From: an uncultured Alphaproteobacteria bacterium
GTDB taxonomy: Bacteria; Pseudomonadota; Alphaproteobacteria; DATDPM01
Assembly (NCBI GenBank): GCA_963841995.1
Contig: CAWJEX010000022.1
Span: 15,972-79,971 of the forward strand
Direction: 5' to 3'
Length of the DNA stretch: 64,000 bases
Shown: positions 1 to 64,000 of the stretch, one piece after another
How the letters are laid out: every line of letters starts with the position of its first letter
Numbering within the stretch: position 1 is the stretch's first letter
Made by a program: the position numbers and the translations under genes
Notes under the pieces: model-generated
The model's database searches: none
What the model was told of the DNA's origin: nothing
The model's input: only the letters and a program-made list of their open reading frames with translations

Positions 1-1
1 G

Positions 2-580
2 GATGAGACAAGCATCACGCCGGAGTTCTACCCCAAGGCAAGCTCGCGTTTTCGCCATGCGCTCATCAAGGCGATCAAGCTTATCCGTTACATTCGAAAC
101 AACGACGTGATCGATGTCGGATGTGGCGGCGGCTTCATGGCCGAGGCAATGCGGCGTTTAGGCGGCCGTGCCATCGGCATCGACATTAGCCCGCGTGCGA
201 TTGCCTATGCTCGCAATCATTTTCCCAGCGTCGACTTCACGTGCGAAATCCTGGAAGACTTCCAGAATAGAGGACGGATGTTTGATTTTGTCTATTGCTC
301 GGAAGTGATCGAACACGTGGCCAACGCAGAAAGGTTTGCCGCGGCGCTGGCTCAAATTTGTAGGGCCGGTGGATATCTTTTCATAACTACGCCCGACATC
401 GGCCACTGGCACGTGCCCAAGGACCTGGTGTCTTGGCCTCTTGTCGATCCGCCGCGGCATGTCCGGTATTTCAACACAGCGAACTTGCGCATGCTTTTGG
501 AGCGCCACGGCTTCACGCTCCGCCGCAAGATTTTCAAACGCAAGCCCGGACTGCATGTGCTGGCGCAGCGCTATATCTAA
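2..580 (+). CDS. class I SAM-dependent methyltransferase (5' end outside window)
   Basis: The frame is open from the window edge. It has SAM-binding motif I (VIDVGCGGG), then IGIDISP and the SEVIEHV motif. ORF track 107..580 is the same frame. Confidence 0.8.
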   Translation, partial: DETSITPEFYPKASSRFRHALIKAIKLIRYIRNNDVIDVGCGGGFMAEAMRRLGGRAIGIDISPRAIAYARNHFPSVDFTCEILEDFQNRGRMFDFVYCSEVIEHVANAERFAAALAQICRAGGYLFITTPDIGHWHVPKDLVSWPLVDPPRHVRYFNTANLRMLLERHGFTLRRKIFKRKPGLHVLAQRYI

Positions 581-696
581 TCGTTTCTGAGCGAAGAACG
601 CAAAAACGATGCAACGGCTGGATTGCTATATTGGCGCGAACGCGTTCTCCCAAATTAGGAACGAATGCGTCCCACTTTCCGGCTCGGTTGCGACAG

Positions 697-862
697 GCGA
701 GACAAAATCGCACTCCAACCGATTGAAAAATTTGGCTCAGAAAGAGGTCTGGTGCCCAGGGGCGGGATTCTCCAAGTTATAAAAATCAATGGCTTACAAA
801 AAGGTGGGACACCGAATCTTCCCGTATCGTCATTACGCTTTCCGGGGAAAGTGTCCCACCGG
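697..862 (+). repeat. dispersed composite repeat, copy 1 (left arm diverged)
   Basis: TGGTGCCCAGGGGCGGGATTC at 750-770. Hairpin arms are GTGGGACAC at 804-812 and GTGTCCCAC at 851-859 (38-nt loop). It aligns by eye with copies 2-9. Confidence 0.85.
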
Positions 863-1101
863 TTCCACATCTTAGCCGCCGAAAATTTCTGATTTGCGCC
901 ACAAGCAAACAAATCGGATCTGCGGCGTACAATCCCACCTTTTGCCACCGCGCCCCGGGCGTACGGCATGCTTGGCCATGATCTCATTTCGGCTGCACCA
1001 AACTTATTGCCAGTTTACCATACCCGCCGGCAAACCCTGGAGGTCGTATGCGCAAGGGTTGGACATGGAAACTGACGCGTTTTACTGCGAACGCTGGGCT
1101 A

Positions 1102-1653
1102 ATGTCTCGTCTCGCCTCGCTTTTTTCGACGAACGACCGCAACCCGAATGTGATGTCAGAAGATTTTATCCGACGTTTGTTCGCGGACCCGGAAATGCTG
1201 CGCATGGGTCATTTACAGCGGCAAGAAGATCTTAATCTGGGCCTTGGCTGGCTGTATTACGCGCTTGGACGAATCGTCCGGCCGAAGCGCGTCGTGGTGA
1301 TAGGATCGCTTCGAGGCTTTGCGCCCAGCATCATCGCGAAAGCCTTGTTGGACAACGTTGAAGGCGGTGATGTTCTCTTCATCGATCCGTCTTACATCAA
1401 TGAATTTTGGGCCGATCCGGCGGAAGTTGACGCCCATTTCCGGCAGTTGGGGACTTCAAACGTCCGTCACTACCGTTACACGACCCAAGAATTCACGGCG
1501 ACACCCGCCTATGCGGAGCTAAGTGATGTCGGATTGTTGATGATCGACGGCCTTCACACGGCGGAGCAAGCCAGACTCGATTATCTCGCTTTTCTCGACA
1601 AGCTAACCGAGAACGCCGTCCCGCTCTGTACGCGGCGCCTCCTTGATAGTTGA
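1102..1653 (+). CDS. class I SAM-dependent methyltransferase (Methyltransf_24/CmcI-like), probably 3'-truncated
   Basis: The translation has VVVIGSLRGF...FIDPSY...LLMIDGLHTAEQ, typical of this family. The C-terminus ends abruptly where an AT-rich junction begins. The start codon choice is uncertain. Confidence 0.6.
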   Translation: MSRLASLFSTNDRNPNVMSEDFIRRLFADPEMLRMGHLQRQEDLNLGLGWLYYALGRIVRPKRVVVIGSLRGFAPSIIAKALLDNVEGGDVLFIDPSYINEFWADPAEVDAHFRQLGTSNVRHYRYTTQEFTATPAYAELSDVGLLMIDGLHTAEQARLDYLAFLDKLTENAVPLCTRRLLDS

Positions 1654-1866
1654 CTAAATTAATTACTCTGATTCAACTTGTCGTGCCACCCCAAGTCGGC
1701 CTAATCGATCTGTCCTAACTCGCCCCGCTGGCTCACCCTGGACCGCTTGGGGTGAGCCGATCGATGTGGCCCGTCATCAGCCCGCGGCGGAAATTAAGGG
1801 CGCGACTTAGGCGGGGAAGGACGGCATTATGCCGCCGCGGACGTCGCAAGCAACCAAGGGGGACAA

Positions 1867-2235
1867 ATGAAAAATGTGGGTACGCGATTTATTTCTATCG
1901 CCATCATTTATGGGCTGCTCGGGATGGGGTTCGGGATTTGGATGGGCATGACCCAATCCTTGGCCTCTGCCCCCCTCCATACCCATATCAATTTGATCGG
2001 CTGGGCCTCGTTCGCGATATTCGGTCTGATCTACCGGGCCTTTCCGGCGTTGGCCGAATCCAAACTCGCCGCCGTGCATTTTTGGGTCGCCAATCTCGGC
2101 GCGGTCACCTTCATTGCGGGAATCGTCATCGTCATGCCCACCGGCAATATGCTGCCCGTCGCCGTTGGCGCGTTGATCATGCTGATTTCGATGATCATCT
2201 TCGCGGTCAATTTTTGGCAGAACGCGCGGGGATAA
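1867..2235 (+). CDS. small 4-TM membrane protein with HTHINLIGW motif
   Basis: 122-aa ORF made of four hydrophobic segments with an HxH motif in helix 2. A GGGGGA sequence sits upstream of the ATG. Function unknown. Confidence 0.55.
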   Translation: MKNVGTRFISIAIIYGLLGMGFGIWMGMTQSLASAPLHTHINLIGWASFAIFGLIYRAFPALAESKLAAVHFWVANLGAVTFIAGIVIVMPTGNMLPVAVGALIMLISMIIFAVNFWQNARG

Positions 2236-2268
2236 ACTGCATGGTCCCGCCGCTTCCTTCAATTCTAT

Positions 2269-2295
2269 AGCCGGCCAGCGTGACGCTGGCCGGCT
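2269..2295 (+). terminator. perfect 12-bp stem / 3-nt loop hairpin downstream of the 1867..2235 ORF
   Basis: AGCCGGCCAGCG-TGA-CGCTGGCCGGCT lies 34 nt after the stop codon. No T-tract follows, so terminator function is an inference. Confidence 0.4.
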
Positions 2296-2697
2296 GTGCG
2301 CCCGCCCCGGAACCTGAGGAAAATTGCTTCGCCATAAATTCATCAGATGCTTGCGATTGATTAGTGGCAGCGGGTGAATATCCACTGGCAATTTCCGTTC
2401 GCAATGCATTGTCCGCTTGAGGCATCACAGCCGAGCGGCGCTATCGGTTTAATACCACAGCCAAATTGCGCAGCGAGCCTTTTGAGCGAGCGTTCAAGAA
2501 AATTGTTTCACCAAAAACACCACCCTCAAAAAGCAAGAGCGCATCAAACGATTCCAAGTAGTGCTCCGACAAGATCATTAAATGTTGGATTCATTACTAG
2601 TATCAGGTCCGGAGTCTGTGACCGCAATTTCCCCAACCCTATAGCCGGGTTCTTCTTATTGATTAAAGCCAATGCGCTGTGTACGCGAGCTTTATCC

Positions 2698-3099
2698 CGC
2701 GTCGGCTTCATCGTCACCAACCTGTTACGCCCGGCCGAGCGCGTCGTCGGTTTCTACAATCAGCGCGGCACGGCGGGGCAATCGATCAAGGAAGGCAAGA
2801 ACGCGATGAAGTGGACGCGGCTGTCATGCTGCTCCTTCGCAGCCAACGCCGTCCGGCTTCCGCTCCATGCGCTGGCCTACAATCTTGCCAACTTCATGCG
2901 GACGCTGGCATTGCCCGAGGCTGTCGCACACTGGTCGCTGACCAGCGTCAGGGAGAAGCTCGTCAAGATCGGTGCCAAGATCGTTACAAATTCGCGCTAT
3001 ATCATCTTCCAGATGGCCGAGGTTACGGTGTCGCGGCAGCTGTTCGCTGCTATCGTGCGGCTCATTGCGCGATTGCACGCGCCCCCAGTGCCAGCGTGA
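2698..3099 (+). mobile_element. IS1380-family transposase, C-terminal fragment only
   Basis: FIVTNL...FYNQRGTAGQSIKEGKNAMKWTRLSCCSFAANAVRLPLHALAYNLANF...WSLTSVREKLVKIGAKIV matches the conserved IS1380 C-terminus. No N-terminal part is present. Confidence 0.75.
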
Positions 3100-3376
3100 G
3101 GGGATCGGGGATGACGTGCAAAAGCGAACCATGAGCGAAGTACGTCTCGATGATGGAGAAACAGCGGCCTTCTGCCAAGCTAGAGGCGGAACTCCTCCAC
3201 CAAGGCCCCCAAGTTCGCCGCCGACCGGCTCCGCCTTGCTACACAGTCCGAAAAAGGTGGATTGTGACGCGTGCAAGACCGGTCATCGGAGGAATGTCGG
3301 ATAAAGTGAAATCGGTATCCCGTGGTGTACCGACGGCTATGCGGATGCCGCTGGTCCAGCGGCCGAACTTGGAAAT

Positions 3377-4060
3377 ATGATCACATTTTACGACTTTGCC
3401 GCAGCTGTCATCAGGCGGATCTTCGACAGCCGCATCGCCGGCCCGCCGGTCATGGGCTGCGAAACGTTATTTCCGGAGGCCAAGGCGTTTGCGGGCTCCT
3501 GGCGCGCAATTCGCGACGAGGCGTTGAGCATCGCCGGACAGCTTCAACAGGTGCCGCGGTTTCACGAGATCATGCCGGAGCAAACAGCGATTTCGGCCAA
3601 TGACGGTCACGATTGGCGCATGTTCATCATGAAGGCTTATGGAGTCGAAGTTCCGCGTAACATGGCGCGATCTCCGACGCTGGCGGCACTTGTCGCGGCG
3701 AGCCCGGCGGTACTATCGGCGTCGTTTTCCTTCCTTGCGCCGGGAAAGCACATACCGGCGCACCGCGGCCCCTTCCGCGGCGTGCTGCGATTCTATCTCG
3801 TCTTGCAGATGCCCAAGGCAGAGGACGGGCGGCCTGCAGCGGTGCTGAAAATCGCGGACGAGGAATATCGACTGGCCGAGGGCGATTATCTTTTGTGGGA
3901 TGATACCTTCCGTCACGAAGTCTGGAACGCCGGCGACGAGACGCGAACCGTGTTGCTGCTCGATGTCTGGCGCCCCAACATGCCGATCGACATGATTCTT
4001 TTCTCCAAGATCCTCATCGCCATTGTCTGGCTCGGCATCCGATGGCGCGGCGTTGTGTGA
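3377..4060 (+). CDS. aspartyl/asparaginyl beta-hydroxylase family protein (LpxO-like)
   Basis: 227 aa with WRMFIMKAYG, GKHIPAHRGPFRGVLRFYL and LWDDTFRHEVWN, the Asp/Asn beta-hydroxylase signature. Confidence 0.8.
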   Translation: MITFYDFAAAVIRRIFDSRIAGPPVMGCETLFPEAKAFAGSWRAIRDEALSIAGQLQQVPRFHEIMPEQTAISANDGHDWRMFIMKAYGVEVPRNMARSPTLAALVAASPAVLSASFSFLAPGKHIPAHRGPFRGVLRFYLVLQMPKAEDGRPAAVLKIADEEYRLAEGDYLLWDDTFRHEVWNAGDETRTVLLLDVWRPNMPIDMILFSKILIAIVWLGIRWRGVV

Positions 4061-4275
4061 CGGACCATCGGCCCGGGAGGACATGAAACACTAGCGAGTG
4101 CGGGCGACCCAGGAATAAGCTTTTAATCCATATATCGGTTAAATTCGCTTTAGGAGATCATAACGCATGGCTCTTTCTTTTCGCAAGCAGGTTGGTCGTT
4201 TTCTTGCGTCATGTCTTGACGCTTGGAATGAGGTGCGACCTCCAAAAGACGATCGGGAGAGATGCTTGGGCCAAT

Positions 4276-4566
4276 CTATTTCACTTCCTGAAGAAGAACC
4301 ATTATCCGCTCCCGGAGCAATTGATCTTTCACGGGAAGAAAATCTGAACTTGGTTTGACGTATTCCTTAACCGCTTTGCGTCTGAGATTGTCAAGAATGT
4401 CTGGTTTCAAATCACTCGGGGAAGTCAATACTTCTATAACAGCGGCTCGTAGCGCGCACAGTTCGGCGCGCTCACGATCCAAAGTCGTGTAAGTGGGGCT
4501 ACGCATGACATTCGCTCCTAGTTTGGTTGGCACCGCTAGGATAGCGAAAGAGGGAGTGGCCGTCAT
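4276..4566 (-). CDS. hypothetical small protein in AT-rich patch
   Basis: ORF only. I recognised no family, and the start is uncertain (an internal Met at 4506 is possible). Confidence 0.25.
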   Translation of the reverse strand: MTATPSFAILAVPTKLGANVMRSPTYTTLDRERAELCALRAAVIEVLTSPSDLKPDILDNLRRKAVKEYVKPSSDFLPVKDQLLRERIMVLLQEVK

Positions 4567-4837
4567 AGCCGCTCCCTCTGACTACCTGTATTCTTGACAA
4601 CTATTGAACATTCGGACCACGCCTCGATGATCATCACACGGCAAAACCGGGATGATACTCGCAACGCGACCGATCGGTGCGGTCCTAATTGGCAATACCT
4701 TGTATGTCTGGCACGGATATTCTGACGAGCTGGCGAGCAATCGGCGATTCTCGGACGATTTTCTGCAGTCGTTAACCCGCTTTATTCTCTTGACGCAGCG
4801 TTGCCGCAGTTCTCGATCGCATCGACATGCTGCTTTG

Positions 4838-5065
4838 AAAGAGATAGTAGTATCCAGGATTTCGAGGTGGGACAAAATCGCGTCGTAACTGATTGAAAAA
4901 ATCTGCCTAGGAAAAAAGTTTGGTGCCCAGGGGCGGGATTCTCCAAGCTATAAAAAATTAATGGCTTACAAAAAATTGGGGCACCGAATCTTCCCGTATC
5001 GTCATTACGCTTTCCGGGGAAAGTGTCCCTCCGGTTTTGCGCCATAAACACGAAAAACTGACGAA
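4838..5065 (+). repeat. dispersed composite repeat, copy 2 (full length, hairpin arms mutated)
   Basis: Left arm is GTATCCAGGATTTCGAGGTGGGACAAAATCGCGTCGTAACTGATTGAAAAA. The 21-mer is at 4921-4941. The hairpin arms are degenerate (TTGGGGCAC / GTGTCCCTC). Confidence 0.85.
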
Positions 5066-5125
5066 TTGGCTTGCAGAGTTAGCAAGCGACCATGGCGTCA
5101 GTAGCCCGGTCCCGTTGCAATCCAT

Positions 5126-6545
5126 CTATTTCGGCGGTGCTACCGAACCGGCGTAGAACACTTCGCACTCTCCACCAGTCAAGATGTCCCTTCCCCTCTT
5201 GAGCAAACCGAGCGCTGGCCCGGCGAGGGACTTGAGTATATTCGGCTGCTCCACGACCGGCTTCTCGAAGGAGCCACGTATCTTTTGCTGCACCTTGGCG
5301 CAGCCCTTGGCATCGATCAGCGCGATGGTCACGTCATTGAACTGCTCCTTAACGAAATCGAGCCCCCCCTTGAGGGCGATCCGGTTTTCGTTCGTCGCCA
5401 TGGCCACGTCCTGCGCCTGCGCCACACCGCGCTCGACCCCCCAGTCGGAGACGAGTGTCCGGATTCCGCTACTGCCCCCCGATCCTTGAAAGATACTTGC
5501 AAATTTGTACCCCTTCGTGACCATCAAGCCGACAGGTCCGGCAAAGAAGAAGGCGCCCACATCCACGAGGTTGAAGTTCTGACTGGACTTAAACCGGGAG
5601 AACTCCTGATCGAGATCACTGCCATTGAGCATGAGGTTCTTGCCCCGCAGCGAGATCGGCCCCTCCATGGTCTGTCTCATCTCGTTCACGGTCTTTCCCT
5701 GCATCGAAAGATTTGCGGAGAAATCCATCGCCCCTTCCGCGACTTTCTCTGGCGCCAGGGTTTTGAGGAACTCCTCGATGCGGAACTGCGGCAGAGAGAA
5801 ACCGGCGTGGTAACGGGGAACTGCGTCCGAAAAGTCCGCTTGGATGCTCCCCGATCCCTGCGCGCCGAAGACACGCATCGTAACCGGCTTGAGATCGAAG
5901 ACCCCATTCTTTCCCTCGGCCGAGAACTTCAGGTCGGACGCAGCGACGTTTTTTGTCCGGATCTTCCCGCAGGCGAGTTCCGCCTTGAACGAAAGGTTCT
6001 TCAAGCGGTCCGGGCTTTCCCGGCTTGATAGTTGCAGGCGGGGCACGTCCAGATTGCAGTCCTCGGCCTCGAATCCTTCCCCGGATTGTTTGTCGGCGTA
6101 GAGGAGAGTTCCGTCCGAAAAGGAAACTTTTTCCAGGGCGGGTAACGTTCCTCTGGCCGCCTCCGGTTTCTCGACGTTGAGCCGACCGTCGTGGTCCCGT
6201 TCGATGGAGAATCCTCGGGTATTTCAGCGCGATCTTCCTGACCCGAACTTCCCTATGGAGCAGAGGGAGGAGGTCGATCCCAAGCACGGCCTCCTTTGCG
6301 GAGGCGACATCTGCCCCTCGGTTGCGAATGTGCAGGTCCTCCAGCGTGACGACTAAACCCGGGAAGAAGCCGATCCCCATCCGGCCGCCGACCCTGACCT
6401 CCATCCCCAAAGCATCCGAGGCGGTCGCTTCCAAACGGGGCTTGTAGGCATTGGCATCCACAAAAAAAAGCAGGGCCACCGCGCCGAAGACGAGGAGAGC
6501 AACAAACCCGCTGACGGCGAAGAGGATGATTTTCGATTTTGACAT
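5126..6545 (-). pseudogene. AsmA family protein, one frameshift near 6210
   Basis: The N-terminus MSKSKIILFAVSGFVALLVFG...KIALKYPRI (ORF 5616..6749 frame) continues as FSIERDHDGRLNVEK... in the 5126..6046 frame. The C-terminal part is AsmA-like. The frameshift could be a sequencing indel. Confidence 0.75.
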
Positions 6546-6571
6546 TGCCCTGATCCAGTCTCGCGCTAGCT

Positions 6572-6870
6572 CTACCGGCACTCGGCCGAACGCCTCAACC
6601 GCCGGCAACCCCTCGCGAAACGGGCCACGCCGAGCGGAAAAAGAGACCGGAGGGACCGCGGGTGCCCGGCGCGACGCAAAGCTTGACGCCAAACCATCGC
6701 GGCGCAGACATAGGTCAGTATTTGCGTAGCGAACGCCAGGAACACCCACTCTGGGCGCGAGCCGCGCGCGAGCTCAACGAACTGTTCGATCGAGCTAAAC
6801 TGCAGAACGACGACGATGAACGTCGACAGAATGGAAAGACTGAGAACCCAGGGCCAGATTCTTGCTGACG
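6572..6870 (-). pseudogene. N-terminal fragment of a lysylphosphatidylglycerol-synthase-TM-like (UPF0104) membrane protein
   Basis: Minus-strand translation WPWVLSLSILSTFIVVVLQFSSIEQFVELARGSRPEWVFLAFATQILTYVCAAMVWRQALRRAG resembles the family N-terminus. There is no start codon and the rest of the gene is missing. Confidence 0.4.
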
Positions 6871-7175
6871 GCTCAATCCCCAGTCTGCGAAAGAATGCTC
6901 TTGTCCACGATCAGGCCGTGATTCGACCTCGAATGGCGATCGAGCGGGATTGTGGCGCACCGGCGGATGCTTCATGGCCCCGTTCAGCCTCTATGCGTGG
7001 CGCCGGCAGTGGCTAGCGCCCGAATACCTGCTTCAGAAGGTCACTCTTACGCTCGACGGGATTCATGCGGATCGTGGCCTCTTCCTTCCTGATGTAATAA
7101 AACAGCCTGTCGAGGGCCCTTGGGCCCGGCCATCGATTGCCGCTGCGCTCGAGAACGCCCCGCCCCCGAGATCAG

Positions 7176-7358
7176 TTACACGACGAGCCGGCGCGACCCG
7201 AGCAGCAGCCAGAGAATGAGACCCAAGACGGGTAAGACGAGGATCAAAAGGATCCAGATCAATTTGTTGACCGGCGGCAGGCTGCTTTGCAGCACCTGGA
7301 AGATCGCGAATATATCCAGGACGAGGATAATGATCGCTGAAATGCCATAAAGATCCAT
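7176..7358 (-). CDS. PLDc_N domain small membrane protein
   Basis: 60 aa, two TM segments, with LIWILLILVLPVLGLILWLL typical of the cardiolipin-synthase N-terminal-like family. Confidence 0.7.
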   Translation of the reverse strand: MDLYGISAIIILVLDIFAIFQVLQSSLPPVNKLIWILLILVLPVLGLILWLLLGSRRLVV

Positions 7359-7578
7359 GCCCGTGCTCCCTCGGATTTACCATTTGGTCTGCCCATCGGC
7401 AGTCGTCACACAGAATTTCTCGGCCGTCGGCCGTCCGATTTTCTAACCGACGTTCCCCCAATAACTAACACTCCGATTAGACGAAGAAAATGAACCTCTA
7501 TGGTGGGGATCCCGATCGGCGCCGCTGGGGGAACTGCCAGGGGAACTTGTGTAGGCGGCTGAGTCCTCTTGTTTTCGT

Positions 7579-8139
7579 TCAGCGGCTGATTCTAGAAATC
7601 TTCGTTCCTTCAATGCTGACTCCGACCATCAGCCCTTGCTGATCGAATATGAAAGCGTAAGCGTCATCCTTCAGCGTTGATGTAGACAGATTCTTGGCAA
7701 CACCCTCGTTCACAATGACGACCGTCGGCCCCACGCCGATCTCCCATCCGTGTGAACGGTGGATGTAGCTTACTGCCTTATTGGTCATCAGAAAGACGGC
7801 GTATCCGTATGATTGAGCGCCGGCCTGCAGGCCCCAGGATCCAGTAAAAGAATTGTAGTAGCTGTCGATCTTCGATCCCTGTTTCAACTCGCCTTCGCCA
7901 TAGGCCGCACCGAACACCAGACCAGCTTTGACGATGTTGGGGAAAATGAGCACGGCCCTGGCCTTCTTCGAAAGGTCCTCTGCGAGGGGATTGGTTCGGT
8001 AAAGCATTTGCAGCGCGTGATCGGCGTCCCTATTGAGATCGTCCGCTGTTGCCGCGTTTGCGCGGTCAAGCACACTCGCTGATACCATGGCGCCGATAGC
8101 GACCGAAATCGCCAGAAAAAAGCCTCGGATGTTCATCAT
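7579..8139 (-). CDS. SYLF (YSC84/DUF500) lipid-binding domain protein, secreted
   Basis: Signal peptide MMNIRGFFLAISVAIGAMVSA, then ...AVLIFPNIVKAGLVFGAAYGEGEL...WGLQAGAQSYGYAVFLM, the SYLF pattern. The start is set at the Met-Met at 8139. Confidence 0.8.
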   Translation of the reverse strand: MMNIRGFFLAISVAIGAMVSASVLDRANAATADDLNRDADHALQMLYRTNPLAEDLSKKARAVLIFPNIVKAGLVFGAAYGEGELKQGSKIDSYYNSFTGSWGLQAGAQSYGYAVFLMTNKAVSYIHRSHGWEIGVGPTVVIVNEGVAKNLSTSTLKDDAYAFIFDQQGLMVGVSIEGTKISRISR

Positions 8140-8457
8140 CGTTGCATTCCTATTTTGAGAGTTATCCGACATTACCCAGATAGACGCGACATCCAGCCAA
8201 ACATGACGGCATGATAGCTCAAACGCTCCCGTCCGAGAATGCGGAAAGAGCCGGTTCTGGGCTGGATGTACCCAACATGCGGCTCCTTCCCGCTGCCAAA
8301 CCAGTTTTCGCGCCAAATTGCCTCGCTTCGGACTCACTTCGCCCATCGGCAGACCCTGAAATCGGGTTCAAAGGCAGCAGCATCGGCGTGCCGGAATAAG
8401 AGTCCGCCGGCCGTCGATTATTAGGCGTTGTCAAAACTGTTCAAGTCCGCCACCTTT

Positions 8458-8508
8458 CTCTTAACCCCAATCAGCGGGTCGCAGGTTCGAGTCCTGCTGC
8501 GCGCACCA
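8458..8508 (+). other. 3' half of a tRNA (Lys-like), no 5' half: candidate island att scar
   Basis: CTCTTAA-CCCCA-ATCAGCGGGTC-GCAGG-TTCGAGT-CCTGC-TGCGCGC-A-CCA has a T-arm, a 3' acceptor strand and CCA. No complementary GCGCGCA 5' strand lies upstream. Confidence 0.6.
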
Positions 8509-8650
8509 AATTCCCTTTGAAAAGCAAATGATTACACAGCCGCGCAAATCGGCGCCGTTCTTAGCGAAATTAGCTTAATATGTTTCCGTTGAACCCTTCA
8601 CAAGCGGCGATATCGCCACGTCGTTTCCAAAATCCAGAAAGGATACCACC

Positions 8651-9191
8651 ATGTCATCTTTCGCCCACCCGATCGCCATGTCCGCGCCGTTCACGCGCTC
8701 GGTTGCGATCGCGGCGCTGATGGGCGCCACGATGCTCGCCAGTCCGCTGACCGCGGCTCGCGCCGATACCGCCACTAACGCGCCAATCCAGCTGGCGCAG
8801 GCCGCTGCTCCACAGAGCCAGCCCGCCGCGGGAGCCACCGAGACGAAGGCGGAGACCGTCGAGCAGCGGATCACCAGCCTTCACACGTCGCTGCAGATCA
8901 CGCCCAACGAGGAAGCGAAATGGAACAGCGTCGCGCAGGCGATGCGTGACAATGCCGCCGCGATGGAAAAGCTGGTCGCGGAAACGAACCGCCCAGGCCC
9001 CGCAAAGCATGACCGCGGTGGACGATCTGAAGACCTACCAGAAATTCGCCCAGGCGCATGTCGACGGGCTGAAGAACCTGATCTCGTCGTTCGAAACGCT
9101 CTACAATTCAATGCCTGATCCGCAGAAGAAGGTCGCCGACCAGGTGTTCCAGGAACTCCGCGTCACCAGGGCGCTCCGGTCGCATAGCTAG
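8651..9191 (+). pseudogene. Spy/CpxP-like (LTXXQ-type) periplasmic protein, frameshift near 8990
   Basis: The signal peptide and ...NEEAKWNSVAQAMRDNAAAMEKLVAET are in the first frame. It continues as ...APQSMTAVDDLKTYQKFAQAHVDGLKNLISSFETLYNSMPDPQKKVADQVF in the second frame (ORF 8946..9191). Confidence 0.6.
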
Positions 9192-9247
9192 CAGGGCCAA
9201 CGGTCGCGTTCCGCGACGTGACATCATGCTCATCAGAGGAGGTCGCC

Positions 9248-9556
9248 ATGACCTGCATCATCGACACTAAATCGAAACGCCACCTGTCGGCGAAGCTTGC
9301 GGCAGGGCTCGCAATCTCCGCCTTTCTCGTGCTCGGGACGTTTGTCGCATCGGCCAACGCGCAACCGCACCGAGGCGATCATCACCGTGGCGGGGATCAC
9401 CGCGGCGATCGTGGACATGGCGACTGGGGCGGCGGCTATTATCCCGCGCCCCCGGTGGTCTACGCCGCGCCGTCGCCGTACTATTATCCGCCGCCGGTGG
9501 TTTACGGCCCTGCCATCGGCATATATCTGCCGGGCGTCAGCATCCTGATTCGGTAA
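9248..9556 (+). CDS. small secreted His/Gly/Pro/Tyr-rich protein
   Basis: Signal-like LAAGLAISAFLVLGTFVASANA, then HRGDHHRGGDHRGDRGHGDWGGGYYPAPPVVY repeats. No family recognised. Confidence 0.45.
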   Translation: MTCIIDTKSKRHLSAKLAAGLAISAFLVLGTFVASANAQPHRGDHHRGGDHRGDRGHGDWGGGYYPAPPVVYAAPSPYYYPPPVVYGPAIGIYLPGVSILIR

Positions 9557-9790
9557 GCGCCAGCCTGACCCGGAAGGCAATACCGGCCAGCAATGCCGGC
9601 CGTTTGCCGTCGTCTTCGGCGTAGTGGCTGCACATCCGGCAGCACTCTCGGCGATGCGTGTCCAGGAGATCGGCCATCGATCCAAATTTAAGTTGTGATT
9701 TCACCGGCCTGGTACCGAATCTGCCGCATTTTCGGGAGCACACGATCAGTAGCGATCACAACAACAGATCGGAACCGAGGATTACTGAAT

Positions 9791-9952
9791 ATGAAAGACT
9801 TTGAAATTCAGCATGCGGCGGCGGAGCTCATTATGCGCCATGGTGCGAACGCTTTGGCGGTGGCGCGGGAGTGGGCAGAAAAACTCTCTGGTTCACGGGA
9901 CAAGGCTGCGTTCAAGGCCGCCTTGCGGGTCCTCACGGCGCATCCCTACTAA
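9791..9952 (+). CDS. hypothetical small protein
   Basis: ATG at 9791 inside ORF 9695..9952 (MKDFEIQHAAAELIMRHGANALAVAREWAEKL...). No family recognised. Confidence 0.3.
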   Translation: MKDFEIQHAAAELIMRHGANALAVAREWAEKLSGSRDKAAFKAALRVLTAHPY

Positions 9953-9960
9953 GTCGCCTC

Positions 9961-10226
9961 GGGTATCCCGGGCGGCGTCTATGACGGCAATCCGGAGGAT
10001 ACGCCGACCTTTGGCACCCAGACGTTGATCATTGCGTCGGCGCGGATGCCCGACGATCTCGCCTATGCCGTGGTCAAGGCACTGTTCGAGAATTTCGACG
10101 ATTTTCGGCGCTTGCATCCCGCGCTGTCGACGCTCACGAAATAGGACATGGTGCCCAGCGACGCGGTGATGCGAATTCCATCCGGGGGCGCTCAGGTACT
10201 ATCGCGAGGCAGGGCTGCTGCGCTGA
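9961..10226 (+). pseudogene. TAXI-family TRAP solute receptor, C-terminal remnant with in-frame stop and frameshift
   Basis: GIPGGVYDGNPEDTPTFGTQTLIIASARMPDDLAYAVVKALFENFDDFRRLHPAL..., then a stop. The last codons read FHPGALRYYREAGLLR* only after a 1-nt shift. Confidence 0.6.
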
Positions 10227-10354
10227 ATATCGAAATCTGAGTTCGCTTGCTCCGGACTGCTATTGTCGCGGGAGCAAGTCGCCGTAAGAAACGCCTTGGG
10301 CGAACGACAGGGTAGCGTGCTATCAGGGACGGCACGAGCCCAGCGGAGGGCCGA

Positions 10355-11191
10355 ATGGCAGTGTGGTGGCTGATACTGACGCGCACGTGGCGACGGGCGC
10401 GAAAGGACAATCTCTTGGGCCTCGCCGCCGGAGCCGCTTATTACGCGGTCCTTTCCATCTTTCCGGCGCTCACGGCAGTTGTTTCGCTTTACGGCCTCGT
10501 CGCCGATCCGAACATTGTGGAGCGGCAGGTCACGGCCATACAGGGGCTCTTACTGCCCGAAGCCGTCGAGTTGATCTCAACATGGCTTCAGACCCTTGCG
10601 CAAGGCCCGCCACTCAGGTTCGGCATCGGCCTCATCCTGAGCGTGGTGCTGGCGATCTGGAGTGCCTGGTCCGCAACAGGAATGCTGATGGTCGCCGTCA
10701 ATGTCTGCTACGGGGAGACGGAGAAGCGAAATTTCATCTGGTTCCACCTGCGTGCCTTGGCGCTCGCTCTCGGACTCGCGCTGTTTGGCATTGCAGCGCT
10801 CGGCCTCATTGCGGTGTTGCCCGCGGCAATCGGCTTTTTGCCGGTGTCCAAAGCCTGGGGCGACGTAATTGCGCTCGTTCGCTGGCCGATCCTGGCTGGG
10901 ATGGCCATCCTCGCGCTCGCCATCGTATATCGCTACGCCCCGGACCGGGTGCAGCCGAAATGGCAATTGCTCAGTTGGGGAGCGGCCACAGCGACAGCGC
11001 TGTGGCTCTTCGGCTCGATTGTCTTCACAATGTTCGTTTCAAAAGTTGGCAGTTACGACAAGACCTACGGCTCGCTCGGCGCCGTCGTTATCTTGCTGCT
11101 GTGGCTCTACTTGAGCGCCTATATCATCTTGATCGGTGCGGAACTGAACGCGGAAATAGAGCGTCAAGCGGCGCCGAAGGGCAAGCGGTAG
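10355..11191 (+). CDS. YihY/BrkB family membrane protein
   Basis: 278 aa with LAAGAAYYAVLSIFPALTAVVSLYG...YGSLGAVVILLLWLYLSAYIILIGAELNAE, the YihY signature. Confidence 0.85.
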   Translation: MAVWWLILTRTWRRARKDNLLGLAAGAAYYAVLSIFPALTAVVSLYGLVADPNIVERQVTAIQGLLLPEAVELISTWLQTLAQGPPLRFGIGLILSVVLAIWSAWSATGMLMVAVNVCYGETEKRNFIWFHLRALALALGLALFGIAALGLIAVLPAAIGFLPVSKAWGDVIALVRWPILAGMAILALAIVYRYAPDRVQPKWQLLSWGAATATALWLFGSIVFTMFVSKVGSYDKTYGSLGAVVILLLWLYLSAYIILIGAELNAEIERQAAPKGKR

Positions 11192-11199
11192 GCGACCCC

Positions 11200-11583
11200 A
11201 TGGCAAAGTTCATGCGCGGCTTGCTGGTGACCATCACCGCGATCGTGAGCACCTCGGCCTCCACATACGCCGGCGATGCAGCCTTTGGCACAATCGCTCC
11301 TGGGGCATATCTGGGAAACCAGCAAGCCGGAATGCAACAGATGTGTCTCAAGGCGCAGAACAATTATGTCAATCACGCCGGACCGCCGCCGCCACCAGCC
11401 TGTCAGACTGCCACGGCCCCGATGCTGCCTAATCGTAAGGCAACACAGGCCACGCCGCAGACTTCGTGCCTGCCTTTCGGTAACGGCGGGACGCGCTGCA
11501 CGACCTTGGTTCCCAGCAAGCCTCCGAGCGCTACGACTTGTCTACCCCTTGGAAATGGAAAGATGGCCTGTACGGCGCAATAA
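11200..11583 (+). CDS. small secreted six-Cys protein, paralog A
   Basis: Signal peptide MAKFMRGLLVTITAIVSTSASTYA and an internal duplicated motif CLPxGNGxxxCT. A near-identical paralog lies at 52193..52579. Confidence 0.6.
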   Translation: MAKFMRGLLVTITAIVSTSASTYAGDAAFGTIAPGAYLGNQQAGMQQMCLKAQNNYVNHAGPPPPPACQTATAPMLPNRKATQATPQTSCLPFGNGGTRCTTLVPSKPPSATTCLPLGNGKMACTAQ

Positions 11584-11917
11584 ATCGTTGGCCGTCTGCG
11601 CCGAAAAATGGGGCACCCGGCGAAAAGAACGGAACAGCCTAAAAAAGAGGCGCAAGTTATTATGAAAGTGCGGCCGCCCAAAGGCTAGGCGGCAACCATT
11701 GCCACGTCACGCGAAGCAGCGCGCTCGATCGCCGCCACCAGGTTCCCAAGTCATGACTCATCGGCGCGAGCCTAGACAATGAAAAGCTGCTCAAGCTCAG
11801 CTTCGAGGCTGGGGGAGAAAACGATGGTTCGTCAGACTTGATAGCTGGCGAGGCTCCCACGGAGTTAGGGGGTCTATCCGATTTTTCGTACCAAGGCGTG
11901 ACAGTTACATTCTTCGC

Positions 11918-12640
11918 CTATTGCACCGTGATTGGAATACGGATATCGACGACGGAGGCAATCGGCTTGCCTTCCTTCAAGGCGGGGAAGAAGCGCCATT
12001 TCTTCAGTGTGTCGAGAAGGGCCTGGTTGAGCTGGAGCACCGGCGTCGCCTCGATCAATTCCACATCGGCCGTGCCGTCGGCCCCGACATGGAAGCGCGC
12101 CACCGCAACAACATTCAGATTGCGCTGGCGAAGTTCGTCGGGGATTTCAGGCATCGGTTTATAAACCGCCCGCGCACTCATATAGCCGCCGCCCAATTCA
12201 TGCTCGGTCGCTGGTGGGGTGGCGGGTGGTTGCGTAACCGGCGCCACCGGAGGCGGCGTCTCGGCCTTCACCGACGGCGCGCTTTCTGGGATCGGTTCGG
12301 GCGGCGGATTGTTGACCGGCGGGGAAACGACCGGTTTCTCGGGCGGTGGCTTTACGGGCTTAGGCTTGAGCTTCGGAATCTTTGCCGGCTTGGGCGGCGG
12401 CGGAACCTCGAGCGGTTTTGATTCGGGCGGCAAAACTTCGACCGGCTTAACCGGTTCAGGTTCGCGAGGCGGCAATTCGAGTATGCTGACGATGACCGGC
12501 CGCGGGGGCGGTGCGAGCGGCGGCTGTTCGAGAGTAAGCCGAACGAATCCCAACAGCGCAGCAAAGGCGACGACGACCGCCAGGGGTCCAACCCAAGGCA
12601 GCCGCGCCCACGGACTATCGATGCGCCAGACTGCGGACAC
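11918..12640 (-). CDS. tonB: energy transducer TonB
   Basis: N-terminal TM segment, a long Pro-rich (PPPKPxK) spacer and a C-terminal TonB domain (...AVARFHVGADGTADVELIEATP...LKKWRFFPALKEGKP). Confidence 0.85.
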   Translation of the reverse strand: MSAVWRIDSPWARLPWVGPLAVVVAFAALLGFVRLTLEQPPLAPPPRPVIVSILELPPREPEPVKPVEVLPPESKPLEVPPPPKPAKIPKLKPKPVKPPPEKPVVSPPVNNPPPEPIPESAPSVKAETPPPVAPVTQPPATPPATEHELGGGYMSARAVYKPMPEIPDELRQRNLNVVAVARFHVGADGTADVELIEATPVLQLNQALLDTLKKWRFFPALKEGKPIASVVDIRIPITVQ

Positions 12641-12646
12641 GGGCGG

Positions 12647-13048
12647 TCAGTCCGGTTTGATGGCAAACATGAAATGCTCGGCGCCGGCTTCACGGGCGTG
12701 AAGCATCGCCTGGATGACGATTCCGTTCGGCGCCTGTTTGTCGGCGGACACGATGACGTCCGAATTTGGCCCCGACAGCATCGACTTCAGGGTCGGCGCC
12801 AGCGTGTCGAGCGTCACCGCAGTCTCGTTGAGGAGAAGGAGGCCGTCATGGGTCACCGTCAGGGTCACCGGCTGATGCGGCTGTAGGAGTTGCGTATGCC
12901 CTTCCGGCAGATCGACGCGTAAGGAATGCAGATTTTGCATCGCGAGCGAGGCCAACATGAACGTTGCCAGCAGAAAGAACATCACGTCGATCATCGGAAT
13001 GATTTCGATGCGACCTCGCCGCGAGCTTCGTGAAAGACGCAACTTCAT
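12647..13048 (-). CDS. exbD: biopolymer transporter ExbD/TolR
   Basis: IEIIPMIDVMFFLLATFML followed by a periplasmic domain. The gene lies between exbB and tonB. Confidence 0.85.
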   Translation of the reverse strand: MKLRLSRSSRRGRIEIIPMIDVMFFLLATFMLASLAMQNLHSLRVDLPEGHTQLLQPHQPVTLTVTHDGLLLLNETAVTLDTLAPTLKSMLSGPNSDVIVSADKQAPNGIVIQAMLHAREAGAEHFMFAIKPD

Positions 13049-13692
13049 GCGGCACCTACTTCATGATCGAGGCGGATATGGTCAACGAGTCGCGTTCCGA
13101 GCCGCTCCATCTCGTCCATGAACTGCGCCTGCCGATTGGAAAAGAAATTGAAGGCGAAAAGCGCAATTAGCGCCACGAACAATCCGACGGCGGTGGCGAT
13201 CAGGGCCTCGGCGACACCGCCGGTCACCCCGGCCGGGTCGACGAGCCCTTGCGCACCGAAGAGATGGAAGGCACGGATCATGCCGGTGATGGTGCCGAGC
13301 AAGCCAAGAAGGGGAGCTGCGGTGACGATGGTTTCCAGGACCCAGAGCCATCGGCGAAGCGCCTTTTCGATAAACGTCGCTTCGTCGGCGGCCCGCGATT
13401 CGACCCACCAGGGCGGTCGATCGCGGTTTTCCGCGATCACGTCGAAAAACCGTTTCATGTAATTTCGGCGGTCTATCGCGGCCAACCGATGTTCCAGATC
13501 CTGCCACTTGAAGCCGAATGTCTCCACCAAGCCGACGACCTCGCCCGGAAGCCGCGTGCGGGCAAGGTAGAGATAAGTCTTGTCGAGAATGATCGCGGTC
13601 GCGATCACTGCCAGCACGACCAACGGATAGATCATGACGCCGCCGACATTCAGCGCCGAAATAAGCTCGTTCAGATTCGTCATTGCTTGCAC
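13045..13692 (-). CDS. exbB: MotA/TolQ/ExbB proton channel protein
   Basis: LETIVTAAPLLGLLGTITGMIRAF...GVAEALIATAVGLFVALIALFAFNFF signature. It has a 4-nt overlap with exbD. Confidence 0.85.
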   Translation of the reverse strand: MQAMTNLNELISALNVGGVMIYPLVVLAVIATAIILDKTYLYLARTRLPGEVVGLVETFGFKWQDLEHRLAAIDRRNYMKRFFDVIAENRDRPPWWVESRAADEATFIEKALRRWLWVLETIVTAAPLLGLLGTITGMIRAFHLFGAQGLVDPAGVTGGVAEALIATAVGLFVALIALFAFNFFSNRQAQFMDEMERLGTRLVDHIRLDHEVGAA

Positions 13693-13717
13693 CCTCTGTT
13701 TAGAAATAAGGCGTTTT

Positions 13718-16106
13718 CTAGAACTCTTTCACGAGACCGGCGAAAAGGCCTATCCGCGGTCCGTATTGGGGCGCGAACACGCCAACGCCGGTTCCCGAGC
13801 GGATTTCATAGATCTCGTCGAAGGCGTTGATCAGGTTGAGCCTCGCCTCGATCGGCCCGCCCGGCGCGTTCTCGAAACGGCGCGAGACGCCGAGATTTAC
13901 CTGGATATAAGGCGGGACGGTGCCGCCGTTGGGGATCCCGTCGGCATCTTGCCGCAGCCCCGAGCCATAAAGGAGATCGGCGCTGAGGCGGGTGCCGAGC
14001 CAATTGTAGGAAATGCCGCCCGAGGCCGTGACCCACTGGCTGTGGTCGGTATAGATGTAGTTGCTCGCGATATAGGCGAGGTCGGCGGGGCTGAAATTGA
14101 ATTGCTGCGAAACGACCTGGGTGGCGCGCTCCCGGCCGTAGGAGAGATTGGCATAGGTCGACCAGTTGCCGAGATTGTAGCTGCCGCTGAACTCGACCCC
14201 GTAAACATTGGCGTGTGCGTAATTGAATACGGAGAGGATTATCGGGGCGCCGAACTGGCCCTCATCGATCAGATCGCTGGCGAGTTTGTAATAGCCGTCG
14301 ACGCCTAGCTTCAGTCCGGGCAGGAAGACGCGGTCCGCGCCGATATCGAAATAGTCGGCGCGCTCCGGCAGGATCGGCGAATCCAAGGGCGGCGCGGTCG
14401 ACGTATAGCCCGCGGGATAGCCCGTCGTGCCGGCGAATTTGGCGATCGATTCTCCGGAAATCAGCTCCATCGCTGGCGGCGTGAAATAGCGCGAATAGCC
14501 GGCGTGAAACGTGGTGTCGTTCTCGGGCTTCCACACCGCGTTGACGCGCGGGCTGAGCTGGCTGGCGTCTGTATAGGCATTTAGGACATCGAAGCGCGCG
14601 CCGTAATTGAGCGTCAGCGTCGGCGTGAGCTTCCATTCATCCTGCAAATAGGCGCTGTAGGTCCAGCCGGTCTTGCCGCCGCTATCGGCGATCGACGTTG
14701 GGCTGGTGCCGACGCTCGAACAGTCCGGGCTGAGGCAGGGAAAGACCAGCGAATTGGTATCGGAAGTGGCGCGTTCGGTGGTGACGAGCGCGCCGTAGCG
14801 CAGGGTGTGGGCGCCATCGGCACGATAGGTGCCATCGGCCTGAATGCCCTCCGCGATGTCAGTGCGGGTCGCGTTCTGCGCGAGGCCGTAAAACATCAGA
14901 TCGCCGACAGAGTCGGGCGTATAGGCGAGTTGGGAGTAACGTCCGAAGGTGGAAATCTGGAAATCGTAATCCTGGGTCGTTTGCAAATATGAGAGCGCCG
15001 CGTAATCGTTGGTCTCCTGCTGGTTCTCGTTGAGCAGCGCGGAATCGAAAGTCGTCTGGCCGCCAAATTGGAAGGCGGGAGTTTGGCCGGGGTTGTCCGG
15101 AATCTGGAACGAGCCCTGATAGAGTCCCACGATCGCACTGATTTTGCTGCTGGGGTCGAGAATGTCCTCGAGATAGGCGAAGCCGTGACCCTGTTGAGTG
15201 GCGTCGTGAATCGCATGATAGGAGCCGGTCGGATTCTCGATGCCGATATCGTTTTGCAGGTAATCGCTGGCGACGTAATAATTGAAGCTGCCCGAGGAGG
15301 CGGCATATTCGGCGCTGGGTTGCAACCAGCCTTGGCTGCCGCCATAGATGCCGGCCGAACCGCCAGGCTCGAACGCGCCCGACTTGGTTTGAATATCGAC
15401 GATGCCGGTCGTCACCAGCCCATATTCCGCCGGCAGCGAGCCGGTGATGAGATCGATCGAGGAGGCGAAGCGCGAACTCAGTGCCTGGCCGAAAAAGCTG
15501 ATGCCTTCCGGAAGGATCACGCCGTTGATGCGGTATTGGATGTTCGCGTGGTCGTTGCGGAGGTGAATTTGGCCGAAGGAATCCTGCGACACGCCCGGTG
15601 CCTGCAACAGGGTTTGATTGAGCGGAATGTTCTCGCCGCCGGGTTGATTTCTGGATCGCCTGGTCGGTCAGGGTATAGGTCGTGGCGCCGATGCGCGGTT
15701 CGATATTGCCGCGCGCCTCGTTGAGCTTCTGCGCGGTGATATTCAAATTCAGCGCCTGTTTTGCCGCCATCACCAGATCGGCTTTGGCGCCGGTCTTGTC
15801 TTGCAGGGTTACGATCGACACCGCAGGCTCGAAACCCTCTTTTTCGCCTTTCAGGGAGTAAACGCCGGGGGCGATGCCGGTGAATGCAAACGCTCCCTGC
15901 GGGTTGCTCGTGGTTTTGCCAATGGTTCGTCCGTCGGCCGCTTCTAATGCCAAACGGGCACCGTCTACGGGCCGATCCAAAGCATCCTTCACGTGTCCTT
16001 CGATGTGACCTACGGCCGGATTTTCAGCGGCGCGCGCGCAGCGCGGCAAAAACACCGCGACTGCCAGTAGCAATGCTACTGCCAAACGAATATTCCCCGA
16101 CGTCAT
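13718..16106 (-). pseudogene. TonB-dependent receptor with N-terminal carboxypeptidase-regulatory-like domain, frameshift near 15648
   Basis: Signal peptide and CarbopepD_reg-like region (ORF 14859..16106) up to ...YTLTDQAIQ. The plug and barrel continue as NQPGGENIPLNQTLLQAPGV... in the ORF 13718..15607 frame. The protein ends ...GLFAGLVKEF (terminal aromatic residue). Confidence 0.8.
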
Positions 16107-16682
16107 CGGTTCCTCCGATCATGATCCAAACCTGACGAGCCGCCCGCCCGCATGCACGCGATACCGCGTTGACGCGGAGCGAGCCGGCGTTGGCGTAGTC
16201 AAGGGATCAGGCGATCGGAGGATCGCGGGGCGAGTAACCGATTGAGGATGGAAGGCCATCAATCTCGTGGCTGGCCGTAACAACGAAAGATACCGGCACG
16301 AAATCGGGCAGAGAGACTTCGAGGATCGGAGGAGCCGTGCCGCCGCCAAGACTTCTGAACCAGACAGCACTGGCCGTCGTTATGGGCGAAATGGCCGTCT
16401 TGGTCGTTGCTGGCGAGATGAAGCCAGCCATGGGCAAGCCCGAGGAGAAAGACAGCGAGCCACAAAACCGCCGTGTACCGGCGGTGCGGCGATTTGCAGC
16501 GCTCGCAAGTACATGAATGCCTATGGCTCTGTCGGCTCATTCGCGCCGCGTCATTGGCCGCTTTCTCCAAGCCCAGGCCGGCTTGTCGGTCCAATGTTAT
16601 CGGACTGAGCTCAACCCGGGGCAAGCGATATTTTTAATGATGTGTACAAGGAGCATCATGCCCGTGGTGCGCTCTGATCAAA

Positions 16683-16882
16683 TTACCGAACCCACGCCAA
16701 ACTCTTCGCTGCTGATCTCTTTCGGATCGCTTCGCTCACCGCCTTGCCTTGTGCCGTCAGCACATCTAATTGGCGCAGCTTCGCGACGATCTCTTCAGCT
16801 GTATGTCTTATCTTTGCCATTGATGTCCTCGTCCATAGTCAAAACCATAATTCAGGGAGGACCACTTCTTGGCGGCAGATCA
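16683..16882 (-). mobile_element. IS3-family remnant: IRL-like end plus decayed OrfA N-terminus
   Basis: Minus strand has TGATCTGCCGCC... (16882 downwards), then MAKIRHTAEEIVAKLRQLDVLTAQGKAVSEAIRK, which resembles the OrfA HTH N-terminus seen intact-like at 50841. It is truncated after about 45 codons. Confidence 0.5.
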
Positions 16883-17063
16883 AAGGGACGTAATCGAGCA
16901 ACTCGGCATGCGCCCAGCGCAGATGCCTGCGTTGGGTCATGGGCCGCGGTCAGGCGATGTCCGCGCTTGGTCAGCTCAACTACGCATAGTGGATATTCGA
17001 CTTGTTGCCGATCAAGACCGTTCGGTGCCAAAAGCGGCCCCACCGCAATAAGCAGAGCAGCTC

Positions 17064-17996
17064 CTATAGAGCTTTCCATCTGGCGTCCGGGTTGAAGGCT
17101 GTCATTTGCTTGGCGATCGTCGCCGTCTTTGGGCCGAGGTTCTTCTGATAGACGACGCCGTCCTGGTTGACGATGAATGTCATGACGCCCGAATCGCCGT
17201 ACTTTGCCGGGAAAGCCACCAGCGCAAAACCGGCGATCATATGGCCGTTGACAACATAGTCCCGGGCGCCGTCATGGGCGGCCTCACCCTGCCGCTTCAG
17301 AATCCGATAGTAGTAGCCGTGATAGGGGACGTGCTTGCCGCTGGTATCATACCCTTCCGCGCTGGCGCGCGCGACCAGTGGTCCAAGAGGGCTTTCGTCC
17401 CCGCCCGGTTCTACTACCCAATACAGCCCATCATGCTTTCCTGAGGTGCTGAGGAATTTATGTGCGTATTCGGGCACCCCGCCGCCATCGCCTTTCTTCG
17501 CGGCATATTCACGCTGCGCGTCGACATAAGCGCGGCATACTTCAATCGTGTTAAGCTCATTGCGCCCGATTCGGCGGTCGAGGATAGCCTCGGCGCCTGC
17601 TTTGGTGTCGAAGCGCCAGGCATCGCCTTGCCTAACAATCGGGATCGGGTAAGGCCAGTCGTGCTCGCCGATGACAAGAACTGCCTTGTCGTCGCCTTCC
17701 CTTTCGATCTTGTTTTGTTTGTCGTAAGCGGCGACGAATTTCCCGCGCCATTCCTTGTCGGCCACAGGATCACCGGAATAAATCAGTTTTTTGCCTTCGA
17801 CGCCGAAGATGCTCTCAAGACTGTGCGTATCGCCGGAGCGATCCGCTGCGACGAGTTCGGCGACCGCTTGCTCGGGCGAAGCGAAGGTCTTCTGCTTGGT
17901 TTCGGCAGCGAATGCCGGCGCCGCGGCCAATGTGAAAATCGCTACGCCGACCCCTAACAAGGTCCAGAGCTGTTTAAATTTTATGCGAATCATCAT
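17064..17996 (-). CDS. DUF2950 domain protein, secreted
   Basis: Signal peptide, then ...DWPYPIPIVRQGDAWRFDT..GAEAILDRRIGRNELNTIEVCRAYVDAQREYA...GYYYRILKRQG...FALVAFPAKYGDSGVMTFIVNQDGVVYQKNLG, the DUF2950 pattern. Confidence 0.8.
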   Translation of the reverse strand: MMIRIKFKQLWTLLGVGVAIFTLAAAPAFAAETKQKTFASPEQAVAELVAADRSGDTHSLESIFGVEGKKLIYSGDPVADKEWRGKFVAAYDKQNKIEREGDDKAVLVIGEHDWPYPIPIVRQGDAWRFDTKAGAEAILDRRIGRNELNTIEVCRAYVDAQREYAAKKGDGGGVPEYAHKFLSTSGKHDGLYWVVEPGGDESPLGPLVARASAEGYDTSGKHVPYHGYYYRILKRQGEAAHDGARDYVVNGHMIAGFALVAFPAKYGDSGVMTFIVNQDGVVYQKNLGPKTATIAKQMTAFNPDARWKAL

Positions 17997-18025
17997 GTCC
18001 TCACGCGATCTGTCTCGAATTAATC

Positions 18026-19313
18026 TCAATGCTGCGCACCGCTCGATCTCCCGCCGCCGCTACGCCCGCCGCCCGACGGCGCGCGGCCGCTAGGAGCAGG
18101 GGTAGACGGTGCGCGGCCCGCAAGTGCCGCGGACGGCACTGCCATGGAGCTTCGGCTTGCTTGGCCACGTTGTTCGTGAACTTGTACATCGGATTTGGAC
18201 GTTCCAAGGCCTTCGAATACGGGCGCTGCGGGACGCGCCGCTGCCGATGGACTGACCTGTGTGCCATGCACCTGCGCCGCGGGACGCGCTGCTACTGATG
18301 GACTGACCTGAGTGCCATGCGCCTGCGCCGCGGGACGCGCTGCTACTGATGGACTGACCTGAGTGCCATGCGCCTGCGCGCCGCGCTGCACTTGCGTGCC
18401 AGCCGGCTGTTCGAAACCACGGAACTCGCGGCTAGCGGCAGCCGGCCTGACCGGAGCTGCTTGGAATTGTGCACGAGTTCTCTGGAGTGGGATAGGCAAC
18501 ACCACGGCGGTGATTTGAATCGTGCTGCCAAGTGTCGCCCATTATCGCCTGACGCCCACGGTGGTCGATATTGTACCTGTTGATGGCGTTGTACCTGTCG
18601 TGATCCCAGTGGACGAAATGATGGTCCCAATCCCACCATTCCCATCCCCACAGCGCGCCGATAATGGCGAAGCCTAAGCCAAAATCGATCCCCGGATAGC
18701 ACCCCGACAGCGGATAATAGAATGGAGGGAAAGCCGCATACGGCCATGGCCCGTAGACCAGCCCCGGATTGTAACAAGGGACATAGACTGTTTCGGGATT
18801 CGCTGGCTCGATCGTGACCGTTTGCCCCTGAGTTGAGATCACTTCTTGGGGGGTGGTGGAAAGGGTTCCCGCAGATTGTGCTTCTCGGCGTAGCCGCTGG
18901 ACGGAATCCATGACGTCGTTCGGCTGCGCCAGGAAAGCGTTGCCAATTTTCTGTGTCCAATCGAGCTGGGTGTCCATCATTTTCAGAACTTGAGGAAAAG
19001 GGACCAGCGATTTGACGCTGGGATCCCAATCCTGCGGCTCGAGCGCGACAGCCAGCTGGTCGCCATGGAGCCCTGCATTCTTTGGGTCTTGCTCCCAACG
19101 GTCCGCTTGGACGATCTCGAAGGGATAGGTGGCGGCGGTTAGAATTTGTGTCAGAAGCTGATCGGGATAGAGCGCGATGGGCGCCAAGAGCTGGTCAAGC
19201 TGTTCCGGCGAAAAGACAGGGGCAGGGGCTCCCTGCGGATAAGCCATGGTTGGGATATTCATGACGACGATGGCAAGAAAGCCGGCCATCATACGGATCA
19301 GGGTCGCCTTCAT
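18026..19313 (-). pseudogene. DUF3300 domain protein, frameshift near 18490, C-terminal 17-aa tandem repeats
   Basis: Signal peptide, then FSPEQLDQLLAPIALYPDQLLTQILTAATYPFEIVQADRW... (DUF3300). After ...HRRGVAYP the reading continues as IPLQRTRAQFQ... in the frame of ORF 18026..18505. Confidence 0.75.
18228..18385. repeat. 51-bp tandem repeat, about 3 units, inside the DUF3300 gene
   Basis: GATGGACTGACCTG(T/A)GTGCCATGC(A/G)CCTGCGCCGCGGGACGCGCTGCTACT is repeated head to tail. It encodes AQ(A/V)HGTQVSPS(V/A)AARPA repeats. Confidence 0.8.
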
Positions 19314-19616
19314 GTCTTACCCTTTCCTCCTACTGTGCCGTCTATCCAAGCGGCCACAACCGCAATCGCGGGCTGAAATTGAGACCAGCCATAATTTCAG
19401 GTAGTGCCCGGCAGCTATCAGATCAACCCTGTGGAATTACTTGTTTCCTAGGGTTGAGGCCGGCCCGCCCCGGCAATGAATCACTGTAGCCGTCCCACTT
19501 TGAAATCTGGACACCACCACCTGCTCTGAAACAATATCCATGCCACTCAGAAACACAATCGCTAACTCAGCTGTGGCCAAGCCGAAACAACGCTTGTATC
19601 GCTCTGAGCTGATGCT

Positions 19617-19687
19617 GGTTCCAAGGGCACCGAGATTAGCTGTCTCATGATGAAACCGGTGGGACACTTTCGGCGAAAAGCTTAGGG
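19617..19687 (-). repeat. dispersed composite repeat, copy 10 (partial, the only inverted copy)
   Basis: GGTTCCAAGGGCACCGAGATTAGCTGTCTCATGATGAAACCGGTGGGACACTTTCGGCGAAAAGCTTAG is the reverse complement of the right end of copy 4 (29345-29416). Confidence 0.6.
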
Positions 19688-20016
19688 GGCGCATTGCCTT
19701 CGCCAAAGCAGCGGCCGCCACCCAATCCACTTAAAAACGCGACCTCTGGGATTCTTCACGGACGACTTTGTAAGCTAGTTTCTCTGACGCGCACGTCGTC
19801 GCGAGATTGACGGTCGACTTAATGAGGCGTTACTGCACTTCGTTATTGCCCTTGAGCTCATTTTCGGAGAGCGACAATACCGCCATTGATCTCATGGTGA
19901 TTTCTTCACACCTGGGGCTGAGGGAATATTGAACTGGAGCGAATGCGGCCCGCATCGTGCGCCACGCGCATGCGTGTCGGTCGTGCGTGAGTAAAAGCCG
20001 TGGAGGATCACGCGCC

Positions 20017-20653
20017 TCATCGGCTTTGCGGAGCCCGTAGCTCCACGAGCTTGTCCCCCAACGCTTCGATTAGGCCCGCCATGCGGCCACCGTGCTGCTG
20101 AATTGCGTTCGCGAACTCGTCGCGATGGCTGATGATCATGCTTACGCCTTCGATCTTAACGTCCCGAATTTTCATCTTGCCGCCGATGCTCGCGACCGAC
20201 CAATCGATTTTGGTCATTGGTCCGTCAGGTCGCGCGACGGTCGATTTCGACGGTCATGATCTCCTCAGACTCCGGGCGTGCGCGGTCGACCCTGAAGGTT
20301 TCACCAGAATAGTGGCGGAATTGCAGCGCGTAGACCCAACTGATGTAATCCTCGAATAGAGGAACGTAATCGGCCCTTTCCCGGTCTGTAGCCAGTGGCC
20401 AAAACCGCCCCAAGGCGCTGCGTGCGATGTAGGGAACGTCGAAGCCTTCGTCGAAAAGCTCCCGAAATCGGCCGACAAGCTCCTCGTCGCTGAGGCTAGG
20501 GGCGGTTAGCCTCACGATGGCGCGATGGCCGAACTCGTCGATGAATGCGGACGCGTCCTGTGGCGCTATGCCGCCCCCTTGTGCGGCGACGCCCCAGGAA
20601 ACGACCACCAAGAGAAATACGGAAAGAATGCAACGTGGCGTCACTATGGACAT
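20017..20653 (-). pseudogene. MlaC/Ttg2D-family phospholipid-binding protein, frameshift near 20220
   Basis: Signal peptide, then ...FDVPYIARSALGRFWPLATDRERADYVPLFEDYISWVYALQFRHYSGETFRV... It continues as ...KIDWSVASIGGKMKIRDVKIEGVSMIISHRDEF in ORF 20017..20217. Confidence 0.65.
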
Positions 20654-20792
20654 AGAAATCCAACCCCGCCAGTCACGAGACCATCACAGCTCGTTCGGAA
20701 TCCCATCATCCCGCCGTTATTGTTCGTGCCGATGTCCATTCGCACAATTGAGCCCCGACATCTTCGGCATAGGCCGATAACGGCGTTACGCT

Positions 20793-21095
20793 TCACTCCT
20801 CTCCTTGCCTCGGGCTCAAGGAATAGCCCTTTGCCCGCATGCACTCGCCGAAGATGTCGGCTTCGCGCAGCGCTGTACCCGGCTCGATATTGCTATAGCG
20901 CTCGCCTCGCGCGGTGGGCACCAGAACGGACCGTCTCGTGGCATCGAGAAAACTGTAACCGCGCGATTCCTCCTGACAGGCTTTGCGCGCATCCTCGATC
21001 TCCCCTGAACTCGCGCCTTCCTTGGACCATCGGTAAGCGGAAGTGCAGGCAGTGGCCGTGGCGGCCACGAGCAGAAAAAAGGCAATGCGATTCAT
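20793..21095 (-). CDS. small lipoprotein
   Basis: MNRIAFFLLVAATATAC lipobox-like signal. No family recognised. Confidence 0.5.
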   Translation of the reverse strand: MNRIAFFLLVAATATACTSAYRWSKEGASSGEIEDARKACQEESRGYSFLDATRRSVLVPTARGERYSNIEPGTALREADIFGECMRAKGYSLSPRQGEE

Positions 21096-21728
21096 GGAAG
21101 TCTTTTCGCTCCCCATGCGACATTCTGCATTGACTTGAATCAAGCTAAAGGGGCCGGAACCGTCTGCTGCTGGCTTGACGCCAATCGAGCACCTTGTGGT
21201 CCGGGCGATCGACGTTGATTGAAATTAAGGCGGTTGCCGCGCGAAGGAGTTGCCGATTCAACGATTCACAAAGGAAGGCGTGGAGCGGTGGGTTAACGTG
21301 TCAACGCCTTTCTTTGTGCCAGTGAGCTGACCGATTTTCTGTACCAAGAGATGAGCGAGGTTACTACATTCCGCCGCGCCTAAAGTCTATCAACAGGTCG
21401 CACCTTGACCCTTTCCAGACCTTTCGGCTCGCGCACTCTCCTGTAAGATTGCCCCGGCCGCGTAGGCGGCTTCAACCGAGCAGGCCAGGTCAAGTTTGCA
21501 ATCTGCGGCTCGAATAGAAGAGATTGCTGCGATACTATCGCTGCGATACTGACGTTTCTTTGAGTTCAGAGAGGGCATCCTGAACCAACTTTTCCATTCG
21601 CGACCGGAAACGATGGCACTTGTTCCCAAAGTAGCAGTTGTGGGTTCAATTGTTTTGCCTTCGCGAAGTCCGCGGCAGCGCGAGCCTGCCACCCTTGAGC
21701 GCGGATGGCGATGCCTCGCCGAAAAAGG

Positions 21729-22223
21729 CTACTGCTCGCCGCCGAGCCAGTTGTACTGGTCGAAGTCCTCCATGGCGCGGTCCTTTTGGCCCTTGAGCAT
21801 GTAGGCGGTGCCCCGGGCGTAGTAGGCATTGCGGTAATTCGGGTCGAGCCGGATGACCTCGTCGTAGTCCTGAATGGCGCGGTCGTATTGGACCTCGCCA
21901 GCGTAGGCCTTGAAAGCGTAGGCGGCGCCCCGCATGACGAAGGCTTCGGGGAAATTCGGGTTGAGCCGGATGGCTTGGTCGTAGTCCTGAATGGCGCGGT
22001 CATGTTCGCCCTTCAAATGGTAGGCACTGCCCCGGTAGTAGTAGGCTTGGGCGAGATTTTTCTGCGTCTCCTGGCCCGACCGGATAATCGCCGTGCAGCG
22101 GGGGATCGTGACATCGGGATTGGGGTCTAAGCACCTCTGATGATCGAGAGTCTGGGCGGCCGCTGCGACGCTGAAGCCGACGATATACATGAGCACGAAT
22201 AGCGGTGCCCACCTACTGCGCAT
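21729..22223 (-). CDS. TPR repeat protein, secreted
   Basis: Signal peptide plus repeated AYYxRGxAYxxKGxxDRAIQDYDxxIRLxPN units. A further TPR-like unit (RGIAIRAQGWQARAAADFAKAKQLNPQL) lies downstream in another frame, so the 3' end may be disrupted. Confidence 0.7.
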   Translation of the reverse strand: MRSRWAPLFVLMYIVGFSVAAAAQTLDHQRCLDPNPDVTIPRCTAIIRSGQETQKNLAQAYYYRGSAYHLKGEHDRAIQDYDQAIRLNPNFPEAFVMRGAAYAFKAYAGEVQYDRAIQDYDEVIRLDPNYRNAYYARGTAYMLKGQKDRAMEDFDQYNWLGGEQ

Positions 22224-22346
22224 TGCCGGCGCCTCCTCGTTCTTGTCGGGCCGATTATAGCGGCGTTCAAGGCCGGCTAATATCTGCTCCTGGCACGGCT
22301 CGGCCCAAAGAGGGTGGGCAGAGCATGTCGGCTCTGCCCAGGTATT

Positions 22347-22982
22347 TCAGACATCGACCTGCTCGGCTATGGCGAGAGCGTCGTCCACCTCGATGCCGAG
22401 GTAACGGACAGTGCTCTCGATCTTGGTGTGCCCGAGCAGCAATTGTACGGCACGTAGATTGCCAGTGCGGCGGTAGATGAGGGTTGCTTTGGTTCGAGTT
22501 AACGAATGCGTCCCGAAAAAATGCGGGTCCAATCCGATGCCTGCAAGCCATCCAGACACCAGCCGAGCGTACTGCCGTGTCGTCATGCATCGACCGTGGT
22601 TGCGGCAACTCGCGAAAAGGTATTCGCCCGGCCTCTTACCCGCAACCTTGATATAGTCGTCGACCGCTTCTCGGGTCTGTTCGGTCAATTCGAATTTGAC
22701 CGGATGTCCGGTTTTCTTTTGGCGGACGGATGCGCGACCCATCGTAATACCTTGGGGAGCTACGTCTTCGACCTTCAGGCTGACGACGTCGCAGCCCCTG
22801 AGCTTGCTATCAATGGCCAGGTTGAACATGGCAAGGTCGCGCTTCTTGCCGTCGACCTGCGGCTTGGTCCGAATGGACCAGACATGCTTGGTTCGCAACG
22901 GCGGTTTGGCCCCGACCACCTTTCCCTTATGCCATGGGGTTCGACGCACTTCCTGTTGGTTCGTATCGTTTGGTTCCTGCAT
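22347..22982 (-). CDS. short (211 aa) tyrosine recombinase/integrase, catalytic domain only
   Basis: LAIDSKLRGCDV (catalytic Arg), HSLTRTKAT (His..Arg box) and LLGHTKIESTVRYLG (His and Tyr nucleophile). No N-terminal arm- or core-binding domain is present. Confidence 0.8.
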   Translation of the reverse strand: MQEPNDTNQQEVRRTPWHKGKVVGAKPPLRTKHVWSIRTKPQVDGKKRDLAMFNLAIDSKLRGCDVVSLKVEDVAPQGITMGRASVRQKKTGHPVKFELTEQTREAVDDYIKVAGKRPGEYLFASCRNHGRCMTTRQYARLVSGWLAGIGLDPHFFGTHSLTRTKATLIYRRTGNLRAVQLLLGHTKIESTVRYLGIEVDDALAIAEQVDV

Positions 22983-23269
22983 GGCGTTCCTCCATTGAAG
23001 TAGAGGCTGATCACCATGCGCCGTTATTACGTCGCTGATTCACACAGTTAAACAAATCAATCGCTTACTGGAATGGCCCAGGTCACCAGCCTAGGCTTTT
23101 GTTCGTGCTGCCGAAGAAATGCGAAGGCAAACCGTCGAAGTCGGAGCGGACGCGATGGTTTCATCAGCCGCATTTGGTGTGACCTTCACCGTCGCCTTGC
23201 CGCCTCGATGAGTCCGAAGAGCTATCGTACCAGAGGTATGCCGAACTTAATTGGCGGCATTTGGGCCGT

Positions 23270-23319
23270 ATAACCCAATGGGTTATTTTTCTCTAGTATG
23301 GAATAACCCATTGGGTTAT
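23270..23319 (+). promoter_or_regulatory. two 17-bp palindromes upstream of the toxin-antitoxin operon (candidate operators)
   Basis: ATAACCCAATGGGTTAT (23270-23286) and ATAACCCATTGGGTTAT (23303-23319), ending 9 nt before the ATG at 23328. Confidence 0.55.
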
Positions 23320-23327
23320 ATAGAGCC

Positions 23328-23666
23328 ATGCAAACTGTCGCCGAGACAGGGTACTTCAGCCGGCGCGCGGCAAAGCGTCTGACGGCTAACGAGCTGCAGG
23401 ACGTTATTACATCGGTCGCAGCCAATCCACTTTGTGGCGACCTGATCGAGGAAACCGGCGGCTTACGAAAGGTCCGCTTTGAGGCTGGTGGCAAAGGCAA
23501 AAGCGGTGGCGTTCGGATCATCTATTACTGGTTTTCAGACAATGCTCCGACCTTCCTTCTGGACGTATTCAAGAAGGGCGAGAAGGACAATCTGAGCAAG
23601 GCCGAGCGCAACGAGCTTGCCAGGCTCGCGGAACGACTCAAAGCAACCTATGGGAGAGCCAAATGA
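23328..23666 (+). CDS. type II toxin, RelE/HigB-like
   Basis: 112 aa with GGLRKVRF...GKSGGVRIIYYWF...TFLLDVFKKGEKDNLS, typical of addiction-module killer proteins. It has a 4-nt overlap with the downstream HTH gene. Confidence 0.75.
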   Translation: MQTVAETGYFSRRAAKRLTANELQDVITSVAANPLCGDLIEETGGLRKVRFEAGGKGKSGGVRIIYYWFSDNAPTFLLDVFKKGEKDNLSKAERNELARLAERLKATYGRAK

Positions 23667-24019
23667 GCAAGAAGGTTTTCGAGGGCCTCAAGGCCAGCAT
23701 GATCGAGGCGCTCGCATTCGCCGAGGGCGACAAGACGAAGGCCAAGGTGCATCAGGTAGAGGTACCGCTGGTCGATGTCAAAGTGGCCCGCCGGAAACTC
23801 CAGATGAGCCAGGACGAGTTTGCTACCGTCCTGTGCATTCCCGTTTCGACGCTTCGCAAATGGGAACAGGGACAACGGCGTCCCGATGCCGCTACGCGCC
23901 TATTACTTCAGGTCATCGTGCATGAGCCGCGAGCCGTGGAGAAGACGCTCGCTTCTCTGGTGCGCGAAGCGTTGTCCCAGACACCGCAAGTTTTAGCCGG
24001 GAAGGCGCGGGAGGCATGA
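23663..24019 (+). CDS. HTH (XRE-like) antitoxin
   Basis: VARRKLQMSQDEFATVLCIPVSTLRKWEQGQRRPDAATRLLLQVI is a helix-turn-helix typical of the partner antitoxins. Confidence 0.75.
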   Translation: MSKKVFEGLKASMIEALAFAEGDKTKAKVHQVEVPLVDVKVARRKLQMSQDEFATVLCIPVSTLRKWEQGQRRPDAATRLLLQVIVHEPRAVEKTLASLVREALSQTPQVLAGKAREA

Positions 24020-24272
24020 CATGACACCGAAGGATCGGCCACAGGCCGCGAAGGATACATCACCGAGCGAAGCTGATATGGCGCGCCTCATCCTTGGCCT
24101 ACCGGAAGAGATGCCGGAGAGCGGGCTCGCGCATCGCAATTGTGGGGTCCGGGATGGGGAATTTCTTCGACGGTGGCGGAAGCACATCAACGATAAGTCG
24201 AAGCAGAAGGGCTGAAAAAAATAATAACCCTTCTCCTTTTGATAGTCGGCTTAGCAGCCTAGCCTGATCGCG

Positions 24273-24584
24273 TCAGGTGCGTCTGGTTTCGAGGAAGCCC
24301 CAGAAATGCCCAGCATACTCCTTGAACCCTTTGGTCCCGAGCACCTGCCCTCCCACCTCGACGCCCTTGCGATAATACTCCAACGCCTCCTCAACCGATT
24401 TGGCCTCTTCTTCTGCGAGCAGAACATAGGCCTCGGCGCGAGCGGCGAAATTGCGAGCGCCTTGTGGGCGAGAGGGACGCGCGCGCGGGCTGGTCTGATC
24501 CCATGCGTCGTACATGACCTCCTGTGCTTTGGCTGTCGTATCGTTGGCTCGGCGCCCGCCAATCGCCGACATGAAACCTTCCAT
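24273..24584 (-). pseudogene. N-terminal fragment of a conserved protein (AQEVMYDAWD...AYVLLAEE...GHFWGFLETR), 3'-truncated
   Basis: The translation resembles the N-terminal ~100 aa of a longer family but stops right after LETR. Family identity is not certain. Confidence 0.35.
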
Positions 24585-24630
24585 GGCGCGCCGATCGGGA
24601 TTATATGGGCAATGAAAATGGAAAGACCTG

Positions 24631-25860
24631 ATGACCATCGCCGCGCACTCTGCCGAGGCTAAAGGCCAGCAGATCGGTTCGCCTCTTGAAGTTCTGCTTG
24701 CCTTCCTCAAACTAGGCGTCACCTGTTTCGGCGGGCCGATCGCTCACATCGGATATTTCCGCGAAGAGTTCGTCGTGCGTCGGCGCTGGCTCGACGAGTT
24801 GGCCTATGCCGATCTCGTGGCCTTGTGCCAGTTTCTGCCCGGCCCGGCCAGCAGCCAAGTCGGATTTTCCATCGGCCTCATGCGGGCCGGCTATCGCGGC
24901 GGTCTCGCGGCGTGGACCGGCTTTACCCTTCCTTCCGCCATCGCCCTCGTGCTCTTCGCCTACGGCGCGAGCGCACTTGGCGGCCCGACCGGCATCGGGC
25001 TGCTTCATGGCCTCAAGCTCGTCGCCGTGGCGATCGTCGCGCAGGCCGTTTGGGGCATGGCGCGCACCCTATGCCCCGACCGGGAGCGGGCTTCCATCGC
25101 CGTCGTCGCGGCGCTGATCATTCTGTTCAGCACCTCCTCGGTGGCGCAAATCGCGGCGATCTCCTTGGGCGGCATCGCGGGACTGTGGCTCCGCAGCGCC
25201 GCACCGCCAACATCGGCGGAACATATTGCAGTGCCGGTCTCGCGCACCGTGGGGCTCGTGGCGCTGACTGCCTTCTTTCTCCTGCTCGCTGGCCTTCCGG
25301 TTCTGCGTGGCCTCGGGATATCGCAGAGCATAGCTCTCTTCGAAGCCTTCTACCGCTCGGGCGCGCTGGTTTTCGGCGGCGGTCATGTGGTGCTGCCCTT
25401 GCTGCGCGAGGCGTTTGTGACGCCCGGCTGGGTGAACGACGACACTTTCCTCGCTGGGTATGGCGCCGCACAAGCGGTTCCCGGCCCGCTCTTCACGTTC
25501 GCCGCCTATCTTGGCGCCGTCGTCAGCCCATCACCGCACGGATTGGTGGGCGCTGCGCTGGGTGTCACCGCCATTTTTCTCCCCGGCATGCTGATCCTCA
25601 TCGGCATGTTGCCCTTCTGGGAAACATTCCGGAAGCGTGCCAAGGCTCAGGCGATGATGCGCGGTGTCAACGCGGCGGTCGTCGGCCTGCTCGGCGCAGC
25701 GCTCTACAATCCGATTTGGACGAGTTCGGTCAAAGCGCCGGGGGATCTTGGAATCGCGCTTATCGGCTTTGTCCTCCTGACCGTGTGGCGCGCCCCGCCA
25801 CTGGTCATCGTCATCATAAGCGCGATCGGCGGAATTGCGCTTGCGCAGGTCACGTCATGA
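24631..25860 (+). CDS. chrA: chromate transporter ChrA
   Basis: 409 aa with FLKLGVTCFGGPIAHIGYFREEFV..RRWLDE..YADLVALCQFLPGPASSQV and a second CHR half (ALVFGGGHVVLPLL...GYGAAQAVPGPLFTFAAYLG). Confidence 0.85.
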   Translation: MTIAAHSAEAKGQQIGSPLEVLLAFLKLGVTCFGGPIAHIGYFREEFVVRRRWLDELAYADLVALCQFLPGPASSQVGFSIGLMRAGYRGGLAAWTGFTLPSAIALVLFAYGASALGGPTGIGLLHGLKLVAVAIVAQAVWGMARTLCPDRERASIAVVAALIILFSTSSVAQIAAISLGGIAGLWLRSAAPPTSAEHIAVPVSRTVGLVALTAFFLLLAGLPVLRGLGISQSIALFEAFYRSGALVFGGGHVVLPLLREAFVTPGWVNDDTFLAGYGAAQAVPGPLFTFAAYLGAVVSPSPHGLVGAALGVTAIFLPGMLILIGMLPFWETFRKRAKAQAMMRGVNAAVVGLLGAALYNPIWTSSVKAPGDLGIALIGFVLLTVWRAPPLVIVIISAIGGIALAQVTS

Positions 25861-25950
25861 CGGGATCAGAAGTCGTCCGTAGCCAAGGCACCGCCCCGAC
25901 GCTATTCGCAACGTGGTGAACCACCTCGAGGACAACTGCTCGCCCCAATC

Positions 25951-26099
25951 TCTGTTTTCGAGAAGCTGGTGGTATCCAGGATTTCGAGGTGGGACAAAAT
26001 CGCGTCGTAACTGATTGAAAAATTTGGCGCGAAAAAAGAGTTTGGTGCCCATGGGCGGGATTCTTCAAGTTATAAAAATCAATGACTTACAAAAAAGTG
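25951..26099 (+). repeat. dispersed composite repeat, copy 3 (right part missing)
   Basis: Full left arm, 21-mer at 26043-26063 with one substitution, and the A-rich linker. The hairpin is absent. Confidence 0.8.
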
Positions 26100-26262
26100 C
26101 GGCTCATCGCCTACTTAGCTACATCCCCTACGCATTGGAACAGGGAATTTTTCCGACGTATCAGGGAACGTTTTGACGGGATCTGGGAATACATCGAACC
26201 GATCAGGGACCACTCTGCCTCAACCAACTTGGACGAGGTATTCGGTAGGACAGCTGATCCGC

Positions 26263-26742
26263 CTACCCCATTGCTGTGCTGCGGGTCAAAGGCGGAAGCT
26301 GTACGATCTTTGCCCAATAGTTCTCGATCACCCCGACCATCTTCACCAACTTGTCGAAGGTTCCCGGCTTGGTGATGAACGAGTTCGCCCCCAGGTCGTA
26401 CGTGCGAAGGATGTCCCCCTCGGTATTCATGTCGGCCAGGATCACGACTGGGATTCGCCGCAGCTCCGGGTTCCGCTTGATCTCAGCAAGCGCCTCGCGG
26501 CCGTCCTTCTTCGGCATATTGAGGTCGAGGAGAATCAGAGCAGGGTAGGGCTTTCCGATTAGTCCCGCGAATCTTCCGCGGCGGTGCAGATAATCCAGAA
26601 GTTGTTCGCCGTCCTCAACGAACTGCAGCTCGTTGCCGAGGCGTCCCTTCTCGAAGGCCTCTTTGAGCATCATGCGGTCGTCGGCATCGTCCTCGGCTAC
26701 GAGGATCGTGATGGGCCTGCCGGCTGAGTCCATTGAGGCCAT
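26263..26742 (-). CDS. single-domain response regulator (receiver)
   Basis: ILVAEDDADDRMM...LILLDLNMPKKDGREALAEIKRNPELRRIPVVIL...GANSFITKP. A paralog lies at 51549..52076. A histidine-kinase C-terminal scrap (REGSTFLVSLP) lies just upstream. Confidence 0.8.
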   Translation of the reverse strand: MASMDSAGRPITILVAEDDADDRMMLKEAFEKGRLGNELQFVEDGEQLLDYLHRRGRFAGLIGKPYPALILLDLNMPKKDGREALAEIKRNPELRRIPVVILADMNTEGDILRTYDLGANSFITKPGTFDKLVKMVGVIENYWAKIVQLPPLTRSTAMG

Positions 26743-27511
26743 TCCTTTTTAGTGTGCCGAGTTGGGAGCGAGACGAGGAAGGTCGAGCCTTCGCGCGACA
26801 CCCATCGCCACTCCCTGTTCCAAAGTCGAAATGACGCGCAGGCGCTTTCGCAGGCGTCGCCACGACTCGAATTGACCGTCGCGAGAATAGTGCCCCTGGG
26901 CTTCGCCCCTGGCACGTTTAAGATGTTATCGGGCCGTAGTTAATGTCCGATAAACGCGCTGGGCCGGTTGCCCCGCCCCTTCCCTCCGATCGAGGTCGCA
27001 TCCTGGCGTCGGAGTGACGGGATAAGGTGGCGGAGAATCATAAAGAGAATGCCCCCATGTTCTGCTGGTCCATATATAAAAACCGGCTGCCGGTAAGGGA
27101 CCGGCTCAAGAGAGCCTCGGATCAACATTCAGGCGCGACCACATTTCGTGACGTAGATGCCAGTACTGAATGTCATGCAAAGTTAATACATTTTTAACCA
27201 TACTTTCCTTATGATTATCCTGCACTTTTTAGTCATCTGAAGCTTTGCCGCTTTTTCTTTTTGGTGGAGTGTGTTTTCAATGTTCACTCGCTATCACAGC
27301 ACCTTGGAAATCAGGGTAAGACCGCCGCGCCGGCGGCGCGGATGGTCTGCAACCTGGATCCCTGCGCGGCCGGACCGCATTGTTGTGACGTTGCCAACAC
27401 TCGATCGGGATCCAGTATCCCGACTAAAAACCTGATCCCGACCGTCCCAGAATCGGGTTTTCGCTGGAGACAGGGAATGCGTGAGCGACATATTTTTTGG
27501 GAGAACAGCCG

Positions 27512-28024
27512 ATGACCGCGACAAAAACCCCCATCGAAACTGATCTTTTCGCCAAATTCGCTGAGAGCTTGGCATTACCCGAGACCTTGGCCCGCCAAAC
27601 CCACGACATGCTCAAGTCTCACACCGAGATGCTAAACGGCATCGAGGAGATCGCCCACGGATGGTTTCAACTCCGGCGCGATGCCAATAAATCGGCGATC
27701 CGGGCGGCGGAACGCATGTTTTCGTCCAGTGACGTAAGCGAGATGCTGGTCGCCTATTGCGACTGGCTGGGCGGCGCCATTCGCCGTTTCACGGACAGCG
27801 CCACAGAATTGAACGAGAAGGCGCTTGCCGTCACGGCCTCGGCCAGCAAGGCCGGGACCAACGGCGCATCTGCGGCCAACTCCGAGGCCCAACCCGTCAA
27901 GCCGATGTCGAACCCCAATGCCAATGCGGCGCAAAAGGTCGAGCCGAAGCCAGCGGTCCAGGCGGCACCAAAACCGATCAGCATCGCCCGCCCGACCGAA
28001 CAGAAGCGGCGCGTAGCCGGCTGA
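27512..28024 (+). CDS. phasin-like protein (tentative)
   Basis: GGGAGA RBS-like sequence 8 nt upstream of the ATG. Helical N-terminal part and a low-complexity Ala/Pro/Lys tail. The phasin assignment is from general resemblance only. Confidence 0.45.
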   Translation: MTATKTPIETDLFAKFAESLALPETLARQTHDMLKSHTEMLNGIEEIAHGWFQLRRDANKSAIRAAERMFSSSDVSEMLVAYCDWLGGAIRRFTDSATELNEKALAVTASASKAGTNGASAANSEAQPVKPMSNPNANAAQKVEPKPAVQAAPKPISIARPTEQKRRVAG

Positions 28025-28478
28025 CGCGGTCAGAGTATCTTTCATCGAATGCGGGTAGGCGCGCATGATGTGCCCGCCGCGCCTGTGCGGATCGTGACCT
28101 TTTCGCCTCGGCCGCAGCGTTTCTTGTCGTCGCGCCGTGTCCCTTCCGAAAACCTCATCCAGTAAGGTCAGGGTAGGGTTCGGTAGGGACGGGGAAATTT
28201 TTCGACGTATCGGCGAGCATTCTGCCAAAACGAGTCTCGATGAACTTTTCGATAGGCACAGAGAGCATGACGTGCGGACGAAACGACGCGGGTAGTGCGC
28301 CTCGATGATGGGAAAACCATTCTCCCGAGGTCGGACGATTCCCAAATTGGCTGCTTCTCGGCCCTTGGGGAGGTCAGCATCTTCAAACTGCCTTGTCCGT
28401 AAGGCTGAAATTGGCACATCATTCCAAGGAATTCCTAGTCATCCGGGGAATGTCGGCTAAGTCGAGATCGGAATTTAG

Positions 28479-28973
28479 ATGCGCGCAAGGCGCGGGCGGC
28501 CTCTGCGAGGAGCGATGACAGAAGAAACAAATCCCATGGAGCGCCGTTTAGTGATTCGGCTGCTGAAATATTGGCGAAGCCTCTCCGACGGCGAAAGATT
28601 ACCCGCGCAAAGCAATATTGACCCTCATGCGATTCCCGATATGTGGCCGAATTGCGCGGTGCTCTACGTCGCCGGAAAGGAAATCGATCCCGAGTTCAGC
28701 TATGTGGGCACGGCACTGTCGCAGGCCGCCGGCATCGAATTGGCGGGGCGCAAGCTTTCGCAGACGCCGGCCGATACGCTCGTCTCCAACGGCTTTTCTT
28801 ATTTCGGTCAGGTTCTCGTGAAAAAAGTACCGATTACATTTGGCGGCGAATTCGTGAGTCCCCGCGGCCTGAAAGTTCTTTATCGCAGCATCATCATGCC
28901 GCTGGCGAATGACGGGGAGCGTATCAACGGGCTGCTGGGCGCTGCGAATTGCCGTGAGGTCACTCAAGACTAG
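28479..28973 (+). CDS. PAS-like domain protein (alphaproteobacterial PF07310-type)
   Basis: LLKYWRSL..GERLPAQSNIDPHAIPDMWPNCAVLYV...FSYVGTAL...YRSIIMPLANDGERINGLLGA matches that family pattern. The start codon is uncertain. Confidence 0.6.
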   Translation: MRARRGRPLRGAMTEETNPMERRLVIRLLKYWRSLSDGERLPAQSNIDPHAIPDMWPNCAVLYVAGKEIDPEFSYVGTALSQAAGIELAGRKLSQTPADTLVSNGFSYFGQVLVKKVPITFGGEFVSPRGLKVLYRSIIMPLANDGERINGLLGAANCREVTQD

Positions 28974-29068
28974 GCAGCGGACTCATAAGCGCGGAGCCAC
29001 AGGCGGATGGCAGCCAGCTTGACCATAGCCGAGAAATTGGCGGCGGATTTTTCGAAGCGAGTGGCCAT
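28970..29068 (-). mobile_element. IS5-family transposase, last ~30 codons only
   Basis: Minus strand reads ATRFEKSAANFSAMVKLAAIRLWLRAYES, the conserved IS5/IS427-type C-terminus. Nothing upstream of it is present. Confidence 0.55.
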
Positions 29069-29170
29069 GTGGCTTACCCATCAGTCTCCGCATATTTGGC
29101 TTTCGTCGGTCGGTCGACTCGCCTCGTAAATTCGTTACAACGTTAGGGCAGATTTCATTCACTTGGAACT

Positions 29171-29416
29171 GCCACTTCCGGGCGGGTGGTGGTATCCAGG
29201 ATTTCGAGGTGGAACAAAATCGCGTCGTAACTGATAAAAAAGCTTTGGCTTGGAAAAAAGTTTGGTGCCCAGGGGCGGGATTTAACAAGTTTGGTGAATC
29301 AATAGGTTAGAAAAAAAGTGGGACACAAAAACTTCCCGTAGCTTTCTAAGGTTTTCGCCGAAGGTGTCCCACCGATTTCATCACTAGACAGCTAATCTCG
29401 GTGCCTTTGGAACCGG
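29171..29416 (+). repeat. dispersed composite repeat, copy 4 (full length, longest right end)
   Basis: Left arm, 21-mer at 29263-29283, and hairpin arms at 29318-29326 / 29364-29372. The right extension is shared with inverted copy 10. Confidence 0.85.
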
Positions 29417-29474
29417 CAGCAGACCATGGGCCATTCCAAACCCATTCTCCCCCGTAATCCGCCCGGCCTCACGG

Positions 29475-31811
29475 TCACGGAGACCTTTCCACTTGGCACG
29501 CATAGGTGCGCAAAGGAAAGGACCCACTGATGGGATCATAAAACTCGTTGCTGATCAGCTTGCTGAAATTCAGAGAATTGCCATCTGCACCTGCCGAGTC
29601 ATCCGCCTTGTCGGACCAGCCGAATTGAGCGCAAACGACATCCCTTTCGAGGCTTCGATTGAATTTTACGCGTGCCCGGATAGCACCTTGGGGAGAACGA
29701 ATGATTACCCAGTCAAGTTCCCTAATGTCGCGAACTTTCGCCGTATCAGGATGCACCTCGATCAGTGGATCGGGCATTTTGTCGCGCAGACTGGAGAGAT
29801 TCCGAAACTGACTATGGCAAAACTGGATCCATTTGGCCGACGTCAGCCTCAACGGAAAGCGCGTCCGCCATTCCGGATGTTGTTCCGCGCTGGCGGCGGG
29901 CGCCACATAATCCGGCAAAGGCGACTGGCCGATATCGCGCAAGGTCTGTGAATAGATTTCGACGCGGCCGGTGGGCGTGGCAAAACCACGATGCGTGTAT
30001 TTCCGATATTCCGTCGAGAGGGGAAGCGCGATGCCTTCCGGTCGCGCCCGCAGCATCTCCAGCGTCACGCGTGACGGCTCCAGCATGTACCCGATGCCCG
30101 CGTCGATATCGCCATTGAAGAATTGGTCTTTGAGACCCAGACGCTTCGCTAGCTCAAAAACGATCCATGTATCCGAGCGGGATTCGCCGCGGGGCGGCAC
30201 GACCGCGTTACGTAACTGCAAGAGCGCGTCGGCTTCCTGGCTGACGCGAAATCCGTCCGCTATCCCTTCCCGCTCCCATGCCGACGATACCGGCAACACC
30301 ATGTCGGCTTCGGCGGCCATCGGGGTGAGGAATAGATCGCAGTGAACATAAAAATCCAGCTTTCGCAGCGCGCGCACCCCCTCTTCGGGGCTGGGGCGGC
30401 TGAGCAGAAGATTAGATCCGAAGGCCACCAACCCTTTTACCGGGTACGGCTGCTCCTCGAGAATGGCGCGATACAACTCACGTGTCGTGATCCAGCCGTC
30501 TTTCGCGGGACCGAGGGGGCGTTCCGTCATCCCGAGGGTCTTGGCCTGCTGCGCGGGAGAGATGAGCTCGCGACCGAATACGTCGTTCAATTTCGGCTTG
30601 GCGAAATAGGTATTCCCACCCGGCGCATCGATGTCGCCAGTGAGGGCATACAAAAGGCACATCGCCCGGCTGGTCTGCGTCGCATTGGTACTCTGCCCGA
30701 CGCCCGACCATGCGTAGTAGGAAACCGGCCTGTGCGCATGCAGCATTTCCGCAACAACTCGAATCTGTTCGGCCGGCACACCCGTGATCTGCTGCGTTCT
30801 CTCCGCGGAATATGTCCGGCACAAGCTGGCATATAATTCGAACGCCGGCCGGCAAGCTATCCGGCCACGCAATGTGTCTAATTCAAACGCGCCAAACAGG
30901 GAAAGGTGACGTGACGATGCGTCCGGTTGTGATCCGGGACCGCAAACCACAGGCCGCCCGGCCGATCCGTCCCATGCCACGTAGCGGTCTGCACGGCCAT
31001 TTTCTTCCAAATCGGATTCGACGACATAACGTCCATCGTCATCCCGAATCAGAAACGGGCCGTTGCTCCAGGTGGAGATAAAATCGCGATCATACCATCC
31101 GTTTTCAATCATCACGCCGGCGATGCCCAACGCCAGTGCGCCATCCGTACCCGGCCGCACTCGCAGCCACTGGTCAGCCTTATGTGCCAGTCCCACCTGC
31201 CGTGGATCGATGACGACAAGCTTCATGCCACGCTTCTTCGCTTCGGCGACCGCCGAGGCTTGCGCCAGCCAGCAATTGGTAGGGTTGAATCCCCACAACA
31301 CCAGGCAGCCGGTGCGCTGGAAATCCGGCACGCCGCTATCGGCGCCAAAGGTGAAGGCGGTGGCGTAATCCTTGTGCCAGTTGCAGATATGGGTCGTCCC
31401 GACCGTGTTGGGGCTGCCAAAACTATTGATCAGACGATAGATCCAGGGCATTGCGTCGCCGATCGCTGTACCGCTGGACGTGGTGACACTGAAGGCGACG
31501 GCTTCAGGGCCGAACCGCTTCGCCGTTTCCTTCATGCGGTGGGCGGTGAAGCTCAGCGCCTCTTCCCAGGAAATGGCTTGCCACCCTGCGTCGGGATCGC
31601 CCTTGGGGCGGGTTCTTTTAACCGGCGTCAGCAGGCGATCGGCGCTGTTGACAAGCTCGGGTGCTGCCTTTCCTTTGATGCAGAAATTCCCGCCGGTCGG
31701 ATGGTTCGGGTCCGGCTCGACCTTGGTCAAAACACCATCTTCGACGGTGGAAATACACCCGCAGTGTGAGATGCACAGCGCACAGTATCCTCGGATCCGC
31801 TGCACGGTCAT
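29475..31811 (-). CDS. cytoplasmic molybdopterin-dependent oxidoreductase (DMSO reductase superfamily)
   Basis: Start set at MTVQRIRGYCALCISHCGC (N-terminal Fe-S Cys cluster, no Tat signal). Molybdopterin oxidoreductase and C-terminal MopB-binding regions run throughout. The substrate is not inferable. Confidence 0.8.
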   Translation of the reverse strand: MTVQRIRGYCALCISHCGCISTVEDGVLTKVEPDPNHPTGGNFCIKGKAAPELVNSADRLLTPVKRTRPKGDPDAGWQAISWEEALSFTAHRMKETAKRFGPEAVAFSVTTSSGTAIGDAMPWIYRLINSFGSPNTVGTTHICNWHKDYATAFTFGADSGVPDFQRTGCLVLWGFNPTNCWLAQASAVAEAKKRGMKLVVIDPRQVGLAHKADQWLRVRPGTDGALALGIAGVMIENGWYDRDFISTWSNGPFLIRDDDGRYVVESDLEENGRADRYVAWDGSAGRPVVCGPGSQPDASSRHLSLFGAFELDTLRGRIACRPAFELYASLCRTYSAERTQQITGVPAEQIRVVAEMLHAHRPVSYYAWSGVGQSTNATQTSRAMCLLYALTGDIDAPGGNTYFAKPKLNDVFGRELISPAQQAKTLGMTERPLGPAKDGWITTRELYRAILEEQPYPVKGLVAFGSNLLLSRPSPEEGVRALRKLDFYVHCDLFLTPMAAEADMVLPVSSAWEREGIADGFRVSQEADALLQLRNAVVPPRGESRSDTWIVFELAKRLGLKDQFFNGDIDAGIGYMLEPSRVTLEMLRARPEGIALPLSTEYRKYTHRGFATPTGRVEIYSQTLRDIGQSPLPDYVAPAASAEQHPEWRTRFPLRLTSAKWIQFCHSQFRNLSSLRDKMPDPLIEVHPDTAKVRDIRELDWVIIRSPQGAIRARVKFNRSLERDVVCAQFGWSDKADDSAGADGNSLNFSKLISNEFYDPISGSFPLRTYACQVERSP

Positions 31812-32234
31812 GGGACATCGTCCGTATCGACAATCCAATACGAAAATGTGAGCCCCTTTGCCTCGGCAATCAAGTCGTCGGTGCTGTGTGGCAAAGTGCG
31901 GATTCCGATGAAGTCGCATGGGCGTTCCGAGCGGATGCCGCGCGTGAATTCCAACATGATGTCGCCCAGGGCGTGGGCCACCTGTCCTTATCGAAAACTC
32001 CATCTGGGAAGGTTGGGACTAGGTTTTTAGAGCCGGCCGCTCACCAGCAAGCTGCCGAACTTCGAGGCGCATGGCGCCATTAATGATACCGTGCTCCCTG
32101 ATAACGACCGCCAATTCTGCGGCCACGAGGACCGCCATCCGCATGAGATCTTCCCGAGCTCGAAGGCATCGAGCAGAAACCCTGCGTCAGAACGGTCGGC
32201 GTAGAACGACTCGCCACACCTTCGGTGGCGATGT

Positions 32235-34571
32235 TCACGGCGCACTACCGACCGCTCCCGAAACCGCATGCGAGCTCAGAATCAGACGCTCGACAAAGCG
32301 TGGGAACAATGGCCGGAGCTTCACGATGAAATCCCAGGCCATCAGCAGGGCACCGAGCGCGAACACGACGTCGCCCGGCAGCCGCATCCATTGCCAGACC
32401 ACCGTCGTGTCATAGAAGGCACTGCTCCGCGCATAGGCCAGCCCATGCTCGTAGACCGCATCCAGTTGCGGCCATCCGATGGGGAAGAAGTTCAAAAGGA
32501 TCCAGAGCACCAAGCCGCCATTGTAGAGCCAGAAAGCCCAACGCCCCGCCTTCTCGCCGAACCGGTACTTCTCGGCCGCAACATAGCGCAGGCAGAAATA
32601 GATCAGCCCGATGCCAAGTAGACCGAAGGCGCCGAATAGCGCGGTATGCGCATGATTGAGCGTCAGAAAGGTGCCGTGCTCGTAGTAGTTCACCAGCGGC
32701 GCGTTGAGTGTGCCGCCGCCGAAGACGCCAGCACCGACGAAATTCCAGAAAGCCGCACCGATGATATAGGTATAGGCGAGCCCGTATTTGAATTCGCCAT
32801 GCCTCTTGATCAGCCGGTGATGCTGGATCGCCTCGATGATCAGAAGCACAAGCGGCAGCACTTCGATGAACGAGAACATCGTGCCGAGCGGGACCCACAG
32901 GCCGGGCTCGCCCGCCCAATAGAGGTGATGCCCCGTGCCGAGCACGCCGCCGAGGAAGATCAGGATCAGTTCAAGGTAGACGGACCGCTCGGCGAGCTGA
33001 CGCGAAACGAGACCGACCGCCATCAGCAGATAGGCGCTGATCGCCGCGGCGAAGAACTCGAAGGACTGCTCGACCCAGAGATGGACGACCCACCAGCGCC
33101 AGAAATCGGAGATCGTGAAGGACTTCTCGACACCGGTCAGCGGGATCATGCCAAAGACGTAGAGCAGCGCGATATTGACGGTGGACGCCCAAAGCAGATG
33201 CTCGAGCTTGATCCGCCCGGTCCAGAATTGCCGCGTCGCCGCCACCAGCTTCGCGCGGGTTGGCCAAAGCGCTCGGAATACGAGCAGGCTCCAAATCACG
33301 AGGCCTGCGAAGAAACCGATCTGCCACGCGCGCCCGAGCTGGATGTAAGAGAGGCCCTGATTGCCAAACCAGAACCAGCCTTCCTGAATGTAGCCCATGA
33401 TACCGAGATAATTGCCGGCGAGCGCGCCCACGACGATGAACAGCGTCACCCAGAACAGCAAATCGACGAGAAAGCCCTGTCCCTTCGGCTCCCCGCCGCT
33501 GATCGCCGGCGCCAGGAATAGGCCAGCACCGATCCAGGAGAGCCCGATCCAAACGATGGGCGATTGGATGTGGACGTCGCGCAGGAAATTGAACGGCAGG
33601 AAGCGGTCGACTTCGATCCCATAAAAACTCGTCCGATCCGTGTAGTAGTGGGCCATGATCGATCCGACGAGAATTTGCAGCAGGAGAACAGCCGCGACCA
33701 CGAGGAAATATTTTCCGATCCGCCGCTGGCTGACGGTCAAGGGCCCGAACTTGGCCAGCACGGGATCCATCGGTGCTTTGTCGGGATCGTTCAGGTAGCG
33801 CTCATAGATGAACAGCACCGCGCCGAAGGCGAAGAAGGTGAAACAGAAGCTGATCCACGTCCACCGGAAGGTGCTGGTGGTCGGCGCATTGCCGACGAGC
33901 GGTTCGAACGGCCAATTCTGCGTCCAGGACGCCGTCGTCCCGGGCCGCCGCGCAACAGTCGTGATCGAAGAATAGATCAGGAAGTCCGCGGTCTGGGCGG
34001 CGCTTTGCTCATCGAGGCTGTAAGCCTGGGTCCAGCCCTTGGCGAAATCGTGACGGAGCAACGACTGCGCGATCTCGCCACGCAGCGTCGTGATTGCGGC
34101 GGCAACGGCGTCGGGAACGGTTGCGACGGGCTTAGTTAGATCGATGCCTTGAAGCTCGAACTGCATCGCCGCTTTGACCGACGCTTGCTCCTCCGCCGTC
34201 AAATCCGGCAGTGTTTTGCGGGTCTTGGCCGCGGCGATGTTCACTTCGGTAAGCGTGGCGAGCCGGACGAGGTTGCTGGCCGTGTAATCCTCGCCGAAAT
34301 ACGATCCCATGCCATAGAGGCTGCCGTAATCCATAAGATCGGCTTTCTGGAAACCGGCCTTGCCTTCTTGAATGTCGGCAGCCGACATGAGAACCGTGCC
34401 GTTGGCCGCTACGAACCGGTCGGGAAAGGGCGGTGCCGCCTTGTAGGTAAGGTCGGTCGTCCAGCCAAGAAGAGCAAAGGTCACGACGGCGACCGCCAAC
34501 AATATCCATTTCAGCACGTTGCTCACGGGGTCTTCCATCGGCCGATCGAGCACTCCCGCATTCGTTGTCAT
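32235..34571 (-). CDS. norB: nitric-oxide reductase large subunit, long quinol-dependent (qNOR) type
   Basis: 778 aa. N-terminal periplasmic extension plus a heme-copper oxidase core (HLWVEQSFEFF, GTGHHLYW, HAHTALFGAFG motifs). Confidence 0.85.
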   Translation of the reverse strand: MTTNAGVLDRPMEDPVSNVLKWILLAVAVVTFALLGWTTDLTYKAAPPFPDRFVAANGTVLMSAADIQEGKAGFQKADLMDYGSLYGMGSYFGEDYTASNLVRLATLTEVNIAAAKTRKTLPDLTAEEQASVKAAMQFELQGIDLTKPVATVPDAVAAAITTLRGEIAQSLLRHDFAKGWTQAYSLDEQSAAQTADFLIYSSITTVARRPGTTASWTQNWPFEPLVGNAPTTSTFRWTWISFCFTFFAFGAVLFIYERYLNDPDKAPMDPVLAKFGPLTVSQRRIGKYFLVVAAVLLLQILVGSIMAHYYTDRTSFYGIEVDRFLPFNFLRDVHIQSPIVWIGLSWIGAGLFLAPAISGGEPKGQGFLVDLLFWVTLFIVVGALAGNYLGIMGYIQEGWFWFGNQGLSYIQLGRAWQIGFFAGLVIWSLLVFRALWPTRAKLVAATRQFWTGRIKLEHLLWASTVNIALLYVFGMIPLTGVEKSFTISDFWRWWVVHLWVEQSFEFFAAAISAYLLMAVGLVSRQLAERSVYLELILIFLGGVLGTGHHLYWAGEPGLWVPLGTMFSFIEVLPLVLLIIEAIQHHRLIKRHGEFKYGLAYTYIIGAAFWNFVGAGVFGGGTLNAPLVNYYEHGTFLTLNHAHTALFGAFGLLGIGLIYFCLRYVAAEKYRFGEKAGRWAFWLYNGGLVLWILLNFFPIGWPQLDAVYEHGLAYARSSAFYDTTVVWQWMRLPGDVVFALGALLMAWDFIVKLRPLFPRFVERLILSSHAVSGAVGSAP

Positions 34572-34659
34572 TTTTCTTCCCCTCTGTCAGTTGGCATTCC
34601 AGCGTTGTTGCCGTCCGCTTCGCAAAGGCCTCATCCGGGACAGCACAAATGCCTCCGGC

Positions 34660-35163
34660 TCAGAACACGGACCATCCGTGGCTGCCCGCGACTGCGCCGA
34701 AGACCGTGATGAGGCTGAGCGTGAGTAAAACCCAGTGCGCCCAATGCAGCCATGCGAAGGCGCCTTCCGGTGCCACCGTCGCCCATTTGTGGAAGTGCCG
34801 GCGCAGGATGAACGGCTCGATCACGAACAGAACCAACGTGAATAGCAGCCACACGCAGACCATCGCGTGCATCCACCAGAACTGCGCGGACTGGAACCGC
34901 TGCCACAGATCGAGGCGTGCTGCCATGTAGAAGCCGGTCAGACCGACGATGATGACAGCCGCACGAGCCTGCCAGACGAAACGGCGCTCGATTGCTTGGA
35001 ACGCCGTGAGCCAATCGGTGCCCAGATCACCGCGCCGGATCGCCGGCAGCACAACAGTAGTCGCCATCGCCACGCCGCCGATCCAGATGACCACGGCGAG
35101 GACATGCAAGACGCGCGCTATGACGACACCATCCATGCTGTTCCCGCTCTGTCTCCCGGTCAC
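34660..35163 (-). CDS. 4-TM membrane protein immediately upstream of norB
   Basis: VLHVLAVVIWIGGVAMATTVVLP... with four hydrophobic segments. Same strand as norB, 88-nt gap. Family not recognised. Confidence 0.55.
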   Translation of the reverse strand: MTGRQSGNSMDGVVIARVLHVLAVVIWIGGVAMATTVVLPAIRRGDLGTDWLTAFQAIERRFVWQARAAVIIVGLTGFYMAARLDLWQRFQSAQFWWMHAMVCVWLLFTLVLFVIEPFILRRHFHKWATVAPEGAFAWLHWAHWVLLTLSLITVFGAVAGSHGWSVF

Positions 35164-35333
35164 ACTGTGAATACGTACATGACTTTGACCCCTACCATTG
35201 AAGCCGCTCAGCGGATTGATCTCGTTGGCAAAGATTAGAATTTAGTGGGGTCACCTCTCCCGCTAAATGCGAACCCTCCCGGGAATTTGATTGACCCACA
35301 TAATCAATGTCATGCGTTCCATCTTGGGCGGGA

Positions 35334-36083
35334 TCACGATTGGAATCGGTAACTTCTCTCGAGCTCGGTGAATCTGGGAATGAGATCTGAATGCCCGCGC
35401 ACACGGAAGATGTAACGTGGCACCTCCTTGCCGACTGTATGGGACATGAATGGTTCGCCCCAAAAGCTAAGCAACGCCTCGATCGCACCTTCTGGATTGG
35501 TTTCGGAAAGAATGAAGGAAATATTTTCGTGCATGTCGCACCAGCGCGGCTCGCGAACGTTCTTAGAGTGCCTGCAGGCGGCAATTTTCGGTGCGATTTC
35601 CGCGCGCCACAGGTCCTTCTGCCGATCGTCCAGGATGAACAAGATGGAGGTTACCAGCGGATTCTCGATGCAAGGACGCAACAGCAGGTCGAACATCTGC
35701 TGTGATTTATACATGAGGAGGCATACATTAAAGAAAATCATCTCGCCGCGTGCCTGACGAGCAAAAGCTTCGTTTTCGACACGCAGCTGCCGGGGGCCAA
35801 TAAGGATTACGTCCGGCTGCCGCAGTGCGGATTGGATTTTCGCGACGGAGGCGGCAGTATCCCCGATGAGTTCTGCGAGCCGCTCGTTCTTACGCTCGCG
35901 CCGCAAGTCGCGGATGAAGAGCAGGGCGATCAGCACAAGGATGATAGGCAGAAGTATGGCCTGATCGGCGATATGCAAGAAATGCAGAACCACCGCGACG
36001 ATCGCGGCCAGCACCCCGGCGATCGCATCCCAGTCCATGCTGAGCAGATGTTTCAGTCGCACGTGTATCCGCTCCCCTTGCAC
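35334..36083 (-). CDS. hypothetical membrane-anchored protein (2 TM + ~170-aa soluble domain)
   Basis: ORF only, with two N-terminal hydrophobic helices. No motif recognised. GC looks lower than the neighbours. Confidence 0.45.
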   Translation of the reverse strand: MQGERIHVRLKHLLSMDWDAIAGVLAAIVAVVLHFLHIADQAILLPIILVLIALLFIRDLRRERKNERLAELIGDTAASVAKIQSALRQPDVILIGPRQLRVENEAFARQARGEMIFFNVCLLMYKSQQMFDLLLRPCIENPLVTSILFILDDRQKDLWRAEIAPKIAACRHSKNVREPRWCDMHENISFILSETNPEGAIEALLSFWGEPFMSHTVGKEVPRYIFRVRGHSDLIPRFTELERSYRFQS

Positions 36084-36356
36084 CAGCAGCTCACGCCATT
36101 CTAGCCATCTATTAGGTCAGTGATAGTCCATGAATGAGACCTGCGGGACGAGACTCGCAAGTCGCCTTCATTTTGTTTAGGTTATGCTCCGGGGGACGGG
36201 CAGCTTGCGATAAAGATCAGCTATTTTTCGAGAACTGATTGCGAGGAGACGCGCTGATCGTGGCTCCGGAGGAGGCACGCAAGCAACGCATCGATTTGAA
36301 CGGTTCGGATGACTTACGTACGCTTCGCTCCCGCAGATCAGAACGCAAATGGGCGA

Positions 36357-37565
36357 TTAAATCGGTCGCGCGTTTTCGTCTTTAACGCGGGGCAGAGTCA
36401 GCGGACGAAAATAAAACCGCGCGAATAGTCCAAAAGCTCCACTCCATGCCGCCCCTGCGAGAGAGAGAACGAGCACATACTGCGAGCCGCCGAGCGGCGC
36501 TAAGAGACGCAATACGGCGGCAAGCGTCACCAGGACATAAATCATCGTTGTTCGCGGTCCGGCGGTCAGGGGCCGGCCCGTGTGGCCGAGCGATGTGCGC
36601 GTCATGACGGCAAGGGTCATGGTTCCGATGGCGCCGGCCGTGAGCGCGTGAAGCGCCGTAGTCTGCGGCAGGACGGGTACGAAACCGTTCAAGGCGAGAA
36701 GCAGGAATCCGAGCGCCAGCCAGCCATAGCCGAGATGGAGGATCCAGAGAAGCGGCTCGCGCCCCGCGAATATCCCGCGCCAGCGCAAAAGTCGGGCGGT
36801 CAGCGTGATACCGGCGGCAAGCTCGGCCCAAAGCGCGACCGGTCCATCGGGTGCTGCGACCCAGAAGACCAAGGCAAGCGCGGTCATGGCGAGCGCCACA
36901 CGGTCGAGCCCATCGAAGGCCGCCGGCCTTGCAATATCCGGCCGCTGCTTCGCAAGCCAATTCCCGGTGAAACTCGGAATGATTCGGCCGCCGACGAAGC
37001 TGATGAGCATGAGGAGCGTGGCGACGCCGAGCCGATTGCCGACCGCGGCGGTCGAGGCAAGGCCGAGGACCTCGAGATGAACGAGGAGATTCCCCGAAAA
37101 AAGTAGAGCGAGTGCCACGAGCATGGGCAAGTTGCGCCAGTTGCGTCCCGCCAGAATTTCGCGAGCAACCACGGTGAAAAAGACGAGCGGAAATGCGAGA
37201 TCGAAAACGGTGGCAGCATTTGCGCCGATCTTTGCCGAAAGCAGCACCGCGATCCGTCCCGCAAGCCAAAGCAGCACGAGAATGGCGAGCGGTCTGCCTT
37301 GAATTGGCATGCGGCCGGTCCAATTCGGAATCGCCGTCAAGAGGAAACCGGCGACGGTCGCCCCACCGAAGCCGAAGATCATCTCATGCACGTGCCAGAC
37401 AATAGGCGCGAGCGCGCTCGGCACCTGGATGCGTCCGGCAAAAAGCGCGAGCCAGAGCGGGACGGCAACGGCGGCCCAGAGGGCAGACAACAGGAAGAAC
37501 GGACGGAATCCCGCGGAGAACAGCGCGGGGCCGATATGCGGGCGATAGCGGGGAATTGCGGTCAT
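36357..37565 (-). CDS. nnrS: NnrS family protein
   Basis: 402 aa, about 12 TM. FSAGFRPFFLLSALWA...WHVHEMIFGF is characteristic of NnrS. Confidence 0.85.
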   Translation of the reverse strand: MTAIPRYRPHIGPALFSAGFRPFFLLSALWAAVAVPLWLALFAGRIQVPSALAPIVWHVHEMIFGFGGATVAGFLLTAIPNWTGRMPIQGRPLAILVLLWLAGRIAVLLSAKIGANAATVFDLAFPLVFFTVVAREILAGRNWRNLPMLVALALLFSGNLLVHLEVLGLASTAAVGNRLGVATLLMLISFVGGRIIPSFTGNWLAKQRPDIARPAAFDGLDRVALAMTALALVFWVAAPDGPVALWAELAAGITLTARLLRWRGIFAGREPLLWILHLGYGWLALGFLLLALNGFVPVLPQTTALHALTAGAIGTMTLAVMTRTSLGHTGRPLTAGPRTTMIYVLVTLAAVLRLLAPLGGSQYVLVLSLAGAAWSGAFGLFARFYFRPLTLPRVKDENARPI

Positions 37566-37746
37566 GGCATCCTACACGAGGCGGATCGCGCGTATCTTGC
37601 TATGCCGTGCGCTTGCGACGCCTTGGCAATCGTTCCCCGATTTCTCTGCCGGCTGATGAGGACGGGGCTCTGTGAGGTATTCGGCTTTCTTCGTACCAGC
37701 GCAGCTAAGCTACTGCCGCTTTCATTGAAGCACGACATCGAGGCGG

Positions 37747-37920
37747 ATGGTTGTATCCAGGGTGGGACACCGTCCTAAGACATTGGCAATATTCGGCATT
37801 TGGGAACTGGTGCCCAGGGGCGGAATCACATAAGCTATAAAAATCAATGGTTTACAAAAAAGTGGGACACTGAATCTTCCCGTGGCGTTATTAGGCTTTC
37901 CAGGGAAAGTGTCCCACCGC
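37747..37920 (+). repeat. dispersed composite repeat, copy 5 (short-left-arm subtype)
   Basis: GTATCCAGGGTGGGACAC left arm, 21-mer variant at 37808-37827, and hairpin arms at 37862-37870 / 37909-37917. Homology with copy 9 continues to about 38075. Confidence 0.85.
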
Positions 37921-38032
37921 GAACGTCATTGTACGCGCCTTTCCTATCGGTTCCCTGATGTCGGAATTCCGATTCGAATGCGTCATGCGATTGTCTCCCG
38001 CAGACTGGGCAAATAAGGGTTACGAGTTACCC

Positions 38033-39628
38033 TCAGTGCAGAAGACCCGCAAGTCGTTCGCCGCGCTCGAACTGTTCCATAATGGCAGGGCTGAGAAGAC
38101 TTATATTACTTCCCGGTTGCCCTTGGGGTGAGATCTGGAGCATCTGCGCTGCGGCGTCGCGAGCTTCTTTTTCATGGCCGAGGAGCGCCTGAACGACCGC
38201 CAGATACAAGTGATTCGGCAAGAACATCGGATTGAGCTCCACGCCTCGCTTCAGTGGCGCGAGAGCTTGTTCGTAGGCTCCTGTGGCGAACAGACAATTG
38301 GCGAGGCCGAAAAAATAAAAGGTGGACGGCTGTGGGTTGAGATGCATCGCAGTTTCGATGTGGTGGAGAGCTTCCTGTGCCCGATCAACAAAGCACAAGC
38401 TGAAAGAAGCGAAGAGGTAAGCATCGGCATCATTGGGGTCAAGCATGCAGGCGCGCCTCGTTTCCGCAACTGCTGAAGCGGCATTGTTCCGCCATAACTG
38501 TACCCATCCCAAGATCGAGTGACCGATGGGGAGCAGTTCATCCAGCTCGACGGCACGCTCGGCATGAATGAGCGCCGGATCGAGTGTCCGCTCGCGGATA
38601 GGAACCCAATTCTGCGACCATTGCAAAGTGTAACAGCGGGCCAACCACGCATGCGCTAACGCATAAGCAGGGTCGAGTTCGATTGCGCGCTTGAAGTGCG
38701 CCTCGGCCTCGAAAGAGCCCTCCCGCGTATATCGCCAGTGACACTCCAAGCCTCGCATGAGCGCATCATGTGCGGCGGGACTAGCCGTTCCTTCATATCC
38801 AAGCCGTTCGGCTTCAAGGCTCGTAAGCTTGATCTTGAGCGCATCTACGATCGCATGGCTCACATCGTCCTGCACCGTAAAGACGTCGTCTAAACTTCGA
38901 TCATAGCGCTCGGCCCAAAGCGTTCGGTCGGATCGCGTATCCACGAGCTGGGCACTGATGCGCAGCCGATTATCCGCGCGCCGAACACTGCCTGTGACGA
39001 AGTAACGAACGCCGAGCTCTTCCGCAATTGCCGAAGATCGCTTGTCCGTGTGCCTGTATGCGAACGAAGTGTGGCGGCACAGCACGAACAAGCCGGAGAT
39101 TTTGGAAAGATCCGTGATTATGTCGTCAGTAATGCCGTCGGAAAAATATTGCTGCTCGGGCTCGCCGCCTTCGTCCGCAAACGGAAGCACTACGACCGAT
39201 GGTTTTTCCTCAAAATTTCTTACGGTTTCTCGCATCCACGCGGATTTCTCGCCTCCCACCGCTCCTTCGCTGCGGATCGTTATGGCGTAGGAACCCTTGG
39301 GCACATCAATGTGGACGGGATCCAACCGGCCCTCGCCGTCGTAATACTCGCGAAGCTTTGCGCGCAGCCGGCCGGCTTCCACACGCACGATGGGATCGGA
39401 CACCGGATCGAACCCGTGATCTCGGCCAAAAACCTCGATTCCGAGCGTGTAGCCCTTAAGCCGGTCCGCGCGTCCGGCCAAGGTCTCGTCGACAATGAAC
39501 TGAAGGAACCGCCGCTGGCGGTCGGAGTGGGCAAACAAGGAACTTTTGACTATCCGATCTGCGGCAGACCGGACCGCAGTCAAATCGGCCTGTAGCCCTG
39601 CTTCGCCGATGCTTTCCTTGTTACCCAT
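38033..39628 (-). CDS. TolB-N-like + TPR regulatory protein (no DNA-binding or cyclase domain)
   Basis: SSLFAHSDRQRRFLQFIVDETLAG...IRVEAGRLRAKLREYY, then PSVVVLPFAD..GEPEQQYFSDGITDDIITDLSKISGLFV, then TPRs. This is the architecture seen as the C-terminal part of CadC- or cyclase-type regulators. Confidence 0.7.
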   Translation of the reverse strand: MGNKESIGEAGLQADLTAVRSAADRIVKSSLFAHSDRQRRFLQFIVDETLAGRADRLKGYTLGIEVFGRDHGFDPVSDPIVRVEAGRLRAKLREYYDGEGRLDPVHIDVPKGSYAITIRSEGAVGGEKSAWMRETVRNFEEKPSVVVLPFADEGGEPEQQYFSDGITDDIITDLSKISGLFVLCRHTSFAYRHTDKRSSAIAEELGVRYFVTGSVRRADNRLRISAQLVDTRSDRTLWAERYDRSLDDVFTVQDDVSHAIVDALKIKLTSLEAERLGYEGTASPAAHDALMRGLECHWRYTREGSFEAEAHFKRAIELDPAYALAHAWLARCYTLQWSQNWVPIRERTLDPALIHAERAVELDELLPIGHSILGWVQLWRNNAASAVAETRRACMLDPNDADAYLFASFSLCFVDRAQEALHHIETAMHLNPQPSTFYFFGLANCLFATGAYEQALAPLKRGVELNPMFLPNHLYLAVVQALLGHEKEARDAAAQMLQISPQGQPGSNISLLSPAIMEQFERGERLAGLLH

Positions 39629-39779
39629 GACACGCCTAGTCCCGCCTTACCGCTGTCCTCTGTCAGCGGAATAAGCCAAACGTCCGCCCCGAGAGGGCGG
39701 GTTGTTATCTACTGTTACATACTACTTTAACGCTCAATGGAGCGCCAAGCTTACTCCCGGCCTACGAAGCCATGAACGA

Positions 39780-39869
39780 GTAGCCGCCACGATTTCCCAG
39801 AAAGAGATGCCATTAAAGATGGCGAAAATTGGCGGCTACCAGGCAAAACAGAGCCCCCTTAAAGGGGCT
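39780..39869 (+). promoter_or_regulatory. nested stem-loops in the 5' leader of the 39929 operon (candidate cis-regulatory RNA)
   Basis: GTAGCCGCCA (39780-39789) pairs with TGGCGGCTAC (39830-39839) and encloses GCCAT-TAAAG-ATGGC. A second hairpin, AGCCCC-CTTAAA-GGGGCT, is at 39852-39869. Confidence 0.35.
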
Positions 39870-39928
39870 GGGGTCATAGAAGGGCCGCCAATCCCGGCAG
39901 CCCAACGAGTTCAACAGGGAGTATTTTC

Positions 39929-40465
39929 ATGAGCAATGTTTCCAAACAATCCTTACGGATCTTGTCGGCCTTAGCCCTGATCGCCGTTGGGTCGAGCGAT
40001 GCTCTTGCCGGCAATATGAAGGACACCGGCAGCATGGATGCGACCTATGCCAAACGCGAGGCGCTGCCCATTGCCGACCGGGACGGTCACGTGCTGATGC
40101 TCAGCGAGGCGGTGGGAACCGATGTCAATACAAGCCAGTCCGCATATCTCGAGGGCTTTGCCTTCAGCGCCCGCGAGATCAACGATCTAACGCAGGGCAC
40201 CGGCACTCAGCATGGCTATGTCATCTTCAGCAAAGGTGACGACAGCGAGGTGGTCAAGTACGACGGCAACATCACCACTGTCATGAAGGACGGCCATCCG
40301 GCTACGAGCTTCAAAGGCAAATGGTCGGCCGTGAACGGTACCGGCCGTTACGCCGGCATTCAGGGCGACGGGACCTATGAGGGTCACTTCACGGCCGAGG
40401 ACAAGTGGCACGTCGACTGGACCGGCTGGCATTCCTTGTCCGAGACTCTCGCCAACGTCCAGTAG
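39929..40465 (+). CDS. secreted hypothetical protein
   Basis: Signal peptide LRILSALALIAVGSSDALA. The mature part is beta-rich. No family recognised. Confidence 0.55.
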   Translation: MSNVSKQSLRILSALALIAVGSSDALAGNMKDTGSMDATYAKREALPIADRDGHVLMLSEAVGTDVNTSQSAYLEGFAFSAREINDLTQGTGTQHGYVIFSKGDDSEVVKYDGNITTVMKDGHPATSFKGKWSAVNGTGRYAGIQGDGTYEGHFTAEDKWHVDWTGWHSLSETLANVQ

Positions 40466-40592
40466 CTTCAACAACGGACTGCACGGGACAGCCTCGTGCG
40501 GTCCGCGCTTTTTGGTATTAGGCATCGCCGGACGGCAACCAATCGGCCGAACTCTTTCGAAGCCGGCGGCGCCATTACAAGGGGAGGAAACG

Positions 40593-42347
40593 ATGCAAAA
40601 TCAATCCGCACTTCGTACTTCGCAAGCTTCGGTGACTCGCTCCAACGTCGCTGACTTGCCGCGCGCGACCGGTGTCAAAAAGATGGATGAGATCGTTGTG
40701 CGCCTGCGCGATGGAGCGCCGCGATTCGCCTCGCTGTCGCTTGCGGAGCGCATCGAGCTCGCACGGTCCATGCAACGCGGGTATCTTCATATTGCCGAGC
40801 GATCCGTCGCCGCCGCCTGCCACGCTCGCGGTTTGCCGCTGGAACTGGCCGGCGAGCAATGGGCAAGCGGGCCTTCGTGCGTTGTACGGCATCTGCGGCT
40901 CATAATCGAATCGTTGGAATCGATCGCGCGAACCGGCAATACGCGAATCGGCAAGGTCAGTCGCATGAGAGACGGCCGCCTTTCGGTGCAGGTTTTTCCC
41001 GCGAATGGGATCGATGGGATGCTGTTTTCCGGCGTGACCGTGGATGTGCGCATGCAAGAGGGCATCGGCGAAAACGAGATGCATGCCGCGCGAGCCCGCT
41101 TCTATAAAGAAAAACCCCATAACGGCCGGGTGGCGCTGATTCTTGGAGCCGGCAACGTCGATTCGATCGTCTCTTGCGATGTCGTCACCAAGATGTTCAA
41201 CGAGGGCAAGGCCTGCATCGTGAAGATGAATCCGGTGAACGCTTTTCTCGGTCCCTATCTCGAAGAAGCTTATGCCGAGCCGATTGCTCGCGGTTTTCTT
41301 TCGATCGTTTACGGTGGCACGGAAGAGGGCGAATATCTCGTCAACCACCCGGGCGTCGACGAAGTGCATTTGACCGGCTCTGACCGGACTTATGACGCGA
41401 TCGTGTGGGGTCCGCCGGGGCCGGAACGCGAGCGGCGCAAAATCAAAAACGAGCGGCTTGTCACGAAACCGGTGACGGCCGAACTTGGCAATGTCTCGCC
41501 GATTATAGTGGCGCCCGGCCCTTACAGGCGCAGGGAGCTCCTCTTTCAGGCCGAAGAAGTGGCGGGGCAGCTGGTGATGGGGTCATCCTTTTACTGCTGC
41601 ACCGGCAAAGTCGTCATAACTCCCAAAGGCTGGCCGCAACGGGAGGCGTTCCTCGCCGCAATCAAAGAGACACTGTCGCGTGCGCCTCAGCGCACGGCCT
41701 ACTACCCTGGAGCACGCGAGCGATTCGGTAAATATACGGCGGGAAGGCCGGGGCTGTGGACCTCTGGCTCGCAGGAAGGGGATCGGCTTCCTTGGGCAGT
41801 TGCGGCTCACCTCGATGCCGGCAACACATCGGACCCCGCTTTTTCCAGCGAGTCCTTCTGCCCAGTGCTGTTCGAAACCGCCGTCGGAAGCACGGACGTC
41901 GAAGAATTCCTGGAGCGAGCCGTCAGCTTCGCCAACGAAACGCTGTGGGGCAGCTTGACCGCGACGCTTATCGTCCATCCCAAGGTGCAGAAAGATAAGG
42001 CAATGGGCCCACTCGTTGAGCGTGCGATTGCGCGGCTCGAATACGGAACGGTTGGCGTCAATGGCTTTCCCGTCATGGGGTTCGCCTTCATGACGCCGCC
42101 TTGGGGCGCCTATCCCGGTTCGAGTCCCGCCGATATTCAAAGCGGCATCGGTTTCGTTCATAACACGCCGATGCTCGAGGGAATCGAGAAGGCGATCATG
42201 CGCAACCCGCTTACGACCTTCCCCAAGCCCATTTATTTCCCGAGCCACCGAAGTGCTGTAACCGTCGCGCGGCGGCTATCGGCGCTGGAGGAGCGCGGAA
42301 GCTGGGCCAAGGTCCCGGGGGTCATCGCTGCGGCCATGCGTTGTTGA
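40593..42347 (+). CDS. aldehyde dehydrogenase superfamily protein, long (584 aa) acyl-CoA-reductase-like type
   Basis: GGGGAGGA RBS-like sequence before the ATG at 40593. ILGAGNVDSI..., IVKMNPVN, LTGSDRTYDAIVWG and TAELGNVSPIIV align with ALDH Rossmann/catalytic regions. Confidence 0.75.
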   Translation: MQNQSALRTSQASVTRSNVADLPRATGVKKMDEIVVRLRDGAPRFASLSLAERIELARSMQRGYLHIAERSVAAACHARGLPLELAGEQWASGPSCVVRHLRLIIESLESIARTGNTRIGKVSRMRDGRLSVQVFPANGIDGMLFSGVTVDVRMQEGIGENEMHAARARFYKEKPHNGRVALILGAGNVDSIVSCDVVTKMFNEGKACIVKMNPVNAFLGPYLEEAYAEPIARGFLSIVYGGTEEGEYLVNHPGVDEVHLTGSDRTYDAIVWGPPGPERERRKIKNERLVTKPVTAELGNVSPIIVAPGPYRRRELLFQAEEVAGQLVMGSSFYCCTGKVVITPKGWPQREAFLAAIKETLSRAPQRTAYYPGARERFGKYTAGRPGLWTSGSQEGDRLPWAVAAHLDAGNTSDPAFSSESFCPVLFETAVGSTDVEEFLERAVSFANETLWGSLTATLIVHPKVQKDKAMGPLVERAIARLEYGTVGVNGFPVMGFAFMTPPWGAYPGSSPADIQSGIGFVHNTPMLEGIEKAIMRNPLTTFPKPIYFPSHRSAVTVARRLSALEERGSWAKVPGVIAAAMRC

Positions 42348-42397
42348 GCCCGGGATCACTGTCGCGCGGACCGATCAACGAGCGTTTGGAGACAGCG

Positions 42398-43811
42398 ATG
42401 TTCAACATAAGGCGTTTTGCCGCCTTCGCCGGCGCCTGGAAAACACATAAGCGATCAATGGCGCGCCACTGGACGCGAGATGAGCTGAAAAAGCATCAGC
42501 AGGAACGCTTGGTGTCCCTGGTGACCCATGCCGTTCACAAGTCCGCATTTTATAGAGAGCTTTATCACAACATAAAGATCAGCGGCGGGTTCTGCCTTAC
42601 CGATCTGCCCGTGATCGATAAGTCACTCATGATGGAAAATTACGATCGGTTCGTGACCGACCCGCGCCTGAGTCTTGCCGGTCTGCGGGCCCATTTGCAG
42701 GAGATTAGCCACGACGACCTCTATGTCGACCAGTATCGCATTTTGACCAGCAGCGGCAGCACCGGTCTGCGCGGAAATCTTTGCGTTCAACAGGCGGGAA
42801 TGGCAAATAGCGATAGCCACCGGCTTGCGGACATCTCATTACGCCGGACTCAAGGCGCCTCGTTTGCCCATAAGATGGCGCATGGCAACAATCGGCGCGG
42901 GAAGCCCATTGCATGTCACGGGCCGCTATTACCGGTGTGTTGATGTTGGAGCCCACAAGGTTCTGAGATTGACGCCAAGCACGCCCATCGACCGGATGGT
43001 CGCGGCTCTTAATGATTTTCAACCCGATTTTATTTTCAGCTATTCCTCGATTGCATCTCTGCTAGCCATCGAGCAGATCGAGAAGCGCTTGAGCATCCAT
43101 CCTCGCTCCGTCAGCACCAACGCCGAGGTCAGGACCGGGGAAATGGAGGAAAATATCCGTCAGGCGTGGGGGGTGACGCCATTCAACACGTATGGGATGA
43201 CCGAAGCCGGGCTCGTTCTCGCCAACGACTGTTCCTGCCACCATGGACTTCACGTCAATGAAGATTTTTTTATTGCCGAGACAGTCGACGAGAACAATCG
43301 CCCTGTGCCTGATGGGCAAAGCGGCGCCAAACTGCTTATCACGAATCTCTATAACTACACGCAGCCTCTCATACGTTATGAAATATCCGATATCGTGGCG
43401 TTCTCCGATACACCGTGCGAATGCGGGCATCCCTTCAAAACCATTTCCAGCATCGGCGGGAGAAGCGACGAAATCATTTACTTAAACCGCCTGCAGGGAG
43501 GGGAGATTCCGGTTCATCCCCATAATCTGCGCAGCCCAATTGCCGAGATCACGGAGATCAAACAGTATCAGATCATCCAGGAAGACGATGGATTACATCT
43601 CACGATCAGCCTACGCCATGACGCGCCCGCCGATGTGGCAGCCAGAAAGCTCGAGGATAAATTCGTGCAGAAACTAAGCTCACTTGGCGCAGTTTGCCCC
43701 GCACTGCACATCAAGATTGTTGGCGAGATTGAGCGCGATGAGCGAAAAATGGGAAAACTGCGGCTTATCAAATCGAATCTTGACCGCGCATCGACGCGCC
43801 GCAGCGCTTGA
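42398..43811 (+). pseudogene. F390-synthetase/PaaK-like adenylate-forming enzyme, frameshift near 42777
   Basis: ...LTSSGSTGLRG (AMP-binding motif I), then the reading continues as IFAFNRREWQIAIA... in the frame of ORF 42825..43811. TYGMTEAG, the HVNEDFFI region and ISSIGGRSDEIIY are present. Confidence 0.7.
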
Positions 43812-44057
43812 TTTACCGTTCGTTGGCGTCAGCCTAAAAAGATCTGAGCCGTTTTGAGCGGAGGTTTTCCGGCTCTGCAACGACCCAGCCACGGGTCATC
43901 GGTGGCGCCTTGTGTGTCTAGCGAGTCAAACAAAGAACACTCCGCAGTGGTAACCAGCGGGGCGAGATGAGCTATAGGCGAATCTTGGTGACGCCAGCAA
44001 CCGACTCGCTTTGTGAAATTGCCGCGGTGTTACGGCTGGTTTCAACCACCATGAAAT

Positions 44058-44262
44058 ACTGTTTCCGAGCAGGTGGTGGTATCCAGGATTTCGAGGTGGG
44101 ACAAAATCGCGTTCTAACCCATTGAAATATTTGGCCCGAAAAAAGACTTTGGTGCCCAGGGGCGGGATCCAACAAGCGTGATAAATCAATGGCTTACAAA
44201 GAAGTGGGACACTCAAACTTCCCATAGCTTTCTGAGGTTTTCCGGGAAAGTGTCCCACCGGC
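44058..44262 (+). repeat. dispersed composite repeat, copy 6 (full length)
   Basis: Left arm from CTGTTTCCGAGCAGGTGGTGGTATCC, 21-mer at 44150-44170, and hairpin arms at 44204-44212 / 44250-44258. Confidence 0.85.
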
Positions 44263-44428
44263 TCGAGGATCAAACAACCAAACCCGACCCCAATCGCGCA
44301 CCCGGGTTTTGCGGTCTTGAATTGTCGCTTCCGATCAAAGCACAAGAACTCCTCGTGCATGTCACCCCGCTGGTTGCAACGGGGCGGGGCCGGCCCGAAG
44401 GCCGGCCCCTTATCCATGAGCTCGGGGA

Positions 44429-46117
44429 TTAAGCCGCACGGATATTGGCGAAGAAGCGATCGATGTCGGTACGCAGCGTCTCGGCCCCCCGTGCCAACTC
44501 TGCTGCCGCGGTCTGAACCTGCGCCGCTGCTGCCCCTGTTGCCTGTGCCGCCTGTGTCACGCCTGCGATGTTCGATGTAACCTCATCAGTGCCGGCCGCA
44601 GCCTGTTGGACGTTGCGGGCGATCTCCTGTGTTGCCGCATCTTGTTCCTCGACTGCCGACGCGATGCCGGTTGCGGTCTGGTTGATTTGCGCGATCACCG
44701 TCCCAATGCCCTCGATGGATTGCACCGACTGGCCGGTGGCCTGCTGGATTTCGGTGATCTTTGCCGAGATTTCATCGGTGGCTTTCGCCGTCTGGTTGGC
44801 GAGTGATTTCACTTCGCTCGCCACTACTGCGAATCCCTTGCCAGCCTCGCCCGCGCGAGCCGCTTCAATAGTTGCATTGAGAGCCAAAAGATTGGTCTGA
44901 CCGGCGATGTCGGTGATCAGCTGCACCACGTCACCGATCTTCTGAGCGGCCTCCGCCAAACCCTTGATTTGGGAATTGGTCTTCTTGGCTTCGGTAACGG
45001 CCTGGCTGGTCATCTGGCTCGATTGCGCCACTTGACGGCCGATCTCCGAGATGGAGGACGACAGCTCCTGGGTGGCACTGGCTACCGTTTGCACATTGGA
45101 TGACGCCTGTTCGGAAGCCGCTGCCACTGCAGTCGCTTGCCGCGTCGATTGTTCGGCCGAAGCAGCCATCGACTGCGCAGTGCGGTCGAGTTCCGTGGAT
45201 GCTGCCGACAAGGCCTCAATCGCCGACCGGGCCTGCTCCTCGAACGTGCTGATATGGTTTTCGACGACTTTCTGTCGCTCCTCCTTTCGGACTTGCTCGG
45301 CCTGCTGCTCCGCCGCCAACGCATCCGCCCGAACCATGCTATCCTTGAAAACCTGCACCGCGGCGGCCATCCGGCCGATTTCATCGCCACGGCCTGTGCC
45401 CTCGATAACCACCGAGAGATCATGCGCCGCCAAACAAGTCATGGAGCTGGTGATACGATCGATCGGCATCGAGACGCCGATGACGACCATAGCGCCGGCG
45501 GCGACACAGAGAATGAGCGACAGCGCGAGGCCGCCGAAAATCATGGCACGTGAGGAAGCGTAGAGGTCGTGATTTTTCGCAACCTCCTTGGCCGTCCCTT
45601 CGCTCTGGAATTCGAAATCCTTGTCCAGCACATCGTGGAATTTGTTGAAGGCGGTGCGCATCTCGCCCTTATAGGCGGCGAGCGCGGCGCCTTTGTCCAT
45701 TTGCCCTGATTTGGCGAGAAGTTCCTTGCTGGCGGCGAGATAATTCTGCCATCCGGCCGCGACAGTCGAGGCCAAAGCCCTTTCTTCATCAGTGTCCGCC
45801 GTAGCCATGTAGGCCTGCCAGGTCTTGTCGGTGTCTTCGATGACGCTTCGCATCGTTTCTTCTTCCTTGGCCATCTCGTCGGCGGTCTGCGACATAATTT
45901 GAGCCGCCTCGAGCTGGCGGTAACGCATCGTCGTGCGGCCGTACCGGCCCAGCAATTTCGTGCCTTCAAGCCAATTGGTCTGGATTTCGACGGCTCCGTC
46001 ATTCACCGCCGCCAATCTTTGGATCGAAAACACGCCCAGCGCCGTGGCAATCGTCAGCAGAAAGGCAAAAGCCGCGATAACTTTCACCCGGATTGAAAGA
46101 TCATTAAGCTTTTTCAT
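44429..46117 (-). CDS. methyl-accepting chemotaxis protein
   Basis: Start at MKKLNDLSIRVK. TM segment, 4-helix sensor, second TM, HAMP, and the highly conserved signalling hairpin (IAGQTNLLALNATIEAARAGEAGKGFAVVASEVKSLA). Confidence 0.85.
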   Translation of the reverse strand: MKKLNDLSIRVKVIAAFAFLLTIATALGVFSIQRLAAVNDGAVEIQTNWLEGTKLLGRYGRTTMRYRQLEAAQIMSQTADEMAKEEETMRSVIEDTDKTWQAYMATADTDEERALASTVAAGWQNYLAASKELLAKSGQMDKGAALAAYKGEMRTAFNKFHDVLDKDFEFQSEGTAKEVAKNHDLYASSRAMIFGGLALSLILCVAAGAMVVIGVSMPIDRITSSMTCLAAHDLSVVIEGTGRGDEIGRMAAAVQVFKDSMVRADALAAEQQAEQVRKEERQKVVENHISTFEEQARSAIEALSAASTELDRTAQSMAASAEQSTRQATAVAAASEQASSNVQTVASATQELSSSISEIGRQVAQSSQMTSQAVTEAKKTNSQIKGLAEAAQKIGDVVQLITDIAGQTNLLALNATIEAARAGEAGKGFAVVASEVKSLANQTAKATDEISAKITEIQQATGQSVQSIEGIGTVIAQINQTATGIASAVEEQDAATQEIARNVQQAAAGTDEVTSNIAGVTQAAQATGAAAAQVQTAAAELARGAETLRTDIDRFFANIRAA

Positions 46118-46634
46118 GGATGTACCCCCTGAATGAATGATGCAGTAAAAATGGGCTGATGCGGCGGAGGTCAAAGGTCCCGCGGCGCGCTAGCGAGATC
46201 GCTAGATCTAAGAGCGAGCTGCAACGAGCGGTCTTCGCGGGATTCTCGCGTAGGCATGTCCTGACAAGGACCTGAAAGTCGTGCATCGAGAATGGCTTCC
46301 GCAGGGCGTAGTCGGCGCCGGCATCGAGCGCGGCTTGCAACGGGTCTTTGCAATCGCCCGGCGTCAGTTCGATGCTGCCGGAGATGGCGATGACCGGCCC
46401 GCAAAGGTTCTTCGCCCGAACGTGCCGGATGACCTCCCACCCACTCATTTCCGGCATGATGAGATCGACGATGAGCAGGGAGATCGGCTGCGATTCCAAA
46501 ATCTCGATCCCGGCAAGACCCGATGAGGCAAGCATCGGCCGATAACCAAGAGTTTCGATCATCCGGGCAAACAGCCGGCATATTTCGAGGTTGTCTTCAA
46601 TAATAAGAATCCGGCGTTCGAGATCGTTTGGCAT
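46104..46634 (-). CDS. response regulator receiver protein with ~50-aa tail
   Basis: ILIIEDNLEI...LLIVDLIMPEMSGWEV...ALRKPF. The start is set at MPNDLERR. The 3' end overlaps the MCP start by 14 nt. Confidence 0.65.
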   Translation of the reverse strand: MPNDLERRILIIEDNLEICRLFARMIETLGYRPMLASSGLAGIEILESQPISLLIVDLIMPEMSGWEVIRHVRAKNLCGPVIAISGSIELTPGDCKDPLQAALDAGADYALRKPFSMHDFQVLVRTCLRENPAKTARCSSLLDLAISLARRGTFDLRRISPFLLHHSFRGYIHEKA

Positions 46635-46641
46635 GACGGCC

Positions 46642-47052
46642 TCACAGAGTTTCATTAGACATTGCGGAGAATTGTCGTATCACCGTCCCGCGGCAAAGAT
46701 TCAGGGCGGCTTCGCCGATGAGCGCGTGGTTGATCGGCTTCGGAAATACAAAATTCGCGCCGAAGCAAAGCAACGCACGGCCCATGATGTCGCGGAAGCG
46801 GCGAGCTGAGCCGGTGATGACGATGATCGGCAGGTCCTTGTTTTCTTCTCTGATAGCGCGAACCAGCTCAATGCCGTCCATGTCCGGCATGACCAGATCG
46901 GTGATGACGAGGTTGAAGGCCCGCACGGCAAGCGCTTTGAGAGCTGCTTCGCCACTTCGGACCAGTTCGGGAACGATTCCATGCCGCTGAATAAGGGCGG
47001 CAAGAAATTCGCCGAATATTGGATCGTCGTCGACGATGAGGGCGCTGAACAT
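46642..47052 (-). CDS. single-domain response regulator
   Basis: ALIVDDDPIF...LVITDLVMPDMDGIELV...FVFPKP. Confidence 0.75.
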   Translation of the reverse strand: MFSALIVDDDPIFGEFLAALIQRHGIVPELVRSGEAALKALAVRAFNLVITDLVMPDMDGIELVRAIREENKDLPIIVITGSARRFRDIMGRALLCFGANFVFPKPINHALIGEAALNLCRGTVIRQFSAMSNETL

Positions 47053-47203
47053 GGGCGGCTCGCATTGTTGCGTTACACCGCCACATATGACGCAGTCGGA
47101 GCGCGTTGTCTCGGCTGCCCAGGTATATTATCGCTCGGGATAAAGGGGGATCGAAACGGATAGCCCGCCGCAAGATGCGGAGGGGCCGATCTTCCGCCGA
47201 GCG

Positions 47204-47854
47204 CTAGTCTAGGGATGCCAAGCCGTCGCGGACGGCTTTGGCGATGGCTTCGGAACGATTCTTCGCGTTGAGCTTCTCGACGATCCGCTTCACGTGCAGC
47301 TTGACGGTGATTTCAGCCAGATCAAGAGCGCGCGCAATTTCCTTATGGGTCGCGCCTTTTACCATCATCTTCAGCACTTCACTTTCGCGGGGTGTTAGCG
47401 CCCGATCGACGCGCGTGGCAGCGGCAGGTTCTCCCGCCGGCGCGTTGGCGAGAAGATCCGGCGGAACGTAGGGAACGCCGGTCACCACCAGGCGAAGGGC
47501 CGCCATGATCGATTCGGCGGCAAAAGCCTTCGGAACATAGCCTTTTATCCCCGCCTCCATTGCGGCGCGAACGAGCGCGGCGTCCATATCCCCGGACACC
47601 GCAACGACAATGAGCGATGGAGAGATTTGTTTTAGACGCGCCAGCCCTTCGCGCCACGACATATCCGGCATATGCATATCGATGACAGCGATCGGCGCAC
47701 CCGTCGATTGCAGTGCGGCGCAGGCTTCGGTGAAATTATTGGCGATGGCCGCCACGCGAAATTCCGGATCGCGGGCAATAAGCCCCGCCATCGCCTCCCG
47801 GAACAGCGGGTGGTCGTCAGCGATCAGAACCGATCGATATTGGGTCTCGGCCAT
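47204..47854 (-). CDS. NarL/FixJ-family response regulator (REC + LuxR HTH)
   Basis: VLIADDHPLFRE...DMHMPDM..., then LTPRESEVLKMMVKGATHKEIARALDLAEITVKLHVKRIVEKL. Confidence 0.85.
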   Translation of the reverse strand: MAETQYRSVLIADDHPLFREAMAGLIARDPEFRVAAIANNFTEACAALQSTGAPIAVIDMHMPDMSWREGLARLKQISPSLIVVAVSGDMDAALVRAAMEAGIKGYVPKAFAAESIMAALRLVVTGVPYVPPDLLANAPAGEPAAATRVDRALTPRESEVLKMMVKGATHKEIARALDLAEITVKLHVKRIVEKLNAKNRSEAIAKAVRDGLASLD

Positions 47855-48018
47855 CCCCTAGCGGAACGCTCCCGGCTCTTGATCGGCTTAAGCAAAAGTA
47901 ATTAAACGAAAGTATAATCCCAAGCTTAAACCTATGTATATCTGCAACATACGAGGCGAAGCGCGACTCTCCCCTGGAACGCGTCTACTCTCACGCTCTT
48001 GGATATAGGTGGGTCCCC

Positions 48019-50299
48019 ATGATCGACGTAATGGACAGCCTTTGGCTTATGACGGCCGTTTCCCTCCTCGTCATGGGGTTGACGATGCTGGTCCTATGGC
48101 GGTTGAAGCCTACCGATTACGTGGCGCTCGCCTTCGGCGCCGGCACTATTCTCCAGTCGGCCCGGTTTGGCCTTGCGGTCATTACACAAGGCGGCTCGGT
48201 TCCTGCGGCGTTTCTCAACGATGTGCTTCAGGTTTGCGTCCTTTCTTTGGCCTGGATCGCGAATCTTTACACCGTCGGCCGAAAGCCCCCACTTCAGCTG
48301 ATCGCGACCGTGGCCGCATTGGTCGCGGTAGCGGCGGTATCGCTTCGCGCCACCGGCCACGGCATGCTCTGGGGTGGATTTCGACATCGATACCATCATC
48401 GTCGCCCTTTTCTTGCCGATTGCGTTCATCCTTCTGACGGCCAAAAGACCGGATAACCGCTATGCCGTCCGGTTTCTTGGCATCTTGATCCTGATCCTCG
48501 GCCTCAATCGAGTCGCCATAAGTTTGGTGAGCTCAGATTCAATCAAGATCGTGCTGACCTCGCTGCACCTCGGAATAAATCTTGCGGGACTTGCGACTGT
48601 ATTGTTCATCATCATGCGCCGCCGCGAAGGCGAAGCCGTGCGGATAGGAGATCTCTTGCGACATGAAAAAACCCTGTCTCGCGCCATGCTCGACAACATG
48701 CCGGTCGGCATCATCCTCAAAGATCTCGACGGACGCTACATCGCGGTGAACAAGCATATCTCCGACCGGTATGGATTATCGCCCGACGAACTTACGCGGA
48801 GCAGCCTGGGGGAGCACGGCCCGCGCGCGGGATTCTCGCCGGAGCAGCTGGAACAGGCCAGGCGCGATGAAGAAGTCGTGCGATCCGAACATAAGGTCGT
48901 GTCCCAGGAAATGGTGGTGTTTCCCAAAGGCGGGCCGCGGCGCGATATCATTCTTTCGCGATTTCCCGTTGTCGATCCGAATGACAACGTGACCATGACC
49001 GGCCTGACCGTCATCGACATCACGGATTTGAAGAAGCTCGAGCGCTCTCTGGAGCAGTCTCAGAAGATGGAACTGGTCGGCAAACTTGCCGGTGGCATCG
49101 CCCATGACTTCAACAACGTGATTGGAGCCATCTCCGGCTATGCGCAGTTCATAGTTGAGGACGCGCCGAAGCGATCGCAGATCGAATCGTTCGGACAGCG
49201 AATATTGGCCGCATCCAGCCGTGCGCGCCAGCTGATCGAGCAGCTATTGACCTATTCAAGGCGCGAGAACGTTCAACGCGAGCCGGTTTTACTTGCGGAT
49301 GTCGTTGGCGAGACGGCGACCCTTCTCCAAGCGATACTTCCCGCGACGACGAAACTGACACTTTCCAACCGGGCCAAGGATTCGGTGGTGCTCGCCAACT
49401 GGACTCAGCTGGCGCAAATCGTGGTCAATTTGTGCGTCAATGGAAGCGATGCGCTTTTGGGCCGACCGGGCGAATTGCGGATCGAGATTGAAAAACGGAA
49501 CGCTTCGAATGTGCCGCCCGCAGCTGAGCTGGGGCAAATTCTTGATCAGCCAGATGGGTCCATAAAATACATCGTTGGGCACTGGCGAGATGGCGTCGAG
49601 GCAGCCGTCATCCGGGTTTCCGATACCGGCAGCGGAATGACGCGGGACATCGTTGAGAAATGTTTCGAGCCATTTTTCACGACCAAGCCGGAGGGAATCG
49701 GGAATGGGCTCGGCCTTTTCATCATCCAATCCGCGACGCTGTCCCTCGACGGCGTCCTTGCCATGACAACGCGTCCGGGCCAAGGCACAACCTTTGAAAT
49801 CTATATCCCTATGAGTTCGGCTGGTGAGAAGCCTGGCGTTGTTTCATTGGACGCGGTGTCCGAACTGGTGGCTTGGCGAGGCCGGATTTTGGTTGTCGAC
49901 GATGATATCGACTTCGGCGACATGGTGCAGATCGCCCTCGAGCGGCTAGGATATGAAACCGCCATCTGTCATGATCCCAACGAAGCAATTCGCATTTTTA
50001 ACGAGGACCCATCGCTTTGGGATGCGGTTGTCACCGATCAAACCATGCCGGGCATGACGGGCAGCGAGCTGATAGCACAAGTTAAGACGCTACGCCCCGA
50101 AACGGTTTGCATCCTCTGCAGTGGCTATTGCAGCCCCTCTGCCGCCCATAAGGGAGCAGCAAACGGCGCCGACGCTTTTCTTGCAAAGCCGCTGCAGCCC
50201 ATGGACCTGGCAAAATCTCTTCAGGCACTTATGCGAACGAGAAACATCGCATCGGCCGATTCGACTCGCGAGGCGAGGCAGCGTTCGACAACGAAGTGA
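48019..50299 (+). pseudogene. hybrid sensor histidine kinase (membrane N-terminus, PAS, HisKA, HATPase, REC), frameshift near 48373
   Basis: The TM-rich ORF 48019..48456 joins ORF 48374..50299 at a GGGG run. It has the GGIAHDFNNVI H-box, the GNGLGLF G-box, and a C-terminal receiver (ILVVDDDIDF...VVTDQTMPGMTG). Confidence 0.8.
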
Positions 50300-50370
50300 T
50301 TGGATTCCGGTTCTGGATGTGGGCGAAATTCTTCGATCTAACTAAATGAAAATAAAACGTTATTCTTGAT

Positions 50371-50520
50371 GGTCTGGTGCCGAGGGGCGGGATTCTTCAA
50401 GTCATAAAAATCAGTGGGTTACAAAAAAGTGGGACACTGAATCTTCCCGTGGCGTTATTAGGCTTTCCGGGGAAAGTGTCCCACCGGTTTTGCGTCATTA
50501 ACACGGAAGACCGACGAATC
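50371..50520 (+). repeat. dispersed composite repeat, copy 7 (no left arm)
   Basis: 21-mer variant at 50375-50395 and hairpin arms at 50429-50437 / 50476-50484. The right flank is shared with copy 2. Confidence 0.85.
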
Positions 50521-50775
50521 CGCTTCGAACTCGGCTATAGATCCGGCTGAAACTAGCCATTTTGAGACCGGCGGCGTCCCTTTCCTGCAGGTCCGTTTAA
50601 CACCACCATTCGGACATTTCGGAAGAGCGATCAGAACGGACGAAATGTGCCAATTAGCGACCATCGCATCGCAGCAAACAGCACATACAGAAAGACCGCC
50701 AACTGCGGCGGTCTCTCCGAAATCCGATCAGGTGTTTTGATCAGAGGGCGAGAGTTTTCCGCCTCCTGCGCCAGC

Positions 50776-50981
50776 TGACCTGACCGGGCCTTTTTGTACC
50801 AAGCGGTTTGATAGAAACTGGCTTGGAAAGGAGCTTGGTCATGGCGAAGAAGAGGTTCAGCCCGGAGCAGATCGTGACGCTGCTGCGGCAGATCGAAGTA
50901 GCGACGGCGCAAGGGAAATCGGTGTCGGTGGCATGCCGGGAGGCTGGGATTTCGGATCAGAGTTATTTCCGCTGGTACAAA
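50776..50981 (+). mobile_element. IS3-family remnant: IRL-like end + first ~47 codons of OrfA
   Basis: TGACCTGACCGGGCC at 50776. [45 protein letters not shown], then homology stops. Confidence 0.6.
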
Positions 50982-51548
50982 AATCCGTCAGGCCACCCAG
51001 CCGCCGCTCGGCTCTCACGCGGATTTCGGCGGCATCTACCTCTAACTGGCGGTTCTTCGCTTGGCGGGCGTAGGCGGCTAAAGCAGTGGCTTGGTCGCGG
51101 ATGTCCTTCACTGCATCAACAGATTTTGCCTCTGCAAGCGCAAAGCAAGCGGAGCCGTTTTAGGCGCTTGGCGGTCATCGGGCAGTGCAGATTATGTGAT
51201 CGCCTCGACGAATTTCCGGGAAGCCCGCCGTAGATGTCTTCAGTCCAGGCTCACACACAACGGCTGATCCCGTCCATCGATCAAGATGAATTAATCCGAT
51301 CGATTGATGGCCTATCGAATGATATCCCCCTCGCAAGGCGATAAGGATTACCACTGCAACAACGGCGACGGCGAAAATGATTGAAATGCGTAAATTCATA
51401 ATCCGAATATGACACGGATCACAGAACTGCTTAATCATCAAGATGGCTTGATTTCAAGCTGACCTACTACCGACCCGTCTGGGCTTCCGATAGGCTGCGG
51501 CCTTAAGGCCATCTTTACCGTTACCGGGGATAATCATAGCAAGCAGCA

Positions 51549-52076
51549 GTGGGCCTGCGACTTGGGCGCCGGCCGAAAACCCTTGGGGGATGGTCGGAAT
51601 CCGTGGGAACCATCGAACGCACCACCAAGGCGGTCACTATCGTAATGGCCGATGACGATCGCGACGACCGCATGCTGGTCAAGGATGCGTTCGCGGAAAC
51701 GTACCCCGCCTGCGGCCTCGATTTTGTCGAAAACGGGGAAGAGCTGCTCGATTACCTGGCTCAGCGCGGCAAAGGTGCGCCCTATCCGGGACTGATTCTC
51801 CTTGACCTCAATATGCCGAGAATGGATGGCCGCGAGGCGCTGGCGGAGATTAAGAGGAATCGGAACCTCAGGCGCATTCCGGTCGTGATCTTCACGACCT
51901 CACGTGCTGAAAACGATATTCGGCACACGTATGACCTCGGCGCAAGTTCCTTCATCACCAAGCCAGTAACGTTCGAGGGATTGCTCGAAGTCATCCGTGC
52001 ATTTGGCAAATACTGGACGGAAATCGTAGAGCTTCCGTGCGGCCGCGCACTGCCAGTCCCGCAAGAGACTTCGTAA
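51549..52076 (+). CDS. single-domain response regulator, paralog of 26263..26742
   Basis: IVMADDDRDDRML...LILLDLNMPRMDGREALAEIKRNRNLRRIPVVIF...GASSFITKP. The start codon is uncertain. Confidence 0.7.
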   Translation: MGLRLGRRPKTLGGWSESVGTIERTTKAVTIVMADDDRDDRMLVKDAFAETYPACGLDFVENGEELLDYLAQRGKGAPYPGLILLDLNMPRMDGREALAEIKRNRNLRRIPVVIFTTSRAENDIRHTYDLGASSFITKPVTFEGLLEVIRAFGKYWTEIVELPCGRALPVPQETS

Positions 52077-52192
52077 CATCGCCCCCGAGCGCCACAACCT
52101 TGGTTAAGCGCAGGGCTCCATCAATAAAGAACCTCGCCAGCGTGAACCGGTGTCCGGCTGGCGAAGCGGAGGGGCAAGCGGTGGGCAACCCT

Positions 52193-52579
52193 ATGGCAAA
52201 GTTCAAGCGCAGCTTGTTAGTGACCATCATCGCGATTTTAAGCACCTCGATCTCTGCATACGCCGGCGATGCAGCCTTTGGCACAATCGGTCCTGGGGCA
52301 TATCTCGGAAACCAGCAAGCCGGCATGCAACAGATGTGTCGCAACGCTCTGAATAATTATCTCAATCGCGCCGGGCCGCCGCCGCCCGCGGCGTGTCAAA
52401 CCGCCAACACCCCGACGCTACCTAATCGTTCAAAGGTAACACAGCTCACGCCGCAAACTTCGTGCTTGCCTTTCGGCAATGGTGGGACGCGCTGCACGAC
52501 CTTGGTACCCGGCCACCCTCCGAGCGCTACCACCTGCCTGCCGCTCGGAAATGGAAAGATGGCCTGCACGACGCAATAA
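52193..52579 (+). CDS. small secreted six-Cys protein, paralog B
   Basis: MAKFKRSLLVTIIAILSTSISAYA signal. It is collinear with 11200..11583, including both CLPxGNGxxxCT motifs. Confidence 0.6.
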   Translation: MAKFKRSLLVTIIAILSTSISAYAGDAAFGTIGPGAYLGNQQAGMQQMCRNALNNYLNRAGPPPPAACQTANTPTLPNRSKVTQLTPQTSCLPFGNGGTRCTTLVPGHPPSATTCLPLGNGKMACTTQ

Positions 52580-52722
52580 ATCGTCGACCTCATCGTGGCT
52601 ACCGCCGCGGTGACGATATGAAGGAATTTTTCAAGGGCTGGGATTCCGACGCGGTTTTCGCGCGGCAAAGAAGAGTGGTGGCAGAGCGGTGCTTTTGCGA
52701 TGGCAAGGGCCTCCTTCCGCTG

Positions 52723-52917
52723 TCATCCCACTTTGTACCGTTTCGCGATGGGCAAATCCGGTTTCTCAGCCGAACCTCCGGACACTGGCACTTCCACTCT
52801 CACTCTGGGATCACCGAGTAGTCTTCGCAGTTCTTGCACCTTCCGAAGGTCCTCAGTCGCCGCGATAAGACCAGCTGCTTCCTCTTGCTTCTTACGGTCA
52901 GAGGAATTTTCCGTCAT
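52723..52917 (-). CDS. 64-aa charged small protein whose start overlaps the stop of the Ntn hydrolase gene
   Basis: The ATG at 52917 overlaps the upstream stop (ATGA). Sequence is MTENSSDRKKQEEAAGLIAATEDLRKVQELRRLLGDP...KRYKVG, ending in Gly. Confidence 0.45.
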   Translation of the reverse strand: MTENSSDRKKQEEAAGLIAATEDLRKVQELRRLLGDPRVRVEVPVSGGSAEKPDLPIAKRYKVG

Positions 52918-53813
52918 GGTTCGAACTCCTTGATGGCCGCATCCCAGTCCTGGTGTTGAACCCAATGAAACGGCCGATCAGTCCTGATAACGGCTATTTC
53001 GATCGGTCCTCCACAAAGTCGAGGATTTAGAGAAAACTTCATTGCTTTGATCGTTGTGAGTAATGCCGCATGTGTGAAGTCAATTGCTTCTCGTATTGGC
53101 ACCGTTGGCGGATGAACCAGCTTATAGGGTGCGACGATGGCATCAAACTCTTGCGGAGTTCCTAACCATTTTTTCGACGCGAGGATGGCGCTGCGCACTT
53201 CATCGCCGCATCCGTTTATCAACCTTGTTATCATCGCTGGGACGCCCCAGAAAGACTGGGCTGGAGGAAGTTGATGTGGCGTCGGTTTCCCGCGCAAAGG
53301 ATCGAAGATAATTTCGAAGGCCGCAGGGATTCGATCTGGCAGCACATAACCGCCAATGCAGAAGCCAGCCACGAGCCTGTCCTTAAGCTCTGTAAAATAA
53401 AATTCTTCCTGGATAGTCCTTCTTCTGGGATCAAGCGCAGGTGCTGCTAAGTCAAAGGCAAAAGGCAATTTGGCATCCAACAACTTAAGAGTCGCGATTT
53501 CATTAGCCAAAGATACGGAGTAAATCGACCACACTTGGTCTGCCCAGCGATTGGCTACATCCAAGACGCTAGGGGCGGAAGTTGCTCGTAGGTTATCTGC
53601 AAGAAGAGCAGCAAGCGTTCGATAGCTGCCAAATGAAAAGGCGGCCAACCCCCATGTGACTATGCCGAGTGTTCCTGTTCCTGCAGCACCAATCTCAAAC
53701 AGCTTTTGGCCGTAGTTGAAATGATGGGAGCCACTAGGAAACGTATATGTAGAGGCACTGTCGGCGCCGAGCACGACGCCTTCTGGCGACAGATAGCACG
53801 CCGCTATGGTCAC
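52914..53813 (-). CDS. proteasome-like N-terminal-nucleophile (Thr1) hydrolase, orphan
   Basis: Starts M-T-IAACYLSPEGVVLGADS (Thr1, Asp17 after Met removal), Lys at position 36, and C-terminal CGGPIEIAVIRTD. There is a large insert in the middle. GC is lower than the surroundings. Confidence 0.55.
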   Translation of the reverse strand: MTIAACYLSPEGVVLGADSASTYTFPSGSHHFNYGQKLFEIGAAGTGTLGIVTWGLAAFSFGSYRTLAALLADNLRATSAPSVLDVANRWADQVWSIYSVSLANEIATLKLLDAKLPFAFDLAAPALDPRRRTIQEEFYFTELKDRLVAGFCIGGYVLPDRIPAAFEIIFDPLRGKPTPHQLPPAQSFWGVPAMITRLINGCGDEVRSAILASKKWLGTPQEFDAIVAPYKLVHPPTVPIREAIDFTHAALLTTIKAMKFSLNPRLCGGPIEIAVIRTDRPFHWVQHQDWDAAIKEFEP

Positions 53814-54374
53814 AGGTCCCCAACTCCATGTACCAGGTCATAGTTTATATCAGCTGGGGTCGAATTGCAGCAAGTGTCCTAGCCCCAGGATAAGATTGTC
53901 CTAATTCGGACAGCACGCACTGGTCGGCTTAGCAAACGATAATTGATTAGGCCGTGAACCCATAAACGCGTCTTGGCGTAGCTTGCCAAAGTCTGCTGTG
54001 GAACCGTAAGCGGCTGTCACTCGCAGCAGGCGGCACTTCGGTTTCGTGCCACTTCCGGACAAATGTGTCGCCTAAAACACGGGTGCTCCCGCATTGTGGG
54101 GCGCTGCCACCAAGCAGCATATTTTTCGCGATCGATCACAAGATATTCACGCTCACGATCGAAGCAATTCGACATCGTGGTAGACCCCATCAAGAGCGCG
54201 ACGGCATGGGGTATCCTTCCGAATGCGAGAGACAGCGGACACGGGCGCGAGGCCCATGCCTGGCTGGCACTGCAACATAGCAAATCGGTGCTATAATATT
54301 GTAGTCGCGGCGGCACGGCCGCGTGAAGCGGCGCGGGCTCGCCGACCTGGCATGGATCAACAACGGAGGCAAAA

Positions 54375-54707
54375 ATGGCGCTTTTCATGTATCAAGTGGC
54401 CTACACGCCCGAATCTTGGGCCGTCCAGCTCAAGAAGCCGAAGAGCCGTATGGAGACCGTGGGCCGCAGCCTGTGTGAGGCCGCTGGAGGGAAATTCGTC
54501 GGCGCCTGGTACTGCTTCGGCGAGTATGACGGCATTCTCATCGCCGACATGCCGGATGCTGAAAGCATGTCAGCGCTCGCACTCTCGGTTGCCGCGGGCG
54601 GCGCGGCCAGAGCCGGCAAGACGACGGCGTTGATGACCGGCGCGCAAGCCGTAGCAGCCATGACGAAGGCTGCGACCCTAGCCAAATCCTATCGTCCCGC
54701 CCGTTAG
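54375..54707 (+). CDS. GYD domain protein
   Basis: MALFMYQVAYTPESW...GGKFVGAWYCFGEYDGILIADMPDAES matches the GYD family pattern. Confidence 0.7.
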   Translation: MALFMYQVAYTPESWAVQLKKPKSRMETVGRSLCEAAGGKFVGAWYCFGEYDGILIADMPDAESMSALALSVAAGGAARAGKTTALMTGAQAVAAMTKAATLAKSYRPAR

Positions 54708-55541
54708 GACGGCTTCCGCAGCAGCCAGGTGACCGGTCCCGATAGTGCACGGACACGTCGCCGGCCCGTGAGAAAGGCGGCCCCACAAAGTGCCGCCTTT
54801 CCCCGGCGACCGCACGTGCCGTCGCGTTGCTTCGTCGAGTAGCTGCGGAAGCGTGCGAGAGTTCCAGCCGCGAAAGGGTGCTCGTTGGTCGCCGGGATGA
54901 GCGGGCTGGCTCGTCGAGGCATGCTCTGTCCGGTATGGTGAGCGACATCAGCACCTGCCTGCCTCGTTGTTGTCGTTCCCATACACTATCGCGGGATCAC
55001 CGATGCACGGCTATATGCATTGAGACGAATCAACGAGGTCCGGATTGGGTCAAAGTGCGAAGTCGCTCGCGGGCAAATCCACGTCCGTCAACAGCCTGAC
55101 ACCGGACTAGCGGCGAGCGAACTCCATCGTCAGTGAGGTGCCACAAGGGGTCATTGGAACGCGGCGCTACCAGTCTTATGATTTTGCCTGACTCTCAGAT
55201 TTGTCGGTGCCTTATTTGACTTCGTCCCATTTGGCGCCGCGGCATCATCTGGCTCCGGGATCGCAACTCGCGGGCGCGCCGCCACTCGCATGGCAATCCT
55301 TGAATTTCAGAATCCGGAACAGCCGCCTCGCAACCTAGAATGGATCGCAGTCGCTTTAACTGACTGCGCCGTCGATTTAAACACGTCAACGCGAATGCAA
55401 GCCAGTTGCTGGATCAACCGCGATGTCACCGCTTTTCAGTCGCAATTGGCTGCGCATTGAAACGCAGCCGAGATGGACCATATAGCGGCAAACAACAATT
55501 TCAATTTGGGATTGACGCATCTGCGCGTCAAACAGGGGATA

Positions 55542-56126
55542 ATGCAAAAAATAATTTCGTGTCTTTGGCGCGGCAGCGTCGCCGCTTTCGCTTTCGCCCT
55601 CTCTGGTTGCGCTGTCCCGTTATTTGCCGGCATCACACTCAATGAAGTGAGCACGGCTGGATCCGCCATATCGACGCTGGCAAGCGGAAAGGGACTGGGC
55701 GATCACGCCCTCGACCTTGCGACCGGATATGATTGCCGCGTTCTCGAGGGGTCGTTGAGCAAAGACCGGCACATCTGCGAGAAGCCGGGGTCGCCAAGAA
55801 CCGCCAGCGACTTCCAAGGCATTTCCGAACTTGCGTCTGCTCGCCCGGCGGCCAATCGCCCGAGCCTGCAGCAGCATTCGATGGGCCCGATCGCCAGCAC
55901 ACTTGCCGATCGCAACGCCGATAGGCCGGTCAAGGAAAGGACGATGCAAGTTGCCGCAGCGCGTCCGACGCCGGCCTCAATCCCGCGGCCCATCCCGGCG
56001 ACGGCTGCATTGCCGTCTGCCGTACCGATGGCACCCGGTGCGGTCTCCATCGCGGCCATGCCCGCCAGTTACGGCGCAGCAGTTCCGGGAGCAACCGCCC
56101 CCGCCATTCTGCCGCAATATTACTGA
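55542..56126 (+). CDS. lipoprotein with Ala/Pro-rich tail
   Basis: MQKIISCLWRGSVAAFAFALSGC lipobox. No family recognised. Confidence 0.55.
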   Translation: MQKIISCLWRGSVAAFAFALSGCAVPLFAGITLNEVSTAGSAISTLASGKGLGDHALDLATGYDCRVLEGSLSKDRHICEKPGSPRTASDFQGISELASARPAANRPSLQQHSMGPIASTLADRNADRPVKERTMQVAAARPTPASIPRPIPATAALPSAVPMAPGAVSIAAMPASYGAAVPGATAPAILPQYY

Positions 56127-56342
56127 TAGCCCTGAAGGGTCCCGATCTTCGCGAAGGAGGCGCGGACACTCGGCAAGAGGTTGCGCCATGTCTGTGATCC
56201 GGCGCCGAACTTTAACCCCTTTCGGCGTCCAATTGGGACCCCGACAAACGGTGAAATTTCTGAGTTCGCCAAATAGCTTAAAGAACCCGTAGTGAGGTCA
56301 ACCTTCAAAGCCGATCGGGGGTCAAACTCCACGCCGCTTCAC

Positions 56343-56450
56343 ACAGGGGCGGGATTCTTCCAGTTATAAAAACCAATAGCTTACAAAAAAGTGGGACACT
56401 AAATCTTCTCACAGCGTTATTAGACTTTCCAGGGAAAGTGTCCCACTGAT
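56343..56450 (+). repeat. dispersed composite repeat, copy 8 (left-truncated inside the 21-mer)
   Basis: Starts CAGGGGCGGGATTC. Hairpin arms at 56390-56398 / 56437-56445. Confidence 0.85.
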
Positions 56451-56568
56451 TCCGTCTTAAAAACGAGGGCTACCAAACTTTCTCACTTTTTGCTCAAGAG
56501 CGGACAATCCGGGACTACGCCCTGCACTTCCACCTTTAGAGTTGGACAGCCAAATAGCCGCAGGCACC

Positions 56569-56908
56569 CTATGTGCGTTTGGCGGGTTTGTCGCTTTCGA
56601 GCGCTGTAAGGCCCGTAAGAACAACCGGGGGCCGGTTTGGGAACTCGGCAACAAGTGTTAGCTGGCCACCCAGACGCCTAACGAATTTCTGTAGTGTCGA
56701 AAGCAGCAAGTCCGATCTTTTTTCGAGTTCGCGAAACGCCATCTTGGGTAATGCCGAGTTCCTTAGCCAAGACAACTTGCGTTTTCTGGTGGGCCTGGCG
56801 CAGCTCGCGCAACGACATTTCCTCGGCGATAATCTCGGCCGCACGGGCTTTGATTTTGCCGCGCCGTTCGGGCGCTAGCCCCTTTCTGATGTGATCGATG
56901 TTCTTCAT
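56569..56908 (-). pseudogene. XRE-family HTH antitoxin (HigA-like), frameshift near 56730
   Basis: ...LRELRQAHQKTQVVLAKELGITQDGVSR continues as LEKRSDLLLSTLQKFVRRLGGQLTLVAEF in the frame of ORF 56569..56844. Confidence 0.65.
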
Positions 56909-56912
56909 ACCC

Positions 56913-57233
56913 CTACTTCCTTTCCTTCGTCTTGTCCTTCTGCTGTTTGATGCGAGTCAAATGCGCATCGAAACGAGCATCTGCCTTTGCGATCAGCTGT
57001 GCGTAAAATCGTCTTTCGTTGCCGCCCGACTTGTCACCGCCACATAAAATGATGGCCGTTCGCTCCGGGTCAAAGGCGAATGCGAAGCGCCAGACGCCAT
57101 TAGCAGCATTAAATCGTAGCTCCTTCATATTTGTGTAGCGTGAGCCATTGAGCGTATCGACGCGCGGCCGGCCCAGCTGCGGACCAATCTGTTCCAACAC
57201 TTCGATGTGAGCCAGCAATTCGTCCTGCACCAC
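56913..57233 (-). CDS. RelE/HigB-like toxin (Gp49-like), 5' end possibly frameshifted
   Basis: GPQLGRPRVDTLNGSRYTNMKELRF...VWRFAFAFDPERTAIILCGGDKSG. The frame stays open upstream to about 57285 (..WDVDLHDDFVPEYTELPQV), but the only ATG is 1 nt out of frame. Confidence 0.65.
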   Translation of the reverse strand: MVQDELLAHIEVLEQIGPQLGRPRVDTLNGSRYTNMKELRFNAANGVWRFAFAFDPERTAIILCGGDKSGGNERRFYAQLIAKADARFDAHLTRIKQQKDKTKERK

Positions 57234-57380
57234 TTGGGGCAGTTCCGTATACTCCGGGACAAAATCATCGTGTAAATCAACGTCCCAGCTTCATATCGTT
57301 ATTATGTCTCTCACTACATATGCTGTACAGTACATTTTTCAAGCGGATCGGGGCTCGGACGTTTGCTAAAGCGCCATTTG

Positions 57381-57566
57381 CGAGCAGGTGATGGTATCCA
57401 GCGTGGGACACCGGCCTAACACATTGACAATATTTGGTATTTTGGAACTGGTGCCCAGGGGCGGAATCATTCAAGCTATAAAAACCAATGGGTTACAAAA
57501 AAGTGGGACACTGAATCTTCCCATAGCGTTATTAGGCTTTCCCTTTCCAGCGAAAGTGTCCCACCA
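57381..57566 (+). repeat. dispersed composite repeat, copy 9 (short-left-arm subtype)
   Basis: Same subtype as copy 5. 21-mer variant at 57449-57468 and hairpin arms at 57503-57511 / 57556-57564 (44-nt loop). Homology with the copy 5 flank continues to about 57725. Confidence 0.85.
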
Positions 57567-58156
57567 CGAACGTCATTGTACGCGCCTCCCTCATCGGTTC
57601 CCTGATGGCGGGAATCCAATTCGAATGCGTCACGCGATTGTCTCGCGCAGACTGGGCAAATAAGGTTTAGGAGTCACAGTCAGTGCAGAAGACCCGCAAA
57701 ACTTCGGTGAGCAGATCGGTGAAAATCCCTGGCTGGGAAAGCTTGAAAACGTTAGTGTCGGTCACGGCGTATCAGTCCTTCAGTGGAGAGGTGGAGGCGT
57801 CGAATACCCCCACGATACGCCGCCTTACCCCCTCACGCCGTCACCAACTTTCGTGCATAGCTCACTCAAAACTCGCCTCGCGCCCGGCCGAGCACTCCAC
57901 TCGCGGATCGCAACTCGTAAACGCACCCATCCACGGATGCAGCGGCAACTGGGTCATCTGTGGGCTGAACTCAGCCCCCGGACCTTCCTAAGTATTTCCA
58001 CCGCTGGCGTCCGCTGGCACAATGAGTGCCTGCACCTCTGCCAAGATGAGCAAATTAAGATGGTTGCGAGTCCCACAACCAACGAAATGGTGTCCACGCC
58101 GCACTTCAGGCGATTTATCCTTTGCCAAAAGTGAGCGCTTTTGCGGCGGACTTGGC

Positions 58157-58804
58157 TCATTGCCGCGGACGTAGGACAAATAGCTTGATGATGTCTTTAA
58201 ACAAGAACCGCTCTTCGACAAGCGTAAGATCGGCGGCTTCTATATAGCGCTCGGTATGTCGGTCGAAGGTGGCGCCGTATATTAGGCGGACCCACGGCGC
58301 CCAAAGACGCATTACAAAACGTCTTAACGGATCACGTGAAAAGACGTACTCGACGATACGTATTTCACCGTCCGGTTTGCAAACTCTTCGCAGCTCGCGC
58401 AGCGCCGGCAGCTGATCTTGGTCGTCCAAGACGCAGAAAAGAAAGGTGGCAATTACGTAGTCGAAATGACCGGTTGGGAAGTCAGTTGCCGTCACGTCCA
58501 TTAAGCGGAGCTCAGCCGTGACGCCCAAACTCGCCATGCGTCTTCGAGCCCGGGCCAACATCGCCAAGCTCAAGTCGATCCCGATTACCTCGGCGTTCGG
58601 CGGATAGAAGGGCATATTCCGTCCCGTCCCGACGCCCGCGTCGAGAATCCTCCCGTGCACGCCCTCGAACAACACAGACCGGATCGGTCGGTACCGCCCG
58701 TACTCGAAAGCCAGGTCTAGCAGATCGTAAAGCCGCGCTACGCGGTGGTAGATCCGCGTTCTGGTCATGTTTTTGGATGCCGTCGTTCTTATTTTTTGAG
58801 ACAA
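58157..58804 (-). CDS. class I SAM-dependent methyltransferase
   Basis: ILDAGVGTGRN motif I, VIGIDLS, and the C-terminal part of the Methyltransf_11-like fold. Confidence 0.8.
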   Translation of the reverse strand: MSQKIRTTASKNMTRTRIYHRVARLYDLLDLAFEYGRYRPIRSVLFEGVHGRILDAGVGTGRNMPFYPPNAEVIGIDLSLAMLARARRRMASLGVTAELRLMDVTATDFPTGHFDYVIATFLFCVLDDQDQLPALRELRRVCKPDGEIRIVEYVFSRDPLRRFVMRLWAPWVRLIYGATFDRHTERYIEAADLTLVEERFLFKDIIKLFVLRPRQ

Positions 58805-58864
58805 CCGTTCTGAGGTAAGACCTCGAGCGATCTACGGTCTGAACCAGAAATGGTGCGCGGTACG

Positions 58865-59317
58865 CTACTTAACGGTAAGGCACGGGCACTCGGCGAGCTG
58901 GACGACCTTGTGTGACACGCTGCCCAAAAGCAGGGCCGCCGCGTCACCAAGCCCCCGCTGGCCTATTGCGATTAGATCTACATTGCGATCCTTGGCTGCG
59001 GCGATGATTCTTTGCGCCGGATCACCGATCTCGATCAACGCCTCCACCTGCTCGACTCCGTGGCCGCGCGCAATATCCTGTGCTTCTTTCAGGATCTCTT
59101 GGCCAATGCCCCGGAGCAGACCAGCCGTTGTCACCCTGACGTTTTCCATTTCGGCGGAGATCCGCATATGTTCGGGGATATTCGTGCCAGCCGCCTCTGT
59201 CACCACGTAAAGCAGGAGAGCTTTCGCGCCGTACTTTTGCGCGATGTCGCTAGCTAGAGCAACGGCTCTTTCGGCCGGTCGTGACCCATCGATAGCTACG
59301 AGAATTTTGCTAATCAT
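58865..59317 (-). CDS. universal stress protein (UspA family)
   Basis: MISKILVAIDGS...DLIAIGQRGLG...LLGSVSHKVVQLAECPCLTV. Confidence 0.85.
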   Translation of the reverse strand: MISKILVAIDGSRPAERAVALASDIAQKYGAKALLLYVVTEAAGTNIPEHMRISAEMENVRVTTAGLLRGIGQEILKEAQDIARGHGVEQVEALIEIGDPAQRIIAAAKDRNVDLIAIGQRGLGDAAALLLGSVSHKVVQLAECPCLTVK

Positions 59318-59399
59318 CTGCGCAATCCTTTCCGGGCCATACGCGGCGAGAGATTGTACACCTTTGTTCCGTTTGTGGTCTGCCCTGTCGAATCCAGTT

Positions 59400-59627
59400 C
59401 TATGCGGTCTTTCCCACCAAAGTCATGAACGCGTCCGCTGCCTTCGAGCGATAGCGCTCACGGTGGCGCAGTACACGGAAGGTTCGTTCCGGCAAGCGGA
59501 ACTTGACCCGCGCGAGTGTGCCGGACCGCAGACCGCATTCGGCAACCAGTTCAGAGATGGCGGTCGCACCGGCGCCCCCCTCGACAGCGGCGCGCACTGC
59601 CTCGTTCGACGGCAGTTCCAGCGCCAC
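59400..59627 (-). pseudogene. LysR-family regulator, C-terminal ~75 codons only
   Basis: LELPSNEAVRAAVEGGAGATAISELVAECGLRSGTLARV...RVLRHRERYRSKAADAF matches the end of the LysR substrate-binding domain. The HTH and the rest are absent. Confidence 0.55.
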
Positions 59628-59773
59628 TGGGCTGAGACTAGCCCCTCGGCCCGGGATGAGAAACCTCTTAGGAACAGCCGGATCAGGAATGGTCCGGCTG
59701 TTTCTTTTTTGTCCGAGGAGGGAACGGCAGCTATCTGACCACCATATATGCGGCCACCTAGCCTCGCGCGCAC

Positions 59774-60550
59774 TCATAAGACCTTCTGGCTCTGCCCCGG
59801 ATGTTTGCCGGCCTTTTTCGGAAGGATCAGGATGAGGACGACGATCAATCCGGCGAGAATTGCCGAGGCGTAGTAGCGGCTCAATGCCAGCCCGCCGTTG
59901 GCCAGGGGCTTGTCGAGCAAATCGCCCAGCGTGGCACCCAGCGGCCGCGTGAGGATGAAAGCGCTCCAGAACAGGATGGTGCTCGAGACGTTTGTGTAGA
60001 AATATGCCGCCGCGACAGCCACCAGGCCCGCGGTGAAGACGATCGCGCCGCCTTCGTAGCCGAGCCCATTCGTGTCGGCCATCCAATCGCCGAGCGCTGT
60101 GCCCAGGGTTTGGGAAAACAGGATCGCCCCCCAGTAGAACATCTCGACCTTGGGCGTGGCGACTGTGTTGACCGAAATGGAACCCTCTGACCAGCGCCAC
60201 ACACCGAGGGCGGCCATAAGGAGCACGAACAGGATCGACGATCCCCCGAGATAGCCAATGTCCAGCGATCGATCCACGAAATCAGCCATCGTCGTGCCCA
60301 CCGTCGTGGTCGCGATGATCGCGGCCCAGTACAGGAACGGGTGGAACGATTTCGCGGGAATTTGGGCGGCGACGGCGACGCCAAAGATGCCGATAAAGAT
60401 GATGCTGCCGATCGCGTAGCCCAGATTCATCGACATCGTCACCGCGTCGCCGCCCGTTTCTCCCAGTGTCGTCGCAAGAATTTTTATAACCCAGAACGCC
60501 AAAGTAACTTCTGGCACTTTGCTCAATGTGATGGCTCGGGCGTCATTCAT
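59774..60550 (-). CDS. membrane protein with two homologous halves (COG4705-like)
   Basis: KVPEVTLAFWVIKILATTLGETGGD and a second-half repeat FYWGAILFSQTLGTALGD / ILTRPLGATLGD. Confidence 0.65.
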   Translation of the reverse strand: MNDARAITLSKVPEVTLAFWVIKILATTLGETGGDAVTMSMNLGYAIGSIIFIGIFGVAVAAQIPAKSFHPFLYWAAIIATTTVGTTMADFVDRSLDIGYLGGSSILFVLLMAALGVWRWSEGSISVNTVATPKVEMFYWGAILFSQTLGTALGDWMADTNGLGYEGGAIVFTAGLVAVAAAYFYTNVSSTILFWSAFILTRPLGATLGDLLDKPLANGGLALSRYYASAILAGLIVVLILILPKKAGKHPGQSQKVL

Positions 60551-61100
60551 ACGACAATCCTTCTTCGGGTGCGGGATCGAGCCGATTCGATTCGAGAAAT
60601 AGAATCGATTCCAGCCGGTATTGGGTCAAACGCTTTTTTGTCAGGATTCTTGCCGTCTTTGGCATTCTCCAATACGCGCCCGTTCTGGCATCAACGCCGA
60701 CCTCTTGTGTGATGGTGTCGCGCTTGATGTTGAATGAATAATTAAGGCCGGTTCCTCCGGCTTCACGCTCCAGTTCTACGTCAGCGATATTCCCCGGATG
60801 CGCCTTCAGAGCGATTGCCCGGGCCTGAGCGATGCTCACTTTTACGTCCGTGGCGATTTTAGTCAGGGTTCTTTCCTTCTGGCTTGTTTCCCAGCACTTT
60901 CCGGTCATTGCGTCGATTCCGACCTCATAGGCCTTGCCGCAACTTTGATATCGAGGGAATAGCGAAGCCTGCTATCGCGTGGAAAATCGCGGCGACGTCA
61001 TCAACGCCAACCAGATCACGGCGCAGGCGCGTTCCTTTGTTGTTCGCGCGGAATGCGGGAAATAGAACCGGCGGCGATATGCGGGTCGCGGGAAACGATG
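60543..61100 (-). pseudogene. tandem PepSY-domain protein, several frameshifts
   Basis: VSIAQARAIALKAHPGNIADVELEREAGG..YSFNIK...VGVDARTG is in frame. The typical continuations VLENAKDGKNPD and an upstream GKAYEVGIDAMTGKVLGNKPEGKNPD appear only in shifted frames. Confidence 0.5.
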
Positions 61101-61169
61101 GCCATGGACGGTTCACGTCCGATCGACGCGCGGCCGTCCACTACCGTTAAATCAGGTCTTGGCGAGCGA

Positions 61170-61496
61170 TTAGCCGCCCCGATGTTGAGCGAGCCACTCG
61201 CCGGCGGCGCGGCGATGTTCCTCCGCAGCCGAATTGGCGTAGATGTGCACCTGCTCGATCGAGGTTACGGGTCCCTCGGCCATTTTTTCAATCAATTTGC
61301 GAATGAGGATCGGAGAGATCGCGCAGTAAACGTCCATATCGCCGATGTCTTCCTGCAGCTGCTCATGCAACTCTTTCAGGAGATCGAGACGTTCGCGCCA
61401 ATCCTTCGGCACGAAGAACGGCGCCCAGCGCGAGGCGAGTTCCTCGGCCAATTCCTCGATATCTCGGTTAATGCTGATCGATCCAGGCAGTCGCAT
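61170..61496 (-). CDS. hypothetical protein
   Basis: 108-aa ORF, helical and acidic. No family recognised. Confidence 0.35.
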   Translation of the reverse strand: MRLPGSISINRDIEELAEELASRWAPFFVPKDWRERLDLLKELHEQLQEDIGDMDVYCAISPILIRKLIEKMAEGPVTSIEQVHIYANSAAEEHRRAAGEWLAQHRGG

Positions 61497-62252
61497 CGTC
61501 TGTTTCTACGTCGTTAAGATTTCCGTTGCCTCGGTTCCTGGCCGTTTGTCCTTGGATCGCAAGGGGGCGGCCCGTTTCGGCGAACGGATCGACACCGACA
61601 AAAATGAATCGAGCGGAAAGCGCTTTGCACATAACGCGACGTTGCGCGAAACGATCAATCGGCTTCTCTGACGCCCGTGAAGTCTACGGTGATCCCCCGC
61701 ACTGTTGTGGTTCGGTCGTTCATGACCTCCCCCTCTGCCGCTAAGCCCAAGCTGCTGAGAGTGGCGCCTGCCCTGCAAGTATCATGCCGGTGTATGCGAG
61801 GAGCGGTTTTGTGCAGTGCACAAGGTAAGACCCCTGCTCGTCATTCGTTGCTATGACGCCGTGGAGCGCCCCTTTCCCATAGACACCATGCGAACAGCTT
61901 TTCAGATCTCCGGGTCGAACTCCGAGCTGGACTGCATGCTTGCTGCTATTTCCATGATAAAAGTGTAAATTATAGCTAACACATCGTAAATATTTCTGTC
62001 ACAACCCGGCCTTCAATTGTCGGCGAGGTGTCGAGCCTCGCCGTCCCACAGCTTCGAACGCAATGCGGCAACCGTTGATCCGGCTCGGCGAGAGATTTCA
62101 ACCGGCGTTTACCGGCTGAAGGATCGGTTGCCGGTCGTCCTCGGCGTCAGCCGGTTGCTCGATTTCAGCAGAGTGGAGGCAGCCTCTCGTTCCGTCAAAA
62201 GCAGACAACCCGCCCCACCCCACCTCTTTGCTGGCGCTCGCCTGACCGCCCT

Positions 62253-63293
62253 TTATTCGCCACCGACCACCAAGACCACAAAAGTCCCCGGAACCGGAGT
62301 GGGACGGCCGGTTGCGGTGGGATTAAGTGTCGCCGTCGGCAAATAAATGCGGCCGGTAGCGGGATCGAGAGCACCGGTTCGAGCCCCGAGACGAGTCGCT
62401 ACCTGATCGACGACCGCGAACTCCGCCGGGCTTCGCCGGGCAATGACCGTCAGCAAGCCATCGCCGCCGCTCGGGATGAAGAACAGCTTGCGCGCAACAT
62501 CCCAGATGACGGCATCCGGCCTCTTACCGATCTGCAAGGTCGCTATTTCGGCGCCGTCCGAAGCCGAAACAAGTTTGGCGATGCCATTGGCGCAGGCGGA
62601 GACGAGAACCTTATCCTCGATATCGATCGCCAGGCCGGAAGGCGCTTCGCAATCCTTGAGCGGGTATCTGGCCGTTACCTGGCGCGATGCCGCATCAAGG
62701 ACCGCGATTGCGCCTTGATCCTCGATATTCACGAAGACATAGCCGGCGCCGTCGGCTACGGCAAATTCAAGGGCGCCGCCTATCGGAATCTCGCCGACCG
62801 CCTTGGCTTGGTGCGGATCGACCAGAGTCACATCGCCGCCTTTGGCGTTCATGACAAACACCAAGCCGGTCGACGGTTCGAACACTGCCGCATCCGGCTT
62901 TTGTCCGGTTGAGATCTCGGCGATGACCGATCCGCTCGCCGCCTGAAACAGCGTTGCCGTATTGCTATTGCCATTCGTGCTGAGCACGCGATCGCTTCCC
63001 GGGATCGGCACGACGGCGTGAACGCGCTCGCCCGCGACCACGCGTGGCGTAACAATGCGGGTGTCCAAATTGATCGTCATGACGCCGTCGCTGCGCGCAA
63101 CATAGAGACGACGGGCCGTCGCATCGATCGATGCCATATCCCATCCGCCATCGGGGCCGGCGATGACATCAACGACTTTGTAGCTTGCGCCGTAAACCTC
63201 ACCCACGGCGCCTATAAGCGCGCCGGCGAGAAACAAAGCGGTAAACCATTTTCTCACGATCGACCTCCGTGGATTGGCCGGGTCGTGTCTCAT
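62253..63293 (-). CDS. YncE/YVTN-like beta-propeller protein, secreted
   Basis: Signal peptide WFTALFLAGALIGAVGEVYGA. Repeated blade-like units (..RLYVA.., ..LVFVMN.., ..YVFVNI.., ..VLVSAC.., ..LFFIPS..). Confidence 0.7.
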   Translation of the reverse strand: MRHDPANPRRSIVRKWFTALFLAGALIGAVGEVYGASYKVVDVIAGPDGGWDMASIDATARRLYVARSDGVMTINLDTRIVTPRVVAGERVHAVVPIPGSDRVLSTNGNSNTATLFQAASGSVIAEISTGQKPDAAVFEPSTGLVFVMNAKGGDVTLVDPHQAKAVGEIPIGGALEFAVADGAGYVFVNIEDQGAIAVLDAASRQVTARYPLKDCEAPSGLAIDIEDKVLVSACANGIAKLVSASDGAEIATLQIGKRPDAVIWDVARKLFFIPSGGDGLLTVIARRSPAEFAVVDQVATRLGARTGALDPATGRIYLPTATLNPTATGRPTPVPGTFVVLVVGGE

Positions 63294-63394
63294 TTTTATT
63301 GAGGAAGCAGAGAACATGGTGAGGCAACTGTATGCGAGAGTAGCCTCTCGATCTACAGTTCAAAGTCGAAGTTTTTATCCCAGGGGGATTCGGC

Positions 63395-64000
63395 TCATTT
63401 CGTCTGGGCTACCGTGCCGTGGACCGGCGCGCCGGCACGGAGCTCCGCTTGCGTGGCGCCGGCATCGCAGCCCGATCCGGTGGCACCGGGAACCGCCGCG
63501 ACTTCGCTCGTCTTGGCCCGGGTTTTTGCACCCGGCTTTACCGCCCCAGATCGAGAGAGCTTCGCTTTCTTGGCCTGCGGCTTTTCTCCCGGCGGGCCGT
63601 CGGCGACCGCAAGATCCGCGGCAAACCGCTCGGAACCCTTGGGAGACGACGCGAAAGCACGCGGACTCAGCACATCCTTCAGCTCACCAGACGCGATCAG
63701 ACCGCGGGTTTGCATTTCGGTGACGATGCTTTCCCAGTCCTTGCCCGAGGCGCGCGCCGAGGCGATTTTGTCGAGCGACCAAGCGGCGTCTGAACTCGCG
63801 CCGACTCGCTCGGCCTCCAGCAGCGCCCGCGAAATCCTTTGATCTTCGGGCGGTAACCGCCGGAAGACGCTGTCCACCGCTTCGGCTTCCTTCCCCGGCG
63901 CGGCGCTCTTGGCCTGTGCCCCGAACACGTCCGTTCCCTTCGCCGCAATCAAGACAGGCCGCGCCGCGGCCGGTCCGGATGCCTCGTCCGCCGGCGCCCC
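63395..64000 (-). CDS. hypothetical protein, 5' end outside window
   Basis: The frame is open to the window edge. It is Ala/Lys/Pro-rich. No family recognised. Confidence 0.35.
   Translation of the reverse strand, partial: GAPADEASGPAAARPVLIAAKGTDVFGAQAKSAAPGKEAEAVDSVFRRLPPEDQRISRALLEAERVGASSDAAWSLDKIASARASGKDWESIVTEMQTRGLIASGELKDVLSPRAFASSPKGSERFAADLAVADGPPGEKPQAKKAKLSRSGAVKPGAKTRAKTSEVAAVPGATGSGCDAGATQAELRAGAPVHGTVAQTK

What the first reader, a model, noticed from the sequence alone, without database searches (positions are those of the whole stretch)
697..57725. Ten-copy, almost uniformly co-oriented composite repeat sits at the seams of the gene mosaic
Seen in sequence: a repeat of about 110-245 bp occurs at 697-862, 4838-5065, 25951-26099, 29171-29416, 37747-37920, 44058-44262, 50371-50520, 56343-56450 and 57381-57566, all in one orientation. 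A partial inverted copy lies at 19617-19687. A full copy has four modules. (L) A left arm, CTGTTTCCGAG..GGTGGTATCCAGGATTTCGAGGTGGGACAAAATCGCGTCGTAACTGATTGAAAAA. (T) TGGTGCCCAGGGGCGGGATTC. (A) An A-rich linker, ..AAGTTATAAAAATCAATGGCTTACAAAAAA. (H) GTGGGACAC-N37-44-GTGTCCCAC. GTGGGACA therefore occurs three times per copy, twice direct and once inverted, and the loop holds the palindrome CTTTCC-GG-GGAAAG. Copies are truncated at different modules, and two subtypes exist (a long left arm, and a short left arm in copies 5 and 9). All copies are intergenic and lie where functionally unrelated blocks meet. No transposase, reverse transcriptase or TnpB-like gene accompanies any copy. Inference: this could be a non-autonomous mobile element. 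Strong strand co-orientation is what single-strand IS200/IS605-type or REP/RAYT-type mobility would produce. It could instead be a recombination site that stitches cassettes together, or a structured RNA gene family. I do not recognise it as a named repeat family.
Basis: partly seen in the sequence, partly recalled or inferred. Interest (0 to 1): 0.8.

Follow-up and report, generated by a model that had tools for sequence, protein, structure and literature searches.

The report
Stacked integrase attachment sites, tRNA-Phe type
The ten-copy repeat is the docking site that a family of phage and genomic-island integrases uses to insert DNA into the end of the phenylalanine tRNA gene, and the window is a stack of integrase-less gene blocks separated by these sites, which is a known way for bacteria to accumulate foreign genes.

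Summary
In detail: there are 9 co-oriented copies plus 1 inverted fragment, far above chance. The repeat is not a MITE, a REP element or an RNA gene.

- **Module T** is the reverse complement of the last 16-21 nt of tRNA-Phe(GAA).
- **Module A** carries an IHF-type consensus at a fixed distance from H.
- **GTGGGACA** is an integrase arm-type site. In relatives the motif changes at all four positions together with the integrase sequence.
- **Module L** is the integrase-proximal arm. In phage-like relatives it overlaps or directly follows the integrase stop codon.

One complete relative (L048) shows the integrated layout: flank, T, A, H, genes, xis-like, int, L, then an intact tRNA. The named prophage phi2LM21 has the same layout and a published att site in tRNA-Phe.

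A full L-T-A-H copy is therefore an attP-like junction between two neighbouring integrated units. The window is a tandem array of at least 8 gene blocks (1-21 kb) bounded by these sites. Co-orientation follows from the polarity of site-specific recombination.

The unusual points are the number of sites and the total absence of a cognate integrase or any backbone remnant in 64 kb. This resembles cis-mobilizable elements built up by accretion. It is a new member of a known kind and of moderate interest.

The parts
668..867 (+). Copy c1, attP-like junction. The L arm (about 668-749) has inverted GCGTCCCAC and direct GGCGAGACAAAAT. T core 750-770. A with IHF-like AATCAATGGCTTA 771-803. H 804-859.
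4846..5039 (+). Copy c2, attP-like junction. L about 4846-4920 (GTGGGACA at 4867). T 4921-4941. A 4942-4975. H about 4976-5031, degenerate (TTGGGGCAC...GTGTCCCTC). The right extension to 5065 is shared with c7.
19507..19720 (-). Copy c10, inverted. It consists of the 3' half of an H arm with the c4-type extension (19650-19720 read on the - strand) and, about 105 nt further on, the first ~45 nt of an L arm (19507-19545). These are the two ends of one unit with almost no interior.
   Evidence: (I2, I6)
25951..26099 (+). Copy c3. L 25951-26042 (GTGGGACA at 25989). T 26043-26063 with one mismatch. A 26064-26096. H is cut off after GTG.
29171..29381 (+). Copy c4, attP-like junction. L 29171-29262. 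T 29263-29283. A 29284-29317. H 29318-29372. The right extension to about 29422 is shared with c10.
37747..37925 (+). Copy c5, attP-like junction, short-L subtype. L 37747-37807 (GTATCCAGG-GTGGGACAC). T 37808-37828, variant GGAATC. A 37829-37861. H 37862-37917. A 157-nt right extension to 38052 is shared with c9.
   Evidence: (D3, D5)
44058..44264 (+). Copy c6, attP-like junction. L 44058-44149 (GTGGGACA at 44096). T 44150-44170. A 44171-44203. H 44204-44258.
   Evidence: (the same copy in metagenome contig L055)
50371..50491 (+). Copy c7, attR-like, with no L arm. T 50375-50395 with one mismatch. A 50396-50428. H 50429-50484. The right extension to 50520 is shared with c2.
56343..56455 (+). 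Copy c8, with no L arm. The left third of the core is replaced (..CACAGGGGCGGGATTC). A runs to 56390. H 56391-56446.
57381..57571 (+). Copy c9, attP-like junction, short-L subtype. L 57381-57448. T 57449-57469, variant GGAATC. A 57470-57502. H 57503-57564 with a 6-nt duplication in the loop. The extension to 57699 is shared with c5.

Best explanation
**What the unit is.** The repeat is the attachment site of a family of tyrosine integrases, found in phages, satellites and genomic islands, that recombine with the 3' end of tRNA genes.

- **T** is the recombination core. It equals the last 16-21 nt of tRNA-Phe(GAA), written antisense on the + strand.
- **A** is an IHF-type bending site.
- **GTGGGACA** is the integrase's arm-type binding site. 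It occurs as an inverted pair in H, on the arm distal to int. A second pair lies in L, the arm that in complete elements follows or overlaps the integrase stop codon.

**How the array forms.**
1. When such an element integrates, the order in the window's + frame is: flank, T, A, H, element genes, (int), L, T, rest of the tRNA.
2. When further elements integrate next to it, each internal junction becomes L-T-A-H, which is an attP-like site.
3. The window is therefore a tandem array of at least 8 such units of 1-21 kb, built by site-specific accretion.
4. The cognate integrase and backbone genes are absent. The units resemble cis-mobilizable elements that could be excised or moved only by an integrase supplied in trans.
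5. Co-orientation is forced, because integration at a polar core always yields direct repeats. The 'seams' are the ends of separately acquired DNA.

**Shown.** The identity of T. The site architecture and its co-variation with the integrase in relatives. The integrated layout in relatives. The absence of int in the window.

**Inferred.** That this array arose by serial integration and/or loss of int. That GTGGGACA is bound by Int and A by IHF. That an intact tRNA-Phe lies (or once lay) to the right of the window on the - strand.
For: **1. T is a tRNA 3' end**
- In relatives found through H alone, T is replaced by the reverse complement of the 3' ends of different tRNAs.
- In L022 the 17-nt T equals the end of an intact tRNA-Glu 2.75 kb away on the H side, in direct orientation. 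In L015 T equals the end of an intact tRNA-Phe(gaa) 2.6 kb away.
- The window's T matches that tRNA-Phe end over 16-19 nt. It also matches the annotated tRNA-Phe att site of prophage phi2LM21 in 14 of its 16 nt (PMC5537653).

**2. A complete integrated relative**
- L048 reads: flank, T, A, H, primase ... AlpA-like, Int, GTGTCCCAC-N21-GGTGGGACAAT, then about 55 nt, then intact tRNA-Glu.

**3. attP-like configuration next to int**
- Viral contigs L047, L049, L050, L052 and L056-L058 have int-L-core-A-H contiguous.
- There the two L-arm sites lie inside the last integrase codons (..TNVSHRK..SGGTI..). The window's L arms align to this region.

**4. The motif co-varies with the integrase**
- GTGGGAC in the closest integrases (84-100% identity).
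- GTGGGAA/TTCCCAC at all four sites at 51% identity (L059).
- TGAGACA/TGTCTCA at all four sites at 42% identity (L061).
- TGTCTAACC in L062 and L064.
- CTGGACAC/GTGTCCAG in phi2LM21.

**5. IHF-like site**
- WATCAANNNNTTR sits about 20 nt before the first GTGGGACAC. It scores at least 8/9 in 33 of 39 copies against 0.7% of background windows. The NNNN positions vary.

**6. Variable cargo on the H side**
- Neighbours in relatives include bactofilin, a phage protease, a type III restriction enzyme, TetR, a GGDEF protein and a D5 primase, as expected for island interiors.

**7. The core is the best-conserved module**
- Mean pairwise identity among window copies is T 0.90, H 0.82, A 0.76 and L 0.53.

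**8. Independent examples**
- L036 has two co-oriented copies 5.6 kb apart. The second has an integrase-less L arm.

**9. Precedent**
- Tandem islands at tRNA or tmRNA genes, including integrase-less cis-mobilizable units, are described (PMC3146451, PMC4383910).
Against: - No intact tRNA-Phe and no integrase of this family lies in the 64 kb. The anchor of the array is unseen.
- None of the 8 units keeps any remnant of int, xis or primase. The left edge of L falls within about 15 nt in five copies and at the same place in another genome. Independent decay of complete elements would be expected to leave ragged remnants.
- c5 and c9 are similar across the whole junction (L-short, T variant, A, H and 157 nt beyond, 89%). 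The similarity therefore spans the core, although the two arms of a junction should belong to different units.
- c7 and c8 lack L in the middle of the array.
- Arrays of this size are rare. Islander found only 4 tandems of 3 or more among 3919 islands (PMC4383910). In the species-representative scan nearly every genome had a single exact H match, against 5 in this window.
- Binding by Int and IHF is inferred from sequence only.
Confidence: 0.8

Rival explanations
1. An active, integron-like cassette system. L-T-A-H (about 245 bp) would be the dedicated recombination site of integrase-less cassettes. A single integrase encoded elsewhere would routinely excise them as circles and re-insert them at the tRNA-Phe end or at any T in the array. 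The array would then be a working gene-capture platform, not the debris of decayed islands.
For: - No backbone remnants in any of the 8 units.
- The left boundary of L is nearly constant in the window and is the same in L036 from another genome.
- Units are small (1-8.5 kb). One 1-kb unit's only recognisable gene is a Gp49/HigB-like toxin, reminiscent of toxin-antitoxin cassettes in chromosomal integrons.
- Integrase-less 2.6-2.75 kb units lie between a tRNA and T-A-H in L015 and L022.
- Cores are kept nearly intact in 8 copies.
- c10 looks like an almost empty unit with both ends.
Against: - No cognate integrase has been seen.
- Several sites are damaged: H lost in c3, H stems mutated in c2, L missing in c7 and c8, the core truncated in c8. 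That argues for decay.
- The 21-kb unit holds ordinary operons in both orientations.
- There is no evidence of excision or of the same unit in another context. The only related contig (L055) differs by an IS110-like gene.
- This reading overlaps with the best explanation. It differs only in whether the system is active and specialised.
Confidence: 0.13
2. A non-autonomous transposable element (MITE, or a single-strand IS200/IS605 or REP/RAYT-type element) that has spread within the genome.
For: - Ten copies in 64 kb, against about one per genome elsewhere.
- The copies are more alike within the window than to copies in other genomes.
- A prominent hairpin and strong strand bias.
Against: - No target-site duplication beyond chance and no terminal inverted repeats.
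- No RAYT, TnpA or TnpB gene was recognised among the ORFs scanned against Pfam.
- The centre of the unit is a tRNA-Phe 3' end with an IHF-like site. In relatives the unit's arms abut a tyrosine integrase gene and an intact tRNA.
- Truncated copies stop at module borders that correspond to att arms.
Confidence: 0.03
3. A structured RNA or regulatory element: an sRNA gene family, or a terminator on the - strand formed by the H hairpin followed by a U-run.
For: - On the - strand H is followed by TTTTTTG.
- In 5 of 9 copies a - strand gene ends about 60-170 nt to the right of H.
- The inverted repeat keeps its complementarity when the motif changes in relatives.
Against: - No Rfam match, even at E<=1.
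- Folding z-scores are only -0.2 to -3.2. The terminator scan does not call H.
- The same motif change also occurs at the two L-arm sites on the other side of the core and inside the integrase ORF. A hairpin does not explain that.
- In A the conserved positions are ATCAA and TTA with a variable spacer, which is the pattern of a protein site and not of a helix.
- A secondary role as a terminator for the last cargo gene cannot be excluded.
Confidence: 0.04

Closest known systems
attP/attL/attR of tRNA-integrating tyrosine integrases. The closest named example is Sinorhizobium prophage phi2LM21 (MF614627; PMC5537653).
   Same: - The target is tRNA-Phe(GAA), with a 17-nt core at the CCA end.
- The integrase is 49% identical to that of the reference element L048.
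- The layout is the same: int, inverted plus direct arm sites, about 60 nt, core, IHF-like AATCAACGACTTA, direct arm site, about 40 nt, inverted arm site.
   Different: - The phi2LM21 arm motif is CTGGACAC/GTGTCCAG, not GTGGGACAC.
- phi2LM21 is one complete 46.6-kb prophage with its integrase. The window has ten sites and no integrase.
- The published paper describes only the 17-nt repeat, not the arms.
Tandem accretion of genomic islands and cis-mobilizable elements. Examples are ICESt1/CIME in Streptococcus thermophilus (Pavlovic 2004 and Bellanger 2011, cited in PMC5812530) and the ssrA islands of Dehalococcoides (PMC3146451).
   Same: - Several co-oriented copies of the displaced tRNA or tmRNA end, each bounding a block of unrelated genes.
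- Some blocks lack any recombinase but keep both att sites.
   Different: - Dehalococcoides uses a serine recombinase and the tmRNA gene, and most of its islands keep an integration module.
- Here the sites are lambda-type complex att sites of a tyrosine integrase, and none of the 8 units keeps its integrase.
Chromosomal integron cassette arrays (attC sites; CALINs)
   Same: - Co-oriented recombination sites separate unrelated, integrase-less gene blocks.
- One unit's only recognisable gene is a toxin of a toxin-antitoxin family.
   Different: - There is no attC architecture (R''/L''/L'/R' with GTTRRRY) and no IntI.
- The units are much larger (1-21 kb), hold multi-gene operons in both orientations, and presumably carry their own promoters.
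- The core is a tRNA end.
REP/BIME, MITEs and IS200/IS605 ends
   Same: Intergenic, hairpin-containing and strand-biased repeats.
   Different: - The unit is about 245 bp and composite.
- It has no target-site duplication or terminal inverted repeat and no RAYT or TnpA.
- It carries a tRNA-derived core and an IHF-like site.

Membership tests
Attachment site of a tRNA-targeting tyrosine integrase | The core is identical to the 3' end of a tRNA gene | tested here: met
   The window core TGGTGCCCAGGGGCGG(G/A)AT is the reverse complement of the tRNA-Phe(gaa) 3' end seen intact in L015. It resembles the annotated phi2LM21 att in tRNA-Phe.
Attachment site of a tRNA-targeting tyrosine integrase | An intact copy of the same tRNA gene lies at the other end of the element, in direct orientation with the fragment | tested here: inconclusive
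   Met in relatives L015, L022 and L048. The window has no tRNA gene at all. The predicted position is to the right of 57.6 kb on the - strand, beyond or lost from the window.
Attachment site of a tRNA-targeting tyrosine integrase | A cognate integrase gene lies next to one arm | tested here: not met
   Met in relatives L047-L052, L056-L061, L048 and phi2LM21. In the window tblastn finds no relative. The only integrase fragment (22347-22982) belongs to another family. The sites are therefore filed as orphan att sites, not as complete elements.
Attachment site of a tRNA-targeting tyrosine integrase | Arm-type repeats lie on both arms and their sequence tracks the integrase | tested here: met
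   Four sites per attP. The motif changes in concert with integrase divergence in L059, L061, L062, L064 and phi2LM21.
Attachment site of a tRNA-targeting tyrosine integrase | An accessory bending-protein (IHF) site lies between the core and the arm site | tested here: met
   Consensus WATCAANNNNTTR at a fixed position scores at least 8/9 in 33 of 39 copies against 0.7% of background. This is a sequence match only.
Attachment site of a tRNA-targeting tyrosine integrase | Integrase-dependent recombination within the core | not testable with these tools
   Needs in vivo excision PCR or an in vitro assay.
Tandem accretion array / cis-mobilizable elements | Successive gene blocks, each bounded by co-oriented att sites and lacking recombination and transfer genes | tested here: met
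   Nine co-oriented sites bound 8 blocks with no integrase of the family and no backbone genes.
Tandem accretion array / cis-mobilizable elements | Mobilisation in cis or trans by a related element's integrase | not testable with these tools
   Neither the complete genome nor an experiment is available.
MITE / IS ends | Terminal inverted repeats and target-site duplications | tested here: not met
   The best flanking direct repeats are 4-5 bp, the same as for random positions. Ends do not match each other except through the arm motif.
REP/RAYT or IS200/IS605 | A short REP palindrome or subterminal hairpins, with a Y1 transposase (RAYT/TnpA) in the genome region | tested here: not met
   No such gene was recognised among the window ORFs scanned against Pfam. 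The unit is a 245-bp composite with a tRNA core.
Integron attC | R''-L''...L'-R' imperfect palindrome with GTTRRRY, and IntI nearby | tested here: not met
   The sequence shows no such boxes. No IntI-like gene is present.
Known RNA family (Rfam) | A match to a curated covariance model | tested here: not met
   No hit at gathering thresholds in the whole window, and none at E<=1 on a full copy.

The most novel reading that the evidence does not exclude
The array is a working, integron-like gene-capture platform anchored at tRNA-Phe. Integrase-less cassettes would each carry a complete ~245-bp lambda-type attP (L-T-A-H). A single integrase encoded elsewhere would excise, shuffle and insert them in trans. 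That would be a second, independent invention of a cassette array, built on a tRNA-type core and arm-site/IHF architecture instead of attC/IntI.
Probability: 0.13. Interest if true: 0.7.

Novelty: new member of a known kind. Interest (0 to 1): 0.35.

Why it matters
- It turns an unexplained ten-copy repeat into a readable map. Each T core marks the edge of a separately acquired block. The blocks include denitrification genes, chemotaxis and two-component genes, a chromate transporter and toxin-antitoxin genes. This shows how the mosaic was assembled.
- It defines the full attP architecture of an integrase family that is widespread in Alphaproteobacteria and reaches Gammaproteobacteria and Acidobacteria. 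The architecture is a core, an IHF-like site and four arm sites whose sequence tracks the integrase. The T-A-H signature is a practical marker for the far end of such islands, where no integrase is present and tools such as Islander do not call an island.
- If the integrase-less units prove mobile in trans, the locus would be an unusually large natural example of cis- or trans-mobilizable cassettes.

Tried and rejected
- **tRNA or tmRNA gene in the window:** ARAGORN found none.
- **Rfam:** no hit at gathering thresholds or at E<=1.
- **DNA similarity to plasmids and phages:** no match.
- **Literature search for the motif strings:** only unrelated primer hits.
- **T as a small GC hairpin with covariation, nested in a structured RNA (note):** rejected. 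T has the exact register of tRNA ends (TGG, discriminator, 7-nt acceptor, 5-nt T stem). It matches intact tRNA genes nearby in L015, L022 and L048. The palindromy is inherent to tRNA-Glu-like ends.
- **T as a retrovirus-like primer-binding site:** considered and dropped. Tyrosine integrases, not reverse transcriptases, accompany the site.
- **Tn7-like ends (GTGGG..GACAAAAT resemblance):** rejected. Tn7-like elements do not duplicate a tRNA end, and no TnsB-like gene is present.
- **GTGGGACA as iterons of the D5-type primase next to H in some relatives:** less likely than Int arm sites. Two of the four sites lie at the integrase end of the element, and the motif tracks the integrase.
- **Metagenome scan with the L arm:** gave a single 1.9-kb contig.
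- **Extending the window through exact-protein look-ups:** gave only short contigs or nothing.
- **Intrinsic-terminator scan:** did not flag H.

Full report

Yes. The repeat finder recovers the family at the stated coordinates. A profile HMM of T-A-H finds exactly ten hits in the window, nine on the + strand and one partial on the - strand. GTGGGACA occurs 20 times against 1.25 expected. The 16-nt start of module T occurs 8 times, all on the + strand, against 0 expected. The modular make-up, the truncations and the two L subtypes are as described. All copies lie between my ORF calls.

Small corrections:
- c1 begins near 668.
- The L arm carries a fourth, degenerate inverted site.
- c10 is two fragments, an H end and an L start about 105 nt apart.
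- The loop palindrome is specific to this window.

**2. What is module T?**

I scanned one genome per species (185,579 species) for the H hairpin alone. This gave 42 stretches, about 37 of them true hits. They came mostly from diverse Alphaproteobacteria, with a few Gammaproteobacteria and Acidobacteria, and almost always one per genome.

In those loci A and H are conserved. T is replaced by the reverse complement of the 3' ends of different tRNAs, always in the register TGG, discriminator, 7-nt acceptor strand, 5-nt T-stem strand.

- In L022 the 17-nt T equals the end of an intact tRNA-Glu gene 2.75 kb away on the H side, in direct orientation.
- In L015 T equals the end of an intact tRNA-Phe(gaa) gene 2.6 kb away.

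That is the classical signature of integration into a tRNA gene: a regenerated tRNA at one end and a displaced 3' fragment at the other (principle as in PMC4383910). The window's T is the tRNA-Phe end.

**3. What are L, A and H?**

*Integrated form.* Viral contig L048, read as its reverse complement, is a complete integrated relative. Its order is: flank, T, A, H, D5-type primase, terminases, capsid, AlpA-like protein, tyrosine integrase, stop codon, GTGTCCCAC-N21-GGTGGGACAAT, about 55 nt, then intact tRNA-Glu. So A-H is the arm far from int, and the two further GTGGGACA-type sites form the arm next to int.

*attP-like form.* In viral contigs L047, L049, L050, L052 and L056-L058 the two arms are contiguous (int-L-core-A-H). 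There the L-arm sites lie inside the last integrase codons, and the window's L arms align to that region.

*The motif tracks the integrase.* In more distant integrases it changes at all four sites together:
- GTGGGAA/TTCCCAC at 51% identity (L059).
- TGAGACA/TGTCTCA at 42% identity (L061).
- TGTCTAACC in L062 and L064.
- CTGGACAC/GTGTCCAG in the named prophage phi2LM21. Its integrase is 49% identical to that of L048, and its att site in tRNA-Phe(GAA) is published (PMC5537653).

This concerted change on both sides of the core is what arm-type integrase-binding sites predict. A local RNA hairpin does not predict it.

*Module A.* It matches the IHF consensus WATCAANNNNTTR at a fixed distance from H. 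The score is at least 8/9 in 33 of 39 copies against 0.7% of background windows. The spacer varies while ATCAA and TTA stay fixed.

**4. What is the window, then?**

In the window's + frame an integrated unit reads T-A-H, cargo, L, T. A full L-T-A-H copy is the junction between two neighbouring units, which is an attP-like site. Nine co-oriented sites delimit 8 units of 1 to 21 kb. Their contents are unrelated:
- methyltransferases and a hydroxylase;
- a TonB/ExbB and receptor block, and DUF2950/DUF3300 genes;
- a chromate transporter;
- a molybdoenzyme, qNor and NnrS block;
- chemotaxis and two-component genes;
- a Gp49/HigB-like toxin gene.

Co-orientation follows from the polarity of the core, and the 'seams' are unit ends. 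T is the best-conserved module, with mean pairwise identity 0.90 against 0.53 for L. The intact tRNA-Phe should lie to the right on the - strand, but none is in the window. c10 looks like both ends of one unit with almost no interior, inverted. L036, from another genome, has two co-oriented copies 5.6 kb apart, and the second has an integrase-less L arm.

**5. What does not fit neatly?**

- No integrase, xis or primase of the family, not even a remnant, is found in the window. The one integrase fragment (22347-22982) is unrelated.
- The left edge of L falls within about 15 nt in five copies, and at the same place in L036. Independent decay of complete elements should leave ragged remains.
- c5 and c9 are 89% alike across the whole junction and 157 nt beyond. 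The similarity spans the core, although the two arms of a junction should belong to different units.
- Arrays this large are rare. Islander reports 4 tandems of 3 or more among 3919 islands (PMC4383910). The species scan found one exact H match per genome as a rule, against 5 in this window.

These points leave room for the reading that the units are integrase-less cassettes moved in trans. Such cis-mobilizable elements are proposed for Dehalococcoides in PMC3146451 and described for S. thermophilus in work cited in PMC5812530.

**6. Rivals**

- **MITE or single-strand transposition:** no target-site duplications beyond chance, no terminal inverted repeats and no Y1 transposase.
- **Structured RNA:** no Rfam hit even at E<=1, and unremarkable folding z-scores.
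- **Terminator:** H is followed by a U-run on the - strand, and five - strand genes end about 60-170 nt to its right. A side role is possible, but the terminator scan does not call it.

**7. Novelty and score**

The unit is an ordinary kind of thing, a complex att site of a tyrosine integrase targeting a tRNA end, and a published prophage has the same layout. Three things are new:
- the explicit architecture of this family's attP;
- its wide distribution;
- an unusually long, integrase-free stack of such sites.

I file it as a new member of a known kind, with interest 0.35. There is a 0.13 chance that it is an active integron-like cassette platform, which would deserve about 0.7.

Noticed in passing
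L048 (IMGVR_UViG_2698536701_000003), whole 13 kb: A 12-kb tail-less element integrated at tRNA-Glu. It encodes a D5-type primase, small and large terminase, a protease-capsid fusion, a head decoration protein, an AlpA-like regulator and an integrase. It looks like a capsid-forming satellite in an alphaproteobacterial host.
   Followed up: partly
L055 (metagenome contig Ga0209415_10201471), about 1-1560 on the reverse strand: A related contig carries copy c6 with the identical left flank. Directly after the H arm it has what looks, by my reading of the translated sequence only (no family search was run), like an IS110-family transposase gene, where the window has the chemoreceptor gene. IS110-family elements are known to target hairpin repeats, so H may be an insertion hotspot.
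   Followed up: no
window 37747-38052 and 57381-57699: Copies c5 and c9 are 89% alike over about 310 nt. The similarity spans the L arm, a T variant (GGAATC), A, H and 157 nt beyond. It crosses the recombination core, which simple independent accretion does not predict.
   Followed up: partly
window 56343-57571: The shortest unit is about 1 kb, between c8 and c9. Its only recognisable gene is a Gp49/HigB-like toxin (56913-57233, - strand), with a small neighbouring ORF. This resembles toxin-antitoxin cassettes in chromosomal integrons.
   Followed up: no
window 22347-24019: An unrelated tyrosine-integrase fragment (211 aa, - strand) lies next to a RelE/Xre toxin-antitoxin pair. This is inside the 21-kb unit and about 2.7 kb from the inverted copy c10.
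   Followed up: partly
window 2374-3099, 1867-2235, 50808-51233: Gene fragments: the C-terminal third of a DDE_Tnp_1_4 transposase, a short COX1-like piece, and an IS3-type HTH_Tnp_1 ORF just right of c7. They point to further decay and IS traffic in the array.
   Followed up: no
window 11168-11593 vs 52161-52589; 26354-26551 vs 51779-51976: A ~430-nt direct duplicate (85%) and an inverted pair of paralogous response-regulator genes (76-80%) sit in different units of the array.
   Followed up: no
window 18223-18392 and 21791-22024: A tandem repeat of 51 nt x3 (GC-rich). A second repeat of 117 nt x2 lies inside the TPR protein gene.
   Followed up: no
L002, L003, L008, L035, L036 and others, flanking the T-A-H copies: Short repeats of the type AAAGCGGACAT / ATGTCCGCTTT are scattered through intergenic DNA of many soil alphaproteobacterial genomes. 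This is a separate, REP-like family.
   Followed up: no
L030 (Thermotogaceae MAG), L032 (Acidoferrales MAG), L051 (viral contig): Dense arrays of GTGGGACAC/GTGTCCCA(C) in unrelated taxa look like iterons or operator arrays and lack the T-A-H context. In L032 they lie near an integrase-like gene.
   Followed up: no
L047, L049, L050, L052 vs window and L048: Within the same integrase family the tRNA-derived core can lie in either orientation relative to the arms. It is sense in L047-L052 and antisense in the window, L048 and phi2LM21. Integrase-proximal and integrase-distal positions relative to the tRNA are therefore swapped between subgroups.
   Followed up: partly
window 56343-56357 and L011 7108-7125: In c8 and in L011 only the left third of the core is replaced (..CACAGGGGCGG; TTGCGACCAGGGGCGG). 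This may mark the crossover point, or integration at a secondary site.
   Followed up: no

Follow-up and report, generated by a model that had tools for sequence, protein, structure and literature searches.

Two overlapping genes on the reverse strand of the window (the whole 64,000-nucleotide stretch of DNA that was analysed) encode an uncharacterised relative of the proteasome catalytic subunit and a 64-aa protein which, on sequence evidence from homologous loci, is its cognate, co-inherited and translationally coupled partner. The predicted structure of the hydrolase has a proteasome-family Ntn fold with large helical insertions after H2 and between H3/H4. There is no propeptide, and loss of the initiator Met alone would expose the Thr that is the predicted nucleophile. 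The features discussed here are listed with strand and supporting evidence.

52700..54000, no strand: low-GC islet holding the cassette (GC and GC3)
52914..53813, (-): hydrolase gene, 299 aa, propeptide-less Thr1 proteasome-family (Ntn) (ORF, AF2, Foldseek, homologs)
53808..53813, (-): GTG start codon and Thr codon (sequence; Thr after the start in 78/78 loci)
53760..53762, (-): Asp18 codon, in a GADS motif, equivalent of proteasome Asp17 (invariant in alignment A1)
53703..53705, (-): Lys37 codon, proposed counterpart of Lys33 in the proteasome (invariant Q36-K37 in A1)
53004..53015, (-): Cys267-Gly-Gly-Pro codons, invariant in A1 (aligned with proteasome Ser169-Gly-Gly)
52926..52931, (-): AAGGAG Shine-Dalgarno sequence for the partner, within the hydrolase 3' end (read from the sequence)
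52914..52917, (-): ATGA overlap of the hydrolase stop with the partner start (sequence)
52723..52917, (-): partner gene, 64 aa (ORF, partner HMM, called homologs, AF2)
52789..52827, (-): RRLLGDPRVRVEV, the conserved motif at partner residues 31-43 (of 57 loci, 56 have the Gly, 49 the Asp and 51 the Pro)

Fold, active site and relatives of the hydrolase

A proteasome-like Ntn fold had been proposed for the 299-aa protein in an earlier note on this DNA, and structure searching with the AF2 model (pLDDT 83, pTM 0.81) bears this out. Foldseek returned Anbu and 20S beta subunits as top matches (E 5e-8), the best being Anbu 5nyw (E 5e-8, TM 0.64 normalised to the target); there were 272 matches in the PDB at E<=1e-3, and the best 50 were all of the proteasome family (Anbu or 20S subunits). 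The model keeps H64-77 and H83-101, has a short S3/S4 loop of low confidence, and shows extra helices at 103-113, 134-147, 204-212 and 220-230. The hydrolase matched no Pfam, NCBIfam or PADLOC 2.0 defence model at E<=10, and the partner no PADLOC model at E<=10 and nothing significantly in Pfam or NCBIfam. This agrees with the earlier view that the pair could not be assigned to a described system. The best E in a PDB profile search with the hydrolase sequence was 0.26, which is not significant. Membership in the proteasome superfamily rests on the fold and the active-site residues. A PHROGs search gave only a weak N-terminal match to phrog_5990 (function unknown), and a BFVD structure search only distant, short phage proteasome-like proteins. 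The hydrolase family has at least 952 proteins, spread over Proteobacteria, Planctomycetota, Myxococcota and Nitrospirota, with all hosts bacterial.

The hydrolase ORF begins with MTIAACYLSPEGVVLGADS. Its length of 299 aa, its N-terminus and its Lys at residue 37 are as first described, but translation starts at a GTG (53813-53811) and not at an ATG. A Thr codon directly follows the start codon in 78/78 loci; rare variants have Ser in its place, also right after the start codon, and V, L or M immediately precedes the Thr in 24/24 'extended' database entries of the family. Removal of the Met, presumed from the sequence, would make this Thr residue 1 and the predicted nucleophile. Thr2 and Asp18, for which conservation had been made a check, are both invariant in the homolog alignment (A1), as is Lys37. 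The segment eGvvlGADStst aligns with DGVILGADSRTT of beta1 (beta1 residues 10-22). Near the C-terminus, CGGPIEIAVIRTD comprises residues 267-279; C267-G-G is invariant in A1, as is W54-G55, and both are plausible candidates for parts of the Gly47 oxyanion hole and the Ser129/Asp166/Ser169 network of the proteasome, at a weak hhalign probability (2.5%), the local match setting CGGPIEiAVIT against proteasome SGGMIDVAVIT with C267 opposite S169.

Anbu (5nyw, 5nyj) resembles the hydrolase in being bacterial, in having an N-terminal Thr without a long propeptide and in having no dedicated AAA+ partner, but it is ~60 aa shorter, lacks insertions after H2 or between H3/H4, and is only ~10-12% identical. 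Its operon carries transglutaminase, ATP-grasp and Alpha-E genes, whereas no genes of this type are conserved beside the cassette, and we know of no small RxLGDP partner for Anbu. HslV (ClpQ) is also a bacterial Thr1 proteasome homolog whose nucleophile is freed through Met removal; it is ~175 aa long, assembles into double hexameric rings and depends on HslU, an AAA+ protein encoded next to it. In contrast, the hydrolase has 299 aa, the window contains no ORF with a Walker-A motif, and an ATPase is not conserved across the 84 loci. The PMI groups (Proteasome homologs with Multiple Insertions) are uncharacterised bacterial proteins without propeptides, with insertions after H1/H2 in PMI-3 and PMI-4 and between H3/H4 in PMI-2 to PMI-6 (Fuchs, Alva & Lupas 2021, PMC8665760). 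Compared by this description, the hydrolase is PMI-like in its lack of a propeptide and in its extra helices at 103-147 and 204-230 (PMC8665760). Placement in a named PMI group by accession was tried and set aside, as the accessions of ten family members differ from those of the published representatives (e.g. HDY66466.1, WP_179179973.1). The survey of 22 new proteasome homologs reported no informative genomic context, for the PMI groups or otherwise (PMC8665760), and the part of the later literature citing it that was consulted adds no functional context; the hydrolase family described here, in contrast, has a conserved partner gene.

The coupled partner gene and its motif

The hydrolase stop (TGA, 52916-52914) overlaps the partner start (ATG, 52917-52915) as had been noted, and the AAGGAG sequence lies 8 nt 5' of the partner ATG. 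The 64-aa product is also recorded by gene callers (P0345), while the ORF lister also shows an extended 80-aa form that starts at a TTG. Conservation of a small ORF beside homologs had been raised as a second check, and it was found: a partner HMM (E<1e-3) has a match directly 3' of the hydrolase in 57/84 independent loci, with E down to 1e-29, and some 11 further loci show weaker matches at the same position. The junction of the two genes in most of 48 loci is an overlap of -1 to -23 nt or a gap of a few nt, and divergent clades have different small ORFs carrying a hydrophobic-hydrophobic-G-[S/D] element. The called partner homologs (n=88) are all small, never fused, and have no other domain. 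One natural chimera, P0149, lacks the hydrolase C-terminal strands. Hydrolase and partner distances are correlated (Mantel r 0.68, reached in 0/2000 permutations), and the small partner evolves faster, with a mean distance of 0.74 vs 0.51 for the hydrolase.

The partner is mostly a linear motif, TGxYRxxDLRR[LV]L-G-D-P-xxx-V-x-V (RxLGDP in short form), with a variable remainder; the regions beside the motif are poorly conserved, and its sole full match in the 64-kb window is the partner itself. The position after the motif Gly takes D, S or N and the next P or Q, with Asp and Pro being replaced in about 10-15% of partners. The AF2 model of the partner (pLDDT 65) shows a long helix at 5-34 and then, from G35, coil that forms an extended tail.

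Locus composition, neighbours and mobility

The cassette stands out in composition, as the earlier note had observed: GC is 0.505-0.52 over 52800-53999 vs 0.575-0.66 in the flanks on both sides, and GC3 is 0.49 in the hydrolase vs 0.66-0.75 in four neighbouring genes. As first described, one flanking ORF (52037-52579) is duplicated, with a 74%-identical paralog at 11110-11583, and the other (54375-54707) encodes a GYD protein (PF08734); copies of a 107-nt repeat lie at 50383, 56345 and 57457. The hydrolase had been called an orphan, and it remains one. No Walker-A motif was found among window ORFs >=120 aa, leaving no AAA+ unfoldase candidate in the window; all-against-all ORF clustering over the 84 loci found no conserved third gene besides hydrolase and partner, and no alpha-subunit, AAA+ or PafA/Dop-like ligase gene is conserved beside the cassette.

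Nearest neighbours of the cassette include IS1595 transposase (6), integrases, resolvases and PIN. At locus L004, terminal inverted repeats enclose hydrolase, partner and transposase, and locus L007 has a similar but looser inverted-repeat pair of ~95 nt; this IS1595 'passenger' arrangement shows a route by which such modules spread. Some loci lie in prophage contexts and others near defence systems (Bil, Wadjet, PARIS, MADS, AbiLi), with roughly 25/279 neighbour ORFs matching PADLOC models, an uncontrolled raw count. A functional tie to the ubiquitin-like Bil system was considered and rejected, as the three loci in which BilD is nearest are 87-94% identical copies and represent a single event. 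Many loci are found amid housekeeping genes, and many show no mobile element. Autonomy and horizontal mobility of the two-ORF cassette are part of the explanation favoured below, to which as a whole we give slightly less than an even chance.

Possible functions of the pair

The explanation we favour, albeit tentatively, is that a protease and its partner travel together as a mobile cassette with toxin-antitoxin- or defence-like behaviour, the partner serving as the dedicated substrate or pseudosubstrate of the enzyme. The partner would be helical up to the invariant Gly, with Asp-Pro and then a short V-x-V stretch behind it, and this linear motif would dock in the substrate cleft of the hydrolase. 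The docked partner would restrain an enzyme that has no propeptide or gating ring. Were the partner lost or cleaved, the hydrolase would become active, and the cassette could then behave as a protease-based toxin-antitoxin or defence module on mobile elements. The motif need not hold the scissile bond, since a structural helix-cap or turn would tolerate the same D/S/N and P/Q substitutions. A precedent for such docking is Connectase, a monomeric proteasome homolog that binds a helix-KD|PGA-strand motif through induced beta-sheet pairing (PMC7980362).

A toxin-antitoxin, defence or tag function for the cassette is putative. Like type II toxin-antitoxin and two-gene defence systems, it has overlapping genes, a faster-evolving small partner, a patchy cross-phylum spread, and neighbourhoods of IS, integrase, prophage and defence-island genes; two adjacent, co-transcribed small genes on mobile or accessory DNA are characteristic of the type II class, and the gene overlap and the IS-cargo, integrase, prophage and defence-island settings seen here fit this. 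However, the cassette is absent from 72,556 PLSDB plasmids and 50,697 INPHARED phage genomes (tblastn) and occurs once in IMG/VR, which is unusual for addiction modules and counts against that reading, as do the many loci among housekeeping genes and the lack of PADLOC matches for either protein. Any toxicity is purely putative. Gene order is a further point against, since toxin-antitoxin pairs less often have the enzyme gene first, as it is here. We know of no toxin-antitoxin or defence family with a proteasome-fold component; a literature search likewise found no such component and no relevant IS1595 passenger genes.

Connectase also suggests a different chemistry, in which Thr1 would attack the partner at Gly-Asp-Pro to give an acyl- or N-terminal amide intermediate and pass the helical fragment to another amine, leading to self-religation, cyclisation or target-protein tagging in what would be an ATP-independent tagging system. 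This transpeptidase or ligase activity seems unlikely to us. Connectase (DUF2121, an archaeal proteasome-homolog ligase) shares with the cassette a proteasome-fold enzyme and one specific partner sequence, and it cuts between Asp and Pro in a motif with a helix before and a beta-pairing segment after (PMC7980362); the partner is laid out similarly as a helix, G-D-P-xxx and V-x-V, although the likeness is in proposed mechanism only. In addition, the hydrolase has no propeptide, insertions like those it carries are predicted to keep such proteins from forming rings (PMC8665760), and a C-terminal ...R-L-L-G would, as we see it, look like ubiquitin-like tails. Against this, Connectase lacks H1/H2, has a two-helix lid between S3/S4 and is limited to methanogens (PMC8665760, PMC7980362), whereas the hydrolase model retains H1/H2 and has no such lid, its hosts include no archaea, and Connectase is missing from the best 50 structural matches. 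The Connectase substrate MtrA (KDPGA) is not encoded next to its enzyme, while the cassette partner adjoins the hydrolase (PMC7980362). The poorly conserved motif flanks, the absence of an identifiable acceptor and the replaceable Asp and Pro also weigh against a ligase. More doubtful still is a minimal ATP-independent protein-modification system in which the hydrolase would cut the partner at Gly-Asp-Pro and, as Connectase or sortase do, transfer its N-terminal helical fragment (...R-L-L-G or ...G-D) to other proteins, possibly those of phage.

Three other readings were considered. The hydrolase might be an oligomeric, housekeeping-type compartmental protease degrading general or specific cellular proteins, with the partner as gate, cap, assembly factor or substrate adaptor and no toxin-like behaviour. 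In its favour, the nearest structural matches are proteases that form rings, housekeeping genes surround many loci, and translational coupling suggests a stoichiometric complex. Against it, the patchy cross-phylum distribution, atypical composition and IS cargo speak for a trait that is accessory and mobile, little of the partner beyond its linear motif is constant, and the insertions lie at ring-contact sites where they are predicted to hinder ring formation (PMC8665760); a role of this kind has in our estimate only a small chance of being correct. An ImmA/ImmR-like switch, in which the hydrolase would cleave a DNA-binding partner repressor and so induce a mobile element, is improbable. Integrases, resolvases or prophage genes do adjoin the cassette in several loci, the N-terminus is basic in many partners, which also contain a TGxYRxxDLxRxLG stretch recalling a helix-turn-helix, and 1/34 partners gives a weak HTH_30 match (E 0.019). 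That match is not significant, however, and the AF2 partner is a single helix then coil, with no recognition helix after G-D-P, so that a helix-turn-helix partner was rejected; many loci are also without a mobile element, and the pair is not consistently accompanied by other genes of such an element. The earlier note's likening of the partner to Pup/UBact-type tags fared worst, and a degradation tag with its protease is now scarcely credible: the partner is indeed 64 aa, charged, largely disordered or helical and encoded beside a proteasome homolog, but its C-terminus is unconserved, with the terminal Gly in few close relatives only and no GGQ/GGE, the conserved element is internal, and neither an AAA+ unfoldase nor a ligase of the PafA/Dop type is a conserved neighbour.

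In summary, the pair is found again and again in many bacterial phyla, and it may represent a new kind of switch between a protease and its partner, or a new peptide ligase. A large family with a coupled small partner and a sharply conserved motif turns an 'unknown hydrolase' into a testable enzyme/partner pair, with a candidate substrate, a candidate cleavage site (G35/D36/P37) and a predicted catalytic residue, Thr1. If the ligase reading is true, nature would have a second ligase of the Connectase type, this one widespread in bacteria and possibly useful in biotechnology. If the partner is used for tagging, bacteria would have a counterpart of ubiquitin-like tagging that needs one enzyme with a proteasome fold, and the hydrolases would form a new family of sequence-specific protein ligases with a wide distribution. 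Should the favoured mobile protease/partner cassette prove true, no earlier toxin-antitoxin or defence cassette of the protease type would have used the proteasome fold.

Cassette and surroundings in the window

The hydrolase and partner genes lie on the minus strand, in the following setting:

50383-50489, 56345-56451 and 57457-57563: dispersed repeat of 107 nt in three direct copies, 75-86% identical to the reference copy
50808-51233, plus strand: IS3-type transposase orfA fragment (HTH_Tnp_1), without an intact orfB
52037-52579: secreted-protein gene, with a paralog (74% identical) at 11110-11583
52723-52917, minus strand: partner ORF, 64 aa, ATG start
52914-53813, minus strand: hydrolase ORF, 299 aa, N-terminus MTIAACYLSPEGVVLGADS
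54375-54707: GYD gene
56678-57233, minus strand: Gp49/HigB-like toxin gene (PF05973) overlapping a small HTH gene, a conventional toxin-antitoxin pair

The TGA stop of the hydrolase gene and the ATG of the partner gene share an ATGA overlap, and an AAGGAG ribosome-binding site lies 8 nt upstream of this ATG, within the 3′ end of the hydrolase gene. The earlier note had the hydrolase ORF and its N-terminus right but took the start codon to be ATG, where it is GTG; the lysine (residue 37), the CGGPIEIAVIRTD segment near the C-terminus, the overlap, the GC dip and the flanking genes are as it described. GC content is 0.505-0.52 in the cassette versus 0.575-0.66 on either side, and third-position GC is 0.49 versus 0.66-0.75 in four neighbouring genes; this base composition points to horizontal acquisition.

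The cassette sits between the repeat copies at 50383-50489 and 56345-56451, for which a MITE, a REP element or an IS end are candidates. The orfA fragment, where the mosaic block ends, is what remains of an IS, and the toxin-antitoxin pair is 3 kb from the cassette. The duplicated secreted protein is small and Cys- and Pro-rich, with a signal peptide-like N-terminus and no Pfam family. No Walker-A motif was found in window ORFs of at least 120 aa, so the window holds no candidate AAA+ unfoldase.

Fold and active site of the hydrolase

The hydrolase belongs to a large family without any annotation, comprising at least 952 proteins at E≤1e-3 in a set of 5.8 billion (539 representatives at the 50% clustering level), with hosts among the Alpha-, Beta- and Gammaproteobacteria, many Planctomycetota, Myxococcota, Nitrospirota and Acidobacteriota. 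It was not recognised by Pfam, NCBIfam or PADLOC, even at E≤10, and sequence searches of the PDB gave sub-threshold matches only, to proteasome beta1 (E 0.2-0.5). Its AlphaFold2 model, built from a 32-sequence alignment, is confident (pLDDT 83, pTM 0.81), and Foldseek returned 272 PDB matches at E≤1e-3, led by Anbu (5nyw, E 5e-8) and 20S beta subunits. Invariant in the 32 aligned sequences are T2, D18, S19, Q36, K37, W54-G55 and C267-G-G-P. In a local sequence alignment, eGvvlGADStst is in register with DGVILGADSRTT of beta1, which includes Asp17, while CGGPIEiAVIT pairs, at low hhalign probability, with S169-GGMIDVAVIT of the Thermoplasma beta subunit.

This proteasome-fold hydrolase has an unmasked Thr1. 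In all 78 loci (78/78) the Thr codon directly follows the start codon, and the residue just ahead of Thr is V, L or M in each of the 24 database entries that carry an N-terminal extension, indicating mis-called starts; the enzyme therefore lacks a propeptide. The initiator Met is expected to be removed before Thr, which would expose the nucleophile. A few family members carry Ser in place of the N-terminal Thr, among them two database proteins beginning MSFA... (P0166) and MSIA... (P0184); Connectases show the same Thr/Ser alternation.

Helices that a canonical beta subunit does not have appear in the model at residues 103-147, following H2, and at residues 204-230, between H3 and H4. A survey that catalogued 22 new groups of proteasome homologs described Proteasome homologs with Multiple Insertions (PMI), which carry insertions at the same sites (Fuchs, Alva & Lupas 2021, PMC8665760). 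The family fits the PMI description in predicted architecture, sharing no accession with the published representatives. The survey authors found no genomic context suggestive of function (PMC8665760), and no characterisation of PMI-type groups is apparent in the titles and abstracts of the three later papers citing that work in the searched library.

A phage family of unassigned function, phrog_5990 (427 positions), is in register with the N-terminal catalytic segment of the hydrolase (residues 3-59) and also matches two homologs (from loci L001 and L084) over residues 3-92, with E-values overall of 1e-3 to 3e-8. This suggests that phages hold a related family of putative Thr1 hydrolases.

Conservation and co-inheritance of the partner

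In 57 of 84 loci, searches by regular expression and then by profile HMM found a related small ORF directly behind the hydrolase gene (E<1e-3, best 1e-29), with weaker matches at the identical position in about 11 more, including LGDQ, LGSP, LGNP and LGDI variants; several of the loci lacking any partner match run into a contig edge or match the hydrolase only in part. The partner start lies within 1-23 nt of overlap with the hydrolase stop, or a few nt beyond it, in most of 48 loci. The conserved core is T-G-x-Y-R-x-x-D-L-R-R-[LV]-L-G-D-P-x-x-x-V-E-V, with Gly in 56, Asp in 49 and Pro in 51 of the 57 loci; the N-terminal part, often basic, and the C-terminal tail are variable. AlphaFold2 predicts, with modest confidence (pLDDT 65), a single helix at residues 5-34 ending ...RRLL, followed by coil for the G35-D-P segment and tail. 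The 88 called partner proteins in a large database (45-122 aa) have no Pfam domain and no fusion to anything else.

Pairwise distances of hydrolase and partner correlate (Mantel r 0.68, reached by 0 of 2000 permutations), so the two genes are inherited and diverge as a unit, with the partner evolving faster (mean distance 0.74 versus 0.51). The small protein is a cognate, stoichiometrically coupled partner, whose only strongly conserved feature is the linear motif at the helix end. In the most divergent hydrolase clades the small ORFs behind the hydrolase are different ones, though they retain a hydrophobic-hydrophobic-G-[S/D] element, and the arrangement of enzyme plus small ORF seems to persist where the partner sequence can no longer be recognised. 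Unrelated-looking examples occur at L075:8791-9084, L077:8791-9081, L056:8858-9103 and L064:8699-9103, one type of about 95 aa containing ...LVFGSW... and another ...KRYGK....

One database protein, P0149 (320 aa), is a natural chimera joining hydrolase residues 1-237 in frame to a complete partner, and is probably a deletion derivative or pseudogene. In four loci (L070, L071, L074, L081) the hydrolase is reduced to its C-terminal half, followed in L071 and L074 by an intact partner gene.

Mobility and possible function

All-against-all ORF clustering of 84 loci found no third conserved gene. Nearest neighbours include IS1595-family transposases (6 loci), phage-type integrases, serine recombinases, PIN proteins, prophage genes (terminase, NinB) and defence genes (Bil with an McrA-like enzyme, Wadjet JetC/JetD, PARIS AriA, MADS, AbiLi), and ordinary housekeeping genes surround many cassettes. 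About 25 of 279 first- and second-neighbour ORFs matched PADLOC models, a figure without a matched control; three BilD neighbours count as one event, being 87-94% identical and of one lineage. At L085:4197-6963, and in L058 and L060, the cassette directly adjoins the complete operon of a ubiquitination-type defence system, Bil (bacterial ISG15-like), and genes for an McrA-like SRA enzyme, a NUDIX protein and a nuclease are close by. The cassette was not found in PLSDB plasmids or isolated phage genomes, and was found once in IMG/VR.

The hydrolase, partner and IS1595 transposase genes of locus L004 are bracketed exactly by terminal inverted repeats, which are imperfect and lie at 7884-7925 and 10233-10273 (AAGGTGATTATATAC...; complementarity 81% over 27 nt, extendable to about 41 nt); this 2.4-kb unit (7884-10273), with A-rich sequence on both sides, looks like a passenger-carrying IS. 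At L007:7362-10164, imperfect inverted repeats of about 95 nt likewise surround the cassette and the IS1595-type transposase, together with an extra upstream ORF of about 150 aa. Judged by these repeats, the cassette is moved as IS cargo at least in L004 and L007. The extra ORF is conserved (L007:7459-7917, L036:7493-7924, L073:7490-7924, L005:5797-6351), has no Pfam or PHROG family, and accompanies the cassette in these four loci, which also carry IS1595-type neighbours.

The insertions after H2 and between H3 and H4 of the hydrolase model are at sites where Fuchs et al. (PMC8665760) consider insertions incompatible with ring formation; with no propeptide either, the hydrolase is probably not kept safe by self-compartmentalisation. 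A partner serving as its dedicated substrate or pseudosubstrate would provide specificity or restraint, and the partner's linear motif may contact the substrate cleft. We tentatively favour, at a little under an even chance, a protease/partner switch of toxin-antitoxin or defence type, given that the two genes stand alone as a unit, are spread patchily across phyla and occur in IS, integrase, prophage and defence-island settings, and that the small partner evolves faster.

The main rival is a Connectase-like transpeptidase. The motif recognised by Connectase, the sole proteasome homolog whose specific substrate is known, consists of a helix, a labile Asp-Pro bond and a beta-pairing segment (PMC7980362), the same layout as in the partner; however, H1/H2 are retained in the hydrolase, which also has no Connectase lid and comes from bacteria, and this argues against membership of that family. 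The partner might otherwise be a structural or adaptor subunit, or the pair a protease-repressor switch. The analogy to Pup/UBact-type tags raised in the earlier note fails, as the partner C-terminus is unconserved and no ligase or unfoldase accompanies it.

That note's overall reading was essentially right, and the finding is real. We found no earlier description of the conserved partner gene, of its motif or of the IS-cargo arrangement. We regard the large protein as a proteasome-like Ntn hydrolase with a dedicated partner that had gone unnoticed, and the enzyme, nucleophile, partner and candidate site are now defined precisely enough for direct testing.
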